The notes under the pieces were generated by a model that saw only the letters and a program-made list of their open reading frames with translations, was not told the origin of the DNA and did not search any database. This document shows, in pieces, positions 1 to 64,000 of a stretch of DNA of 64,000 nt. This stretch comes from an uncultured Nitrososphaerota archaeon (lineage in GTDB: Archaea > Thermoproteota > Nitrososphaeria > Nitrososphaerales > Nitrosopumilaceae), in assembly GCA_963824385.1 (NCBI GenBank), contig CAWGPD010000003.1, forward strand, positions 1 to 64,000. The letters run 5' to 3'. Each line of letters starts with the position of its first letter. The stretch's first letter is position 1. The translations under genes were made by a program, and so were the position numbers.

Positions 1-75
1 TTTGAAACTGCTTGATAATTGGGAATAATTACTGTCTTGATTGTAATGTATATCCTTGTAAAATTATTCCTGAAT

Positions 76-349
76 TTATTTGTCCATTATTTTAAGAATT
101 TCAAATGGGATTTTCTTAAAATCAATTTGCTTTTCGGCAGATACATAGAGTACATTATCATCAAATGGAAAGCTCATGATGATTATCTTCCCACGATAAA
201 ATACCACAAAGTCTACTTTTCCAAACTCGTCATCAAAATCATGTCTGAGTTTCACCTCTAGTGCCAAGTTCATGAATAATAGCTCCATCTTTTTTCAAAC
301 CCTCTAATGATTCCACTCCATCTCTCATTCCTCCAGCTATCAGTCGACC
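76..349 (-). pseudogene. Thaumarchaeal roadblock/profilin-like small protein (probably DUF6659-like); frameshifted near 285, N-terminus apparently missing
   Basis: GRLIAGGMRDGVESLEGLKKD (349-287) joins ELLFMNLALEVKLRHDFDDEFG if one base next to AGCT 281-284 is removed; in-frame stop at 362-364 and no start codon before GRL. Confidence 0.55.
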
Positions 350-474
350 TACACCAGTTTTTTAAAGTTTGAAGTTTGATGTCTTCTAGAAGGTATTTTT
401 TATTTTCTGTAACTTTAACGAGTATGAGTATAGTTCTCTTAATTTTTATTAATGTAACATCGATAAAACAATTA

Positions 475-687
475 ATGAATTACTCTCCCTCTCGTAGTAA
501 ACTTATAATTATAACACTACTTTTTCTCATTGCAGGGTTTTGGGGAGTTTTTTTAGGATTAATTATATTTACCAAACCAAATTTCATTTTAACAGCACTT
601 GGATTTGTAAACATTTCTTTAGGAATTTTCTTAGGATTTAAAATTCTAAGAATGAGTTATACACGAAATATTAAACAAAAGAAATGA
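475..687 (+). CDS. Small two-TM membrane protein, hypothetical
   Basis: ATG 475 about 25 nt after a TTTTTATTAAT TATA-like box; two hydrophobic helices and a basic tail. Confidence 0.6.
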   Translation: MNYSPSRSKLIIITLLFLIAGFWGVFLGLIIFTKPNFILTALGFVNISLGIFLGFKILRMSYTRNIKQKK

Positions 688-711
688 TGACCAAAGTAGA
701 GTAAATTGACA

Positions 712-813
712 TTATTTTATCACCAATACAGGTACTTGTGATATGTGAACAACAGCATTTGATATGCTCTGCCAAGAAACAACTTTTTTCCACATAAGCG
801 AATTCTTTTCCAT
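712..813 (-). pseudogene. Universal stress protein (UspA) C-terminal remnant
   Basis: KKLFLG followed, after a 2-nt AG duplication, by SISNAVVHISQVPVLVIK*, the typical USP C-terminal signature; no N-terminal part. Confidence 0.55.
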
Positions 814-853
814 ATCTTCTGGCTAATCACAGAATTCCAACGGAGAAATCTTA

Positions 854-1183
854 CTAAATTATCGCTTCGCCTTTCTTTGCAGAAGGGATATCTAATGCCT
901 CGGAAATTGATGTGATAAAAATTTTTCCTAGTTTAGAATTCAAACGAATAATGTTGACAGCGTCATCCTTTTTACTTTCCGGAATGACTACCTCAAGTAT
1001 GTATCTTGAACTAAATTCAGGTAGGAATATTTCAGTTCCTTTTGATGAATGAATTTCTGATGGAATGCTCTTTCCTCGACCCCATCCTTTGAAGACAGTG
1101 ATACCGCCTACATCTATTTTTTTTAATTCCTCGCTGATCTCCCTGATGTCATTTATTGGCAATATTACTTGTAGTTTAAGCAA
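854..1183 (-). CDS. glnB: P-II family nitrogen regulator
   Basis: GITV..GWGRGK, GKIFI..I..A motifs; divergent from amt. Confidence 0.88.
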   Translation of the reverse strand: MLKLQVILPINDIREISEELKKIDVGGITVFKGWGRGKSIPSEIHSSKGTEIFLPEFSSRYILEVVIPESKKDDAVNIIRLNSKLGKIFITSISEALDIPSAKKGEAII

Positions 1184-1286
1184 GAAATATTACAAAATAA
1201 AAATCTCTTAAAAATCTTTGGAAAAATTTCTAACATAGAAAATTAAACTTAACACTTTAATATTGTGCCAAGGCAGAGAAAAATTC

Positions 1287-2537
1287 TTGCCATTAGATTC
1301 GGGTGACACCGCATGGATGCTCATAGCCTCTAGCTTGGTATTACTTATGATTCCAGCTCTTGGAATGTTTGAAGCTGGATTATTGAGAAAGAAAAATACA
1401 GTTTCTATATTCCTGCAGATCTTTTTCGGATTGGCAATTTTGAGTGTAATGTGGTTTGCCTTTGGATTCAGTTTAACATTTGGACCAGATACAGGTTCTG
1501 GACTGTCTGGAAGTCTGGATTGGGCATTTTTAAATAATGTTCCACAAGACAAAGGACTTCATTACGCTCCCACCATACCGGGGCTTTTGTTTGCAAAATT
1601 CCAGATGATGTTTGCAGTGATTACCCCCCTGCTTATAACAGGCGCAATAGCTGAACGAATGAAATTTAGTTCATTTGTAATTTTCATTGTTGCATGGAGC
1701 GTACTGATCTACTATCCATTAGTTCATTGGATCTGGGGTGGCGGATGGCTTGGTAAACTTGGTGTGGTTGACTTTGCAGGAGGCATAGTCATACATACTA
1801 GTGCAGGAATGGGAGCACTGGCAGCTGCACTTGTCCTAGGAAGGAGATTACATTATGGTCATTCTATCATGGTACCACATAGCATTCCAATTGCAGTATT
1901 GGGATCCTCACTTTTGTGGCTTGGTTGGTTTGGATTCAATGCTGGAAGTGCATATTCTGCTGGTGCATTATCAGGAATTACAATAATCAACACTCAGATA
2001 GCATCAGTGATTGCAGCCTTGATCTGGGTAGGACTCTCATGGATGCGAACTGGAAAACCAAGTGTGATCGCTGCAATTAATGGTGCAATTGCAGGACTTG
2101 CTGGAATTACCCCTGCATCAGGATTTGTAAGTGTAGAACATGCATTTGTGATAGGAATTGCAGTAGGTCTTGTATCATATCTTGGAGTCTTATTCTTGAA
2201 AGAAAAATTAAAGATAGATGATGCTTTGGATGTAAGTTCCGTTCATGGTCTTGCTGGTATTGTTGGTTCCATGGCAATAGGATTATTTGCAAGTTTGGCG
2301 ATAAATCCTGCTGGCGTAAACGGGTTATTGTTTGGACATCCACAACAATTGGCAATTCAAGCTGTAGGTGTTGCAGTTGCAGGAATTATGGGATTTGGTG
2401 GCACATGGATAATATTAAAAGTCATAAAAGTATTGGTTGGAATCCGCGTCTCGCCTGAAGTGGAAGAAGCTGGACTTGACATAGAAGAACATGCTGAACG
2501 AGCATATTCTGATGAAGACGAATTTAACAAAATGTAA
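1287..2537 (+). CDS. amt: Ammonium transporter (Amt)
   Basis: DSGDTAW, FQMMFA, DFAGGIVIH, GWFGFNAGS, DDALDVSSVHG; twin His conserved; likely TTG start at 1287. Confidence 0.97.
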   Translation: MPLDSGDTAWMLIASSLVLLMIPALGMFEAGLLRKKNTVSIFLQIFFGLAILSVMWFAFGFSLTFGPDTGSGLSGSLDWAFLNNVPQDKGLHYAPTIPGLLFAKFQMMFAVITPLLITGAIAERMKFSSFVIFIVAWSVLIYYPLVHWIWGGGWLGKLGVVDFAGGIVIHTSAGMGALAAALVLGRRLHYGHSIMVPHSIPIAVLGSSLLWLGWFGFNAGSAYSAGALSGITIINTQIASVIAALIWVGLSWMRTGKPSVIAAINGAIAGLAGITPASGFVSVEHAFVIGIAVGLVSYLGVLFLKEKLKIDDALDVSSVHGLAGIVGSMAIGLFASLAINPAGVNGLLFGHPQQLAIQAVGVAVAGIMGFGGTWIILKVIKVLVGIRVSPEVEEAGLDIEEHAERAYSDEDEFNKM

Positions 2538-2903
2538 CTTCCAAAATTTATGTTTCTTTAAATTTTATTGAATTATTTAGTGGAGGAATCTTTAGCAGTA
2601 ATTAATTAAACTTATTATAAACCGGTGGAACCAAAAAATGCACTATACAGTAGCGTGTCCGGCCCGATCCAAACTTTGAATTCATTTTTCAATTAGATTC
2701 TAATTTTATGTAAAGATAAGTCCACAATTATTACTAACACTAGTATTTTTCATAGATCCAGTTGTGTACAAAATATTATAAAATAAATTTCATGATGAGA
2801 CAAAGTTAAATCTTAGAATGTTATTACACTGCCATGGTTCATGTAATTTCAAACAACAGTCTTCAAAATATTATTGAAGACAAGAATTTCCCTGTGGACC
2901 CAC

Positions 2904-3791
2904 TTAAAATCCTCTAAGGCCTACTGGCCTGCACAACTCTGGATGTGCCCTTAGATGAGAAATTTTCTGTAGCATGGATTGTTTGTCTTGTGGAAAAGTT
3001 CCACCTATTGGATATGCATTAGATCCGTGGTTTGCACGAAATACAACCTCACTACTAGGTTCCATTTTTGAAATAAGCAGTTCTAACTCGTTTAATGCCT
3101 CAGAATCATCAATTGGCAAAAACGGTTCCTTAAATTTTGTTAAAAATTCATCACGAATTCCATCTTCTAGATGTAGAGTAAGTGTACCAACATAATGTGG
3201 TGCAGATGCACTCAAAACTTTGGCAGTATCTTCTATGTGTTGTTTAGAGTAAGTCTTTCCACCTAGGCCTAGAATAATCATGCATGATATTGTAAATCCA
3301 GCATCTTTTGCCTTTTGACAGGCCTTTATGATTGTCTGACCAGTTGCTCCTTTTGTAACTTTTTTTAGAATTATGTCTGAGCCACTTTCTATTCCTATGT
3401 AAAACATTGTCAGTCCAGCATCATATAATTTTCTGAGATCTTCAGCAGATTTTTTTAAAATATTTTGTGGCATGGCATAGCATGATATGCGTTCATAGCC
3501 TGGAAATTTTTCTCGGATATAGTTTAAAATCTGCAACATTCTATCAGTTGGCAAGTTTAGTGCATCTCCATCTGCAAGAAATATTCTTTTACTGTTTGGC
3601 ATGTGTATTACAGCAAGATCAATCTCTGCCTTAATCTGCTCCCAAGGTCTTTCAGAATATTCCTTTGAGCGATACATGTTACAGTACGAACACTGATTAA
3701 ATGAACATCCTAGAGTCACTTGGAAGATTAATGACCTTGCTTCAGACGGAGGCCTATACAGCGGATAATCATAATCAAACATTGTATTCAT
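2904..3791 (-). CDS. Radical SAM protein, function unknown
   Basis: YRPPSE...GCSFNQCSYC cluster motif, FLADGDAL, YIGIESG. Confidence 0.88.
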   Translation of the reverse strand: MNTMFDYDYPLYRPPSEARSLIFQVTLGCSFNQCSYCNMYRSKEYSERPWEQIKAEIDLAVIHMPNSKRIFLADGDALNLPTDRMLQILNYIREKFPGYERISCYAMPQNILKKSAEDLRKLYDAGLTMFYIGIESGSDIILKKVTKGATGQTIIKACQKAKDAGFTISCMIILGLGGKTYSKQHIEDTAKVLSASAPHYVGTLTLHLEDGIRDEFLTKFKEPFLPIDDSEALNELELLISKMEPSSEVVFRANHGSNAYPIGGTFPQDKQSMLQKISHLRAHPELCRPVGLRGF

Positions 3792-3924
3792 CTATCCAAT
3801 CTATCTTATCATCTATTCGATCTCTATTTTAGCAAAAATGCTTAAAATTTCATAATAATTCAATAATGATTATCCTTGACTAGGAGTAGAAGATAAAAGA
3901 TCTATTAACTGACCAAATACGAAC

Positions 3925-4227
3925 ATGCCAACAGATCCCTATGCCAAACGCCTGCTGTGGTTTATCTTTATGGGCTCAAAGGGCGGATTAAACAGGATTC
4001 GATTTATCTCTCTTATTAGGAATAAACCTCTCAACGCAAACCAGATTGCAAAAGAGATGAATCTTGACTACAAGGCAATACAACACCATGTGGGAGTGCT
4101 TGAGAAGAACAATATGATAACTCGCGTGGGTGACAAGTATGGTGCAACATTTTTCATATCTACATTTCTTGAGGTAAACTTGGATGTCTTTGATGAAATT
4201 GTAAGCAAATTGGAAAAAAGTACATAA
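3925..4227 (+). CDS. ArsR-like winged-helix transcription regulator
   Basis: GG.NR.R...PLNANQIA...LDYKAIQHHV.VL HTH pattern. Confidence 0.85.
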   Translation: MPTDPYAKRLLWFIFMGSKGGLNRIRFISLIRNKPLNANQIAKEMNLDYKAIQHHVGVLEKNNMITRVGDKYGATFFISTFLEVNLDVFDEIVSKLEKST

Positions 4228-4251
4228 GGAAAGTGGAGAATAGTTTTTCAA

Positions 4252-4536
4252 ATGGAACCAATGATGACTGCAAGCACAATCGTATCTGGAGCAAACTTGA
4301 TTGCACTTGGAATATTAATTGGAGTCTTTGCCAAGATGTATTCTAGAACAAAGGCACAACTGCCGCTTGGAATGATATTTTTTGCAAGCCTATTGTTTTT
4401 GCATAACGTAATTGGAGTCTATGCATACTTTACAATGATGGAGCTATATGGACCAGCACTATTGCCATATTTACTTGCAGTACATGTTGCAGAACTTGCA
4501 GGAATACTGGTATTGCTAAGAATAACTCTGCAATAG
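4252..4536 (+). CDS. Small 3-TM membrane protein, probably co-transcribed with the wHTH regulator
   Basis: Three hydrophobic segments, 24 nt after the regulator. Confidence 0.75.
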   Translation: MEPMMTASTIVSGANLIALGILIGVFAKMYSRTKAQLPLGMIFFASLLFLHNVIGVYAYFTMMELYGPALLPYLLAVHVAELAGILVLLRITLQ

Positions 4537-4571
4537 ACTTGATTTATTTGTAAGAGAGTCAAAAACAGTCT

Positions 4572-5024
4572 GTGAAGCAGCAGTACAAGGAATATCTAAA
4601 ACTTAACAAGAATATTTTCCTTGGATTTCTAGTATCAGTTGTTGTTTCGGCAATTATTGCACAATTGTTTTCTAGCCAACTAAATTATGTAAATGCTACC
4701 ATAACTTTAGGTACTGACTATATCGTATATTTTTCAACTTTTGGAACGCTTTATTATTTTGACAACAAGAAAAAATATCTTTTAAAAACAGGAGAGGTGG
4801 ACAAGGCAGGTCTTAGAAGAGATCTGATAAAACTGATATCTTCACTTGGAATAGGTGAGGTTGTTTATACAGTCTGCAGGTGGACTTTACAATATTATCT
4901 ACTAACAAATTCATATCATGCCTATATTGCATCACTGGTATCACAATCTATATCGACTGTTATCTACATGATTACCATAAACCTGAGTGTAAAATTTATG
5001 AGGCTGTACAAAGATGGTCCTTAG
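4572..5024 (+). CDS. GtrA-like 4-TM membrane protein
   Basis: Two TM hairpins separated by a basic loop; family call is inference. Confidence 0.6.
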   Translation: MKQQYKEYLKLNKNIFLGFLVSVVVSAIIAQLFSSQLNYVNATITLGTDYIVYFSTFGTLYYFDNKKKYLLKTGEVDKAGLRRDLIKLISSLGIGEVVYTVCRWTLQYYLLTNSYHAYIASLVSQSISTVIYMITINLSVKFMRLYKDGP

Positions 5025-5370
5025 CATATTTGTTGACGGCTCAGGAGGAGCAAACTCTGGCTTTGGCTATTTTGTCAAAGAGACTGGAGAATCTTTCTAT
5101 GAGAAAAAATCCGAGATAACAAACAACCAGGCAGAATATATGGCAATAATTTATGTTCTAAAAAAATTTGCAGATAATATGGATGAGATTGTCATCTATA
5201 GCGACTCTAAAAATACTGTTTCACAATTAAATCATGAATATGCTATAAACAACGAACAATTACGAAGTCTTGCTAGGGAAGCATGGGAACTGATACCCAA
5301 GTTTGCAAATCTAACAATAAAATGGATTCCAAGAAATGAAAATCTTGCTGGAAAAATGCTTGGCAGCTAA
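5014..5370 (+). CDS. rnhA: Ribonuclease HI-like protein
   Basis: IFVDG, TNNQAEY, YSDS, WIPR.EN motifs. Confidence 0.88.
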   Translation: MVLSIFVDGSGGANSGFGYFVKETGESFYEKKSEITNNQAEYMAIIYVLKKFADNMDEIVIYSDSKNTVSQLNHEYAINNEQLRSLAREAWELIPKFANLTIKWIPRNENLAGKMLGS

Positions 5371-5445
5371 GTGCCAGTCCACTAAAGATCAATAATTCTC
5401 TTGGATAAACTTATTATACAAATCCATCCGAGTCGATCTCATTAA

Positions 5446-7551
5446 ATGAGCGAGTCAATTTTCCTATCTCCAAAATCTATTGCTATAATCGGAGCTTCAG
5501 ACAAGGAAGGAAGTGTAGGAAGTGCGATTACATCCAATATAATTAATGGGTATACAGGAACAATTCTCCCAATTAGCCAAACAAGAGAAACCGTGTTTGA
5601 TAAAAAAGCATACAAAAGTGTTCTAGATGTAAAAGAAGACATTGATCTTGCAGTTATAGTTACAAAAAATGACATAGTTCCAACAGTGCTTGAAGAATGT
5701 GGTAAAAAGGGAATCAAGGGAGCAATTGTCGTAACAGCTGGATTCAAAGAAGTCAACGAAGAAGGAGCAAAACTTGAGAAAAGACTTGCAGAGATTGCCA
5801 AGCAGTATAATATCAGAATTATAGGACCAAACTGTCTTGGTGTGATGAATTTAGCACCACAAACAATGATGAATTCTACTTTCCTCAAAGTTACTCCCAA
5901 GTCTGGTGGAATTGCTCTAGTCTCTCAAAGTGGTGCAATATGTGCAGCACTTGTAGAAGATGCCAGTGCTCAAGGAATTGGTTTCTCTTCTGTAATTAGC
6001 ATGGGAAATAAAGTAGACCTCCACGAAGTTGATATTCTTAAAATGCTTGCTGAACACGAACAGACCAAAGTAATTGTAATGTATCTTGAGGATATTGGTA
6101 ATGGAAAAGAATTTTTGAAAATATGTAAGCAGATTACAAGATTGAATAAACTAAAAAAACCCGTACTTGTTCTAAAATCTGGTAGAAGTCCAGAGGGTGC
6201 AAAAGCAGCCATGTCACATACCGGTGCACTAATGGGTTCAGATGAAATCTATGATGCGCTGTTGACACAATCAGGTGCAATTAGGGTAGATACGATGGAA
6301 GAATTATTTGATTATGCTGTAGCTTTCTCAAAGCAACCATTACCTCTCAGGGGAGATCTGGTCATAGTATCAAATGCAGGAGGGCCTGCAATTATTTCCA
6401 CTGATGCTTGCTCCAAGATGGGGATCAAGATGGCAAACATAGATGACATACGTCCGCAAATTAATGCAGTTATACCTCCATGGGGAAATTCTAGAAATCC
6501 TGTAGATATTGTAGGTGATGCAGATTTTATTAGGTTTGAACACGTACTGAATCTTGTACTTGGTCATCCAAATGTTGGTTCAGTTATAGCAATGTGTACG
6601 CCATCAGCTACACTTGATTACAACAAGCTTGCTGAGGTCATTGTTACTGCATCAAAAAAATACAATAAAACAATTCTCGCAAGTTTGATGGGTCTTGACG
6701 AGGGAATAAAGAATAAAGAAATTCTGGCAGAAGGTGGAGTCCCGTATTATGGTTATGCAGAAAAAGCAATAAGGGCACTCAAGGCAATGTTAAGATTTTC
6801 TCATTGGTCACAAACACAAGAAGGAAAGATACGACAATTCAAAGTAAACAAGAAAAAGGTAGAACAAATATTTGCCAAGGTCAGATCAGAGGGAAGAATT
6901 AATCTGTTAGAAGAAGAAGGACAAGAAGTTCTGAAGGCATACGGTTTTCCTGTACCAAAGAGTATTCTTGCTACAAAAGAGCGTGAAGCAATTCTGGCAG
7001 CAAAAAAAATTGGATATCCGATTGTAATGAAGATTGCTTCGCCACAAATTATTCACAAGTCTGATGCTGGTGGAGTCAAAGTGGGACTAAAAACTCCACA
7101 AGAAGTCAAAAAGGCCTTTAAAGAAATAATAAAAAATGCAAAAAAATACAACAAGAAAGCCATGATAAAAGGTGTACTAGTTCAAGAGATGGTAAAGGGC
7201 GGAAAAGAAACTATTGTAGGCTCAAAACAAGAACCAGGATTTGGACCTGTAGTTATGTTTGGAATGGGCGGAATTTATGTCGAAGTACTAAAAGATGTAA
7301 CATTCCGAGTTGCACCAGTTACAGATTCTGAGGCAGATGATATGATAAATTCCATCAAGACAAACAAGTTGTTACAAGGTGTCCGAGGAGAAAAACCATC
7401 TGATATAAACAAACTTTCAGACTGTATTCAAAGAATTTCTCAGCTAGTAACTGATTTTCAAGAGATCAAAGAGCTTGACATGAATCCAGTTCTTGTGTTT
7501 GAAAAAGGTAAGGGTTGCAAAGTCGTTGATGTGAGAATTGGACTTGCCTAA
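5446..7551 (+). CDS. ADP-forming acyl-CoA synthetase, likely 4-hydroxybutyrate--CoA ligase (3HP/4HB cycle)
   Basis: CoA-binding domain, GPNC, SQSG, SHTG phospho-His, ATP-grasp HKSD; directly upstream of 4-HB-CoA dehydratase. Confidence 0.88.
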   Translation: MSESIFLSPKSIAIIGASDKEGSVGSAITSNIINGYTGTILPISQTRETVFDKKAYKSVLDVKEDIDLAVIVTKNDIVPTVLEECGKKGIKGAIVVTAGFKEVNEEGAKLEKRLAEIAKQYNIRIIGPNCLGVMNLAPQTMMNSTFLKVTPKSGGIALVSQSGAICAALVEDASAQGIGFSSVISMGNKVDLHEVDILKMLAEHEQTKVIVMYLEDIGNGKEFLKICKQITRLNKLKKPVLVLKSGRSPEGAKAAMSHTGALMGSDEIYDALLTQSGAIRVDTMEELFDYAVAFSKQPLPLRGDLVIVSNAGGPAIISTDACSKMGIKMANIDDIRPQINAVIPPWGNSRNPVDIVGDADFIRFEHVLNLVLGHPNVGSVIAMCTPSATLDYNKLAEVIVTASKKYNKTILASLMGLDEGIKNKEILAEGGVPYYGYAEKAIRALKAMLRFSHWSQTQEGKIRQFKVNKKKVEQIFAKVRSEGRINLLEEEGQEVLKAYGFPVPKSILATKEREAILAAKKIGYPIVMKIASPQIIHKSDAGGVKVGLKTPQEVKKAFKEIIKNAKKYNKKAMIKGVLVQEMVKGGKETIVGSKQEPGFGPVVMFGMGGIYVEVLKDVTFRVAPVTDSEADDMINSIKTNKLLQGVRGEKPSDINKLSDCIQRISQLVTDFQEIKELDMNPVLVFEKGKGCKVVDVRIGLA

Positions 7552-7604
7552 AGACTTGAAATTTTGTTATAATATTTATATTACTTGTAAAGGAATTAGC
7601 AGAT

Positions 7605-9108
7605 ATGCCAATTAGGACAGCTTCTGAGTATATCCAAAGTCTTAGAGGCCGTAACATGAAGGTCTACCTTTTTGGAGAACTTGTAAAAGAACCTGTAGAT
7701 CATCCGATGATTCGACCTTCAATAAATGCAGTAGCAGAGACATATGATCTTGCAGAAAAAGAAAGCGAGATTGCAAGTGCAAAATCTTCTATCACTGGTT
7801 TGCAAGTTAATAGATTCTTACATATTGCAGAAAGTGCAGACGATCTAGTAAATCAAAACAAGATGCAGCGAAAACTTGGGCAACTTACCGGAACTTGTTT
7901 TCAAAGATGTGTTGGAATGGATGCATTAAACTCGTTATATTCTGTAACTTTTGAAATTGATGAAAAATTCAAGACTGATTATCATAAACGACTAGTTGAA
8001 TTTATCAAGATGGTTCAGAGAGAGAATTTTGTCATAGGTGGTGCCATGACTGATCCAAAAGGAGATAGAAGCAAATCGCCCCATGAGCAGGAAGATCCTG
8101 ATGTATTTTTGCGTGTAGTAGAAAAAAATGACAAGGGAATATTTGTAACTGGAGCCAAGGCTCACCAGACTGGTTGTATAAACTCGCACTGGATTATAGT
8201 AATGCCCACCATGAGATTACTAGAAAAAGACAAAGACTATGCTATAGTGGGTGCAATGCCTGCTGATGCTCCTGGAATCACATACATCTACGGACGTCAG
8301 TCATGTGATACACGAAGTATGGAGGAAGGAGATATTGATTCAGGAAATTCAAAATTTGCAGGTCAAGAAGCACTAATCATTTTTGACAAAGTTTTCATTC
8401 CGTGGGACAAGGTGTTTATGTTTGGCGAATATGAATTTGCTTCAATGCTTGTAGAGAGATTTACTTGTTATCATCGACGAAGCTTATGTCTGCAAGACAG
8501 GCTTGGGTGATGTTCTAATCGGTGCAGCTGCAGCAATAGCTGATTATAACGGAGTACCTAACGTTTCTCACATTAAGGATAAACTAGTAGAGATGACTCA
8601 TCTCAATGAAACAATATATGCATCTGGTATAGCTTCTTCATTTCAGGCTCATCAAACAAAATCCGGTGTATGGCAAAATGATGAGATGCTGGCCAACGTT
8701 ACCAAACATAATGTAACTAGATTTCCATATGAAATTGGCAGACTAGCACAGGATATTGCTGGCGGTCTTGTTGTTACACTTCCATCTGAGAAAGATCTGA
8801 GAAATCCGGTTACAGGTCCAATATTAAAGAAATATCTTAGAGGACGAAAAGGTGTTGACCCCGAAGATAGATTCAGAATCCTAAGACTCATAGAAAATAT
8901 GACTTTGGGCAGAAATGCAGTAGGTTATCTTACAGAATCCATGCATGGTGCGGGTTCGCCACAAGCTCAAAGAATCAATATCGCACGTCAAATGCAGCTT
9001 GGATACAAAAAGAAACTTGCTAAAAATCTTGCAAATGTAAAAGAAAATATCGAATCAGAGCCTGAACAATCTGATTACTTTCAACGTGTATTCAAGATGA
9101 GAAAATAG
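7605..9108 (+). CDS. abfD: 4-hydroxybutyryl-CoA dehydratase; apparent +1 frameshift at 8481-8485, likely sequencing artefact
   Basis: CFQRC, MTDPKGDR, SMHGAGS; deleting one T at AGCTT restores YHRRSYVCKTGLGDVLIG. Confidence 0.93.
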
Positions 9109-9125
9109 TAAAAATTTACTTGAAC

Positions 9126-9815
9126 TTATTTTTTATCTGAATCTTTGTCTTGGATGTTCTGAGTCTTTCCAAGATTGTCATCCAAGTTGGAAAATTCTTT
9201 CGAGTCCTTTGATAAGTATGGATCACTTGACAAATTTTTCATATCTGACTTGTCTGTCAATTCGTTAGAATCTTTTGTTTGCTCTGACGTTTTATCAGAC
9301 CAATTTTCTATACTGGTCTTTGGTTTTCCAAATTGTTTTACTAACATTATTCCGACAATGACAGCTATTATGATGTAATTAATTGGGGGAGTAAGTATCC
9401 TTGTGACATAACCTATCTGAGGAATGACATATTCTACTTTTCCAATGTAATCGCCCTTTGTAATTGGATAGTCAGTTCCAGGTATTGATCCAGGATTTGC
9501 ATCTCCTTTTGTTCTGATTACCAAAGGATCTTTGTTAAGTATCTCTGCAACTCTATGAACTATCACCTTATCGTGTATGATTGGTCTATTGAATACTATG
9601 ATATCTCCAACTTTTAATTGATCAAAACTTACATGTCCTTGAACCACAATAACATCAAAGATGTTCAGATTTGGTATCATGCTTCCACTTGAGACAACAT
9701 AAAATGGATTTTCTGTTCCAAAGGCCACTCGAAGACCAATCCAAATTATTGCAATACCTATTACTACTATTACAATATCCTTGACAATGCCTGATTTAAG
9801 AGAAAGTTTACTCAA
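9126..9815 (-). CDS. Signal peptidase I (archaeal Sec11 type)
   Basis: VVSSGSM.P, IVHRV, TKGDAN motifs. Confidence 0.92.
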   Translation of the reverse strand: MSKLSLKSGIVKDIVIVVIGIAIIWIGLRVAFGTENPFYVVSSGSMIPNLNIFDVIVVQGHVSFDQLKVGDIIVFNRPIIHDKVIVHRVAEILNKDPLVIRTKGDANPGSIPGTDYPITKGDYIGKVEYVIPQIGYVTRILTPPINYIIIAVIVGIMLVKQFGKPKTSIENWSDKTSEQTKDSNELTDKSDMKNLSSDPYLSKDSKEFSNLDDNLGKTQNIQDKDSDKK

Positions 9816-9867
9816 CTGTTTCTAGTCCTTTAAAATCGTAAGATAAATCTTACTTAACAATGATTCT

Positions 9868-10584
9868 CTATGTTATCTTGTTACCGCAACTTTCACAGAA
9901 CTTTGAGCCTTGGTTATTGGTATAATTACACTTGATACATTTTAAATTATTTTCACCAAGTGAGCTCCCAAGCAGTACAATCTCACCAATCTTTCTTATT
10001 TCGTCCCACTTTATTGTAACATCTGTTCCATCATTTTTTGTTACAACCAGAACTATGCTTGAATGATCTGGCTGCATGCCCATCTCTTTGACCACTCCAA
10101 CTCTTTTTGCTTCAGTATCATACACTCCTAAACCTGTAATTGAGTTAAGTGTCTTTATGCTAGAAGTTTTAGGCTGATTTTGTGATTCTACGTTTTGAGC
10201 TGTAGGTGATGTTACAATATTGGTATTAGTAACAGGTATTGCAACTCCAACTGAGGCAGCTTCATCTGGCTTGCTAAAATTTCTATACTCTGCAAGAATT
10301 GACCCGCAAGTGGTACAGATGTATTGTCCTTTTTCCAACAAAACAAGATTTTCTGCTACTGTTTCATTTGGATTTTCAAATTCAATCTTTGGACTTCCTT
10401 CGTATTCTTTTTCACATGTATTGCAAAAATACTTTGAAATTTTTTCTGAATCTAGACGACCAATTGGGGCAAGAAACAAATCTGGTCCACCAAGGCTGCC
10501 TTTCCTTTGCTGATCATCATTTACTGTTGCCATGATAAAACCTCCAGATCCTCTTAATTTTTTTAATCGAAGTTCGCTACTCAT
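9868..10584 (-). CDS. Zinc-ribbon / PRC-barrel / double zinc-ribbon protein
   Basis: CNTC...CTTC; G..VYD...KRVGVV...W..I..IGEIVL PRC-barrel pattern; C-terminal CIKC...FCESCG. Confidence 0.75.
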   Translation of the reverse strand: MSSELRLKKLRGSGGFIMATVNDDQQRKGSLGGPDLFLAPIGRLDSEKISKYFCNTCEKEYEGSPKIEFENPNETVAENLVLLEKGQYICTTCGSILAEYRNFSKPDEAASVGVAIPVTNTNIVTSPTAQNVESQNQPKTSSIKTLNSITGLGVYDTEAKRVGVVKEMGMQPDHSSIVLVVTKNDGTDVTIKWDEIRKIGEIVLLGSSLGENNLKCIKCNYTNNQGSKFCESCGNKIT

Positions 10585-10807
10585 GCTTTAATCTACAAGA
10601 TGTCAGATAATTATGTATATCATTTTGATTGGTCAATTCTATACTACGTACCAGAGCAAGAGATTATACAATTTTTAAAAATTATCTACTTTTTTTCAAT
10701 AATTTGGAAAGAGTTATTAGAGCCAGAGGGCAATATTAAACAAAAATAGACGGAAATAGGTGATCAAACTTTTCTCTGTCGTTTCAATAAAAAGATGATG
10801 AATAAAT

Positions 10808-12133
10808 TTGACAAAATTTGAAGAACTAGGACTAAAGGATACAATACTTACTGCACTTAATGAAATGGGTTTCAAAGAGCCATTTCCTATTCAAGCAGGT
10901 GCAATTCCAGTATTTCTTTCAGGTCAAGATGTTATTGGTCAGGCGCATACTGGAACAGGAAAGACAGCTGCTTTCTCTCTTCCAATAATACAAAATATCA
11001 CTCCAAAAGCTGGAATACAAGCACTCATCATTGCTCCAACAAGAGAGCTTGCAGTACAGATATCAGATGAGATTGTAAAATTTTCAAGGCATTCAGGAAT
11101 TCGAAGTGTAACCATTTATGGTGGTCAAAGTATGAATGTGCAACTAGACGAACTTCGTAGAGGAGTAGAAATTGTAGTTGCTACACCTGGACGTCTTATT
11201 GATCACATCAAACGTGGCTCAATAAAATTACAGAAAGTAAAATGGGTTGTTCTTGATGAAGCAGACACAATGCTTGACATGGGATTTATTGACGATATTA
11301 AATTCATCTTGGATCTAGTTCCAGAGGATCATGTAAATGGATTATTTTCGGCAACAATGCCAGCTGCAATATTGATGCTGGCAGAAAAGTATATGAGAAA
11401 TCCACAAAAAATATTCATCGATTCAGATGATCTAAGTGGAGAGGGAATAGAACAGGCATTTCTTGTAATAAAAGATAGGGAAAAAACTGATTACTTGTTC
11501 AAATTTATCAAAGAAAATGGTGCTGGTCAAGCAATTGTTTTTTGTTCCACAAAAGATAGAACAAGAAGAGTTGCTCATGAGCTAGAGCAAGGAAGATTCA
11601 ACGTAGTTTCAATTCAAGGTGACATGTCCCAATTTAGAAGAGACAAAGCAATGTACATGTTTAAGAAAGGAAAAGCGGACATTTTAGTGGCTACTGACGT
11701 AGCAGCTAGAGGTATAGATGTACCAAAAGTTGCACTAGTGATAAACTATGATGTTCCAAATCAGGATTTGGTATACTTCCATAGAATTGGAAGAACCGCA
11801 AGAGCAGGAGAAAAAGGCAGAGCTATTACCCTAGTATCTTATTCCTCAATAGGTGATTTCAAGGCAATATCACGACAAACTAAGGTTCAGATGATAGATC
11901 TTAACAAAGAACTAGGAATTATAGTCAATATCCCTGATCCATTGAAGAGAGAAGTAAGTCATAGAAGAGGTTATGGCAGATCTGGGGGCGGTGGTGGCTA
12001 TGGCAGGTCTGGTGGAGGTTATGGCAGATCTGGTGGTGGATATGGTAGAAGTGATGATAGACGAGATGATAGAAGGGGCGATCGTAGAAGAACAGACGAT
12101 AAGAAATACTATGGTCTAAGAAGTCGCTGGTAG
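10808..12133 (+). CDS. DEAD-box RNA helicase
   Basis: Q motif, AHTGTGKT, PTRELA, DEAD, SAT, HRIGRTAR; Gly/Arg-rich tail. Confidence 0.97.
   Translation: MTKFEELGLKDTILTALNEMGFKEPFPIQAGAIPVFLSGQDVIGQAHTGTGKTAAFSLPIIQNITPKAGIQALIIAPTRELAVQISDEIVKFSRHSGIRSVTIYGGQSMNVQLDELRRGVEIVVATPGRLIDHIKRGSIKLQKVKWVVLDEADTMLDMGFIDDIKFILDLVPEDHVNGLFSATMPAAILMLAEKYMRNPQKIFIDSDDLSGEGIEQAFLVIKDREKTDYLFKFIKENGAGQAIVFCSTKDRTRRVAHELEQGRFNVVSIQGDMSQFRRDKAMYMFKKGKADILVATDVAARGIDVPKVALVINYDVPNQDLVYFHRIGRTARAGEKGRAITLVSYSSIGDFKAISRQTKVQMIDLNKELGIIVNIPDPLKREVSHRRGYGRSGGGGGYGRSGGGYGRSGGGYGRSDDRRDDRRGDRRRTDDKKYYGLRSRW
11969..12052 (+). repeat. Coding tandem repeat (GYGRSGG)x4 in the helicase tail
   Basis: ggttatggcagatctgg-type units repeated. 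Confidence 0.8.
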
Positions 12134-12175
12134 CAAACCGTTCAATATATTTAGGGATTCACAATTTTATAATGT

Positions 12176-12508
12176 ATGGATAAAGCAAAACCAGTAGATT
12201 CTAAGAACTGGGACAAAGAAGTAATGGCTTCTCCGATTCCCGTGTTTGTAGATTTTTGGGCTGAATGGTGTGGCCCATGCAGGATGGTAAGTCCTGTAAT
12301 AGAAGAGCTAGCAGGTGAATATGCAGGAAAGATCAACTTTGTGAAGGTTAACGTTGATGAAAACAACGAGTCTGCATCAAAGTACAACGTCTTTAGTATA
12401 CCGACCCTTGCATTATTCAGTAAAGGTCAAATTGTAGCACAACAAGTAGGTGCTGCATCAAAAGGATCCTATAAAAATATGATAGACAGCGCCCTGTCAA
12501 AAATCTAA
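12176..12508 (+). CDS. trxA: Thioredoxin
   Basis: DFWAEWCGPC. Confidence 0.96.
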   Translation: MDKAKPVDSKNWDKEVMASPIPVFVDFWAEWCGPCRMVSPVIEELAGEYAGKINFVKVNVDENNESASKYNVFSIPTLALFSKGQIVAQQVGAASKGSYKNMIDSALSKI

Positions 12509-12565
12509 ATCTTATCTTCTTTTTTCAATCTAAAATAATTAATACCGGTCAGGGAAACAGTCCAC

Positions 12566-13087
12566 ATGTCATTTGGAGATATTGATACTCTAAACCTCTT
12601 ATTTGATAAACTACAAAATCTACTAAATGATACTCAAGGATACTATGAATCATTTCTTGATGCTAATACAATGTACAAGCAGGGAAAGTTAACAGACAAG
12701 GAATTTTTTGCGAAACTAGGTGATTATGTTGTATCATATTCGTCATTAGAATTTCTATCTGTCAAAGTAATCTTTGAGCTAAAGAAATCACTTGATAAAA
12801 TATCAAGTGGTCGTACTTCTGGTTCAACCATGGCAAGTCCAATGCCTCCAGGTATGGGATCGCAGTCATCTCAAGTAACATCATCAACTTTGCCAGGACT
12901 TGGCCAACCTCCATCTATTATATCAGCTGCCGCAGCTTTCTCAACACCTGGTGTTTTACCACCGCCAGATCCGGCACTAATGCCAAAACAAAGTTTAGAC
13001 AGTGGTCTTGCATGTAATTCCTGTGGTTCTGCTGTAAAAGCTAATGCAAAATTTTGTCCCAAATGCGGAAATAAAATTCAGCAATAA
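12566..13087 (+). CDS. Helical N-domain, Pro/Ser linker, C-terminal double zinc-ribbon protein
   Basis: CNSCG...KFCPKCG. Confidence 0.8.
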   Translation: MSFGDIDTLNLLFDKLQNLLNDTQGYYESFLDANTMYKQGKLTDKEFFAKLGDYVVSYSSLEFLSVKVIFELKKSLDKISSGRTSGSTMASPMPPGMGSQSSQVTSSTLPGLGQPPSIISAAAAFSTPGVLPPPDPALMPKQSLDSGLACNSCGSAVKANAKFCPKCGNKIQQ

Positions 13088-13104
13088 AAAAAATTATTCT
13101 AGAA

Positions 13105-13474
13105 TTAATCTTGATTTGCACCGCATTCGGTGCAGAATTTGGCAATTGCTGATAATTTTGAGCCACACTCTGAACAGAATTTTGAGTTTGAATCAGTCTG
13201 AGTATTTACGCTACCATAAAGACCACCGATTGATTTCATAGACTCCTGTTGGTACAAACTTGTCATCATCTACTAAGGGAGTTGGAGCAAAATCTTTCTC
13301 TTCTACAAAATTCATAATTCTAGGCATCTGCTGTCCAGGATTTTTTGGATCAGGTACCATATCGCCTAACCAAAATGCAAATCTAGTTAATGTAAGCTCA
13401 GGTGTGGAAAAAGTCAATGTATGACTTGACATGTAATCATCAGCTGCTGTCTTACCGTTGAATACTTTCATCAT
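13105..13474 (-). CDS. Zinc-ribbon domain protein; apparent +1 frameshift at 13240-13244
   Basis: Removing one base (AGACT to AGCT) extends the ORF through TGAMKSIGGLYG into FCSECG...FCTECGANQD*. Confidence 0.8.
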
Positions 13475-13515
13475 ATGCACTAATTGTAATAGATGTATAT
13501 TGTTTTTTATTTAAT

Positions 13516-15438
13516 TTATGGACAACCGTTACACCCATTAGTAATAGCACCTGCAAAACTGGCTCCATTGATATTTGCACCTTTGAGATTGGCATCTGAG
13601 AGATCAACACCTGAGAAAACAATGCCATTAAGATTGGCACCGGCCAAGTTTACTCCTTTCAAATTGGCTCCTTGAAGTACAGCTTCAGTCAAATCTACAT
13701 CTTGGAGATTGGCATTGGAAAGATTAATTCCCTGCATGTTGGCTCCGGACAAATTGGCTCCTTGTAGATTAGCACCAGATAGGTTGATGTTTTGCATATT
13801 ATCACCTGAAAGATTTGCCCCCTTTAGGTCTGAAGTTGATAATACTGTGATACTAGTCTGATTAGATGTACTGGCATAAAAGTTGGGAGCGCCAGAATAC
13901 GATGCATGGATATGGTGTAAACCTACTGGCAATGAAGATGTACTAAAGGTAGATTGACCTCCAAAAATTGTTACTGGTCTTCCAGACTGTATATCATCAA
14001 TGTAGAATTGTACTGCACCAATGTTAGGTGTTGGTGATATTGTCGCAGTAAATGTTGCTACCAGACCAGATATCATAGAAGAAGAACTTGACGTTATTGA
14101 TGTAGTTGTTGATACTACTGGAGGCGTAAATGTTATCGAAGAACCAGGTGATATGGGAGAACTTGGTATTGTATTGTTTGACATTGGTTTTAAACATGGA
14201 ACTAAAATGGCCCAACCATGGGGAACTTCACCAACATAGCACTGGTATTTACCTGATGGATCATAAAGTTCTGTAACATATTTCCAGTTTTTATCAGCAG
14301 AGGACGATATGAAAAATCCAGAAGCAATATTTGAAACAACAATTATCATTACGACAAAAAAAATCAATCTAAAAAGTAGTGATTTTTTCTTGTCAAACTG
14401 TCTAACAACAAGTATGAATGAAAATATAATTGCAAATGATATGAATCTCTCTGCCATTCCTCCTCTGACTATTGCAGACCAAAACAATGTCGCAGTTATG
14501 CAATATAGAACAAAAATTTCAAATTTTACTCCGTTTCTAACAGAATTTAATAAAACAAATGTAATTACCCCAATTGGTATGATATACGTCCACTCTCCCA
14601 AATGTTGGAAAATGTTGTAATAGAAAACCTTGATTGCACTTGTGGAAAATTGCTGAACTGTTGATCTAACGATATCTGTACTAACCTGAACAATGGGAGA
14701 CTTGAATTGTTGAGAATAATTTGTATATAGAATTAATGTTTGTAATAATAGTAGACTTGTTGGTATTACACAACTAATTATTGTAATTAATTCTTGCTTG
14801 TTTTTTCTAATCTCGCGAATTATGACATAAATTAATGCAGGTAGAAAAACAATGGAAAAAGCAGAAGACAGAAATGATGCGGAACAGAAAAATGCATAGA
14901 GATACTTTTTTTTCTTGGATTGTTTTTGATACTCTTCATATCTGAATAACAATAATAGTGTAAATAGCATTGTGAATATGTTCAAAAACCACTGGATACT
15001 TGAAATGTTTGAATAAACTTCACTCATGCCTGGAGCTGCTATGATAAATAAAGAACAAAGAGCTCGCAGCATATCGTTTTTTATTATAAATCTAAATTGT
15101 TTGGCAGAAAAAAATACCGCACAAAGTGTTGCAATAATTATTGCTGCAATATTCATTGCTAGGTTGACATTGGCAATGCCAAACAAGTACAGGGAGAAAA
15201 TTGTTACAAGTCTTGGAATAAAATGCAAGTAAAAGTTGTAAACAACAAAAATACTTGCCCATGAATACTGGACAGCTTCTCTTAATAGAACATCCACATC
15301 TTCAACCCTACCAGGTTGAACCAACACAAAGATTGGTTTTCTTAAAATGAAAAGTATTATGCCTGAGAAGAATAGAATAGGTAAAAACCATCTGGACTCT
15401 ATATTACCAGAAAAAATTGTACGTATTTTACCACTCAA
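13516..15438 (-). CDS. Polytopic membrane protein (GT-C/GtrII-like) fused to an Ig-like domain and pentapeptide repeats
   Basis: About 11 TM segments with RVED and YLHFIPRL in the first loop; Ig-like segment (VQFYID, LPVGLHHIHASYSG); C-terminal A(N/D)LXX repeats. Confidence 0.75.
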   Translation of the reverse strand: MSGKIRTIFSGNIESRWFLPILFFSGIILFILRKPIFVLVQPGRVEDVDVLLREAVQYSWASIFVVYNFYLHFIPRLVTIFSLYLFGIANVNLAMNIAAIIIATLCAVFFSAKQFRFIIKNDMLRALCSLFIIAAPGMSEVYSNISSIQWFLNIFTMLFTLLLLFRYEEYQKQSKKKKYLYAFFCSASFLSSAFSIVFLPALIYVIIREIRKNKQELITIISCVIPTSLLLLQTLILYTNYSQQFKSPIVQVSTDIVRSTVQQFSTSAIKVFYYNIFQHLGEWTYIIPIGVITFVLLNSVRNGVKFEIFVLYCITATLFWSAIVRGGMAERFISFAIIFSFILVVRQFDKKKSLLFRLIFFVVMIIVVSNIASGFFISSSADKNWKYVTELYDPSGKYQCYVGEVPHGWAILVPCLKPMSNNTIPSSPISPGSSITFTPPVVSTTTSITSSSSSMISGLVATFTATISPTPNIGAVQFYIDDIQSGRPVTIFGGQSTFSTSSLPVGLHHIHASYSGAPNFYASTSNQTSITVLSTSDLKGANLSGDNMQNINLSGANLQGANLSGANMQGINLSNANLQDVDLTEAVLQGANLKGVNLAGANLNGIVFSGVDLSDANLKGANINGASFAGAITNGCNGCP

Positions 15439-15638
15439 ATTAACTGAGTTCTGATAGATCCACCCTTAAGCTTATCGAATATTCTATGACACTTTTCCAA
15501 TTTTTTATTTTGATTTTTTTAATTATTCACATATTTATTAAGTGTCAAGTTTGATGGATTCATCCTTTTGATTCATATTTCAAATGATCTCTTGATTAAA
15601 GAAAAAAATAATTAATACCCAAGTTTGGAATCAAAAGT

Positions 15639-16712
15639 ATGTCAAGAGAGAATCTGAAAGATTCAATATCACCAAAAATTACAATCTCGTGTCTGCTGTT
15701 AATTTGTGCGTTGTTTCTAGTATGTAATTATCTGCCAGTAGCAAATGCGTCTGAAACATATTCTTATCTGACTCAATGGGGATCTTATGGCCAAAATGAT
15801 AGTCAGTTTAACACAATTGGAGGTATAGCGACTGATTCCATAGGCAACGTATACGTAGTTGACACCAACAACAATAGAATTCAAAAGTTTACCTCTGATG
15901 GCAAATTCATAACTACATGGGGCTCGTATGGAAAAGCTAACGGAGAATTTAACGTACCAACTAGTATTGCTACTGATTCTTCAGGTAATGTGTATGTGAC
16001 GGATCAGTTCAATAACAGGATTGAAAAATTTGATAGTAACGGAAATTTTCTCACCGAGTTTGTTTTTAGCTCATTCTTTCCATGGGGCATAGCTGTTGAT
16101 AATACAAATAATGTGTATGTTTCAGATGCAAGCAAACATGTGATTTTAAAAATTGGTCCAGATGGCCAGCTTGTTACAACGTGGGGATTTCTCGGAAAAG
16201 CAGATGGCCAATTAGATACACCAAGAGGTGTTGCTATAGATTCGTCAGATAATGTGTATGTAGCAGATCAGGGAAACGACCGTATTCAAAAATTTTCAAG
16301 TGATGGCATATTCATAGCAAAGTGGGGAACCACTGGAAATGAAAATGGACAATTTAGCTCACCATTTGGTTTAGCAATCGATTCAAATGACAATCTGTAT
16401 GTAACTGATCTTAATAATGATAGAATTCAAAAGTTTACGTCTGATGGCAAGTTCATCACTTCATGGGGTCATTACGGTCAATCTAATGGAACTTTTGTTT
16501 ATCCAGATGGTATTTCGATAGGTACATCTGGGAATGTCTATGTAATAGACCAGTCAAGCAACCAAAATATTCAAGTCTTTTCAAACCAAAATTCTACAAC
16601 GTCATCAGTAATTGATGAAAAAAATTCCATTCCAGAATTTAGTTCAGCTGTCTACGTGATAGTTATTATTGGCATGTTAAGCACAATCATAATTCACAGA
16701 AAATTTCTTTGA
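15639..16712 (+). CDS. Secreted NHL-repeat beta-propeller with PEF-type C-terminal sorting signal
   Basis: Signal peptide; six F..P.GIA.DS.GNVYV.D..N.RIQKF repeats; IPEF + TM + basic tail. Confidence 0.9.
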   Translation: MSRENLKDSISPKITISCLLLICALFLVCNYLPVANASETYSYLTQWGSYGQNDSQFNTIGGIATDSIGNVYVVDTNNNRIQKFTSDGKFITTWGSYGKANGEFNVPTSIATDSSGNVYVTDQFNNRIEKFDSNGNFLTEFVFSSFFPWGIAVDNTNNVYVSDASKHVILKIGPDGQLVTTWGFLGKADGQLDTPRGVAIDSSDNVYVADQGNDRIQKFSSDGIFIAKWGTTGNENGQFSSPFGLAIDSNDNLYVTDLNNDRIQKFTSDGKFITSWGHYGQSNGTFVYPDGISIGTSGNVYVIDQSSNQNIQVFSNQNSTTSSVIDEKNSIPEFSSAVYVIVIIGMLSTIIIHRKFL

Positions 16713-16801
16713 TATTTTTCACATTGGGGTTAAGGATTCAAGTCCTGTAAGATTTGTTTTGTCATGTGATTTGAGGATCAGTTCCAAACTGTGTGTAGAA
16801 G

Positions 16802-16874
16802 TGGACTGGGGGGGATTTGAACCCCCGACATCCGCGTTGCGAACGCGGCATCACTACCCCTAGACTACCAGCCC
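16802..16874 (-). tRNA. tRNA-Ala(CGC)
   Basis: Cloverleaf; anticodon arm CCGCG-TT CGC AA-CGCGG; TTCAAAT T-loop. Confidence 0.95.
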
Positions 16875-16947
16875 TTTTGTTATCAAGAATTGTATCTGCT
16901 TTTATTCATTTACTCAAAGAATAATACTAGGTTTTCAAGCAAAATTC

Positions 16948-18345
16948 TTGATGACTGTTGATACTGTGATTACGGGATCACACGTTATTCTTCAAAATGT
17001 AATGGTAGACAAAAACATTGTAATTGATGAAGGAAAAATTGTTGCTCTGACAAATGACATTCCACAATGTGATATTAAAATAAAAGGAGACGGTCTTGTT
17101 TCTCTTCCAGGAGTAATTGATCCTCATGTACATTATGGAGTTTATTCTCCAATTGATGAAGCTGCCATTTCTGAATCAAAAGTTGCAGCAATAGGTGGAG
17201 TAACTACAATGATGAGAATGCTCAGACTAAGCGGTTCATACAAGAAGAATTTAGAATCTCATCTTTTGGCAAGCTCAAAAGCTCACTATGTTGATTATTC
17301 CATTCATGCATCTATACTTCATACAAATCAGATTGGTGAAATGGAATTTTGTAAAAGCAAAGGGATAACTTCATTTAAGATATACATGAATCTTGGCGAT
17401 GAAGTTGGACATGTCTATATGGACATGCAACCTGGAGAAAAATCTCTCAGGGAAGAAAGAGTGGAAATGACAAAGGACATGATTGAAAAAATTATTGCAA
17501 AAGCTGCATCTCTGAATTGTACAGTTCTAGTTCATGCAGAAGATTATCAAATATGTTCCTGTGGAATCAAGACTGCAAAAGAGAAAAAAATGGATGGACT
17601 TGCAGCATGGTCACAAAGTAGACCTGTCGAATCTGAAGTCAAGTCAATAAAAACAGCATCTGAATTTGCAAGAAAATATGGATGCTCTATCTATTTTGTA
17701 CATATTGGTTCAAAAACAGCTATTGATGCAATCTCACAAGAAAAGAAAAATGGAACAAAAATAAACACTGAAACATGTCCGCATTATCTTACATTATCAC
17801 ACGAGTCTCAACAAGGTTACCTTGCCAAAGTCATGCCACCCATACGTTCTTCTCAAGACATAGAATATGTCTGGAAAGAAATACAACGTAACAGAATAGA
17901 TTCTATAGGAACTGATCATGTGGCAAATCGTCTAAAGCTAAAAGTTGGTGGAGAAACAATATGGGATGCTCTTGCAGGATTTCCAGGAATTGGTACGATG
18001 ATGCCTATTTTATTAAGTGAAGGAGTAAACAAGGGAAAAATCAATCTTCAACAGCTAGCCCATATGACCAGCTTCAATGCTGCACAAATATTTGGAATGT
18101 ATCCCAAAAAAGGAATCATCCAAAAGGGTTCTGATGCAGATATAGTTTTAGTGGATTTAAAAAAGGAAGCCAAAGTTTCTGCCCACACTCTTGATGGTTT
18201 TTCTGACTATAGCGTTTATGAGGGTTGGAATCTGAAAGGGTGGCCTGTAAAGACTATGGTGAGAGGAAATATAGTAGCTGAAGACTTTAAAATGATTGAA
18301 AAACCAGGCTATGGCAAATTTGTTTCAAGACCCGTATTATCGTAA
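16948..18345 (+). CDS. Dihydroorotase/dihydropyrimidinase-family cyclic amidohydrolase
   Basis: PGVIDPHVH, HAED, ETCPHYL, GTDH, GSDAD. Confidence 0.9.
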   Translation: MMTVDTVITGSHVILQNVMVDKNIVIDEGKIVALTNDIPQCDIKIKGDGLVSLPGVIDPHVHYGVYSPIDEAAISESKVAAIGGVTTMMRMLRLSGSYKKNLESHLLASSKAHYVDYSIHASILHTNQIGEMEFCKSKGITSFKIYMNLGDEVGHVYMDMQPGEKSLREERVEMTKDMIEKIIAKAASLNCTVLVHAEDYQICSCGIKTAKEKKMDGLAAWSQSRPVESEVKSIKTASEFARKYGCSIYFVHIGSKTAIDAISQEKKNGTKINTETCPHYLTLSHESQQGYLAKVMPPIRSSQDIEYVWKEIQRNRIDSIGTDHVANRLKLKVGGETIWDALAGFPGIGTMMPILLSEGVNKGKINLQQLAHMTSFNAAQIFGMYPKKGIIQKGSDADIVLVDLKKEAKVSAHTLDGFSDYSVYEGWNLKGWPVKTMVRGNIVAEDFKMIEKPGYGKFVSRPVLS

Positions 18346-19011
18346 AACTTCGTATTTACCATTCTCTTTAGCTTTGTAAATAATATCTGGCTTTGGAAAT
18401 ATTCCAACCTCGATTACACCTGGAATCTCTATAATCTTTGCAGCAAGTTCTTTTGGATTTGAAATTTCGCCAAAATCACAATCTAGTATGATGTTTCCAT
18501 TTTCTGTTACAAAGGGATAGCCTCGTTCTAGTAATCTTACGTGCGGCTTTCCCCCATATTTTTTAATTTGAATTGCAGCAGTATTTCTTGCAAAAGGATG
18601 AACCTCTACAGGGACAGTTCGTTTTAGTTTCTTGACAAATTTTGATTCATCAGCAATTATTACAACTTTTTTTGCTATGCTTATCAAAATCTTTTCTCGT
18701 AAAAGGGCTCCTCCTCCTCCCTTTATCATATTTCCTTTAGCATCTATTTGATCTGCACCATCAAAAACTAGATCTATATGATCAATTTGATCTGCTTCTA
18801 TTATTGGAATTCCACCCTTTTCAGCTTCCATTTTAATTTGTAGAGATGTTGGTATCGCTATGACTGCAAATTTATTTTTTTTAATATGTGATGATAACAA
18901 TTTCACTATGGCAGTTGCAGCTCTTCCACTCCCAAGCCCTATAACATAATTTGCTTTTACCATCTTTAATGCTTGATGTGATAATGCCTCAATGGCATCA
19001 TCTGATGTCAA
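18337..19011 (-). CDS. rpiA: Ribose-5-phosphate isomerase A
   Basis: GLGSG, DGAD, KGGGGALLREK, TENGN. Confidence 0.96.
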   Translation of the reverse strand: MTSDDAIEALSHQALKMVKANYVIGLGSGRAATAIVKLLSSHIKKNKFAVIAIPTSLQIKMEAEKGGIPIIEADQIDHIDLVFDGADQIDAKGNMIKGGGGALLREKILISIAKKVVIIADESKFVKKLKRTVPVEVHPFARNTAAIQIKKYGGKPHVRLLERGYPFVTENGNIILDCDFGEISNPKELAAKIIEIPGVIEVGIFPKPDIIYKAKENGKYEVLR

Positions 19012-19995
19012 TTATTCTACCTCTACTTGCTCAAGTTTTGATAATGCTTTCATTATTTCGCTTTTTATTCTATCTAAATCCTTGTCATCATCTTCCAACT
19101 TCTCTTCTTCTGGAATCTTGATTGCTGCTGGAAGCTGAATCTTCTTTTCTGGTTCCTGTTGTACGATTTCAGGTTTTGGCAGTTCTGGAATTATTTCTTT
19201 AATCTCCTCAATATTTGCATGTGGTACTAAGATTGGTTCTTGAATGATTTCTGGCTCTATGACTTTCTCTGGAACCTGGATTTCTATCTTAGTAGGTCTG
19301 ATAAGTTCTGCAGGGAATTGTGGAACTTTGTTTGTTATCTCTGTTAAAGTGCTAAGCTCAACCATTCTATGCTTTTCATATGTTGGAACGTCAATAAGGG
19401 GTAACCACTCTGTTTTCTCCTCCTGCATCTCTGATATGACACTCTGAGTTTCTATTTCTTTTTGAGTGTCTACTTTTTGTTTTTGAATTTGGACATTTTC
19501 TGTTTGAATTTCTACTTTGGGTTCAATCTTCTTAGTTTGAAGTTTATCTAGGACTTCAATTGGTTTTTCTACTTGTTTTATTTGAGTAATTGTGTTAACT
19601 GTAATCTTTGTAGAAATTTCGTGTAGTCTTTGATCTAATTGTGATAGTCTGTTATCCATAAATGATATCAAACTATCTCCTACTGGACCAAGATCAGGAT
19701 ACTTGCTTGCTAATTCGAGTTTTTCAATCTTGGAAATAACAGTTCCAAGTTGATGTTGGTAACGAAGTAAAAGTTTGTCCTTCTGAATCTTTGAGACTTC
19801 AGATTCTTGTTGATGAAGTCTTGCAATGGTTTTTGATAGTATCTCTTTTTCCATTCTAAGTGAATGTAATTGATTTGTAATTGCAGAATTAATTGTAGGA
19901 GTTTGTTTAGTGCGTTTTATTTTTGGAACCTTGTCAAGTGCCACTGCAGTGCAGGCGCCGGCAACAGAGCTAAAAATTAGCGCTATTTCTTCCAT
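19012..19995 (-). CDS. Hypothetical protein: N-terminal hydrophobic segment, coiled coil, E/P-rich linker, C-terminal helix
   Basis: Long ORF abutting rpl37e and rpiA with no gaps. Confidence 0.75.
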   Translation of the reverse strand: MEEIALIFSSVAGACTAVALDKVPKIKRTKQTPTINSAITNQLHSLRMEKEILSKTIARLHQQESEVSKIQKDKLLLRYQHQLGTVISKIEKLELASKYPDLGPVGDSLISFMDNRLSQLDQRLHEISTKITVNTITQIKQVEKPIEVLDKLQTKKIEPKVEIQTENVQIQKQKVDTQKEIETQSVISEMQEEKTEWLPLIDVPTYEKHRMVELSTLTEITNKVPQFPAELIRPTKIEIQVPEKVIEPEIIQEPILVPHANIEEIKEIIPELPKPEIVQQEPEKKIQLPAAIKIPEEEKLEDDDKDLDRIKSEIMKALSKLEQVEVE

Positions 19996-20163
19996 TTACG
20001 TATACCATTTAATCCAGTTGTATTTTCTTATCTTAGCCTCTGGATAACCACAACTACCACATCTTTTGTGTCTTACATGATAAGAATTCTTTCCACATCT
20101 TCTACATCTGATGTGTACGTGCTTTCGTGTAAAGCCTCCCATTGAGGTAGTACCCTTAGTCAT
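19996..20163 (-). CDS. rpl37e: 50S ribosomal protein L37e (below ORF-track cutoff)
   Basis: MTKGTTSMG...[11 protein letters not shown].....CGSCGYP...RKYNW. Confidence 0.96.
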
Positions 20164-20170
20164 AATTCAC

Positions 20171-20401
20171 TCACTTTGGTGGAGGAGATATGATTACTAC
20201 GTTGTCTCCTCGGACAACTATGGTTCCAAGACTTTTTGTCTCGCCTTCTGAAGGGATCTCTTCTGAAGATTCGAGTAGCAGGTTCATGTGTTGATCAAAA
20301 CCATGAAGATTACCTCTTATCACTTTACCGCCTTTTAGCTTGATAAGGACAACCTTGTTTAGGCTTTCATCAAGTACTTTTACTGCCATATCTACTGACA
20401 T
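20171..20401 (-). CDS. Sm-like (Lsm) RNA-binding protein
   Basis: [16 protein letters not shown]; canonical linkage to L37e. Confidence 0.95.
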
Positions 20402-20461
20402 CTATTTCACTTATTACACACTCTATGGAGGGTATATATTAAAATTTCATTGGTGTAATCT

Positions 20462-21175
20462 TCAACCTGTTCCAGTAAGGCAAGTTTGACTCTTTTTTAC
20501 AATATTTCCAATTATTTCAGCTAAAATGATTTTTCCATCTTTTGCAGAAGCTTTTGTGGGATCTCCCCAAATACCATTTTTTGTTACTGAAATAAATGAC
20601 TTGTTTGCTCTTTTGTTTAGTAAATTCAATCTCTTCTTTGACAAATTGTCAGGAATCAACCCCTTTTTGGCTTTATTCATGAGTACTTTATCTGATATTG
20701 CTAACATGATTGATGTTTCAACAAATCCTGCATGATCAAATTTTCTTTTCATAAAATGCCAATATGAATAGACAAAAATGTGCTGTTTAACACCTGTTTT
20801 CTTAAATATTTTGGTTTGCAATTTTTTTAATGCATTCTGATTTCCATGATGCCCATTTAGAATAACGACTGTATTGATATGATTTTTTGATAATGAAATG
20901 CATAATTCAATCAAAATTTTCTCTAACGTAGCAGTTGATACGCTCATATTGAAAAATGGATGATGCTCAAAAGATACTCCATATTGAAGAGTAGGTAATA
21001 GCAAAAACCCGTTTTTATCTGAGACCTGCTTTGCAATATATGCGACTATATCTGAGTCAGTAGATACTGGAAGATGAGAGCCATGTTGTTCAATTGAACC
21101 AACTGGGATTATAGCAACTTTTTTGTTCTTTGTCAGCTTGAGAATATCTGTATTTGTAAGGTCTCCTACTATCAT
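20462..21175 (-). CDS. Creatininase-family amidohydrolase
   Basis: PVGSIEQHGSHLP, NGHHGN, HAG..ETS. Confidence 0.92.
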   Translation of the reverse strand: MIVGDLTNTDILKLTKNKKVAIIPVGSIEQHGSHLPVSTDSDIVAYIAKQVSDKNGFLLLPTLQYGVSFEHHPFFNMSVSTATLEKILIELCISLSKNHINTVVILNGHHGNQNALKKLQTKIFKKTGVKQHIFVYSYWHFMKRKFDHAGFVETSIMLAISDKVLMNKAKKGLIPDNLSKKRLNLLNKRANKSFISVTKNGIWGDPTKASAKDGKIILAEIIGNIVKKSQTCLTGTG

Positions 21176-22029
21176 CTAGATCTCTTGGATTTCACATGTA
21201 CCTTGCCCCAATATACTTCTAATCTTCCATCTAGGTGCATTTTTACAGCTTCTAAAAGTGTTGCAGCTTCTAACTTCTGACCCTTCTTTTTCAAGGATTC
21301 TAGAGTTTCATTCTCATCAATGGCAAAAGCATCTTGAAAAATAATGGGGCCTTGATTTAGATCTTCAGTTACATAATGTGAAGTACATCCAACAATTTTT
21401 GCACCGCGTTCATAAGCTTGAACATAAGCAAATGCACCTGGAAACGCAGGTAAAAGTGATGGATGTATGTTAATAATTCTATTAGGGTATCTCCATACAA
21501 AGTTAGGAGAAAGTATTCGCATGTATCTTGCAAGTACTATTAGATCAACATCGAATTTTTTTATGACGGAAATTATTTTTTCTTCTGCCTCTGACTGGTC
21601 TTTTTCATCTACTAAGATAAATGGAATTTTTTCCTTTCTTGCAATGGATGATAAACTATTTTCTGTGCCTATTAGCACTACAATTTCTCCTCTGATCTTA
21701 CCTTTTGCTCTTGCATCAAGAATAGCTTGCAGACAGTGAGGTTCTTTTGTTACAAATACTGCAACCCTTTTTCTTTTTGATACTTCATAATGAATATTAA
21801 CTTCCATCTTGAGTTTTTTTGCCAAGTTCTCTGCTTCTTTATTGAATTTTACAAAGTCCATCTTATTAACAAAAGATGCTTCCAAATACATTCCAAAAAG
21901 TCCCTTGACAACATTTTGGTTAATCTTCTCTATGTTACCATTATTTTGAAAAATGAAATTAGTAAAACCTGCTACTACACCTTCATGGTCTTTTCCAACT
22001 ACAACAAGTTCTACAATTGTCTTATTCAT
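21172..22029 (-). CDS. purU: Formyltetrahydrofolate deformylase
   Basis: N-terminal ACT domain; LARYMRIL, INIHPSLLP, GPII. Confidence 0.93.
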   Translation of the reverse strand: MNKTIVELVVVGKDHEGVVAGFTNFIFQNNGNIEKINQNVVKGLFGMYLEASFVNKMDFVKFNKEAENLAKKLKMEVNIHYEVSKRKRVAVFVTKEPHCLQAILDARAKGKIRGEIVVLIGTENSLSSIARKEKIPFILVDEKDQSEAEEKIISVIKKFDVDLIVLARYMRILSPNFVWRYPNRIINIHPSLLPAFPGAFAYVQAYERGAKIVGCTSHYVTEDLNQGPIIFQDAFAIDENETLESLKKKGQKLEAATLLEAVKMHLDGRLEVYWGKVHVKSKRSR

Positions 22030-22188
22030 TCTAATTGTTAGACATACTGCAGTTATTAATACTTAAATAGCCTTTTGAAATATGACGTATTGTAAGAATG
22101 CTAGTCCAACTAGATATCATAAATCTGTAATGTGTTGTTGAATGAGAGATACAAGTTTTTTAAATTTTAATTCAAATGAGGAAAAATA

Positions 22189-22374
22189 ATGGATAAACAA
22201 AAAAGTACTCACAGGGCACATAATAGAGGAAATAGTTATGATCATAACAATCCTATAAAAATTTGTAAAGTGTGTTCGACAATTGGTGATTGGCACTGTT
22301 ATGAATGCTCAAATAACTTTTGTAGCGTTCATTTTAGTAATCACAAAGAAATGCAACTTTGTATAATTCATTGA
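22189..22374 (+). CDS. Small Cys/His zinc-finger protein (B-box-like)
   Basis: CxxC-x7-CxxC-x4-CxxH-x3-H. Confidence 0.6.
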   Translation: MDKQKSTHRAHNRGNSYDHNNPIKICKVCSTIGDWHCYECSNNFCSVHFSNHKEMQLCIIH

Positions 22375-22375
22375 G

Positions 22376-22460
22376 TGCGGGAGGTGGGATTCGAACCCAC
22401 GAACTCCTGAAAGACAGGGTCCTAAGCCCTGCGCCTTTGACCAGGCTTGGCAACTCCCGC
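22376..22460 (-). tRNA. tRNA-Leu(TAG)
   Basis: CAGGG-CT TAG GA-CCCTG arm, long variable arm. Confidence 0.95.
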
Positions 22461-22506
22461 ATGCACCATGACTTTTAAGACAAATTTATCTATTGTTGAT
22501 GGTCGT

Positions 22507-23853
22507 ATGGCAAAATTATTTGGAACAAATGGTGTGAGGGGGATATTTGGAGAAGGTCTTACCCTTGAGTTTATCTCTGAAATTACTCTATCACTTGCAA
22601 CTCTTTTCAAAAAGGGACCGATTTTAGTAGGTTATGATGGACGGGAATCTAGCATTATTATATCAAAAATAGTAACAGCTGCATTAAGCTCGGCTGGTTT
22701 GGATTCTACAGTTTGCGGTTTGGTTCCTACACCTTGTCTGCAATTTGCTACAAAACATCTTGGATACAATGGAGGAATTATGATAACTGCATCTCATAAT
22801 CCACCACAATATAACGGAATAAAGGTCACTGCAAGAGATGGAATTGAGATCTCAAGAGAAGATGAACTCAAGGTAGAAGAATTCTATTTTAAGAAAAAAT
22901 GGAAAATTTCAAATAAATTTGGTTCAATTAAAAATGAGTCAAAAACTATAGGGGCGTATATTTCTGGAATTAAAAAACAAGTAAACATAAAAAAAATTAA
23001 ATCAAGAAATCTCAAAGTGGTACTAGATCTTGGTAATGGTGCCCAAGCAGTAACAACTCCTATCTTATGTAAAGATCTAGGATGCAAAGTAATTTTAATT
23101 AATGAAAAAATAGATGGAACTTTTCCAGGGAGAGGTTCAGAGCCTACACCTCAAAACCTAGATAAACTCTCAAGTATGGTAGTTAAAACAAAAGCTGATT
23201 TTGGAATAGCATTTGATGGGGATGGGGATAGAAGTATTTTTTGTGATGAGAAAGGAAAAATTCTTACAGGTGACAGATCCGCATTGCTTTTATCAAAATA
23301 TATTTTAGAAAAATATCATAAATCCAAGATAATTACTTCAGTTAATTCTACATCTGTGATAGAAAAAATAGCATCAAATTCTGGCTCTAAAGTTTTTAGA
23401 ACTAAAGTTGGTAGTGTTGAGGTTTCACGTAAGATGATGCAAGAAAATGCATTGATTGGTTTTGAAGAAAATGGTGGCTTCATGTATGGTAGACATAATC
23501 AAGTAAGAGATGGTTCTATGACTATGGCCATATTGATTGATCTCCTGGCAAATACCACAAACTCTTTGTCAGAAGAAATGGATAAACTACCTCCATCGTT
23601 TACAACAAAAGGGAAAATAGAGTGTTCAAAAGATAATTTTAAAAAAATACTTGAAATTCTAAAAGCAGAACCTTACAAAAAAGATCTTATTGATGGAATT
23701 AAATTATTTCTAGATGAATCGAGCTGGATTATGGTAAGATTGAGTGGTACTGAACCAATAGCTAGAATCTATGCTGAATCCTCTTCCCAATCTAGATTGG
23801 ATGATATTTTTGCAAAATACTTGAAAAAAGTTAAGACTGCAGCTGACAGATAA
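22507..23853 (+). CDS. glmM: Phosphoglucosamine/phosphomannomutase family
   Basis: LFGTNGVRG, ITASHNP, DGDGDR, GFEENGG, R.SGTEP; ATG 22507. Confidence 0.9.
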   Translation: MAKLFGTNGVRGIFGEGLTLEFISEITLSLATLFKKGPILVGYDGRESSIIISKIVTAALSSAGLDSTVCGLVPTPCLQFATKHLGYNGGIMITASHNPPQYNGIKVTARDGIEISREDELKVEEFYFKKKWKISNKFGSIKNESKTIGAYISGIKKQVNIKKIKSRNLKVVLDLGNGAQAVTTPILCKDLGCKVILINEKIDGTFPGRGSEPTPQNLDKLSSMVVKTKADFGIAFDGDGDRSIFCDEKGKILTGDRSALLLSKYILEKYHKSKIITSVNSTSVIEKIASNSGSKVFRTKVGSVEVSRKMMQENALIGFEENGGFMYGRHNQVRDGSMTMAILIDLLANTTNSLSEEMDKLPPSFTTKGKIECSKDNFKKILEILKAEPYKKDLIDGIKLFLDESSWIMVRLSGTEPIARIYAESSSQSRLDDIFAKYLKKVKTAADR

Positions 23854-23885
23854 CACTTTTAAAACCAATTGAAAAGACAGAAAGA

Positions 23886-23913
23886 ATGGAAATGATCCCA
23901 ATGGGTGATACAT
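23886..23913 (+). promoter_or_regulatory. Kink-turn in the L7Ae 5' leader overlapping the GGTGA Shine-Dalgarno
   Basis: ATGGA-AAT-GA-TCCC-AAT-GGGT-GA-TACAT folds as C-stem, 3-nt bulge, tandem G.A, U.U, CCC/GGG. Confidence 0.7.
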
Positions 23914-24300
23914 CTGGCTAAGGCTTATTACGTAAAGTTTGAGGTGCCCACTGACTTGGTTAGCCCAATCTATGAAGCTATAAGAGTTGCACAAACTAGT
24001 GGCAAAGTAAAGAAAGGTACCAACGAAGTTACAAAAGCAATCGAGAGAGGAATAAGTAAACTGGTGATTATTGCAGAAGATGTAGAACCACCAGAGGTAG
24101 TTGCTCACCTTCCTATACTGTGTGAGGAACACGGAATTCCATATGGCTTTGTTCCAAGTAGACAGGAACTAGGAAAATCTTTGGGAATTGATGTTACTTC
24201 TGCCGCTGCTGCGATATTAGATTCAGGAGATGCTCAACATATAGTAGACCAAATTGTGGCATCATTGTCACAGATTAAAGGTGGTCAAGCTAGCAAATGA
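23905..24300 (+). CDS. rpl7ae: 50S ribosomal protein L7Ae (true start possibly CTG 23914)
   Basis: [28 protein letters not shown]. Confidence 0.97.
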
Positions 24301-24503
24301 GTACTGAAGTTCCAACCTCCGCTGAAGTTATACAAATAGTAGGAAGAACCGGAATTGCTGGAGAAGTTATTCAGGTGAGAGTAAAAATTTTAGATGGTAA
24401 GGATAGGGGGAGAATTCTAACAAGAAATGTTAAAGGTTCTGTAAGAATGTCAGACATTCTCATATTAAGAGAGACAGAACGAGAAGCGAGAAAAATCAAG
24501 TGA
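24297..24503 (+). CDS. rps28e: 30S ribosomal protein S28e
   Basis: GRTG..GE..QVRV, RNVKG, ETEREAR. Confidence 0.97.
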
Positions 24504-24509
24504 TAAAAA

Positions 24510-24713
24510 ATGAGTGTTCTTGTCAAGCCTTGCAGTTTTTGTAATAGACCAGTGGCAAAGGGTTCTGGTACTATGCTTGTAAAAAATGACGGTTCAGTAT
24601 TTTGGTTCTGTTCTTCAAAATGCAAGAAGAATATGCTAGTCCTAAAACGTGACCCAAGAAGACTCAAGTGGACCAACAAATACGTCAAGGGCGGAATAAA
24701 GGTCAAAAAATAA
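24510..24713 (+). CDS. rpl24e: 50S ribosomal protein L24e
   Basis: CSFC...G.G...DG....FCSSKC...R.PR.LKWT. Confidence 0.97.
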   Translation: MSVLVKPCSFCNRPVAKGSGTMLVKNDGSVFWFCSSKCKKNMLVLKRDPRRLKWTNKYVKGGIKVKK

Positions 24714-24714
24714 A

Positions 24715-25116
24715 ATGACTGAGCAAACACTTTTCATAGTAAAACCTGACGGTGTAGAAAGAAAATTAGTGGGTGATATTATTTCTAGATTTGAGCATAG
24801 AGGATTTCATATATTGAAATTGAAAATGTTTACTTTCACAAAGCAAATGGCAGAGGAATTCTATTCTGCTCATAACACAAAACCGTTCTTTGGAGAATTG
24901 GTATCTTTTATCACATCAGGAAAAGTTGTTGCTGCTATAATTGAGGGAAATAATGCAATTGCAACTACAAGGATAATGATAGGTTCAACAAAATCATTTG
25001 AAGCTGTACCAGGAACAATAAGAGGAGACTTTGGACTAGGTATATCTGATAACATAATCCATGCTTCTGATTCTAAAGAAAGTTTTGAAAAAGAAATAGC
25101 TGTGGTATTCAAGTGA
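24715..25116 (+). CDS. ndk: Nucleoside diphosphate kinase
   Basis: IVKPDGV, PGTIRGDF, NIIHASDS. Confidence 0.97.
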   Translation: MTEQTLFIVKPDGVERKLVGDIISRFEHRGFHILKLKMFTFTKQMAEEFYSAHNTKPFFGELVSFITSGKVVAAIIEGNNAIATTRIMIGSTKSFEAVPGTIRGDFGLGISDNIIHASDSKESFEKEIAVVFK

Positions 25117-25122
25117 AAGCGG

Positions 25123-26908
25123 TTGCAAATACGACAGCCTATAGTCGCAGTTCTAGGTCACGTAGACTCTGGTAAAACATCTCTTTTAGATAAGATTAGA
25201 GGTACGGGTGTACAAGCAAGAGAAGCTGGTGGAATTACACAACACATAGGTGCAAGTTTTCTTCCTACTGAAACTTTAAAGAAAGTTTGTGGACCTCTTT
25301 TTGCAAAAATGGGAGGCGCAAATCAGGAAATTCCAGGTTTACTTGTTATTGATACGCCTGGACATGAAATATTTACAAATCTTAGAGCAAGAGGAGGCTC
25401 TGCTGCAGATATTGCAATTCTTGTTGTGGATGTAAACCGAGGATTTCAACCACAAACTAATGAAAGTCTCAAAATCTTACAGGCCAGAAAAGTTCCATTT
25501 GTGATAGACTTTGAATAAAGTGGATATGGTTTCTGGATGGAAAAAAAATCCTACAACAAAGTTTATCACACAATCTGTTAAGGAACAAGATCCATTTGTA
25601 CAGACTGCACTTGATGAGTTATTGTATAATGTAGTGGGCACATTATCTGTTCTAGGATACAACTCGGAGGCATTTTACAGAGTAAAAGATTTCTTAAAAG
25701 AAGTTGCAATAGTCCCAGTTAGTGCAAGAAGTGGAGAAGGTATGCCAGAATTACTTGCAGTATTGGTAGGACTAACACAACAATACATGCAAAAAAAATT
25801 GGAACAGACTGAAAAACCAACAAGGGGAATAGTTCTTGAGGTAAAAGAAGAGATCGGTCTTGGCATGACTGCTAACATTATCCTAATTGACGGTACTCTA
25901 AGAAAGGGTGACTCTATACTAGTTGCCAAGAGGGATTCTGTAATAATCACAAAACCAAAAGCAATACTCCTTCCAAAACCTCTTGATGAGATGCGTGATC
26001 CTAGAGATAAATTCAGACCTGTAACTGAAGTAGATGCAGCTGCTGGGATAAAAATTGCATCACCAGATTTAGAGGGAGTACTTCCAGGTAGTCCTGTATA
26101 TGCAACTACTGATGAATCAAAGATTGAAGAATTTAAAAAGTTAATCGAGTCTGAGATGAAATCAGTATTTATCAAAACTGATACAAAAGGAGTAATTCTG
26201 AAATGTGATACAATAGGATCTCTTGAGGCATTAACTGAAATGTTAAAAAAACAAAATGTGACCATATCGATGGCAGACATAGGGCCAGTTACAAGGCGAG
26301 ATGTAATGGAAGCGCTTGCCGTAAAAGAACGTGATAGACATTTAGGTGTAGTAATAGCATTTAATGTAAAAATTTTACAAGATGCACAAGAAGAAGCAGA
26401 ATCTAACCATATCAAGATTTTTCATGATCAGGTAATCTATAGTCTGATTGATAATTATACTAATTGGGTTCAAGATGATACTGCAAATGCAGAAAATGCT
26501 ATTTTTCAAGAACTTACACCTGTTTCTAAATTTACATTTCTTAAAGGTTATGTATTCAGAAAAAATAATCCTGCAGTTTTTGGAGTACAAGTAGATGCAG
26601 GTGTTCTAAAACAAAAAGTATCTGTTATGAATAAATCTGGTAGAAAAGTTGGTACGATACATCAGTTACAAGATAACGGAAAGAATGTTGATGTTGCAAA
26701 AAAAGGTCAGGAGGTTGCAGTTTCAATTCAAAATGTAACAGTAGGTAGACAAATATCTGAAGAGGAAGTTTTCTATTCTTTTCCACCATCTCCAGAAGCA
26801 AAATTGTTACTAAAGACATTCTCTCACAAGTTAAGTTCTGAAGAATTTCAAGTCCTACGAGAAATAATTGAAATTCAGAGAAAGGTCAATCCACTTTATG
26901 CTTATTAG
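25123..26908 (+). CDS. infB: Translation initiation factor aIF5B/IF-2; apparent +1 frameshift at 25506-25510
   Basis: GHVDSGKT, GGITQHIG, DTPGHE; AGACT to AGCT restores VIALNKVD (G4 motif). Confidence 0.95.
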
Positions 26909-27285
26909 GCATATTTCTGAGCAAGCATGTGAAGACCCGGTTCTCCTATTGCTCCCATAGCCTTGTCAACAGGTTCTCCATTGTTGAATACAATGAATGT
27001 GGGAATTGAATATACTCCATATCTTTGAGATATGCCAGGAGCATCATCTACATTTAGACGTGCAAATCTCACAGTCTTGTATTTTTTTGCGATTCTCTCA
27101 AAAATGGGCAACATAAACTGACATGGACCACACCATGTAGCCCAAAAATCCACAATTACGGGTGTATCACCAACTATGGCTTTGTCAAAATTAGAATCAG
27201 TAAGTTCTAGAATCTCTTGTTCTTTACGAGATTTCATTTCCTCTAATTTCTTTTTCATAATTTTCTCTAATTCTTCGTCTACCAA
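26905..27285 (-). CDS. Thioredoxin
   Basis: DFWATWCGPC with archaeal DEELEKI N-extension. Confidence 0.93.
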   Translation of the reverse strand: MVDEELEKIMKKKLEEMKSRKEQEILELTDSNFDKAIVGDTPVIVDFWATWCGPCQFMLPIFERIAKKYKTVRFARLNVDDAPGISQRYGVYSIPTFIVFNNGEPVDKAMGAIGEPGLHMLAQKYA

Positions 27286-27325
27286 ATCTGATTGATAATG
27301 AATAAAAGCTCTTTAATAATTTAGC

Positions 27326-27742
27326 CTAGAGATCAAGAATGAATCGCATCAAAACTGGTTTCTCATCTTTAATTTCCATGAGATGATACGTTGGTGCCTT
27401 TATCTCCATTTTGAAATGATGTTTTTCAAAATTAATTTCTTCTCCGCTGATTTTTGCTAAAAGATGATATTTTCCATTTTTTGTTATCTTTACATTGAAT
27501 ATTTTTCCAACAAATCCATCTGTTATGGTAAGAATGATTATCTCCTCAAGCCAGCTATATAGTAAGCCTTTCAGGTCGTCTGCACTAACTTCTATTTTCC
27601 TATCCTCTTTATTTTCAACTGAGTTGATATCTACAATTGTATCTACCACAGATATGCCTGCATTAGCAAAGGCTTCATCTGTTGTATTTCCAATTACTTC
27701 GATAAATGCATCTGTCATATGATCTAGATATCGATATGCCAT
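27326..27742 (-). CDS. Archease
   Basis: YRYLDHMTD, EIKAPTYH, C-terminal LDL. Confidence 0.95.
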   Translation of the reverse strand: MAYRYLDHMTDAFIEVIGNTTDEAFANAGISVVDTIVDINSVENKEDRKIEVSADDLKGLLYSWLEEIIILTITDGFVGKIFNVKITKNGKYHLLAKISGEEINFEKHHFKMEIKAPTYHLMEIKDEKPVLMRFILDL

Positions 27743-27833
27743 GGATTGGTAGGTCTGGAGTACACTATTAATTTATTCCAACCATGATTTTTTGCAATCA
27801 GAAAGTCTAAATGCATTGGAAAAAGAATGAGTT

Positions 27834-29111
27834 TTGAAATTGGAACTACCACGCGGTATGCGAGATATAGAACCAAAGGAATCTTCTGAAATTGAATATG
27901 TACGACAGAAATTTATTGAAACATCAAATTTATTTGGTTTTCAGTTTATGGAATCTTCTCCAATAGAATTACTATCAGTAATAGAAACAAAGAGTGGTCC
28001 ATCAATAAAAAATGAAATTTATTACTTTACTGATAAAGGAAATCGTGAAGTAGCACTACGTTTTGATTTTACAATTGGTCTAACACGTTATGCAACATCT
28101 CAAAAATCAATGCGATTGCCTGCCAAGATCTCAACATTTGGTGGTGTATGGCGTTATGATGAACCGCAAAAGGGCAGATACAGATTCTTTCATCAGTGGG
28201 ATATAGAGATCTATGGGGAACCAAACATAGAATCAGATGCTGAAATAATTGATTTTACATCTAAATTTCTTACAAAATTAGGACTTGAAAATATTGTAAT
28301 TGATATCTGTGATAGAGAACTTATTGAATCGTATGTTAGAAGTGTTTTCAAATCTGACTCGTCTGATGTAATTGCTGATATTCTGAGGGCTGTTGATAAG
28401 ATTCAAAAAAAGAGAAAACAGGATATAATTAATGAATACGAAGAAAAGGGTTACTCAGTACCTATGTTAGAACAAATTCTAAAATTCTCTGAAATTAAGG
28501 GCCTTCCTGAAGAAATTGAAAAAGAGGTTGATGTCAGTCAACTAAAAAATTGGGACAAGATCTTACAATTGTTTGATACTTTGAAAAATCGTGGTGTTGA
28601 TAATGTTAGAATAAACTTTGGAATAGTACGAGGTCTTGACTATTATTCTGGAATAGTCTTTGAGGTATTTGAAAACAGTGATGTAGGTGCGCTTGTAGGA
28701 GGTGGAAGATATGATACACTAACCAAAGCCTTTGGAAGAAATGATCTTGGTGCTACGGGTGCAGCTGGAGGAGTAGAGCGAATTGCTCTATTATTAGAGA
28801 AACAAAAAGTGAACACACAAACTAAAGAAGATCGAATATCTGTAGTTTTCATAAATGATGATATGAAAAAAATTGCAATTAATCTTGTATCACAACTTCG
28901 TCTAAAAGGCATTGCAACTGATGTAGATCTATTGGGAAAATCATTAAAAAAACAGATGGAAATTGCCTCCAACTCAAAATATGCTATAATTGTTGCTCCA
29001 AAGGAATACGCTGATAATTCTGTTATAATTCGAAATATGAGAGATGGCTCTGAAAAACAGGTAAAGATAGATGTTATGTTAAATAATCTAAAGTCTAGTC
29101 TTCCACTCTGA
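27834..29111 (+). CDS. hisS: Histidine--tRNA ligase
   Basis: PRGMRD, LRFDFT, RYDEPQKGRYRFFHQ, RGLDYY, GGGRYD. Confidence 0.97.
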   Translation: MKLELPRGMRDIEPKESSEIEYVRQKFIETSNLFGFQFMESSPIELLSVIETKSGPSIKNEIYYFTDKGNREVALRFDFTIGLTRYATSQKSMRLPAKISTFGGVWRYDEPQKGRYRFFHQWDIEIYGEPNIESDAEIIDFTSKFLTKLGLENIVIDICDRELIESYVRSVFKSDSSDVIADILRAVDKIQKKRKQDIINEYEEKGYSVPMLEQILKFSEIKGLPEEIEKEVDVSQLKNWDKILQLFDTLKNRGVDNVRINFGIVRGLDYYSGIVFEVFENSDVGALVGGGRYDTLTKAFGRNDLGATGAAGGVERIALLLEKQKVNTQTKEDRISVVFINDDMKKIAINLVSQLRLKGIATDVDLLGKSLKKQMEIASNSKYAIIVAPKEYADNSVIIRNMRDGSEKQVKIDVMLNNLKSSLPL

Positions 29112-29766
29112 AGGCCTTTGTAAGCATCATAAGCTCAGGACCATTTGTAAGGCCTCCCACAACTAACGAATTATTATTTGCAAGTGTGCCTGAAGCAAGA
29201 TATGGTGAACCACCGTTGACTGTAGCGGCCTCTAATTCTACGCCTAGTACTTGTGATATTGTTTTGATATCTTCTTCTTCTGCAGATGGATGAATAATAC
29301 CGCCTTTGGAATTTGCCACTGTCATTGCACCAGTCTGATGATATCCTGCAACTCTTTTTCTTATCACTTCAACTCCTAATACATCTTCAATTTGCTTGAC
29401 ATATTCTGTTGGAATGAGTGGAGATATGACTGCTCCTTTATCGTTTGTACAAATTAAATTTCCTAATGCGGTATGTTTTGTGTCTAGTACACCAACATTA
29501 AGTCCGGTTGATTTTTTTAAATGAGATATCTCTTCTTGATAACAATTATGTGGAAGCAAAAGTCCTTTATTATTTACAACCATTAGTGGTCCAAGTAATC
29601 TTGTATTTGCAACTGATGTAAAGATATATTCAGTCTTCAAAAATTCTGCCAAGTTCTTTGCTTTTGTAGGAGCAAATCCGTTTGGTATGAAAACAAACTT
29701 GTCGTTACACTTGGCATATATTCCTACATTTGGATTACGATATACATCATACTTGAAAATTCCCAA
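29095..29766 (-). CDS. eif6: Translation initiation factor aIF-6
   Basis: NVGIY...ND, GN.I..NDKG, TVNGG..., T.GPEL. Confidence 0.93.
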   Translation of the reverse strand: MGIFKYDVYRNPNVGIYAKCNDKFVFIPNGFAPTKAKNLAEFLKTEYIFTSVANTRLLGPLMVVNNKGLLLPHNCYQEEISHLKKSTGLNVGVLDTKHTALGNLICTNDKGAVISPLIPTEYVKQIEDVLGVEVIRKRVAGYHQTGAMTVANSKGGIIHPSAEEEDIKTISQVLGVELEAATVNGGSPYLASGTLANNNSLVVGGLTNGPELMMLTKAFRVED

Positions 29767-29842
29767 TAAATTAGAACGATTTGTGAAAGATATGAATTTA
29801 TCTTGTATACACTTTAAATAAGTAACAACAATTTCTGATAAT

Positions 29843-30289
29843 GTGCCTATAGATCCAAACTTTCCAGCAAACCATAAAGTGATTGAAAAATTTAAAGATC
29901 CATTAAGTGAAAACTATCATCTGGTTTGGGGTCCTGGACGTCTTGCTGAAGCTGCATCAGATCCTAAAGTAAAATCTGACTCGGAAGCTTCAGGTGAGGC
30001 GATAAAACCAATAGGAATTCATGGTACATTTGTAGCAGTAGACTGGGATTCGTGTATTGCTGATGGTGTCTGTTTGTTAAGTTGTCCCGTTAAGGTTTTT
30101 GAATGGTACAAAAATCCTGGTGAAACAGGAAGAAATGACAGAAAAGATTACACCGACAAAGCAAATCCGGTAAAAGAAGCAGATTGTATTTGGTGTATGG
30201 CTTGCGTTGAAGTTTGTCCCACCAAGGCAATCAAAGTCGATCAGTTAAATCAAGATATTCATGAAACAGAGATTGCAAAACTTGCCTAG
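29843..30289 (+). CDS. Dicluster ferredoxin (zinc-ferredoxin-like N-extension), copy 1
   Basis: CIADGVC...CP and [12 protein letters not shown]. Confidence 0.92.
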   Translation: MPIDPNFPANHKVIEKFKDPLSENYHLVWGPGRLAEAASDPKVKSDSEASGEAIKPIGIHGTFVAVDWDSCIADGVCLLSCPVKVFEWYKNPGETGRNDRKDYTDKANPVKEADCIWCMACVEVCPTKAIKVDQLNQDIHETEIAKLA

Positions 30290-30309
30290 TTTTGTCTAGG
30301 TTTAAATAA

Positions 30310-30864
<555 letters not shown>

Positions 30865-30865
30865 A

Positions 30866-30890
30866 ATTTTTCGTCCCTTTTCTTTTTCTT
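30866..30890 (+). terminator. Probable oligo-T terminator after ferredoxin 2
   Basis: TTTTTCGTCCCTTTTCTTTTTCTT pyrimidine tract just after the stop. Confidence 0.5.
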
Positions 30891-30965
30891 ATTGATAATC
30901 CCTACGGATGTCTAGAAAACATGTGATCTTAAACAAATTTTAACAAGTCCTTACAAAAAAAACTT

Positions 30966-31049
30966 GCAGAGGTCGCCTAGCCCGGCATGGCGTGGGCCTT
31001 GAGAGCCTATGTGCGCAAGCACGCGGGGGTTCAAATCCCTCTCTCTGCG
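30966..31049 (+). tRNA. tRNA-Ser(TGA)
   Basis: TGGGC-CT TGA GA-GCCTA arm, long variable arm. Confidence 0.93.
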
Positions 31050-31052
31050 CTA

Positions 31053-32006
31053 TTATTTTTCTATATTTCCAATTTCTGCAAGTAAAGCTGATAACTGAAT
31101 CTCTGGATTTGCTCCTATGATTAATCTATAATCGTATTTTGCTATGGCCTCTAAAATCTCTGACAAATGAGGAGTCTTAATTCTGTAACATTCTTCATTG
31201 AGATATTTTAGAAAGTCTGATTCAGACATTCCATATACTTTGATGAGTTCAATCATCTTGCTTCTAGCTTCTGAAAGTTTTCCATCAAGTACAAGTTTTA
31301 GAATAACGCTAACATCACTTGTTTTGGCAAGTCCTGCAGAGGATTTTACATTTTCTTCATTTATGGTTCCAACACTTGCAGTTGCTTGTAACATGTTTAT
31401 GGAATGCCGCATGTCGCCTTCTGAATACAAATACAAAGTTTTTAGACCATTTTCATTATACTTTATCTTCTCTTTTTTACAAATTTCTTCTAAATGGCTT
31501 ACTACATCCTCTTCTGATATCCTCGTAAACTTGAAAACAGCGCATCTACTTTGAAGAGGTTCTATGATTTTTGATATATTGTTTGCAATCATGATGAACC
31601 TACAATGTTTTGATGTATCCTCAATGATTCTTCTCAAGGCAGTCTGAGCATCTGAGGTCATCTCATCGGCTTCATCCAAAATTACAAGTTTAAACGGAAT
31701 ATTAGTATCTAAACCAGAGAATCTTGCAAATTTCTTTACTCTTTCTCTTACCATGTTGATACCGCGTTCATCGGACGCATTAAGCTCCAAAGTATATTCA
31801 TGCCATGTATCTCCTAAAATTTCTCTTGCAAGACATAATGCAGTAGTTGTCTTGCCAACTCCAGCTGAGCCAGAAAATAATAGGTGCGGCATTTCTGATG
31901 TATTTTTTAGAAGCGATCTTAGGCTTCCAACTATCTCTTTCTGATTTATTATTGATGCGATCTTTATTGGACGGTATTTTTCTACCCACATCGAAGATTC
32001 TATCAT
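31053..32006 (-). CDS. rfcS: Replication factor C small subunit
   Basis: WVEKYRP, GVGKTT, ELNASDERG, LDEAD, QSRC. Confidence 0.97.
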   Translation of the reverse strand: MIESSMWVEKYRPIKIASIINQKEIVGSLRSLLKNTSEMPHLLFSGSAGVGKTTTALCLAREILGDTWHEYTLELNASDERGINMVRERVKKFARFSGLDTNIPFKLVILDEADEMTSDAQTALRRIIEDTSKHCRFIMIANNISKIIEPLQSRCAVFKFTRISEEDVVSHLEEICKKEKIKYNENGLKTLYLYSEGDMRHSINMLQATASVGTINEENVKSSAGLAKTSDVSVILKLVLDGKLSEARSKMIELIKVYGMSESDFLKYLNEECYRIKTPHLSEILEAIAKYDYRLIIGANPEIQLSALLAEIGNIEK

Positions 32007-32307
32007 AGGGACATACGTCTTTCACTTACTAATAAAATTAAGTCTAAGAAATCTAATTGTAAATTATTAACATCGATCTAAATCAGACAGTTGGGTATTC
32101 CTCAATGACCTATTGTTATTATGTTTGAAAAAGACTTACATTGCTAGGATGATAACTCAGATTCTAATGGTGGATGAGAAAAAAGGTGTTTCAGTTATGA
32201 AGAGGTATGAATTTGTACAAATAGAATCTAGATCAAATGATCAAAGTAAATGGTTAACAGAATTGATCGATCGATCCCTTTAGAGGCCTGAAGGAGGATC
32301 GAGTAAA

Positions 32308-32823
32308 TTGAACATATCAGAACTCATACAGGTGCATAGTATAGGATACCGATTACAAGATGTTAAAGTCAATTTTGTATATGATCTCAAAATAGAGGCA
32401 CCTACAGTATCAGTAGAATCTAAACAAGGTGAGATAATGAGTGTCTCTAGATGGGTAGCCGAAGTATTATCCGCAGAAAAACTTGTCCAAGTACAAGACA
32501 TGGATATGGTAGTTGCTTTGAAACAAGCAGTTATGAAAGAAAATGTTCAGGGGGATTTTGATCTTTCTACATTGGAATTGGACTTTTACATCAAAGTCAA
32601 TTCGTTCACACAAAGACTTCCACAAGAAGATCGTGATAAAATAGAAAGCATGTTGAACTCTCTTATTCGTAAAAGACAAGGAAAAATAATCCGATTAGCA
32701 GATTCATCAAAGATGACATCTGATTTAGCAAAGAAATTGACAATTGAAGAACGCACACTATTTGATTATATTCATAATAACAGCACTGAATTTAAAAAAC
32801 AAATACTAGGTGATAAAAATTGA
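32308..32823 (+). CDS. GINS subunit (Gins23-like)
   Basis: W.AEVL, R..KI..LA, LT.EE; overlaps the mcm start, canonical gins23-mcm linkage. Confidence 0.85.
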   Translation: MNISELIQVHSIGYRLQDVKVNFVYDLKIEAPTVSVESKQGEIMSVSRWVAEVLSAEKLVQVQDMDMVVALKQAVMKENVQGDFDLSTLELDFYIKVNSFTQRLPQEDRDKIESMLNSLIRKRQGKIIRLADSSKMTSDLAKKLTIEERTLFDYIHNNSTEFKKQILGDKN

Positions 32824-34901
32824 CTGTACAATCAGAATCTATTTCAAAAAGTAAACTTCAAGATCAAGTAAAAGAATTTTTAAGTCAATTTAAAGACAAA
32901 TCTGGGTCTTACAAATATGTTGATGAAATAGATCAAATGATGGCAAAGAAAACACAATACATTGTAGCTGATTATAATGATCTAGTATCAAATCCTGAAA
33001 TTGAATCTGTGTTTAATGTTGATCCTGATGAAATTCTTAGAGCCTTTGGCGGTGCAATAAAAGATATTCTTAAAGAAAGATTTCCACAATATGCAGAAAA
33101 AATTCGTCATGATATTAGAGCCAGAATCTCAAATTATCCATCTCAACGTAGTTTGCGTGAAGTAAATGCAGAAGTTATTGGAAAAATGATAAGTGTATCT
33201 GGAATGGTTGTTCGATCTTCTGAAATTAAACCTCTTGCAAAAGAACTAGTCTACTTTTGTCCAGATAATCACAAAACTGTAAGAGTCCAAGAAAAAGGTC
33301 TAGAGTTTAAGGAACCACTCAAATGTGATAATGGAAAATGTACTCATAGAGATCTTGAGATAAGTCCTGAACAAAGCAAGTTTATTGATTTTCAGATGGT
33401 AAGACTACAAGAATTACCAGAGGACTTGCCTCCTGGACAATTACCTCATTACCTTGATGTTACAGTCCTGCAAGATTTGGTTGACAACGCAAGACCTGGA
33501 GATCGTATTATCCTAACAGGAATTGTAAGAATCGAACAGGAACACATCCCTACTATGAGAGGCAAGAGTGGGATTTACAGATTAAGAATTCAGGGAAATA
33601 ATATAGAGTTTCACAGGGGACGTGGAAACAAGGCTTCTAGAAGTACTGAAAGAGAAGAAATTTCTCCTGATGAAGAAAGAATAATCAAATCACTTGTCAA
33701 AAATCCTGATATTTATGATAGGCTTATAGCTTCATTTGCACCCCATGTGAGCGGACATGATATAATCAAGGAAGCTATCTTGTTGTTAATTGTAGGTTCA
33801 ACTCAAAAACTTCTTGCAGATGGTGCTAAAATTCGTGGTGATATCAACGTCTTTTTGGTGGGTGATCCAGGTACCGCAAAAAGTGAGATGTTAAAATTCT
33901 GTGCAAGAATTGCTCCTAGAGGACTTTACACATCTGGAAGAGGTTCTACTGCTGCAGGACTTACAGCAGCAGTTGTAAGGGATAAAATTGGTATAATGAT
34001 GCTTGAGGCAGGGGCAGTAGTCTTGGGTGATCAAGGTCTTGTCTGTATAGATGAATTTGATAAAATGAAACCTGAAGATAGAAGTGCATTACATGAAACT
34101 ATGGAACAACAGTCTGTAAGTATTGCAAAAGGTGGAATTGTTGCAACCCTGAACGCAAGGACTTCAATTTTAGCAGCTGCAAACCCAATGTATGGAAAAT
34201 ATGATCCTTTCAAGAATATTACGGAGAACGTTAACCTTCCAGTTCCACTTCTAACACGTTTTGATCTTATTTTTGTTGTGAGAGATATTCCATCAAAAGA
34301 AAGAGATACAAGAATAGCACGACACATATTGAACTTACATAGGGTTTCAGGAACTGATACAAAATCGTTAATTGATGTTGATATTCTTACAAAATATCTG
34401 TCATATGCAAAGAGATCTGATCCAAATCTTACTCCAGAAGCAGAAGATAAGATTCTGAATTACTATATGACCATGAGAAACGTGGAATCTGAAGGAATGA
34501 TTACAGTAACACCTAGACAACTAGAAGGACTTGTAAGATTAGCCACCGCAAGAGCTAGACTATTAATGAAAACACAAGTTGATGGCGAAGATGCAGAAAG
34601 AGCCATCTTTCTCATACAAAGTATGCTACAAGATGCAGGAGTTGATGTAAATACAGGAAAAGTTGATCTTGGAGTCCTTCAGGGACGTCCTCACAGCGAA
34701 GTCTCAAAAATGCAATTATTCATGGATGTAATGAAATCACTTGAAGGAGACGAAAAGAGACCTGTTGAGGAAAAAACTTTTGTCAAAGAATTGGTCAAGA
34801 CTGGCAAATTCACAGAAGAAGATGCAAGAAAGTATATGAAAAAATTGCAAAGAGAGTCAGCTATTTATGAATCAAAACCTGGTCATTATAACCGGGTATG
34901 A
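32820..34901 (+). CDS. mcm: MCM replicative helicase
   Basis: GDPGTAKS, GLTAAV, IDEFDKM, MEQQ, AAANP, TPRQLE; no intein. Confidence 0.98.
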   Translation: MTVQSESISKSKLQDQVKEFLSQFKDKSGSYKYVDEIDQMMAKKTQYIVADYNDLVSNPEIESVFNVDPDEILRAFGGAIKDILKERFPQYAEKIRHDIRARISNYPSQRSLREVNAEVIGKMISVSGMVVRSSEIKPLAKELVYFCPDNHKTVRVQEKGLEFKEPLKCDNGKCTHRDLEISPEQSKFIDFQMVRLQELPEDLPPGQLPHYLDVTVLQDLVDNARPGDRIILTGIVRIEQEHIPTMRGKSGIYRLRIQGNNIEFHRGRGNKASRSTEREEISPDEERIIKSLVKNPDIYDRLIASFAPHVSGHDIIKEAILLLIVGSTQKLLADGAKIRGDINVFLVGDPGTAKSEMLKFCARIAPRGLYTSGRGSTAAGLTAAVVRDKIGIMMLEAGAVVLGDQGLVCIDEFDKMKPEDRSALHETMEQQSVSIAKGGIVATLNARTSILAAANPMYGKYDPFKNITENVNLPVPLLTRFDLIFVVRDIPSKERDTRIARHILNLHRVSGTDTKSLIDVDILTKYLSYAKRSDPNLTPEAEDKILNYYMTMRNVESEGMITVTPRQLEGLVRLATARARLLMKTQVDGEDAERAIFLIQSMLQDAGVDVNTGKVDLGVLQGRPHSEVSKMQLFMDVMKSLEGDEKRPVEEKTFVKELVKTGKFTEEDARKYMKKLQRESAIYESKPGHYNRV

Positions 34902-37022
34902 AAATAGAGCAGTTAGACATTCCTTCCTCTGCAATTGAATTTCTGCAAAAAAATGGATATGTAAATCTGTATCCTCCTCAAGAAAAAACAATCAAAGCTG
35001 GATTGCTTGAAAGAAAAAGTATCTTAGTCTCTGCTCCAACTGCAAGTGGTAAGACATTGCTTGCAATGCTTGCTATAATAAAACATCTTTCTGAAAAAAA
35101 AGGCAAGATTGTATATCTTAGTCCTCTAAAGGCACTAGCATCTGAAAAATTTAATGAATTTAAAAAACTTGAATCTGTTGACCTTGGAAAGGATTTAAAA
35201 ATTCAAATATCAACTGGGGATTTTGACATATCTGACAAAAGTCTTGGTCAAAATGACATTCTTGTGTTAACTAATGAAAAAATGGATTCTATCATAAGAC
35301 AAGGTGCAGAATGGATAGATGAAATAAGTCTTGTAATTGCTGATGAAGTTCATTTGTTGGGTGATGATGATAGAGGTCCCACCCTTGAAATTGTGCTTAC
35401 GAAACTAAAATTATTGCCACAAAAACCCCAGATACTGGCTCTTAGTGCTACTGTTACTAACGCTGACGAAATCTCTGACTGGTTAGAATGTACACTTGTA
35501 CATAGTGAATGGAGACCAGTTCCTTTGTCAGAAGGAGTGTATGATCAAGGTGTAGTAACCATGCAAGACAGAAAAAAATTTGAAATTGAAACAAGTATAA
35601 GAGGTCCACCAGTTGACTTGGGATTAGATTCGCTAAAGAATGGAGGTCAAGCCATTTTGTTTGCAGAAACAAGAACTCGTTCAGTATCGCTTGCTACAAA
35701 GGCATCAGAAGCAGTATACAGGACTCTAAACACTGATGAAAAAGAATCATTAGAAAAAATCTCACAAAAAATTCTAAATGATAATGAACAAACTGAACTT
35801 GTCAAGACCTTGGCAACTCTAGTTAAAAATGGAGTAGCATTTCACCATGCCGGTCTTAATCAGAACTGCAGAGATCTAATCGAGTCTGAATTTAGAAATA
35901 AAAGAATAAAAATTCTAGCATCCACTCCCACCTTGGCTGCAGGAGTGAATCTTCCTGCAAGAAGAGTAGTTGTTGCTAATGTGACTAGATTTGATGCAAA
36001 GTATGGGGCTAACAAACCAATTAGCATACTTGAATACAAGCAGCTATGTGGTCGTGCAGGTAGACCACAATATGATGAATATGGGGAGGCAATCATCGTT
36101 GCTAACTCAAATAGTGAAGAAATTTTTGATTATTACATAAATGGAATTCCGGAACCAATTTCTTCAAAGCTTACTGGAGACAAGGCATTAAGGATACATC
36201 TTCTTAGGCTTTGTATCTACCAGTCCTGGTATCAAAGGAGAGGATATAGTAGAATTTTTTTCAAAGACACTTTCAGGTTCTCAAGAACGAAAGACTACAA
36301 TAAAATTTCATGTTCAAATTACTCTGAGATATCTTGAATCTGAAGAACTTGTAAAACAAAAAGGAAACAGGTATATCGCAACAGAATTTGGTAAAAAAAC
36401 TTCTACATTGTATATTGATCCTCTAACTGCAGTTCTATTTAGAAAATCAATTGAAAAAATTTCAAAAAAAGAACATACGCTTGGTTTGTTACATATAATT
36501 ACTAGCTCTGAAGATTTTTTCCCAAAGTTTTCACTGAGAAATAAAGATTATGAACTTGTAGGTACTTTGATTGAAAATTATGCTGATCAATTAATTGAAA
36601 ATATTTCAGAATATGATTGTAATCGAAGTCTTCTTGCAATACATGCTTGGATTAATGAATCCAGTGAAATATTTCTCTCTGATAACTTTGGTATCGAATC
36701 TGGTGATATGCATAGAATATCTGAAAGTGCAGACTGGCTTGTTCATGCACTTTATGAGATTGCAAAACTAGAGAAAAAAGATGAAATCCTCGATGAAATT
36801 GATACTTTGAGGTCCAGAATTACATATGGAATCAAAAAAGAGCTTGTTGATTTGGTACGTGTAAAAGGAATTGGACGAGTTAGAGCCAGAATACTCTTCA
36901 AAAATGGCATAAAAACTACAGAGGATCTAAATGAAATCACTACTGAAAAACTTGCAAAATTAGACAAGATAGGGCCAATTATCGCAGAAAACATAAAGAC
37001 ACACCTGAAAAAGATAAGATAA
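34898..37022 (+). CDS. hel308: Hel308/Ski2-like DNA helicase; apparent +1 frameshift at 36206-36210
   Basis: APTASGKT, DEVH, SAT, HHAG, GRAGR; AGGCT to AGCT opens the frame through ATEFG..TS.LYIDP into the HhH domain. Confidence 0.92.
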
Positions 37023-38008
37023 TGCTGGATAGAACAATCGCAGGAATACTGATCTCAACAATAGCATTTGTTACTGTTTATGCAATTACTCCTGGTCTGA
37101 TTAATACTCTTACAAAGAGAAACATGGTTGTAAAAGATTATAATAAAGAGGTTGCAACAACGGTCGCTCGCCCTGGAGGACCTTCAATACTTGCAGGAAT
37201 TTTGGCTTCTGAATTTGTACTCTACACATTCTTTCCTTCTACAGCAATATTGGCAATTATAATTACAACTTCACTTGCTTTTCTTGTAGGTTTTGCCGAT
37301 GACAGAAAAGTCCTTAGTGGATGGTTCAAACCTTTAGCTCTTGCGGGAACTGCAATACCTATAATTTTACTTGGTGTATATTATCCACATCTTGCATTTC
37401 CATTGTTTGGTTCAGTGCATATACCCGAACTCTATTTAGCGTTGATAATTTTTATGATTTCTATAACAGGAAATGCAATAAACTCTATTGATGTGCTCAA
37501 TGGTGTTGCAAGTGGATTTATGACAATTGCAAGTTTTGCACTTACAATTTGTCTTGTCATTGTACATAATTATGATATTGCACTAGCAAGTTTACCTCTA
37601 GGATTTGTCTCTCTTGCATTTTACAAATATCATAAAGTTCCAAGTAGAATATTTCCTGGAGATTCTGGAGTTATAACTATGGGAGCAATGTTTGGTACAT
37701 TAGCTATTGTTGGTCATGTTGAAGTTATTGCAGCAGTTGCATTACTTCCTGCTGTGATAAACTCTTTTCTATTTCTCTCAAGTGTGAAAAGAGTAATTGA
37801 ACATAGGCAGATTAAAGCAAAGCCTGTAGTTCATACAGAAGACTTCAGACTAATGGCAAGTGATGATAAATCAGCACCAGTAACTCTTGTTAGATTGATT
37901 TTAGCAAATGGACCTATGACTGAAAAGCAAGTGGGATTTGTAATTTTTAAACTAGCCTTTTTCTCTGCAGCATTGGCAATCATTACAGCTTTTATGATGA
38001 GGGCCTAA
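37022..38008 (+). CDS. UDP-GlcNAc:dolichyl-phosphate GlcNAc-1-P transferase (MraY/GT4 family)
   Basis: GFADD, NAINSIDVLNG, IFPGDSG. Confidence 0.9.
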   Translation: MLDRTIAGILISTIAFVTVYAITPGLINTLTKRNMVVKDYNKEVATTVARPGGPSILAGILASEFVLYTFFPSTAILAIIITTSLAFLVGFADDRKVLSGWFKPLALAGTAIPIILLGVYYPHLAFPLFGSVHIPELYLALIIFMISITGNAINSIDVLNGVASGFMTIASFALTICLVIVHNYDIALASLPLGFVSLAFYKYHKVPSRIFPGDSGVITMGAMFGTLAIVGHVEVIAAVALLPAVINSFLFLSSVKRVIEHRQIKAKPVVHTEDFRLMASDDKSAPVTLVRLILANGPMTEKQVGFVIFKLAFFSAALAIITAFMMRA

Positions 38009-38011
38009 AAT

Positions 38012-38245
38012 ATGAAAGCAAAACCTGTCTACATCTACATTTTGCTAATGTGGACACTGATTATTGCTGGAGGAGGATTGCTTGTCCTAATTGTAGAACA
38101 TATTTCAATACATGGATTTGGAGCGTTTGATCATATACTGGATTCAATTGTAAAAGCAGCTATTGCAATGATACTAGTGGTGCTTTGGGTTTTGTTAATG
38201 TCAAAAATAAAGAACTGGATTTTCCAAAAAGAAATGAGTCACTAG
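38012..38245 (+). CDS. Small two-TM membrane protein
   Basis: Two hydrophobic helices, operonic spacing. Confidence 0.7.
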
Positions 38246-38720
38246 CCTCTCTTCCCAGTTCTTCTTCTTCTTGTCATATTCTTCTCTTGAATACTTGACT
38301 TTTGCTGGAACTCCAACTACAACACAATTGGGTGGAACATCCTTTGTTACCACTGCACCCATTGCTACCACACTATTCTTACCTATTCTAACTCCTGCCT
38401 TAATTACTGCCTTGGAACCTATGACAGACTCCATCTTCTATGGTAACTCCTATCATCTTTTTACTGGCAGGATATGGATCATTGGTTAGTGCTGCAGCCG
38501 GACCAATGAAAACATTTTTTCCAATTATGGAAAGAGGTGGTATGTAAACAAGTCCCTCTATCATAGTATTTTCTCCTATCTTTACATTGTAATCTACATG
38601 TGCAAGAGAACCAATCTTGACATTATCCCCAATCTCTGCATTATCTCCTACATAAGCAAAATGCCATATCCTTACATTTTTCCCAAGTTTTGCTTTTTCA
38701 GAAATGAAATTTGTTACCAT
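38242..38720 (-). CDS. Hexapeptide-repeat (left-handed beta-helix) N-acetyltransferase; frameshift at 38426-38430, possibly a second at 38244-38248
   Basis: IG.NV.IG repeats, [16 protein letters not shown]....GVPAK; AGCT repair gives IEDGAVIGS. Confidence 0.88.
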
Positions 38721-38726
38721 TTTATA

Positions 38727-38996
38727 TCACAAGTGCCATGGAGAGCCTTTTGAAACTATCTTATCAGGAAGAGTATTTTTGAACTTGTTTAAGAATTCAA
38801 TATCTTGATTTTTGTCTCGCAGTTCATCAGGCAACATTATAGGAATCTCTTCTATTATTGGATAATATCTTGAGCACTTTGAACAAAATATTACGCCGTC
38901 AGAAATAATTTCGTCTTTGGAATTAAATTCTACAAGCTCAAGTGGAAAGTGTTTGTCTATTGGACACGCTAAAATCTCTATCAGTTTTCTGTTCAT
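38727..38996 (-). CDS. Trm112-like methyltransferase activator
   Basis: LACPIDK, CSKC.RYYPI...IPIML. Confidence 0.9.
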   Translation of the reverse strand: MNRKLIEILACPIDKHFPLELVEFNSKDEIISDGVIFCSKCSRYYPIIEEIPIMLPDELRDKNQDIEFLNKFKNTLPDKIVSKGSPWHL

Positions 38997-39928
38997 TTTA
39001 GGTCTAGATAGATTGGAGTTCCTTTTTGGCTAGATAAAAGTGCCGCTTCTGCAATTTTGGTGGTATTCAAAGCATCTTCTGCTCTTACTCTTATGGGTTC
39101 TTTTCCCTCTATTGCAGAAATGAAATTCTTTATCTCTAAAAGCAATGGCTCTTCCATATCCTTGCGAGGTATTTCAGCTCCTGAACTGGTTTCAATTTTT
39201 ACCTCTTGTGTAATAAAATCTGAAGAAATTATTGCATCTCCACATACAGCATTGAATTTTCTTACACGTATTGGAGTAATCCAGTTTGATGATATGATTG
39301 CAACTCTGTTATCTTTGAAGCCTAGCATAATTGTTGCAAAATCCTCATGTTCGTGTCTTATTTTTCCAGATCTTGCAAATACGACTTCTGGCACATCATC
39401 AAATAACCACATGGCGGTATCTATGTCATGAACTGAAGTATCGTAAATGATTCCTACATCTTTTATGTGATTGGGCATTCTGTTTTCTCTATGAAATTCA
39501 AGCATTATCAATTCGCCATACTTCTTTGTCTTGACATATTCTTTGACAAGTGAGACAGCAGGATTGAATCTCTCTATGTAGCCACTTGTAAGAACCACCT
39601 TATTTTTCTTGGCTAGTTTGAGTAACTCTTCACCTTCATGTGAGAGATAAGTCATAGGTTTTTCTACAAAGACATTTTTCTTTTGCTCCAAGAGTTTTTT
39701 TGCTATCTCAAAATGAGTTGAGGTAGGTGTGCAAACAAATGCTGCATCAAATTGCTCAGAATCCATAAGTGAATCTAGGGATGAATAATAATTTACAGAA
39801 TATTTTTTGCCAAATTCTTCTGCACGGGATGTATTCATGTCACATATTGCAGAAAGAACTCCAAAATGAGAAAGAATTCTGGCGTGATTTTTTCCAAAGC
39901 CGCCAGTACCTATCTGAACTATTTTCAT
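38993..39928 (-). CDS. Gfo/Idh/MocA oxidoreductase (probable nucleotide-sugar dehydrogenase)
   Basis: IGTGGFG..HAR, VEKP, ERFNP, D..VHDID. Confidence 0.9.
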   Translation of the reverse strand: MKIVQIGTGGFGKNHARILSHFGVLSAICDMNTSRAEEFGKKYSVNYYSSLDSLMDSEQFDAAFVCTPTSTHFEIAKKLLEQKKNVFVEKPMTYLSHEGEELLKLAKKNKVVLTSGYIERFNPAVSLVKEYVKTKKYGELIMLEFHRENRMPNHIKDVGIIYDTSVHDIDTAMWLFDDVPEVVFARSGKIRHEHEDFATIMLGFKDNRVAIISSNWITPIRVRKFNAVCGDAIISSDFITQEVKIETSSGAEIPRKDMEEPLLLEIKNFISAIEGKEPIRVRAEDALNTTKIAEAALLSSQKGTPIYLDLK

Positions 39929-39929
39929 C

Positions 39930-40847
39930 TCAATACACCGATGTTATCCATTTTGAGTATTTTTTATTTTTGCCCATGGTGATATCTGAATAGATTGTTC
40001 GAAGCTTTTCTGTAATCTTGCCTACTTTGCCATCTCCAACCTTTTTATCATCTATTGAAATAACTGGAGTTATCTCTGCAGCTGTTCCTGTCAAAAATAC
40101 CTCATCAGCAAAATAAATCTCGGTTCTAGGAATTTCGCGTTCAATTGTTTGATAACCAAGATCTTTTGCTATCTTAATGACAGAATCTTTTGTTATCCCT
40201 TCCAATGCTGATGAGCTAGGTGGAGGAGTTAACAACTTTCCATTTCTTATAATAAAGATATTTTCTCCAGGCGCCTCACTTATGTTTCCTAGATGATCTA
40301 ATAATATGGCTTCATCGTAACCATTTCTCTTTGATTCCTGTGTCGCTAGTATGGAATTAAGATAATTTCCGCCCATTTTTGCAAGTGGCGGTGTAGACAT
40401 ATCGCTAATTCGTCTCCAAGAAGATATGCCAGTCTTTATTCCATTTTTGTTGAACAGTTCTCCAAAAGGAAACATGACTACAGCTGCATGTGTTGGGGTA
40501 TCTTTAGTTACATGTAGATTGATTCCATGTATGCCTACGAAATAAAATGGCCTTATGTAGCATGATTCTTTTACATTATTTTTTTTACAAAGATCAATTA
40601 TGGCATTAGCTATTTCTTTATCTGTAAATCTCAAAGAAATTGAATATACCTTACCTGAATTTCTAAATCTCTTTATGTGATCTTCAAGTCTGAAAATATA
40701 CAAATTTTTGGAATTCCAGTATCCTCGAAGTCCCTCAAAAACTGAAGTTCCGTAATGTATGGCGTGAGTCATAACTGGAACCTTTGCATCTTCATCCTTT
40801 ACAATTTTTCCATCAAACCAGACAAATTTTGGCACAAAAGGTTTCAT
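39930..40847 (-). CDS. ilvE: Branched-chain amino-acid aminotransferase
   Basis: HYGTSVFEG, AK.GGNY, E..GEN, LEGIT, GTAAE. Confidence 0.95.
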   Translation of the reverse strand: MKPFVPKFVWFDGKIVKDEDAKVPVMTHAIHYGTSVFEGLRGYWNSKNLYIFRLEDHIKRFRNSGKVYSISLRFTDKEIANAIIDLCKKNNVKESCYIRPFYFVGIHGINLHVTKDTPTHAAVVMFPFGELFNKNGIKTGISSWRRISDMSTPPLAKMGGNYLNSILATQESKRNGYDEAILLDHLGNISEAPGENIFIIRNGKLLTPPPSSSALEGITKDSVIKIAKDLGYQTIEREIPRTEIYFADEVFLTGTAAEITPVISIDDKKVGDGKVGKITEKLRTIYSDITMGKNKKYSKWITSVY

Positions 40848-40883
40848 ATTGAAAAACCCAATCCGTCTATAATTAATCTATTT

Positions 40884-41480
40884 CTACCAAAATCCAATGC
40901 TTGGGAATTTCATTCCTAATACACGATATGTGAGATCCTTAGCATTTGCAAATTTCTTTACAATATCCCAGTTTTTGCGTATTATTTGTACTACTTCAGG
41001 TTCGACATAATTTTCCCAATCTGTATCTTTTCCCATTGCTGTCTCAAACATCTTTTGTTTTACAGAAGATGCCGAAGTTTCCTTTCTCTTTCCTATTCTA
41101 GGATTAAGCCCATAGAGTTTGAGCACAAAACCCTCAGCTTTGTCTCCGGTATACGTGAAATAATCTTTAGTTACTTCATCAAGAATTTGTTTTTTTATTT
41201 TCCATGAATAGGGAGATAACATGGGAGGCATGTATTTTGCAAATGGTGCATAGAACGTATAATTTGGTAAAACAGTAATACTGTCACCAAATACTGCTTT
41301 GAGCATTCTCTTTCTCAAGTCATAACTGAATGGAAAACTTCTACTGTTGATTTCTTTACCATCCTTCATGAATATAACTGGCAATACTCTTACCTCATTT
41401 TCATTTTTTAATTCATTGATAATTTCTACGTGAGCCTTGGTTACGGGATTCAAATGTGCAAGATATATTGCAATTGTCAA
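40884..41480 (-). CDS. Cytidylyltransferase-like (HxxH) nucleotidyltransferase
   Basis: AHLNPVTKAH, PFS...R..M, SASSVK. Confidence 0.7.
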   Translation of the reverse strand: MTIAIYLAHLNPVTKAHVEIINELKNENEVRVLPVIFMKDGKEINSRSFPFSYDLRKRMLKAVFGDSITVLPNYTFYAPFAKYMPPMLSPYSWKIKKQILDEVTKDYFTYTGDKAEGFVLKLYGLNPRIGKRKETSASSVKQKMFETAMGKDTDWENYVEPEVVQIIRKNWDIVKKFANAKDLTYRVLGMKFPSIGFW

Positions 41481-41544
41481 CTGGCTTCAGTATTTTCATG
41501 GCATATTTCAATCATTTAGAATTGTGAGAAAATTCTCAAGAATA

Positions 41545-41618
41545 TAGGGACGATGGGACTTGAACCCACGACATCCAGCGCCCGAGGCTGGCAGTCTACC
41601 AAGTTAACCTACGTCCCT
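41545..41618 (-). tRNA. tRNA-Pro(CGG)
   Basis: CCAGC-CT CGG GC-GCTGG arm. Confidence 0.94.
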
Positions 41619-41667
41619 GTAGACTCGCCAAAGTAATAGAATATTATTCTTTCAAAGAATGCTTTTT

Positions 41668-42510
41668 TTATCCGTATGATTCGTATTTGATCTCAAAGCT
41701 TTTGTCTGCTCGCTTGGTTCTTTCTGTGACAAAGCCTTTTGGTGTTAAAACATCCATACACCCATCAATAGTTCCTTGCCATCCACAAATGAAGAATACA
41801 GTATTGTCTTTTGTGATTTTCTCACCAACCATCTTTTCAAGTGTCGACATTTCTCCATCTTTTGATTGTAAGAAACTCTCTACTCTTCCTTTATTGCCAT
41901 TCCAAGTTCTGTTGAACCATTCATCTGGTCTACTAATAGTAGCCCTGTATTTGAAATTCCATTTGTCTTTTCCTCTATCCAGACTTTCCTCTTCTAGTCG
42001 AGTTAATTCTTCTCTGTAACCTAATTCATCAACATAACTAACTCCGTGAAATACTACGACTTCTCTTTTACTTCCTATTGCATGAAGATGTTTTGCATAA
42101 CTTACAAATGGTGCAAGACCTGTGCCACCGCCAAGACATACTATTCTTCTATTGTCAGGTTCACCATCTGGTTTCTTATCTTCTATAGTAAAAGGACCAG
42201 TTGGTTTTAACCAAATTATTTCATCTCCTTCTTTTGCACTAAACAAAACTGTAGTAAGACGTCCTGGAAGTGGTTTTCTAACCCATCTTATGTATAATTC
42301 AATATATTTTCTGTTTTCTGGATTTGATGCAATTGAGTATGCTCTTCGAATAACTTTATTCTCTGCTGGAATATGCGCTCCAAGTGTAAGAAATTGTCCA
42401 GCTTTGTATTGTGGAACTTCACCGCCATCTTTTGGTTTGAATCTGAAAACTCCTAAATCTTCTTTCTGAATTTGGATGTAGGAAATTATCGCTTTACTGT
42501 CTACGACCAC
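41668..42510 (-). CDS. Ferredoxin--NADP+ reductase
   Basis: RAYSIAS, GRLT, GGTGLAP, ICG, E.Y terminus. Confidence 0.92.
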   Translation of the reverse strand: MVVDSKAIISYIQIQKEDLGVFRFKPKDGGEVPQYKAGQFLTLGAHIPAENKVIRRAYSIASNPENRKYIELYIRWVRKPLPGRLTTVLFSAKEGDEIIWLKPTGPFTIEDKKPDGEPDNRRIVCLGGGTGLAPFVSYAKHLHAIGSKREVVVFHGVSYVDELGYREELTRLEEESLDRGKDKWNFKYRATISRPDEWFNRTWNGNKGRVESFLQSKDGEMSTLEKMVGEKITKDNTVFFICGWQGTIDGCMDVLTPKGFVTERTKRADKSFEIKYESYG

Positions 42511-42641
42511 GTGAAGTTTTTGATTTAGAAGGTTAAATATCTTATGCTGTTATTTTGCATACAAATTTTGATTCACGCTAAACGTTAATAACCTCTCAAA
42601 AAAAGTTAATGCAAATCAGATGTAATATTCTGATTGAATAT

Positions 42642-42715
42642 GGGCCGGTCGTCTAGCCTAGTAGGATACGCCCTTGGCATGGGTGAGATCGTGGGTTCAA
42701 ATCCCACCCGGTCCA
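42642..42715 (+). tRNA. tRNA-Ala(GGC)
   Basis: CGCCC-TT GGC AT-GGGTG arm. Confidence 0.94.
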
Positions 42716-42720
42716 CTTTT

Positions 42721-43137
42721 TTAAGTTACAGTAATTTCATGAGTAAGCATTGGAGCAAGTGGATTGATGTCTTGCAAATTATCCCAAACAAAAATTTCAA
42801 TTTTATAATCTCCTCTTGTATGTGGTGTCCATGAAAGTGCTGCTTCAAGAGTCTGATTTTTTACAATAGATCCAGTGGCATAATTTAGATCAGATATTGC
42901 ATCATCTGAATTAACTACCTTTACTATGTATGCCCAATCTATGTTCTTATCACTTGAATTCTTTAAAGAAGTTTGTAAGTTAAGCTGCTGATCAACAACA
43001 GGAGATGTGATATCTTCCCCAAGAGAATTTACTATTCTGAAATCTGTTGTTGAAATCTCCTGATATCCATAAGCGGAACTAATTCCAATCATCGCTATTC
43101 CGAAAACTATGAACAGTAAAAACTTCAATGCGTCCAA
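42721..43137 (-). CDS. Secreted Ig-like thaumarchaeal surface protein
   Basis: Signal peptide; SWTP..G.Y..EIFVW..L..PL motif. Confidence 0.75.
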   Translation of the reverse strand: MDALKFLLFIVFGIAMIGISSAYGYQEISTTDFRIVNSLGEDITSPVVDQQLNLQTSLKNSSDKNIDWAYIVKVVNSDDAISDLNYATGSIVKNQTLEAALSWTPHTRGDYKIEIFVWDNLQDINPLAPMLTHEITVT

Positions 43138-43181
43138 TTTTTCATTCTTAGATTTAAATTATCCCAAATCATACTTGATGT

Positions 43182-43466
43182 ATGTCCGAATCTAGAGACA
43201 TAATCTACATAGGAAAGAAGCCTCTGATGGCGTATGTTACTTCTGCGCTCATACAGTTGGCAAATCAACCAAAAATATCAATCAAGGCAAGAGGACTTAG
43301 TATCGGCGCTGCAGTCGACGTAGCACAAATTATTGCGCGAAAGACAGAAAATGCAGGCTTTGCCGTGGGAAACATCACAATAGGCTCAGAACCAATGCAA
43401 TCACAAGATGGACGCACTAGAAATGTTTCTACTATAGAAATAGAAGTAAAGAGAACAAACTCTTAG
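43182..43466 (+). CDS. albA: Alba DNA/RNA-binding protein
   Basis: IGKKPLM.YV, KARG.SI..AVDVA, VSTIEI. Confidence 0.95.
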   Translation: MSESRDIIYIGKKPLMAYVTSALIQLANQPKISIKARGLSIGAAVDVAQIIARKTENAGFAVGNITIGSEPMQSQDGRTRNVSTIEIEVKRTNS

Positions 43467-43503
43467 ATAGGATACCTTGAAAGACTCTTTTCTTTTTTGT
43501 TAA

Positions 43504-44364
43504 TTATTTTGTCGAATACTTGTTTTCCATCTTTTTGAATTTTGTAAGATCTACAATATCGTTAAACTCGTCAAAATTAACAAGAGATTCTTTAAACTTT
43601 ATAGTTGTTCCAGACTTTTTTAATTCTTTTAGAATCTTTAATGTTGCAAATGTGTTTGCATAAAGCACCGATAACGGATATAAAATTAGATTAAATCCCA
43701 TCTTATGCAGTTCATTGGATGAAAGAACAGGTGTCGCTCCACCCTCTATCATATTTGCAACCAAGGGAGCTTTAATCGATTTTCCTATTTTCTTCATCTC
43801 ATCAATTGATTTTGGAGCTTCAACAAAAATTGCATCTGCTCCAATTTCTTTATACAGTAAACCTCTTTCTATTGCAGCATCAATACCTTCAGTAGCTCTG
43901 GCATCTGTCCTTGCAACAATTATAAAATCTTTACTTTTTCTAGCATCAACTGCAGCACGAAGTTTTTCAACATATTCTTCTTTTGGAATTACTTCTTTAC
44001 CGGACATATGTCCGCATCTTTTTGGCCATTTCTGATCTTCAAGAAATATTCCAGATGCTCCAACTGCCTCTAATTCATTTACAAGTTTCCATACACTCAA
44101 TGGATTTCCATAACCTGTGTCTGCATCTACTATAACTGGAACAGAGACTGATTTGCATATTCTTGTTGCATTTTCAATTGTCTCTTTAGATCCGATGAAA
44201 CCATAATCTGGCATACCAAGAAGTGCTGCAGATGTTCCATATCCTGTTTGAAACATTGCTTCAAAACCTACTTTCTGGGCTATTCTTGCAGTTATTGCAT
44301 CGTATACTCCTGGAAAAACAAGAGGTTTTGATTTGTCTAATAATAATTTTCTAATGTTTTTCAA
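43504..44364 (-). CDS. Isocitrate lyase/PEP mutase family (methylisocitrate lyase-like)
   Basis: DADTGYG, EDQ..PKRCGH, ARTDA. Confidence 0.88.
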   Translation of the reverse strand: MKNIRKLLLDKSKPLVFPGVYDAITARIAQKVGFEAMFQTGYGTSAALLGMPDYGFIGSKETIENATRICKSVSVPVIVDADTGYGNPLSVWKLVNELEAVGASGIFLEDQKWPKRCGHMSGKEVIPKEEYVEKLRAAVDARKSKDFIIVARTDARATEGIDAAIERGLLYKEIGADAIFVEAPKSIDEMKKIGKSIKAPLVANMIEGGATPVLSSNELHKMGFNLILYPLSVLYANTFATLKILKELKKSGTTIKFKESLVNFDEFNDIVDLTKFKKMENKYSTK

Positions 44365-44511
44365 CTGTGACTATAATGTTCTACAATTATTTATTACTTG
44401 GTCGAACTTCCATTTTTTCATATTCCTAGATAACACAGAGAATTATGTATCAAGAGGGTGTAGATTCTTCACAAGACATATTTATGAAGCCTGAAAAGTA
44501 GAATTCGAATA

Positions 44512-46224
44512 ATGGTTAACAGCATAGAGCTTGATCTCTTGATAGTAGGTTCTGGTCTTGCTGGTCTTAGGGCCGCAATTCAAGCAGCTAAAGTTAGTTC
44601 AAAGTTAAAGATAGGAGTAATTTCAAAGCTTCAAGTTATGCGTTCACATTCTGTATCTGCCGAAGGTGGAACAGCAGCTGTTCTATATCCTGAAGATGGA
44701 GATTCTATTGAATCTCATGTTTATGATACTGTTAAGGGAAGTGACTTTCTTGGGGATCAGGATGTCATTGAAAGACTTGTACAGGAAATGCCATCTGAAA
44801 TATACCAGCTTGAACATTGGGGAATGCCTTGGTCAAGAAGAGAGGATGGAAGAATTGGTCAAAGGCCATTTGGAGGTTATAGCTTTAGCCGAGCAACATA
44901 TGCTCAGGATAAAGTTGGATTCTATGAGATGCAGACTCTTTATGACACTTGTCAGAAATTTGATAACATAGAATTTTACAATGAATGGTTTGTTACATCT
45001 GTGGTCCATGACGGTCAGAGTTTCTGTGGTATTACAGCAATCGAACTTTCAAGTGGTAATTTCTACATATTCAAGGCAAAAGCGCTAATCATTGCAACTG
45101 GTGGAGCAGGACGAGTTTATAGTTTCTCAACTTATTCATTAGCTTCAACTCCTGATGGTTTGGACATGGCGTATCGTGCAGGAATGGCATTGAAAGACAT
45201 GGAATTTGTTCAGTTTCATCCAACTGGGATATTGCCATCTGGAATTCTAATTACAGAAGCTGCTAGAGGTGAGGGAGGTTATCTGATTAACAAGGATGGT
45301 GAGCGATTTATGAAAAAATACGCACCAAACAAACTTGAACTTGCATCAAGAGATGTTGTTTCGCGTGCAATGATGACAGAAATTAACGAAGGTAGAGGAT
45401 TCAAAAATGAGACTGGAGTAGAATGTCTAAAATTAGATTTAACACATCTTGGCAAAGAAGTAATTATAGGAAAACTTCCTGCCATCCGAGAGATATCGCT
45501 AAAATTCTCTGGTATAGATCCAGTAACTGAACCAATTGATGTAAGACCTGTATGTCACTATATGATGGGTGGAATTCATACAAACATAGACGGTGCAACA
45601 GAAATCCAAGGAATATGGGCAGCTGGCGAAGCTGCATGTAACAGTGTTCATGGCGCAAATAGATTAGGAGCAAACTCAACATCTGAATGTCTTGTTTGGG
45701 GAAAGATAACAGGAGATCTGGCTGCAAAATATGTTCTTGAAGGTAAATCACAACCGCCATTTCCAATGCACTTGATTGCTGCAGAAGAAAAGAGAATCTA
45801 TGATGGAATTTTCAGAGGAAGTGGAAGTGTAAACCCGTATGAAGTACGTCAAGAGTTAACTGATATTATGACTTCCAAAGCTTACGTCTATAGGACTGAA
45901 AGTAACCTAGTTGAAGGATTAAAACAAGTACGACAATTACACCAAAAAACTTGGAAGCATGTGGATGATAAAGCTAAAGAGTATAACACTAACTTTTCAA
46001 ATGTCATGGAACTTGATTCAATGTTTCGTGTAGCTGAAGTTATTCTAATGGGTGCAATTGCAAGAAAGGAATCTAGAGGTGCTCATGCAAGAGTTGATTA
46101 TCCTGATAGGGATGATAAGAACTTCTTACATCATACGCTTGTTTACTATGACACAAAGGAACCTGTTCTTAAGACACATCCAGTAACTATTACTAAATAC
46201 AAGCCAGTGGAGAGGAAATACTAG
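44512..46224 (+). CDS. sdhA: Succinate dehydrogenase flavoprotein
   Basis: GSGLAG, RSHSVSAEGG, QFHPT, HYMMGG, HGANRLG. Confidence 0.96.
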   Translation: MVNSIELDLLIVGSGLAGLRAAIQAAKVSSKLKIGVISKLQVMRSHSVSAEGGTAAVLYPEDGDSIESHVYDTVKGSDFLGDQDVIERLVQEMPSEIYQLEHWGMPWSRREDGRIGQRPFGGYSFSRATYAQDKVGFYEMQTLYDTCQKFDNIEFYNEWFVTSVVHDGQSFCGITAIELSSGNFYIFKAKALIIATGGAGRVYSFSTYSLASTPDGLDMAYRAGMALKDMEFVQFHPTGILPSGILITEAARGEGGYLINKDGERFMKKYAPNKLELASRDVVSRAMMTEINEGRGFKNETGVECLKLDLTHLGKEVIIGKLPAIREISLKFSGIDPVTEPIDVRPVCHYMMGGIHTNIDGATEIQGIWAAGEAACNSVHGANRLGANSTSECLVWGKITGDLAAKYVLEGKSQPPFPMHLIAAEEKRIYDGIFRGSGSVNPYEVRQELTDIMTSKAYVYRTESNLVEGLKQVRQLHQKTWKHVDDKAKEYNTNFSNVMELDSMFRVAEVILMGAIARKESRGAHARVDYPDRDDKNFLHHTLVYYDTKEPVLKTHPVTITKYKPVERKY

Positions 46225-46658
46225 TGACAGAAAGATTGTCAAACCGTGAAGGCATAAAGGGAATGGCAAATCCTACTCGATATGGAATAGAACGAGTCGC
46301 ATATTGGCTACAGAGACTCACTGGACTTGGTTTACTTGCTTATTTGATAGGGCATATTATAGAAACAAGCACAATTGTTCATGGAAAAGTTGCATGGGAT
46401 AAAATGTTAGAATTTACACAGACACCGCAAGGGCATATCATCCTTACACTAGTCATTGGCATGTGTGTTTTTCACACTGCAAATGGAATTAGAGTAATGC
46501 TTGGTCATGGAGGTATAGGAGTTGGAAAACCTGGACAACCAGAATATCCATACAAAGCATCATCATTAAACTATAAACAAAGACTTTGCATCTGGGTCTC
46601 TATCGGACTTGCAGCTCTTGCCATGATGTACGGTGCATCAGTTCTATTTGGTGATTAA
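46224..46658 (+). CDS. sdhC: Succinate dehydrogenase cytochrome b subunit
   Basis: QRLTG, H..NGIR, 3 TM. Confidence 0.88.
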   Translation: MTERLSNREGIKGMANPTRYGIERVAYWLQRLTGLGLLAYLIGHIIETSTIVHGKVAWDKMLEFTQTPQGHIILTLVIGMCVFHTANGIRVMLGHGGIGVGKPGQPEYPYKASSLNYKQRLCIWVSIGLAALAMMYGASVLFGD

Positions 46659-46659
46659 G

Positions 46660-47004
46660 ATGCGAGAAAGTATTATCATGAAAATACATTATGGAACAGC
46701 ATTAGGAGCTGTAGTACTTGTAGCTGTGCACATCTTAATGAGGATGACACAAAACTTTAGTCAGTCATTACAATATCAAAATGTAATTGCAAATTATCAC
46801 TTTTTACCATATGCGTTAATGCTCGAAGCTGTATTGATACTGTTATCTGTACATGGTTTTAATGGTCTGCGAGTAATTCTTTTGGAGCTAAAACAAGGAT
46901 CAGGTTATGAAAAAATGGTCAACTATGGATCTCTTGCATCTATGGTGATTTTGATTGCTTATGGCTCAAGAACTATATTGATGGCGGGAATGGGGGTTTC
47001 TTAG
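46660..47004 (+). CDS. sdhD: Succinate dehydrogenase membrane anchor
   Basis: HGFNGLR, 3 TM; ATG 46660. Confidence 0.85.
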   Translation: MRESIIMKIHYGTALGAVVLVAVHILMRMTQNFSQSLQYQNVIANYHFLPYALMLEAVLILLSVHGFNGLRVILLELKQGSGYEKMVNYGSLASMVILIAYGSRTILMAGMGVS

Positions 47005-47006
47005 AC

Positions 47007-47786
47007 ATGGCAGTTGTAACAGAACCTACACCATCCGAAGAATTAATCACAATTAAAAAAACATCCGGTGAACTAGACACTATAACTCTAAGAATAGCAA
47101 GATCCAATCCTGCAGAAGGACATGAGACCACCTACTCTGAATTCAAGGTTCCAGTAAAGAAATGGACTACAGTTCTAGAAGCAATCTTGTACGTAAAACA
47201 AAATCTTGATCATGCTGTAGCAGTAAGGTACTCTTGTAGACAAGCATCCTGTGGTTCTTGTGGTATGAAGATTAATGGAAAACCTTCACTTGCTTGTTAC
47301 ACAAAGGTTTCAGAATTACACTCAAACGTTATCACAGTTGAACCTATGAATAATTTTCCAATAATTAGGGATCTTGCAGTTGACTTTAAACAACTAATCT
47401 CAAACCATAAAAAAATGAAGCCATTTATTATAAGAGAAGATTCCGAAGTAACACCTGGAACTAAAGAATTTAATCAAACTCCAAAGGACCTTGAAAAATT
47501 TCTCCAGTTCTCATACTGTATCAAGTGTGGTTTGTGTAACTCTGCATGTCCAACAATGGCTACCGATACCTCATTTATTGGTCCACAGGGACTTGCACAG
47601 GCCTACAGATACGTAGCAGATAACCGAGATAAAGGAAAAGAGGAAAGGCTGAAAATCGTAGATACTTCTCATGGAATCTGGCGATGTCACTTTTCTGGAT
47701 CTTGTAGTCACGTTTGTCCAAAAGGTGTTGATCCTGCAATGGCAATACAATTGCTTAGAGGATACATGTTAGGATTTCAAAAATAA
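47007..47786 (+). CDS. sdhB: Succinate dehydrogenase Fe-S subunit
   Basis: SCR...CGSC, CIKCGLC...CP, CHFSGSC...CP. Confidence 0.96.
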   Translation: MAVVTEPTPSEELITIKKTSGELDTITLRIARSNPAEGHETTYSEFKVPVKKWTTVLEAILYVKQNLDHAVAVRYSCRQASCGSCGMKINGKPSLACYTKVSELHSNVITVEPMNNFPIIRDLAVDFKQLISNHKKMKPFIIREDSEVTPGTKEFNQTPKDLEKFLQFSYCIKCGLCNSACPTMATDTSFIGPQGLAQAYRYVADNRDKGKEERLKIVDTSHGIWRCHFSGSCSHVCPKGVDPAMAIQLLRGYMLGFQK

Positions 47787-47790
47787 TATT

Positions 47791-48111
47791 TTAAGGCTTT
47801 TTAGGATTCTTACTAGAGTTGACTTGATTGTTTATGGCTTCTGCCATGAAATGATTTGAAACGTTTACTTTTACATCATCAATACCGTCTATCTTGAGCA
47901 AATAGTCGTGTACATCTTGTGCAATCTTGAATCCAAATATTGCTGGACAAAAAGGACTTGTCAAATGTATGTCAATTTTAACTTCAGGTCCAATAATGTC
48001 AATATTGTCTACTAGTTCAAGCTCCATTATCGAGACATTAATTTCTGGATCAACTACTTTAGTTAGTTCATCAAAAATTTGTCTTCTCAGGTCTTGAGAT
48101 GCCTGTGACAT
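47791..48111 (-). CDS. MIP18/SufT (DUF59) Fe-S assembly protein
   Basis: VVDPEI..SI, LTSPFCP. Confidence 0.9.
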   Translation of the reverse strand: MSQASQDLRRQIFDELTKVVDPEINVSIMELELVDNIDIIGPEVKIDIHLTSPFCPAIFGFKIAQDVHDYLLKIDGIDDVKVNVSNHFMAEAINNQVNSSKNPKKP

Positions 48112-48158
48112 AAATAAAAAAAGCGTCTACGCTATATATAACCATTCTAATTCTTAAA

Positions 48159-49631
48159 TTGGTGTACAGATCAAGATTAGAAGGGAAATTGGATGAAAAC
48201 ACTTTAGAATTTCTCTCGTCAATCTCTGATGATTTTCAAATTGCCTTGTATGATATTCTAGGAAGCCAAGCTCACACTTTGATGCTTTTAGAAAATAAAA
48301 TTATTACAAAACCAGAAGCAACAAAAATTCTCAGTGCCCTTGAGAAACTCAAAAAAGAAGAATTTTCTGAGAAATCTGAATCTGAAGATATTCATGAACT
48401 AATCGAATCTTTAGTGATTAAAAAAGCAGGAAAAGAATCTGGGGGAAAAATGCATACTGCACGCTCAAGAAATGACCAAGTTACACTTGACATACGTATG
48501 AAGATACGTGATGATATCAATATCATCTGTTTTTGTCTAAATGAAGTCATTTCTACGCTAATACAACTAGCAGAAAAGTATCAAAATACCATAATGCCTC
48601 TGTATACTCATCTCCAGCAAGCCCAAGTGGGATTATTCTCTCACTTTCTTCTTGCATATGCAGACGCACTTTTCCGCGATCTTGATAGATTCTATGTGAC
48701 GTATGGTCGCGTCAATGAGTCACCTCTTGGTGCAGGCCCAGTTGGTGGAACGAGTATTCCAATTGATAGGCAATCTACTGCAAAAATGCTTGGATTCAAA
48801 GGACTAGTAGAGAACTCAATTGACGCAACTTCATCACGAGACTTTGTTGCAGAATACGTCGGAAACTGTTCCATCCTAATGACAAACTTGAGTAGAATGG
48901 CAGAAGATTTTATCATATGGTCTACCTCTGAATTTTCTTTTCTTGAATTGTCAGATAAATTTACATCTACATCTAGTGTTATGCCACAAAAGAAAAATCC
49001 TGATATTCTTGAGCTAATCCGTGGTAAAACCGCTCAAGTAATAGGATATCAAATGGCTATCTTGTCAAATCTAAAGGGATTACCATCTGGATACAACCGA
49101 GATCTTCAACAAATCAAAGTTTCTATCTGGCCAACTTCTAAGATAATTATATCATCATTACTTGTAGTAAATTCTCTTCTTAAAACTATGAATGTAAATG
49201 AGAAAAAACTAAGACAAGCAATAGACAAAGGATTTTCTATATCACTTGATATTGCAGAACATCTGGTACGAAAAGGAATACCCTTTAGAGTGTCACACAA
49301 AATAGTTGGGCATCTAGTCCAATTAGCTGTAAATTCAAAAAAATCTTTATCACTACTATCTTTGTCAGAAATAAAAAAAACAATTCCATCCAAAGAAATT
49401 GATGCAAAAGAACTCTACAAAATTATCCAGGCAACAACTCCTGAATCATCATTAGATACTAGAAGGTCGCAAGGATCTTCTGGCAAACATGAACAACAGA
49501 GAATGATTGCAGACAGGAAAAGAAAAATTCAGGCATATGTGGTTGGTACCACTAAGAGAACAAACGAAGTAAGGGCTGCAATAGAATACCTTGAAAGTAA
49601 ATTACAAGTCTTGATAAGAAACAAAGCCTAA
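48159..49631 (+). CDS. argH: Argininosuccinate lyase
   Basis: EDIH, HTARSRNDQ, YTHLQ, SSVMPQKKNPD. Confidence 0.96.
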   Translation: MVYRSRLEGKLDENTLEFLSSISDDFQIALYDILGSQAHTLMLLENKIITKPEATKILSALEKLKKEEFSEKSESEDIHELIESLVIKKAGKESGGKMHTARSRNDQVTLDIRMKIRDDINIICFCLNEVISTLIQLAEKYQNTIMPLYTHLQQAQVGLFSHFLLAYADALFRDLDRFYVTYGRVNESPLGAGPVGGTSIPIDRQSTAKMLGFKGLVENSIDATSSRDFVAEYVGNCSILMTNLSRMAEDFIIWSTSEFSFLELSDKFTSTSSVMPQKKNPDILELIRGKTAQVIGYQMAILSNLKGLPSGYNRDLQQIKVSIWPTSKIIISSLLVVNSLLKTMNVNEKKLRQAIDKGFSISLDIAEHLVRKGIPFRVSHKIVGHLVQLAVNSKKSLSLLSLSEIKKTIPSKEIDAKELYKIIQATTPESSLDTRRSQGSSGKHEQQRMIADRKRKIQAYVVGTTKRTNEVRAAIEYLESKLQVLIRNKA

Positions 49632-49773
49632 AATATATCAGAAACATAGGAAAATCGAAATTTTTATAGGTAAAACTTGTAATTACTTGAATTTAATGTA
49701 GGAAATTTGACTTTAATATTTATTTTACTTAACATATGGGCAAATAACGAATTTTCGCGCATTACGTCTCAAC

Positions 49774-49986
49774 ATGTATCAATTCGTACAACCGCAATCA
49801 AACAACCCTAACTACACTGCGGGTCAAACATGGGGCGCACTCAAAAAAGCCTGGCGAGGATACAAAATCGCAAAGGTTCAGAGTGATAATCCCAGAATGG
49901 CCGAATATGCAAAGAAGATTAGAACACTTCAGCATGACTTGGGAATCAAGCAAGCAGAGTTTCCAGAACTGCATCTAAGTAGTTAG
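49774..49986 (+). CDS. Small hypothetical protein
   Basis: Stand-alone 70-aa ORF with its own upstream spacer and a downstream T-tract. Confidence 0.7.
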   Translation: MYQFVQPQSNNPNYTAGQTWGALKKAWRGYKIAKVQSDNPRMAEYAKKIRTLQHDLGIKQAEFPELHLSS

Positions 49987-50063
49987 AAAACCTCTCTTTT
50001 TGAAGTTACATTCTAAACGAAAATGACATTTTTCATATCATAAATTAATTTGCTAATTTTAAG

Positions 50064-50137
50064 CGGGTTCGCGGGGATTCGGACCCCGGACAGCCGGATT
50101 AAAAGTCCGGTACTCTACCTGGCTGAGCTACGAACCC
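50064..50137 (-). tRNA. tRNA-Lys(TTT)
   Basis: CCGGA-CT TTT AA-TCCGG arm; T-loop reads TCCGAAT. Confidence 0.92.
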
Positions 50138-50236
50138 ATGACAAAACGTCATAGTTGTGTATAATTTAGTCTTTTACAAAATTTTTTGAAGAAAAGAAAG
50201 ACTTTAAACTCATATTTTCTTCCACAATATTTTAAC

Positions 50237-50343
50237 GCCCTTGTAGTATAGAGAGGATGCGGTTAATTCCAATCCTCGTAAAGCCCGGTCTAGAATGGGG
50301 CCCTGTCACGGCCTCGACGCGTGTTCAAATCCCGCCAAGGGCG
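50237..50343 (+). tRNA. tRNA-Asp(GTC) with a 32-nt intron at position 15/16 (50252-50283)
   Basis: Acceptor GCCCTTG/CAAGGGC; anticodon GGGCC-CT GTC AC-GGCCT; BHB-like junctions. Confidence 0.9.
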
Positions 50344-50371
50344 CCATAAATTTTTCTCAGAAATTAAAATC

Positions 50372-51184
50372 TCAAATCTTGGATGATAATCCAAGTTTTT
50401 TCATTATATCAACAAGTGTTTCCTTATTTGCAGCAGCTATGAATGAGATTCTCTTATCATAACTTAATTTCGAGTCAAGTGGCATACCGTTTTCATCAAC
50501 TACAAATCCACCAGCTTCTAAAGCTATTAGATATCCTGCTGCAACATCTGTTATCCTTAATTTCCTTCTAAGATCTACAAATACATCAACTAGTCCACGA
50601 GCAAATATTGCAAGTTCAAGAGCTACTGCTCCAAAATGCCTTACATGATTTGATGCTGCAAGAATTGGTGCTAATTGAGGTAGAGCCTCTGACGAAATTC
50701 CTGAAATGTCAACTCCCACAACAAAGTAAATCGGTTTGTCTTTGTGAACATGAATCTTTTTTCCATTTACATATGCACCGTTGCCTTTTGACGCAGAATA
50801 CAAATCTCCATTATGTAGATCCATGATTACTCCATCTGTGACAGAACTTAGATTATCCTCAGGTGCAAATGCAAGCGAACAGCAAAAGAAAGGTAATCCT
50901 CTTACTGCATTAGTAGAGCCATCAATGGCATCCATTATTACAAATCCTCTAGGATTTGGAGATAATTCGACCATGCCGCACTCTTCTCCAAAAACAGTAC
51001 ATTCAAAATTTATCTCTCGCAGATAATCCAAAACTGTCTTTTCTGCTACAATGTCAATTCGTCGTGATATGTCTCCACCTGCTCCCATTCCGTGGTCTGC
51101 ACCAGATTCCGCTGTTCCTGCAAGATCCTTTACATTGTTATGTACCCTCTTTGCAGCCTCTTCTAAAATTTCTATTACTTTCAC
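50372..51184 (-). CDS. suhB: Inositol monophosphatase / FBPase-IMPase
   Basis: GEE, D.IDGSTN, R..G...LE, D.AAG. Confidence 0.9.
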   Translation of the reverse strand: MKVIEILEEAAKRVHNNVKDLAGTAESGADHGMGAGGDISRRIDIVAEKTVLDYLREINFECTVFGEECGMVELSPNPRGFVIMDAIDGSTNAVRGLPFFCCSLAFAPEDNLSSVTDGVIMDLHNGDLYSASKGNGAYVNGKKIHVHKDKPIYFVVGVDISGISSEALPQLAPILAASNHVRHFGAVALELAIFARGLVDVFVDLRRKLRITDVAAGYLIALEAGGFVVDENGMPLDSKLSYDKRISFIAAANKETLVDIMKKLGLSSKI

Positions 51185-51270
51185 AAGTTTTTCTTTTCCA
51201 AGTCCTAATTTATTTTAAGTAATAAAAAAGTAGGCTTAATGCATAAATAGCAAAAAAGTTGTGCCATTGT

Positions 51271-52389
51271 GTGAGTAGTAAAGATGATTCTATTTTTAGC
51301 AAAGAGGCTCTTCTATCCACTAAACCAGGCAAGGACATAGTCAAGCAGGCATTATTCAAAAGCAAAGGATATAGATTATTTGACAAGTACAAGAAGGAAG
51401 CAGAAGATGAATTTCCAAAATTCACCAAAAGATTCACTGAAGATCTATTAAATGAGATCAAATCCGATCCTAATCCATTTGAAACTCAGGAAAAATTTTC
51501 CAAAGAAGTTGGCTCTACAGAGATTATTCTACAGAAATCGCAAATAGATGAGGTCAAAAAGAGACTAGAAAATTATGAGACTCTTCTAGATAGAGTCTCA
51601 AGAATTCTTAATTCTAACTTTGTTAAAATGACATTTCCAGTTTTTAGTGTGTTATATGATGCATCATCTCAATATTTTGGCGATGTCGAAGATGGTAAGA
51701 AAAAAACAGATATCATTGATGGTCATATCATCGCAATTGATCTAAGTGAACCAATGGATAGGATAATGGACAAAGACGAAGATGTAGAATTTCTAGACGA
51801 TTACAAGTTAATGAATCCATATATCTTGAAGCTTGCAAGAGACAAGATTTCTGTTGGTGGCAAAGAAGTTTTAGAAGAATTTGAGAGGGGTTTCAAAGAT
51901 GCACGAATCGGACAATATATTGATTTTAAATTAAAAATGAATCCTAAGAGTATATCTGAAGAAGAGATGATTTCGTGCTACAAAAAATATAGAGCAGTAA
52001 TGGGAACTGCAGGAAAAAATATGACTCTTGCAAGATTTCCACTTGGAGAAATTTTCTATCTTGGAATGGCAAAAGCTGCAGAATCAGTTGGATGTGGAAA
52101 TGAAATTGAAGATTCTATAAAAAATAAATTTGTAAAAGTTCCTTCCTGGCCTCTATATTACACATTTCTTACAGGTGATGTTCAAAAAGGATTTGATTTT
52201 ACAATGAAAAAAAGTGACATTTACCTAAGTGAGGCACGACTTGCTTTGGAACTATTGCCAGAAAGTTTCTCACACAAAGATTTTCTTGAGTTTCTCTTTT
52301 TAACAGTAGAGCATTACAATCTGTATTGGTTTAATCAACTTTCAAAAGAAAAATTATGGAAAGAATTTGAATCCAAAATTCCAAAGTGA
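51271..52389 (+). CDS. Hypothetical protein; possible divergent isoprenoid-synthase fold
   Basis: Long ORF operonic with rfcL; MDRIMD / GQYID / NEIEDS motifs. Confidence 0.75.
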   Translation: MSSKDDSIFSKEALLSTKPGKDIVKQALFKSKGYRLFDKYKKEAEDEFPKFTKRFTEDLLNEIKSDPNPFETQEKFSKEVGSTEIILQKSQIDEVKKRLENYETLLDRVSRILNSNFVKMTFPVFSVLYDASSQYFGDVEDGKKKTDIIDGHIIAIDLSEPMDRIMDKDEDVEFLDDYKLMNPYILKLARDKISVGGKEVLEEFERGFKDARIGQYIDFKLKMNPKSISEEEMISCYKKYRAVMGTAGKNMTLARFPLGEIFYLGMAKAAESVGCGNEIEDSIKNKFVKVPSWPLYYTFLTGDVQKGFDFTMKKSDIYLSEARLALELLPESFSHKDFLEFLFLTVEHYNLYWFNQLSKEKLWKEFESKIPK

Positions 52390-52395
52390 TTTGAA

Positions 52396-53556
52396 ATGAT
52401 GTGGTCTGATAAGTATAGACCAAAGAATTTGCTTGAAATGGTAGGAAATGAAGAAGCAAAGGAATCTTTTGTAAAATGGCTTGGAAAATGGATCAAGGGA
52501 ACAAAACCTCTTCTTTTAGTTGGTCCGCCAGGAATTGGAAAAACTACCATGGCAACCTTGAGTGCAAAACAATTTGGTTATGATTTAATCAGTATGAATG
52601 CAAGTGATGTGAGAAACAAGCAGAAAATTCAAGAAATTCTCAATCCTATTCTTGGTAATCGGAATCTACTTGGAAATCCTATGATCTTCGTTGATGAAGT
52701 CGATGGAATACATGGAAGATCTGATTTTGGTGGCGTAGAAGCATTGATTGACATACTAAAAGAGCCAACTGTTCCAATAATTCTTGCAGCAAATTCTGAT
52801 ATATCTGACAAAATGAAATCCATAAAAAAAGCTGTAACTACTGTAAAACTTAAACCTCTTCCTCCTAGGTTAATGAGACTATATCTTGAAGAAATTCTAA
52901 GGCGAGAAGATGCATCGATAAAAATTGGAAGTATGATAAAAGTGATTATAGATTCACGTGGTGATATAAGATCAATTTTAAATTCTGCCCAAGCATTGGC
53001 TGGTGGATTTGAGCCTGAACTTGATAAATCCAACCTCACTACTAATGTGGAAGAATCAATAAATTCATTTTTTAATGCAAAATCATTTGATGAGGCAAAA
53101 ATAATACTTTATTCTTTACGTATTGATCCTAGAGAAAAAATTAATGCATTTTATTCAAGTGTAATTACAAGTACTCTTCCAAAAGATACTCTAAAAGAAA
53201 TGTTGGGAATACTTTCTGAAGCTGATATGTTATACGGAAAAATAATGAGGCATCAAGAATGGCGACTCTTACGATATCTAGATAACATATTATTGAAATT
53301 ATACAAACAAGGAACAGCAATAAAATATTCTCAATTTAATCTTCCATGGCCTACTCTTAATAGAATCAGATGGGATGGGAGAGCAATAAAAGGACTAACT
53401 AGTAATCTTGCAAAACAAATGCATGTTTCACGTAGTGTATTTTCAACTTTCTATCTTCCATATCTTCTTTTTTGTATAAAAAATAAATCTCTAGAAATGA
53501 ACCTAAATGAAACAGATTATGAAATTGTACAAAAAGAATTGGATATGATGAAATGA
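52396..53556 (+). CDS. rfcL: Replication factor C large subunit
   Basis: WSDKYRP, GPPGIGKT, NASD.R, DEVDG, GDIRS. Confidence 0.92.
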   Translation: MMWSDKYRPKNLLEMVGNEEAKESFVKWLGKWIKGTKPLLLVGPPGIGKTTMATLSAKQFGYDLISMNASDVRNKQKIQEILNPILGNRNLLGNPMIFVDEVDGIHGRSDFGGVEALIDILKEPTVPIILAANSDISDKMKSIKKAVTTVKLKPLPPRLMRLYLEEILRREDASIKIGSMIKVIIDSRGDIRSILNSAQALAGGFEPELDKSNLTTNVEESINSFFNAKSFDEAKIILYSLRIDPREKINAFYSSVITSTLPKDTLKEMLGILSEADMLYGKIMRHQEWRLLRYLDNILLKLYKQGTAIKYSQFNLPWPTLNRIRWDGRAIKGLTSNLAKQMHVSRSVFSTFYLPYLLFCIKNKSLEMNLNETDYEIVQKELDMMK

Positions 53557-53870
53557 GCTGGCGAGCAATTCCTATGAAGTTTCCAGGAACATGTACAGTC
53601 TGCAAAAAAAAGATTGAAATCAATGAAGTTGCTTTGTGGGCAAAAGGATTGGGTGTAAAACATCAGACATGCGCAGAAGTTTTACAACTAAAATGTATAG
53701 TCTGTGGAGGCCCAGCAGGCTGTCCTGACTGTGAATTTGCAGATAACTGTGATCTGATCAAAGTCTCACAGATGTGTATTTGTAAGAAATGTAGTGATAC
53801 AAAAGATGCTTTTTTACTCTATCAAAGTTCTGTAGTGAAACGATATCCCATGCTAAATCTTAAAATCTAA
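53553..53870 (+). CDS. Cys-rich zinc-binding hypothetical protein
   Basis: MKFPGTCTVC..., CIVC, CPDC, CICKKC. Confidence 0.75.
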   Translation: MSWRAIPMKFPGTCTVCKKKIEINEVALWAKGLGVKHQTCAEVLQLKCIVCGGPAGCPDCEFADNCDLIKVSQMCICKKCSDTKDAFLLYQSSVVKRYPMLNLKI

Positions 53871-53890
53871 CCCTTCAGATTGAGAAACCA

Positions 53891-54163
53891 ATGGCAAAGC
53901 CTACTACAAAGATTGCACCATTAGATCCAGCCTTTCATGGGGAATCAAACTATGAGGTAGGATTGGAAGATCTCCTTACGGAGAATCGAAATTTAGTTGC
54001 AAAATTAGAAGCCGATCCACAGACTAGTCAAGAAACATTACAGTCTGCAAGGGAAGCACTTCAAGTCGTAGAGGGACTTTGGCAAAATTATCACATTGGC
54101 ATGAATGTTTTTCGTAACGCCAAGGGTGGCCGAGACGGTATTCGAGAAATAAAAACTGATTAA
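53891..54163 (+). CDS. Hypothetical helical protein
   Basis: 90-aa ORF filling the gap before the carboxylase operon. Confidence 0.65.
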   Translation: MAKPTTKIAPLDPAFHGESNYEVGLEDLLTENRNLVAKLEADPQTSQETLQSAREALQVVEGLWQNYHIGMNVFRNAKGGRDGIREIKTD

Positions 54164-54198
54164 ATTAATATAGGTTGCAGACAGTTCTAATTCGAATC

Positions 54199-55747
54199 AT
54201 GCATTCTGAAAAGATTAAGAATTTTTTACATAAAAGACGACAGGCAGAACAGAGTGGTGGAGAAGAAAGAGTTCAGGCTCAACATGATAAAGGCAAGCTA
54301 ACTGCAAGAGAACGAATTGACCTGCTTCTCGATGAAGGAAGTTTTCATGAAATCGATGCAATGACAACTCATCATTACTATGAATTTGATATGCAGGACA
54401 AAAAATTCTTTGGAGATGGAGTTGTTACAGGATATGGAACTATACACGGAAAACAAGTTTTTCTTTTTGCTTATGATTTTACAGTTCTTGGTGGAACACT
54501 TAGTGAGATGGGTGCCAAGAAAATTACAAAAATTATGGAGCATGCTACAAATGTTGGTTCTCCAATTATTGGAATAGCTGATTCAGGGGGAGCAAGAATT
54601 CAAGAAGGAATTCTAAGTCTTGATGGTTTTGCAAATATATTTTATCATAATCAACTTGCATCTGGAGTAGTTCCTCAAATTACCATTAGTGTGGGACCAT
54701 CCGCAGGAGGTGCAGTATATTCACCTGCAATGACAGATTTTGTAATAATGGCTGATAAGATTGCGACAATGTTTGTAACAGGTCCAGAGGTTGTCAAGAC
54801 AGTCCTTGGAGAAGATGTATCTTTTGATGAGCTTGGCGGTGCAATGTCACATGGAAAGAATAGTGGTGTTGCCCACTTTGTTGCAAAGAATGAATATCAG
54901 TGCATGGATATTGTCAAGACTCTCTTATCATATCTTCCTCAAAATAGCACAGAAGAACCACCAATTGTAGAAACTGGTGATGATCCAAACAGACTAGACA
55001 ATAATCTCATAAACATAATTCCAGAAAACCCTCTACAACCATATGATATGAAAGAAATCATTAGTTCTATAGTTGACAATCACATATTCTTTGAGATACA
55101 TGAATTATTTGCACCAAATGTCGTAATTGGATTTGCTAGACTACATGGAAGGACAATTGGAATTGTTGCAAACCAACCAATGGTACTTGCAGGTGCTTTG
55201 GATATTGACTCATCAAACAAGGCAGCAAGATTCATCCGATTCTGTGACTGCTATAGTATTCCAATTATTACTCTAGTAGATACTCCTGGGTATATGCCTG
55301 GGACACAACAGGAACATGCTGGAATCATCCGTCACGGAAGTAAACTCTTGTATGCATACTGTGAGGCTACAGTTCCAAAGATAACACTAATCATTGGAAA
55401 AGCCTACGGTGGAGCCTACATCGCAATGTCTAGCAAGAATTTAGGAACAGACATGAATTATGCTTGGCCAACTGCACAGATAGTCTGTACTAGGTTCTGA
55501 AGCAGCGGTACGGATAATGAACAGAAAAGAACTTGATGCTGCAAAAGATTCTGCTGCATTAAAAAAACAACTTGTAGATAATTTCACTGAAAAATTTGCA
55601 AACCCCTACGTAGCTGCATCTTATGGTACTATTGATTCAGTTATTGATCCTGCTGAAACCCGACCTGCACTAATACGAGCCTTGGATGCTTTAGCAAATA
55701 AAAGAGAGAGAAGAATTCCACGAAAGCATGGGAACATTAATCTTTAG
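54199..55747 (+). CDS. pccB: Acetyl/propionyl-CoA carboxylase carboxyltransferase subunit; apparent +1 frameshift at 55482-55486
   Basis: GKLTARERI, SGGARIQEG, DTPGY, AYGGAY; AGTCT to AGCT restores WPTAQIAVLGSE; ends KHGNINL. Confidence 0.94.
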
Positions 55748-55753
55748 AATGAT

Positions 55754-57247
55754 ATGATCAAGAAAATTTTAATCGCAAACAGGGGAGAAATCGCAATACG
55801 TGTAATCAAGACATGTAATGCATTAGGAATTAAATCAGTTGCAGTTTATTCCGATGAAGATGTAAATTCAAAGCATGTTAAGATGGCTTCTGAGGCATAT
55901 CACATTGGTGCTGCATCTCCTTCACAAAGTTATCTTAACATGGAAAAAATAGCAGAGACTGCAATTAGCTCTGGTGCTGATGCAATTCATCCTGGATATG
56001 GTTTTCTTTCAGAAAATGCAGATTTTGCAGATCTATGTGAGAAAAAGAAGATCAACTTCATTGGACCTTCTGGAAAATCAATGAGACTATGTGGTGATAA
56101 AATGGAATGTAAGAATGCAATGATGAAAGCAAATGTACCAACTGTACCAGGAAGTCCTGGAATTGTGGAAGAAGTTGAAAAGGCATTAGATATTGCTAAC
56201 AAAATTGGTTATCCTGTTTTACTAAAGTCGGTTTTTGGAGGAGGAGGCAGAGGAATAAGACTAGTGCATGATGAAAAAGAGCTCAGAGAAGCTTTTGAGA
56301 TGGCATCTGGAGAATCAAAAGCAGCGTTTGGCAAGTCTGCACTATTAGTTGAGAAATTCCTTCCAAAAATTCGTCATATTGAATTTCAGCTAGCACGTGA
56401 CAAACATGGAAATGCACTACATATCTTTGAGAGAGAGTGTTCAATCCAGAGAAGACATCAAAAGCTCATAGAGATGTCGCCCTCGCCAGTTGTTGACCAA
56501 AAGGTACGTGATGAAATTGGAGAACTTGCAGTAAAAGCCGCAGTAGCTGTAGATTATACAAATGCAGGAACTGCGGAATTTCTAAGATTGGATGATGGAA
56601 CTTTTTACTTTATAGAAATAAATGCAAGATTACAAGTTGAACATCCTGTAACAGAATTAGTTTCAGGACTTGATCTTGTAAAATTACAAATTGATATTGC
56701 AAATGGAAAAGAAATTCCTTTCAAACAAAAAGATCTCAAAGTAAATGGCTGCGCAATAGAGTGCAGAATTAATGCAGAGGATACATTTCTAGACTTTGCT
56801 CCTTCAACAGGAAAAATCTTTGATGTAAATATTCCTTCAGGTCCGGGAGTCCGAGTAGACACTTATCTATATCCGGGATGTACTGTCTCACCTTATTATG
56901 ACTCACTCATGGGTAAACTAATCACTTGGGGACAAAACTTTGAGGAGGCTAGACAGAGAATGACACTTGCATTATCTGATTTCTATATAGAAGGAGTTGA
57001 AACTGCAATTCCGTTATACAAGACTATTTTGGATAGTAAAGAATTCATCAGTGGTGATTTATCAACTGACTTTCTTGATAGATTCAAAATTCTTGATAGA
57101 CTACGTGATGATATGAAAAAAGAAGCATCAAGTAAATCTGAAGCTGCACTAGCTGCAACCTTGATACATTCAGAATTTCTCAAAAACAGGATAAAATCGC
57201 ATAAAGAACACAGTATTAGATGGAAAACACAAGTGGATAGGCATTAA
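55754..57247 (+). CDS. accC: Biotin carboxylase
   Basis: ANRGEIA, HPGYGFLSEN, GGGGRG, RECSIQRR, RLQVEH. Confidence 0.97.
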   Translation: MIKKILIANRGEIAIRVIKTCNALGIKSVAVYSDEDVNSKHVKMASEAYHIGAASPSQSYLNMEKIAETAISSGADAIHPGYGFLSENADFADLCEKKKINFIGPSGKSMRLCGDKMECKNAMMKANVPTVPGSPGIVEEVEKALDIANKIGYPVLLKSVFGGGGRGIRLVHDEKELREAFEMASGESKAAFGKSALLVEKFLPKIRHIEFQLARDKHGNALHIFERECSIQRRHQKLIEMSPSPVVDQKVRDEIGELAVKAAVAVDYTNAGTAEFLRLDDGTFYFIEINARLQVEHPVTELVSGLDLVKLQIDIANGKEIPFKQKDLKVNGCAIECRINAEDTFLDFAPSTGKIFDVNIPSGPGVRVDTYLYPGCTVSPYYDSLMGKLITWGQNFEEARQRMTLALSDFYIEGVETAIPLYKTILDSKEFISGDLSTDFLDRFKILDRLRDDMKKEASSKSEAALAATLIHSEFLKNRIKSHKEHSIRWKTQVDRH

Positions 57248-57248
57248 C

Positions 57249-57761
57249 ATGAAATTCAAACTAGAAAATACGGATGAAAACATGGATGGAGAAATTGTAA
57301 AGTCAGTTGGTAATAACGAATTTGTCTTGAAAATCCAAGGAAAAGAACGTGACCTCAAAATAATTACAATGACTCACGATAAAGTTGAGTTTATGTTGGA
57401 TAGTATTTATCATATCACAAAATATCTTGAAAACAGTACTAATCGAATAACACTAGTTATCGATGGAGTAAAGATCACATTTAACAAACGTCCCGAGATG
57501 GACAAGATTGTATACAAAAACTCTGGAGCTGATTTCACTGCAGACTCTCAAATAAATCTCAAAAGTCAAATTCCTGGTAGAGTAGTATCGATAAATGTGT
57601 CTACTGGAGATAATATCAAAAAAGGAGATGTGGTATGTGTCTTGGAATCTATGAAAATGCAAATCTCAATTAAATCTCATAAAGACGGTGTTGTAAAATC
57701 CATGAAATTAAAACAGGGTGCATCAGTTGCAAAAAATGATGTGCTTGCAGAGATTGAATAA
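57249..57761 (+). CDS. accB: Biotin carboxyl carrier protein
   Basis: ESMKM biotinylation motif. Confidence 0.93.
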   Translation: MKFKLENTDENMDGEIVKSVGNNEFVLKIQGKERDLKIITMTHDKVEFMLDSIYHITKYLENSTNRITLVIDGVKITFNKRPEMDKIVYKNSGADFTADSQINLKSQIPGRVVSINVSTGDNIKKGDVVCVLESMKMQISIKSHKDGVVKSMKLKQGASVAKNDVLAEIE

Positions 57762-57789
57762 ATATTTTTAAAAATAAATTAAAAGGAAT

Positions 57790-58260
57790 TTAATTTCCTT
57801 TTTTTAGAAAATCTATGATCTCTGGATAGTTTGGTTCTATCAATGGATTATCTGAAACCCATTTGTAGACTATTGTTCCATTTGCATCTACAATGAACAC
57901 AGATCTCTTGGCTGCATCGTAACCTTTCACATGCAACAAGTCAGGCATTAAAATATCATAATCTCTTATTGTCTGACTTTTGTAGTCTCCAAGTACGGGA
58001 AAATTGAGATGTTGTGCTTCTGCAAATGCTTTATTTGCAAATGGACCGTCATTACTAATTCCTATTACTTGGGCACCAAGTTTTGATATCTGATTCCATT
58101 CATCTCTGAAGGTACACATTTCTTTTGTACATACAGGAGAACTTGCTGCTACAAAGAATGAAAGAACTACTTTTTTGCCTTTAAATTCATCCAAACTTCG
58201 CATTTTCAGTTCTGTATCTACTAAAGTAAAAGGTGGTGCCTTTTGTCCTATATTTACCAT
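57790..58260 (-). CDS. Peroxiredoxin (AhpC/TSA, BCP-like)
   Basis: SPVCTKEMC, KRSVFIVD. Confidence 0.9.
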   Translation of the reverse strand: MVNIGQKAPPFTLVDTELKMRSLDEFKGKKVVLSFFVAASSPVCTKEMCTFRDEWNQISKLGAQVIGISNDGPFANKAFAEAQHLNFPVLGDYKSQTIRDYDILMPDLLHVKGYDAAKRSVFIVDANGTIVYKWVSDNPLIEPNYPEIIDFLKKGN

Positions 58261-58447
58261 GATAAAGTTTCATTATTGACATATATCAATCATTTTAGAA
58301 ATTTAAAATGGTTGAAATCTATTATAATTAAAAATTGAAGATATTACTTGATTTCAAAGAAATTATTGAAAAATTTGCTTACAATGAAAATTTTGATCGT
58401 ATAATGTGAATAGATTTTTATACTCTGTGACTGGCTTGTTAGCTACT

Positions 58448-58822
58448 TTGGTAGGAGAAGCTGCTAGTAGTTTCAGCCCAATTTTACTATTATTCATATT
58501 TGCAATAGTAGCAACAGGTCCAACCCTAATTCTTTCTAGAATGATCGCACCCAGACGTACTCCAAACCCTGTGAAATTCCTACCAATGGAATCTGGTCAA
58601 GTCCCACAAGGTGAAGGACGTACTCATTTCATGATGCAGTATTACTCGTATGTCTTGATGTTTGTTGTATTTGATGTGGCATCAATCTTTTTGTATGCCT
58701 GGGGAAGTAGTATTCTTAATTTGCCCAAGTCTGAAACTCTTCCAATTATAGGATTTCTAGCTATAATCTTTGCAGCTTTTGCCTTTGCACTGTATCAAGC
58801 GGGGAGACGAGACATTTGGTAA
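58448..58822 (+). CDS. nuoA: NADH-quinone oxidoreductase subunit A (start uncertain)
   Basis: ESG..P.G, YY...FVVFDV. Confidence 0.92.
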   Translation: MVGEAASSFSPILLLFIFAIVATGPTLILSRMIAPRRTPNPVKFLPMESGQVPQGEGRTHFMMQYYSYVLMFVVFDVASIFLYAWGSSILNLPKSETLPIIGFLAIIFAAFAFALYQAGRRDIW

Positions 58823-58865
58823 CTTTTAAATCGAATGCGGGAAAGGTTTCGGATGGAGAAGAAAA

Positions 58866-59393
58866 ATGCTAAAAGAACTATTTAATCAAGATACTGCACC
58901 ACATGCAACTAATGTTTTAATTGGAAAGCTTGGCGATGTATTAATCAAAGCAGTTGGAAAACCATTTGACATGGCAATAAACTGGGGCAGAATTTACTCT
59001 TTATGGCCAGTCCATCTTGAGACAGCATGTTGTAGTGTAGAATTTGGAGCTGCATCTAGTCCTCGTTATGACGTTGAAAGATTTGGTATCATAGAAGCAT
59101 TTGGTTCTCTCAGACAATGTGATCTTATTGTTGTCATGGGAACAATTACCAGAAAGATGGCTCCTAGATTAAGAATGGTATATGATCAGATGCCTGATCC
59201 AAAATATGTCATAGCAATGGGGGCATGTGCAATTACTGGAGGATTATACTTTGACTCGTATAACGTACTACCAGGAATCGATGGGGTTCTTCCCGTTGAT
59301 GTTTATGTTCCAGGTTGTCCACCTCGACCAGAAACACTAATCCAAGGATGTATGTTACTTCAAGAAAAAATAAAACGGATGAAGGCTAAATAG
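58866..59393 (+). CDS. nuoB: Complex I subunit B
   Basis: ACCSVE, MGACA, VPGCPPRPE. Confidence 0.97.
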   Translation: MLKELFNQDTAPHATNVLIGKLGDVLIKAVGKPFDMAINWGRIYSLWPVHLETACCSVEFGAASSPRYDVERFGIIEAFGSLRQCDLIVVMGTITRKMAPRLRMVYDQMPDPKYVIAMGACAITGGLYFDSYNVLPGIDGVLPVDVYVPGCPPRPETLIQGCMLLQEKIKRMKAK

Positions 59394-59395
59394 CC

Positions 59396-60052
59396 ATGAG
59401 CTCTGGAACTGAAGAGGGCGAAGTTAAAGATACTGCTGAAGAGCATACTGATGAAAATACATCAAGTTCAGATTCCATGTCAAAAGAGGAGGCAAAGAAA
59501 TTTTATGAAGAAAAAGGACTTGACTTATCTCCAGACGTTCCTGTTAAACCAAAACCTATTCCTGAATTTGAAAAGTCTTTAGCAGATAAAATTTCTTCAA
59601 AATTTGGCGATAAGATACACGTAGACTATATACGATCTGATAGAATTAGGGTAACTACTAAAAGAGAAGACATTGTAGATGTCGCTAAATTTATTCGAGA
59701 TGAACTAAAGTACGATCATGCAGAATCCGTATCTGGAGTTGACTATCCTGATGCACGTGAAATCGAAGTTGTATATCACTTGGGATCTTATACTGATGAA
59801 AGACTCGGACGCCAAATTTTTGCACTTGCAACTAGAGTTCCAAGAGAAGATGTTCCAAATCCAGGTTCAGATGGAACCAGAATGTCATCATTACGTGATG
59901 TATTCTATAGTGTAGAGTTTCACGAAAGAGAATGTTTTGAAATGTTTGGTGTTTATTTTGAAGGTCATCCTGATATGCGAAGATTACTCCTCCCAGAAGA
60001 TTGGGCAGATATACCGCCTTTTAGAAAAGATTTCAAGATAAAGGGACGATAA
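59396..60052 (+). CDS. nuoC: Complex I subunit C
   Basis: GVDY, ERE.FEMFG..F.GHP, P.RKDF. Confidence 0.94.
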   Translation: MSSGTEEGEVKDTAEEHTDENTSSSDSMSKEEAKKFYEEKGLDLSPDVPVKPKPIPEFEKSLADKISSKFGDKIHVDYIRSDRIRVTTKREDIVDVAKFIRDELKYDHAESVSGVDYPDAREIEVVYHLGSYTDERLGRQIFALATRVPREDVPNPGSDGTRMSSLRDVFYSVEFHERECFEMFGVYFEGHPDMRRLLLPEDWADIPPFRKDFKIKGR

Positions 60053-60054
60053 AA

Positions 60055-61188
60055 ATGACAACACAACTACCTCCGGGAATGCATATTGAGACCGTGGACG
60101 AAAAAATAATGACGCTCAATGTTGGACCTCAACATCCAGGTTCTGGACATATGAGATTAATTATCAAAGTTGACGGTGATTACATTGTTTCATGTGATCC
60201 TGATCCAGGTTATGTACATCGAGGAGAAGAAAAAATGGCCGAATACAGAAATTATATTCAAAATATTCCTCACCTTGAAAGACCTGTAATCCACGACTCT
60301 TCTAATATCTTGTATCCGTATTGTCTTGGAGTAGAAGAATTATTGGGAATTGAAGTTCCAGAGAGAGCAAAATACATCCGAGTCATTGCAGCAGAACTGA
60401 ATCGTTGTATCTATATTTTATACTGGTTGGCAATCTATGGAATATTCTTAGGTCACTCTACCATGTTTATGTGGCCTGCAGGTGATAGAGAACTTTTCAT
60501 TGATCTTTTAGAAGCAATGTCTGGTGCAAGAGTAACTCATGCATATCTAGTACCTGGAGGAGTACGAAATGATTTACCATCTAACTTTGAAGAGCGATGT
60601 TTAAGACAAGTTGCATATTTTGAAAAGAGACTAAAAGAGTATGAGGCTATTTTTTATCAGAATCCTCTCTTGAAAGCAAGAACAGAAGGTAGTGGAATAT
60701 TATCAAGAACAGATGCTATCAGACTTGGAACAACTGGTTCAGTACTGCGAGCATCTGGTGTTGATTTTGATGTAAGAAAAAAAGAACCATATGATGTTTA
60801 TGAAAATCTAGACTTTCAAACAATAGTGATGAAAGAGGGTGATTCCTATGCACGTTCCCGTATACCTTATCTTGAGATGTTTGAGAGTTGCAGAATAATT
60901 AAGGACGCATTAAAAAAGATGCCAAAGTCAGGCTCTGTGCGTACAAAATTAAAACCAAATCCAAAAGGTGGTAACGATGAAGTTTATCGTAGAGTAGAGT
61001 CTGGTAGAGGAGCAATTGGATATTACATTGTGTCTAACAACCGACCTGAACCTTATAGAGTAAAAATAAGCGTTGGATCATTTAGAAACTTGATCTGTAT
61101 GCCGTATTTGTTAAAGGGAGAAAAATTAGGTAACATGCCAGCAGTCTACTGGGGTCTTAATTATTGGCCTGTGGAGGCAGATCGATAA
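60055..61188 (+). CDS. nuoD: Complex I subunit D
   Basis: NVGPQHP, GYVHRG.EK, E.DR terminus. Confidence 0.96.
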   Translation: MTTQLPPGMHIETVDEKIMTLNVGPQHPGSGHMRLIIKVDGDYIVSCDPDPGYVHRGEEKMAEYRNYIQNIPHLERPVIHDSSNILYPYCLGVEELLGIEVPERAKYIRVIAAELNRCIYILYWLAIYGIFLGHSTMFMWPAGDRELFIDLLEAMSGARVTHAYLVPGGVRNDLPSNFEERCLRQVAYFEKRLKEYEAIFYQNPLLKARTEGSGILSRTDAIRLGTTGSVLRASGVDFDVRKKEPYDVYENLDFQTIVMKEGDSYARSRIPYLEMFESCRIIKDALKKMPKSGSVRTKLKPNPKGGNDEVYRRVESGRGAIGYYIVSNNRPEPYRVKISVGSFRNLICMPYLLKGEKLGNMPAVYWGLNYWPVEADR

Positions 61189-62491
61189 ATGTCTACTATC
61201 GCACCGCAGTTTAGATTCAGTAGATTCATTGCATCTCTATTTGATTTAATATTTTGGGTACTTCTGATCTTCAGTCTAGTTGGATTGCCCATAGTCTTTG
61301 TTATACTGTTTTACATCAAGCTTCCAATAATCAACGGTCAACTCATGACCCCATATCTTTCAATTACCTGGATTGCTGACCCATCACGTACTCTTCCAAT
61401 TGTCAAAAATTTCATTCATACAACTATCTTCAGAGTGATGGTATTTCCCGGATTTGGATTTGCTGCTTTACTTGCAGCTGCAACAATATTTGTAGAAAGA
61501 AAGTTTCTTGCAAAAATACAGCTCAGAGTAGGTCCACTTTATTGTGGAAAAATAGAAGGAATTCTACAACTGATGGGTGATGGTTTTAAGCTAATGAGTA
61601 AAGAGATCATAATACCTGCAAAAGCAGACAAACCAATTTTCTGGATGGGTCCATTATTGTTTGTAGGTGCAGCAGGTGCCTTTGTTTCTCTGATTCCAGT
61701 TGCTCCTGGATGGGTAGTTGCAAATCCTTCCGTTGGTCTTTTAGCAGTATTTGCAATCATAGGTTTCTTTCCAATAATTGCTGTACTCACAGCATGGGCA
61801 GCAAATAGCAAATGGACATTCATTGGTGGTCTTAGAGCACTTCATCAAATGGTTGCTTTTGAAATTCCATTAATTTTGTCACTTCTTGGAGTAGTGATAC
61901 TCTCTGGAAGTCTAAATCTTTCGCAAATTGTTGAATCACAACAACACTTTTGGTGGATTACTTTTGTACCGATTGGCGCAATAGTCTTTTTCATTACAAT
62001 CTTTGCAGAACTTGAAAGAATTCCATTTGATCTTCCAGAAGCAGAAAGTGAAATTGTTGCAGGATGGTTAACAGAGTTCTCTGGAATGATGTATGGATTA
62101 ATTCAGCTTGGAACTTATCTAAAATTATATGCATTTGCCGGATTGTTTGTTGTATTATTCCTTGGTGGTTGGAACGGTCCTATGGTTTGGCCACCCTTCC
62201 CACAAGATATCATAACTAATGGAATTACAATTGGTCCTGTAACTGCTAAAATCCCTGGATTGCCGCTCTTTGATCAACAAATGCTTAATGGCACACTGTG
62301 GTTTGTGATAAAGACTGTAGGAGTTATACTCTTGATTCTACTACCTCGTGGAGTTTTCCCAAGAGTTAGAATGGATATAGCATTACACACTGGTTGGTAC
62401 AAACTAATCGGTCTTGCTTTCATTAACATCTTTATAGACTCTCGGATTGCTATACGCAGGTGTCTTGGGACCTGGAGGATTGTTACAATGA
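61189..62491 (+). CDS. nuoH: Complex I subunit H; frameshift at 62436-62440 creates a false fusion to nuoI
   Basis: ERK...Q.RVGP, PFDLPEAESE; repair gives FIALGLLYAGVLGPGGLLQ* with an ATGA overlap to nuoI. Confidence 0.93.
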
Positions 62492-62986
62492 GTAATGTTA
62501 TCGGAATAATCCGCGCATTAAATTCCGGAGTTAAACATCTTGCAGTAAAGAGATTCACATTACGATATCCTGAGCAGAAATTAAAATTTGTAGGTGATGG
62601 ATTTCAATTCAATCCGGAGACCGGAGTGGGAATAGCTGGATTAAGAGGTCGACACATATTGTTCCATGAACATTGTACTGGTTGTCAGACTTTGTTCTGT
62701 AGCATGTGAGGGAATAGCAGAGGCCATAAGTATGGTCAAGATAGCTGAAACGTGGAAACATAACAAGAAAGCAATAATGCCACAGATTGATTATGGTAAA
62801 TGTGTATTCTGTGGACTATGCGTAGATGCTTGTCCGTTTTATGCACTATACATGACAAATGACTATGAGCTTTCTTCGTTTACCAAATCTGCTCTTATTT
62901 ACACCCCTGCTCAGCTTGCTATCAAACCAAATATTTCACAAGATGTTGAAATAAAAATAAGTGACAGGGGTGCTTCACATGGTTGA
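62488..62986 (+). CDS. nuoI: Complex I subunit I; frameshift at 62687-62691
   Basis: TLRYPE; repair restores CTGCQLCSVAC; second motif CVFCGLCVDACP. Confidence 0.93.
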
Positions 62987-63491
62987 TTCTGTATTTCTAG
63001 CTCTGTCTGTTCTAACAATTGGTTCTGCTATTGTAGCACTTGAGATACGATCTCTGATATATGGTTCAATAGCATTAATGATAACATTATCAGGAGTAGC
63101 TGGATTCTTTTTGCTTTTGGATGCACCATTTGTAGCAATGTTCCAACTTTCAGTTTATGTAGGTTCCATCGCGGTTCTAATATTATTCACAGTTATGCTA
63201 GTTCGACGAGAACTTATTTTCAATAAGGTTGAAGATAAACGTCGAAGATATGCTGGCATAGGACTGATGCTTGCACTTATGCTAGGCATAGGAACAATAA
63301 TCATTGGTTCTGGACTGAAAACCATGGATACCAATTCACCTATGGTAGATTACAAAAAAATAGGAGAAGACTTTCTGACATATTATTCGCCTGCATTAAT
63401 CGTTATGGCACTAATTTTGGCTTCATCAATTACTGGAGCAATGACACTGGCAAGAAGGGAGGATGCAATAGATGACCAACGCGCTGATTGA
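62979..63491 (+). CDS. nuoJ: Complex I subunit J
   Basis: VYVGSIAVLILF.VML. Confidence 0.93.
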   Translation: MVDSVFLALSVLTIGSAIVALEIRSLIYGSIALMITLSGVAGFFLLLDAPFVAMFQLSVYVGSIAVLILFTVMLVRRELIFNKVEDKRRRYAGIGLMLALMLGIGTIIIGSGLKTMDTNSPMVDYKKIGEDFLTYYSPALIVMALILASSITGAMTLARREDAIDDQRAD

Positions 63492-63777
63492 TTTTATTTT
63501 GGTTTCAGTGGCACTCCTTGCCATTGGAATCTATGGGATGGCTGTAAAGAGAAATGCAATCCGTATGCTTTTTGGTGTTGAAATGATAATTAATTCAGCC
63601 AATCTCAATTTGGTTGCATTTTCTAGGTATATACCAAATAGTCAGGGTCAGACACTTGCTCTCTTTTCTATTGCAATAGCAGCTGCAGAAGTTGCAGTGG
63701 GATTAGCACTTGTAATTGTAGCCTATAGAATGTACAGAAACATTGACATTGCAGACTTTAGGAGTTTAAAAGGATAA
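63472..63777 (+). CDS. nuoK: Complex I subunit K
   Basis: E..INSANLN, AAAEVAVGLA. Confidence 0.95.
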   Translation: MTNALIDFILVSVALLAIGIYGMAVKRNAIRMLFGVEMIINSANLNLVAFSRYIPNSQGQTLALFSIAIAAAEVAVGLALVIVAYRMYRNIDIADFRSLKG

Positions 63778-64000
63778 TGCAATTCGTATTATTACAGGCT
63801 CTTTTCTTACCTTTGCTACTTTCTCCTGTAGCATATTACTTGGGGCGAAAATCAGGACCTAATGTTGCAGCCTGGTTTACTTTTGGATTATTATTGTATT
63901 GTACTGTACTAGTAATTGTTCCTGCACTTTCAGGAAGTTATGAGGAACACTACAAGTGGACTCAATTATTTGGTGAATTTGGACTGTTAATTGATGGTCT
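63777..64000 (+). CDS. Complex I antiporter-like subunit (probably NuoM), truncated by the window edge
   Basis: TAATG overlap with nuoK; MQFVLLQALFLPLLLSP...FGLLIDG. Confidence 0.8.
   Translation, partial: MQFVLLQALFLPLLLSPVAYYLGRKSGPNVAAWFTFGLLLYCTVLVIVPALSGSYEEHYKWTQLFGEFGLLIDG

Follow-up and report, generated by a model that had tools for sequence, protein, structure and literature searches.

Orphan methyltransferase pairs acting on AGCT and GATC are known from the Thaumarchaeota, where M.NspBD3I/II, M.Nca01I/II and M.TarMY3I/II are entered in the table of PMC11033074. In the accessible part of PMC6329791, a Nitrosoarchaeum genome carries m4C at AGCT (96%) and m6A at GATC (98%), and the supplement of PMC8919816 gives 88% and 98% for m4C at AGCT in two marine genomes. 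PMC4752239 was rejected as a source for AGCT in Nitrosopumilus (0 matches in its main text). Nanopore consensus errors caused by base modification are described in the available sections of PMC6591954 (Dcm CCWGG), PMC10687267 (Listeria GCAGC and GCTGG) and PMC11610573; those of PMC10687267 are mismatches and not indels, mismatches are also what PMC11610573 describes, and AGCT is absent from both main texts. In addition, broken genes in archaeal, low-GC long-read assemblies have been noted in a nanopore soil genome catalogue reporting archaea of low coding density (PMC12313526), which, in the part available, blames long homopolymers. Both this class of artefact and AGCT methylation in this group of archaea are thus already published and are not new biology.

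The assembly analysed here (G000) belongs to a soil Nitrosotalea, and the window is a stretch of 64 kb from it. Like the published Oxford Nanopore errors, the gene breaks found in it follow a short recurrent motif, survive consensus and are absent from other data; they differ in that the motif is AGCT, then GATC, and that many are gene-breaking single-base insertions. Unlike the breaks of PMC12313526, they lie at a methylation motif and outside homopolymers. The two motifs are those of the Thaumarchaeota orphan pair (PMC11033074, PMC6329791, PMC8919816, as far as the available parts go), the genome likewise encodes one beta-class and one Dam-family enzyme, and its beta-class gene likewise had no visible nuclease neighbour. 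None of the PMC11033074 table rows consulted is from Nitrosotalea, in which methylation is inferred here from the genome; the beta-class enzyme falls in a clade with the motif SPPY together with Nitrososphaeraceae-type genomes, and not in the marine 258-aa DPPF clade. Literature searches found no paper on AGCT or GATC methylation in Nitrosotalea.

The preliminary description had reported eight conserved genes of the window, each broken by one base whose removal gives AGCT, and had added three possible cases. The positions with an extra base are as follows.

281-287, minus strand: probable extra base immediately next to AGCT, in a conserved short gene (protein level only; outside the coverage of close relatives and runs)
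8481-8485, plus strand: extra base at AGCT in a HpaB-fold gene (+1 in 5/5 relatives; frame restored)
13240-13244, minus strand: extra base inside AGCT in a conserved gene of 134-138 aa (+1 in 5/5 relatives)
25506-25510, plus strand: extra base inside AGCT in the gene of translation initiation factor IF-2 (5/5 relatives; 4/4 runs without the base, full depth)
36206-36210, plus strand: extra base inside AGCT in the gene of a Hel308-type helicase (5/5 relatives; 3/3 covering runs without the base)
38244-38248, minus strand: extra base inside AGCT at the stop codon of a hexapeptide acyltransferase gene (6/6 relatives; 4/4 runs)
38426-38430, minus strand: extra base inside AGCT in the hexapeptide acyltransferase gene (6/6 relatives; 4/4 runs)
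50199-50203, no strand: extra base inside AGCT, written AGACT, in non-coding DNA (6/6 relatives; no ORF of at least 80 aa)
55482-55486, plus strand: extra base inside AGCT in the carboxyltransferase gene of an acyl-CoA carboxylase (10/10 relatives; WPTAQIAV restored)
62436-62440, plus strand: extra base inside AGCT in nuoH (8/8 relatives; 433 aa as in G014)
62687-62691, plus strand: extra base inside AGCT in nuoI (7/7 relatives; iron-sulfur motif restored)

The eight five-letter words were all found where they had been placed, and each of the eight breaks corresponds to a net gain of one base against every relative with a covering alignment. Scripted repair by one base recovered the quoted motifs (NKVD, WPTAQIAV, YHRRSYVCK and CTGCQLCSVAC). 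With the complete relative G014 as reference for orthologue lengths, the repaired frames reached the length of the orthologue at 8481 (500 aa match), 13240 (full length, 85%), 36206, 55482 and 62436 (433 vs 433 aa), and the repair at 25506 gave a frame of 596 aa, each half of which had separately matched IF-2 in the family search. By comparison, taking out one base at random yields a junction that reads AGCT at 0.94% of positions. The absence of long homopolymers also held, the longest run adjoining any of the eight sites being 3.

Family matches agreed with the proposed identities of IF-2, the Hel308-type helicase, NuoH, NuoI, the carboxyltransferase and the hexapeptide acyltransferase. The label abfD was backed by a HpaB-family match only; the names abfD and pccB (at 55482) are putative. 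No family match was obtained with the protein of the supposed zinc-ribbon gene at 13240. Among the three additional candidates, 38244 was borne out by relatives and runs, and its repair together with that of 38426 gave an acyltransferase of 158 aa, the length in G014. The case at 281-286 was supported at the protein level only: the best single-base removal, at 285-287, raised the score from 186 to 253 against a protein 51% identical. The candidate at 32132 was rejected: relatives show no indel there, and X1 and X3 align without a gap. The AGACT insertion at 50199-50203 is a further case, absent from the preliminary description. Positions 22504 and 38000 differ from relatives and agree with run X1, and were classed as real strain differences; an event at 27835, shared with G003, G017 and G024, belongs to the G014 side.

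Contigs from four public runs (X1, X3, X5 and X8) of this organism were compared with the assembly over 20 of the 64 kb, a stretch that took in three of the eight named sites (25506, 36206 and 38426) and 38244; runs X14-X21, whose word shares were small, were left out. Independent reads confirming the extra bases had been named beforehand as evidence against an artefact, and the bases were absent from the runs at all four AGCT indel sites compared. These four were the only indels in the 20 kb, each one extra base at AGCT that X1, X3 and X5 lack at full depth, and X8 lacks it at the three sites that it covers. The closest run differed from the assembly at 13 places, all in motifs (10 AGCT, 1 GATC, 2 AGCGCT), and the ten substituted positions seen with X1 form nine events (6 AGCT, 1 GATC, 2 AGCGCT):

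21354-21357, no strand: substitution error in GATC (3/3 covering runs)
23055-23058, no strand: substitution error in AGCT (X1, X3 and X5 read AGCT)
23585-23588, no strand: substitution error in AGCT (X1 and X3 read AGCT; X5 without change)
30080-30083, no strand: substitution error in AGCT (4/4 runs)
36719-36722, no strand: substitution error in AGCT (4/4 runs, X5 at half depth)
37438-37443, no strand: substitution error in AGCGCT, perhaps a third motif (4/4 runs)
37669-37672, no strand: substitution error in AGCT (4/4 runs)
37848-37851, no strand: two-base substitution error in AGCT (3/3 covering runs)
38488-38493, no strand: substitution error in AGCGCT, perhaps a third motif (4/4 runs)

All four indels and all nine substitution events read otherwise in X1 and X3, while AGCT is created by one of the 30 listed strain-type differences that these two runs lack. 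In this stretch, 10 of 60 AGCT sites carry some error. Run contigs lose rare variants. X1 was taken as Illumina on the basis of adaptor-like loose ends, which presumably are adaptor; X1 and X3 may come from the source sample of the assembly itself. As relatives and runs both lack the extra bases, the breaks must be regarded as errors, and that the broken genes are assembly artefacts is practically certain.

Across the genome, 1231 genes of the assembly were aligned with G014, revealing 333 frame-shifting events. These lie on all five contigs, non-coding DNA is affected as well, and 274 genes (about 22%) bear a false frameshift, which extrapolates roughly to some 500 genes in the whole genome. 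Among 244 +1 shifts, 169 (~69%) were at or beside AGCT against 28 expected; 146 spanned the word (23.3 expected) and 23 lay beside it (5.1 expected). In a ranking of all 4-letter words AGCT came first, with 143 of 244 against 20.7 expected. The genome-wide enrichment of indels at AGCT, proposed earlier as a check, was thus observed. AGCT was also spanned by 38 of 55 -1 shifts (19.9 expected), and indels affect about 7% of AGCT sites. Of the 75 residual +1 shifts, 35 span GATC (8.8 expected, p 7e-14), so that the statement that all frameshifts fall on AGCT, correct within the window, is too strong outside it; 40 of the 244 span neither word and are not beside AGCT. GCGC and AGCGCT found no support as a third indel motif (1/75 and 0/75 residual events); AGCGCT is represented by its two substitutions, at 2 of 4 such sites against 0 of 7 other GCGC.

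The AGCT pattern was also present in G015 (16/18 events, 1.8 expected) and G024 (3/4), two Nitrosotalea assemblies, and no such event was detected in nine other assemblies (213 kb aligned). Two further measures gave no AGCT signal: whole-genome word counts, too blunt a measure, revealed no deficit (observed/expected 1.01), and the substitution asymmetry against G014, confounded by composition, gave z 0.9. Substitutions in the window against five close relatives and G014, an underpowered set, fell at AGCT in 7 of 40 cases (background 8.9%), and AGCT was not one of the top words.

The preliminary description had placed the responsible methyltransferase outside the window, and an N4C/N6A-type methyltransferase was indeed found there. 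This gene (G000:C4:401980-402828, 279 aa) is an orphan and encodes the sole beta-class SPPY methyltransferase of the assembly, in an open frame with a PF01555 match (E 1e-42) and the motifs SPPY and FVGSG (FxGxG). None of its neighbours is a nuclease gene; they are conserved in relatives and, by sequence, are presumably an Alba-like gene and genes of the aromatic amino acid pathway. The SPPY gene is 76-96% conserved across Nitrosotalea-type genomes, in a locus common to Nitrososphaeraceae-type genomes. It shares 26-28% identity with the 258-aa DPPF enzyme of marine Nitrosopumilus-type genomes, which occupies a different locus and is, we infer, the published AGCT enzyme; a search of G000 for that clade gave nothing at E 1e-40. 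The C4 protein therefore does not appear to be the orthologue of the marine enzyme, and its link to AGCT is made by exclusion: judged from the gene complement, it is probably the AGCT enzyme. Searches of PDB and Atlas with it returned generic beta-class relatives only, with no indication of specificity.

For GATC, the candidate by exclusion is a Dam-family gene (G000:C3:101618-102485), the second half of which scores 205.7 bits with TIGR00571 (cut-off 114.85). Its best one-base repair is itself at AGCT and gives a frame of 302 aa with 76-84% to the G014 orthologue. A second PF01555 match, on C2, was discarded as a TIGR01177/Trm14-like tRNA methyltransferase, and the single N6_Mtase match is that same tRNA-methyltransferase-like gene. 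In G000, which is 86% complete and could hide a further enzyme, no C5 methyltransferase, Eco57I-type enzyme or DndC was matched.

In the account that we favour, the genes would be intact in the living soil Nitrosotalea, which would carry N4-methylcytosine in both strands of AGCT, as its relatives do, and N6-methyladenine in GATC. Long reads of native DNA would underlie the assembly, the nanopore platform being deduced from five contigs of up to 700 kb and from the error pattern. Many reads would suffer the same base-calling mistake where the signal is disturbed, and the consensus would therefore retain the error at a fraction of the motif sites. That base modification caused the errors is very probable, and the full account, in which these enzymes methylate AGCT and GATC, long-read consensus errors follow and the genes are intact, is also highly likely. 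The earlier proposal that the host modifies AGCT, visible as consensus errors, is hence supported by runs, enrichment and enzyme, with GATC to be added as second motif. Of the parallel drawn with marine Nitrosopumilaceae, the published m4C at AGCT stands; the host is from soil and its enzyme non-orthologous.

Were the extra bases real, the genes would be rescued by recoding or editing at AGCT or be true pseudogenes, which is vanishingly improbable; the preliminary description had called recoding much less likely. The motif clustering itself and the extent of the run comparison (three of eight named sites) are all that speaks for it, against extra bases absent from covering relatives at all eight sites and from covering runs at four. 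The inserted letter and its position vary, the same word bears deletions, substitutions and a non-coding case, events have no gene-strand bias (47 vs 57, p 0.38), and rescue would be needed for 274 of 1231 genes. Programmed frameshifting would moreover find no slippery run, homopolymers at the eight sites not exceeding 3.

Weakness of the base-caller or polisher at the AGCT sequence context, independent of modification, would fit the position of two of the nine substitution events in AGCGCT, a word without a dedicated enzyme among those found, the weak excess of one contig-strand orientation (64 vs 40, p 0.02) and the fact that modification is read here from sequence. It is nevertheless very unlikely: the two enriched motifs are the exact pair methylated in related archaea, the genome has one fitting enzyme type per motif, and published consensus errors follow methylation motifs and drop after amplification. 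A different modification of AGCT (5-methylcytosine, phosphorothioate or a bulkier mark), or a different enzyme, whose gene would lie in the portion absent from the assembly, is most unlikely too. The incompleteness of G000, the non-orthologous beta-class enzyme, the unexplained AGCGCT errors and the archaeal m5C enzyme for AGCT that PMC11033074 tabulates as predicted could be cited in favour of this reading; they are countered by the enzyme searches above, the conservation and shared locus of the SPPY gene, and m4C being the mark reported at AGCT in this group.

The two enzyme clades were followed in 151 genomes of the order. The SPPY clade was present in 48, Nitrosotalea and Nitrososphaeraceae-type genomes in which it lies in the aromatic amino acid cluster, and the 258-aa DPPF clade in 54; both occurred together in one genome against 17 expected if independent, kin not being independent. 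In the family of G000, 32 of 32 other genomes carry exactly one clade (7 and 25). Furthermore, the SPPY-type gene of G146 occupies the slot held by the DPPF gene in its close kin G164. Near-exclusive clades and an SPPY gene in a DPPF locus suggest displacement, and there may be an even chance that two non-orthologous orphan enzymes, each able to replace the other, maintain AGCT methylation throughout the ammonia-oxidising archaea. A relaxed specificity of the SPPY enzyme may also account for the AGCGCT errors.

These results are chiefly a quality warning, as a species-representative assembly has about 22% of its aligned genes falsely frameshifted, essential genes and the Dam gene included; consequently, its gene content and pseudogene counts are wrong, and the 86% completeness figure probably is too. 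They also provide indirect evidence that acid-soil Nitrosotalea may share methylation of AGCT and GATC with their marine and freshwater relatives. The mutually exclusive clades offer a testable lead on why ammonia-oxidising archaea retain the AGCT mark: if the exchange is true, selection would act on the mark and not on the gene, which would suggest an essential role for AGm4CT in the cell cycle or in regulation.

The eight gene breaks at AGCT that the preliminary description had reported in the window were compared with up to 12 relatives. The AGCT-type words were all found at their positions (8481, 13240, 25506, 36206, 38426, 55482, 62436 and 62687) and each site carries one net additional base in every covering alignment (respectively 5/5, 5/5, 5/5, 5/5, 6/6, 10/10, 8/8 and 7/7). 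Scripted removal of this single base returned the reading frames and the quoted motifs. For IF-2, each half matches its family, and the same was observed for the helicase. None of these sites is located within a homopolymer run longer than three bases. Three other sites had been proposed as possible cases: 38244 is real, 281-286 has support at the protein level only and 32132 contains no indel. An additional +1 case is present in non-coding DNA at 50199 (6/6 relatives). Elsewhere in the window, several close relatives lack the 13516-16712 stretch, which codes for a pentapeptide-repeat and Ig-like protein and an NHL-repeat protein, or have it rearranged, and a 531-base complex I stretch (about 58866-59396) has a second copy, 97% identical, at C1:42860-43390 of the same assembly.

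The 1820 ORFs called in the complete relative G014 were all aligned to the assembly (GCA_963824385.1, hereafter G000; 1.68 Mb, 5 contigs, 86% complete), and those passing a filter of 200 bases and 70% identity (1231 ORFs, 1.02 Mb in total) were kept. After exclusion of in-frame clusters and of clusters near alignment ends, 333 frame-shifting events were left, among which 244 were net +1 and 55 net -1. AGCT came top of all four-letter words for both classes, being present at 143 of the 244 +1 events (20.7 expected) and at 38 of the 55 -1 events (17.6 expected), so that the enrichment expected from a modified AGCT was indeed observed. With a stricter classing, AGCT was spanned by 146 of the +1 events and adjoined by 23; in the other 75, GATC was spanned by 35 (8.8 expected) and adjoined by 5, GCGC was spanned by 1, and 34 were of other kinds, part of them being G014-side differences or misalignments. 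Every contig is affected, with 2.7 to 7.4 events per 10 kb, and the events showed no gene-strand bias. The claim that all frameshifts fall on AGCT therefore holds for the window and fails for the genome, in which GATC and other events occur. Two tests of substitution enrichment performed with the relatives alone gave no signal.

The 19001-39000 segment of the window, which includes three of the eight named sites, was then compared with contigs, in which rare variants are dropped, from four of 21 listed public sequencing runs (X1, X3, X5 and X8, covering three studies). Two of them, X1 and X3, possibly derive from the source sample, a mark that X5 and X8 do not bear; X1 is presumably Illumina, from adaptor-like loose ends whose identity we assume. 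Among the indels listed, there were only four, each corresponding to one base left out by the runs (25508, 36207, 38246 and 38428), at full depth in X1, X3 and X5 and likewise in X8 at the three positions that it covers. X1, the closest run, differs from G000 by exactly 10 substituted bases in 9 events, of which six restore AGCT, one GATC and two AGCGCT; its 13 differences are all within motifs. Among the substitutions listed, which are a part of the whole (139 others exist), AGCT is made by one of the 30 strain-type differences that X1 and X3 do not show. The sites in error in this segment amount to 10/60 for AGCT, 1/72 for GATC, 2/4 for AGCGCT and 0/7 for other GCGC. The AGCGCT substitutions (37438-37443 and 38488-38493) could possibly reflect a third modified motif or a relaxed specificity; no enzyme dedicated to AGCGCT was found in G000. 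Around the phosphoglucosamine mutase gene, a low-depth X3 contig (3.4) runs from 24366 through a short spacer back to 21571; a repeat, a chimera or a different strain could account for it.

These comparisons show that the assembly contains errors, that these concentrate at AGCT and GATC, and that other data from this organism are free of them. The recoding alternative, in which the extra bases are real and the genes are rescued, is excluded because the bases are absent from those data, because insertions, deletions and substitutions are all mixed at the motif and because a non-coding case exists. The AGCT breaks belong to a known class of assembly artefact. Nanopore base-callers are misled by modified bases at fixed motifs, and relatives methylate both AGCT and GATC. 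G000 would be a long-read assembly of native DNA from an organism carrying m4C at AGCT. The initial observation is confirmed and its interpretation in terms of modification is supported.

Two other Nitrosotalea assemblies show this AGCT insertion footprint as well. For G015, an assembly of 4 contigs and 1.7 Mb, the aligned part was 252 kb; AGCT-like cases make up 16 of its 18 +1 events (1.8 expected), many insertions directly adjoining the motif, and they make up three of four in G024. Nine other relatives displayed no AGCT-like event in 213 kb aligned. The footprint is a property of certain assemblies and not of the lineage.

The m4C methyltransferase predicted to lie outside the window was searched for in G000, and one intact beta-class N4C/N6A enzyme carrying SPPY and FVGSG was found on contig C4. 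Its gene is set within a conserved cluster of what we take to be aromatic amino acid genes, and no nuclease gene occurs among its neighbours. This enzyme would be the AGCT methyltransferase. A Dam-family gene is in two pieces, and its best one-base repair lands on AGCT; it is located just downstream of the amoA-like gene. The GATC errors suggest that the Dam-family enzyme is active. Searches of G000, an incomplete genome, for C5, Eco57I-type and DndC genes gave no match. G014 has extra methyltransferases that G000 lacks, a C5-type gene and one of DPPF type lying close to another SPPY paralogue, which shows 49% identity to the first.

Methyltransferase and clade loci
C4:401980-402828, G000: beta-class N4C/N6A methyltransferase (SPPY)
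C3:101618-102485, G000: Dam-family gene
L110:11012-14836 and L111:2457-3377, G014: additional methyltransferases
L301, G164: clade locus
L302, G146: clade locus
L304, G095: clade locus

The C4 enzyme shares 26-28% identity with the DPPF enzyme (258 aa) found in marine Nitrosopumilus-type genomes and, judged by sequence, is not its orthologue. Orthologues of about 50% identity are present in the same gene cluster of Nitrosocosmicus and Nitrososphaeraceae-type genomes. Among 151 genomes drawn evenly from the order (E 1e-45 or better for SPPY, 1e-40 or better for DPPF), 48 carried SPPY, 54 DPPF, one both and 50 neither, kin not being independent. The two clades, which share 27% identity, thus nearly exclude each other across the order. 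The 32 other members of the G000 family split 7 and 25 between the clades, with zero overlap and zero gap, and family f15 has SPPY in 29/31 genomes and DPPF in none. The slot after tatA is occupied by an SPPY-type gene in G146 and by a DPPF gene in G164, the neighbouring proteins being 95-99% identical. The G146 gene has a greater length, and a weak DndB-like (DGQHR) match comes after it (L302:918-1973); an island may have brought it in. There is an even chance that one enzyme has displaced the other, and we hypothesize that they would be functionally equivalent.

In a Nitrosoarchaeum genome possessing two orphan enzymes, measurement gave AGCT m4C at 96% and GATC m6A at 98% (PMC6329791); high AGCT ratios are described for marine Thaumarchaeota (PMC8919816) and the AGCT/GATC pair is tabulated for Nitrosomarinus catalina and 'Thaumarchaeota archaeon MY3' (review, PMC11033074). 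Motif-bound nanopore consensus errors have been described, as has their disappearance upon amplification or retraining (PMC6591954, PMC10687267, PMC11610573), and a soil long-read catalogue attributes low coding density, mostly in archaeal genomes, to homopolymers (PMC12313526). In the open literature on AGCT nanopore errors in archaea and on Nitrosotalea/Nitrosocosmicus methylation, no paper that describes the present case was found; subscription papers, bioRxiv supplements or REBASE may contain one.

G000 comes from a Nitrosotalea-type ammonia-oxidising archaeon of soil, because among database matches proteins named Nitrosotalea share 89-90% identity with its methyltransferase, contig C3, of which the window is positions 1-64000, contains what we take to be an amoA-like gene and the best-matching public runs carry the label soil metagenome or metagenome. 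The methylation habit that the artefact brings to light was known in this group before, and the artefact is new only in pointing to Nitrosotalea.
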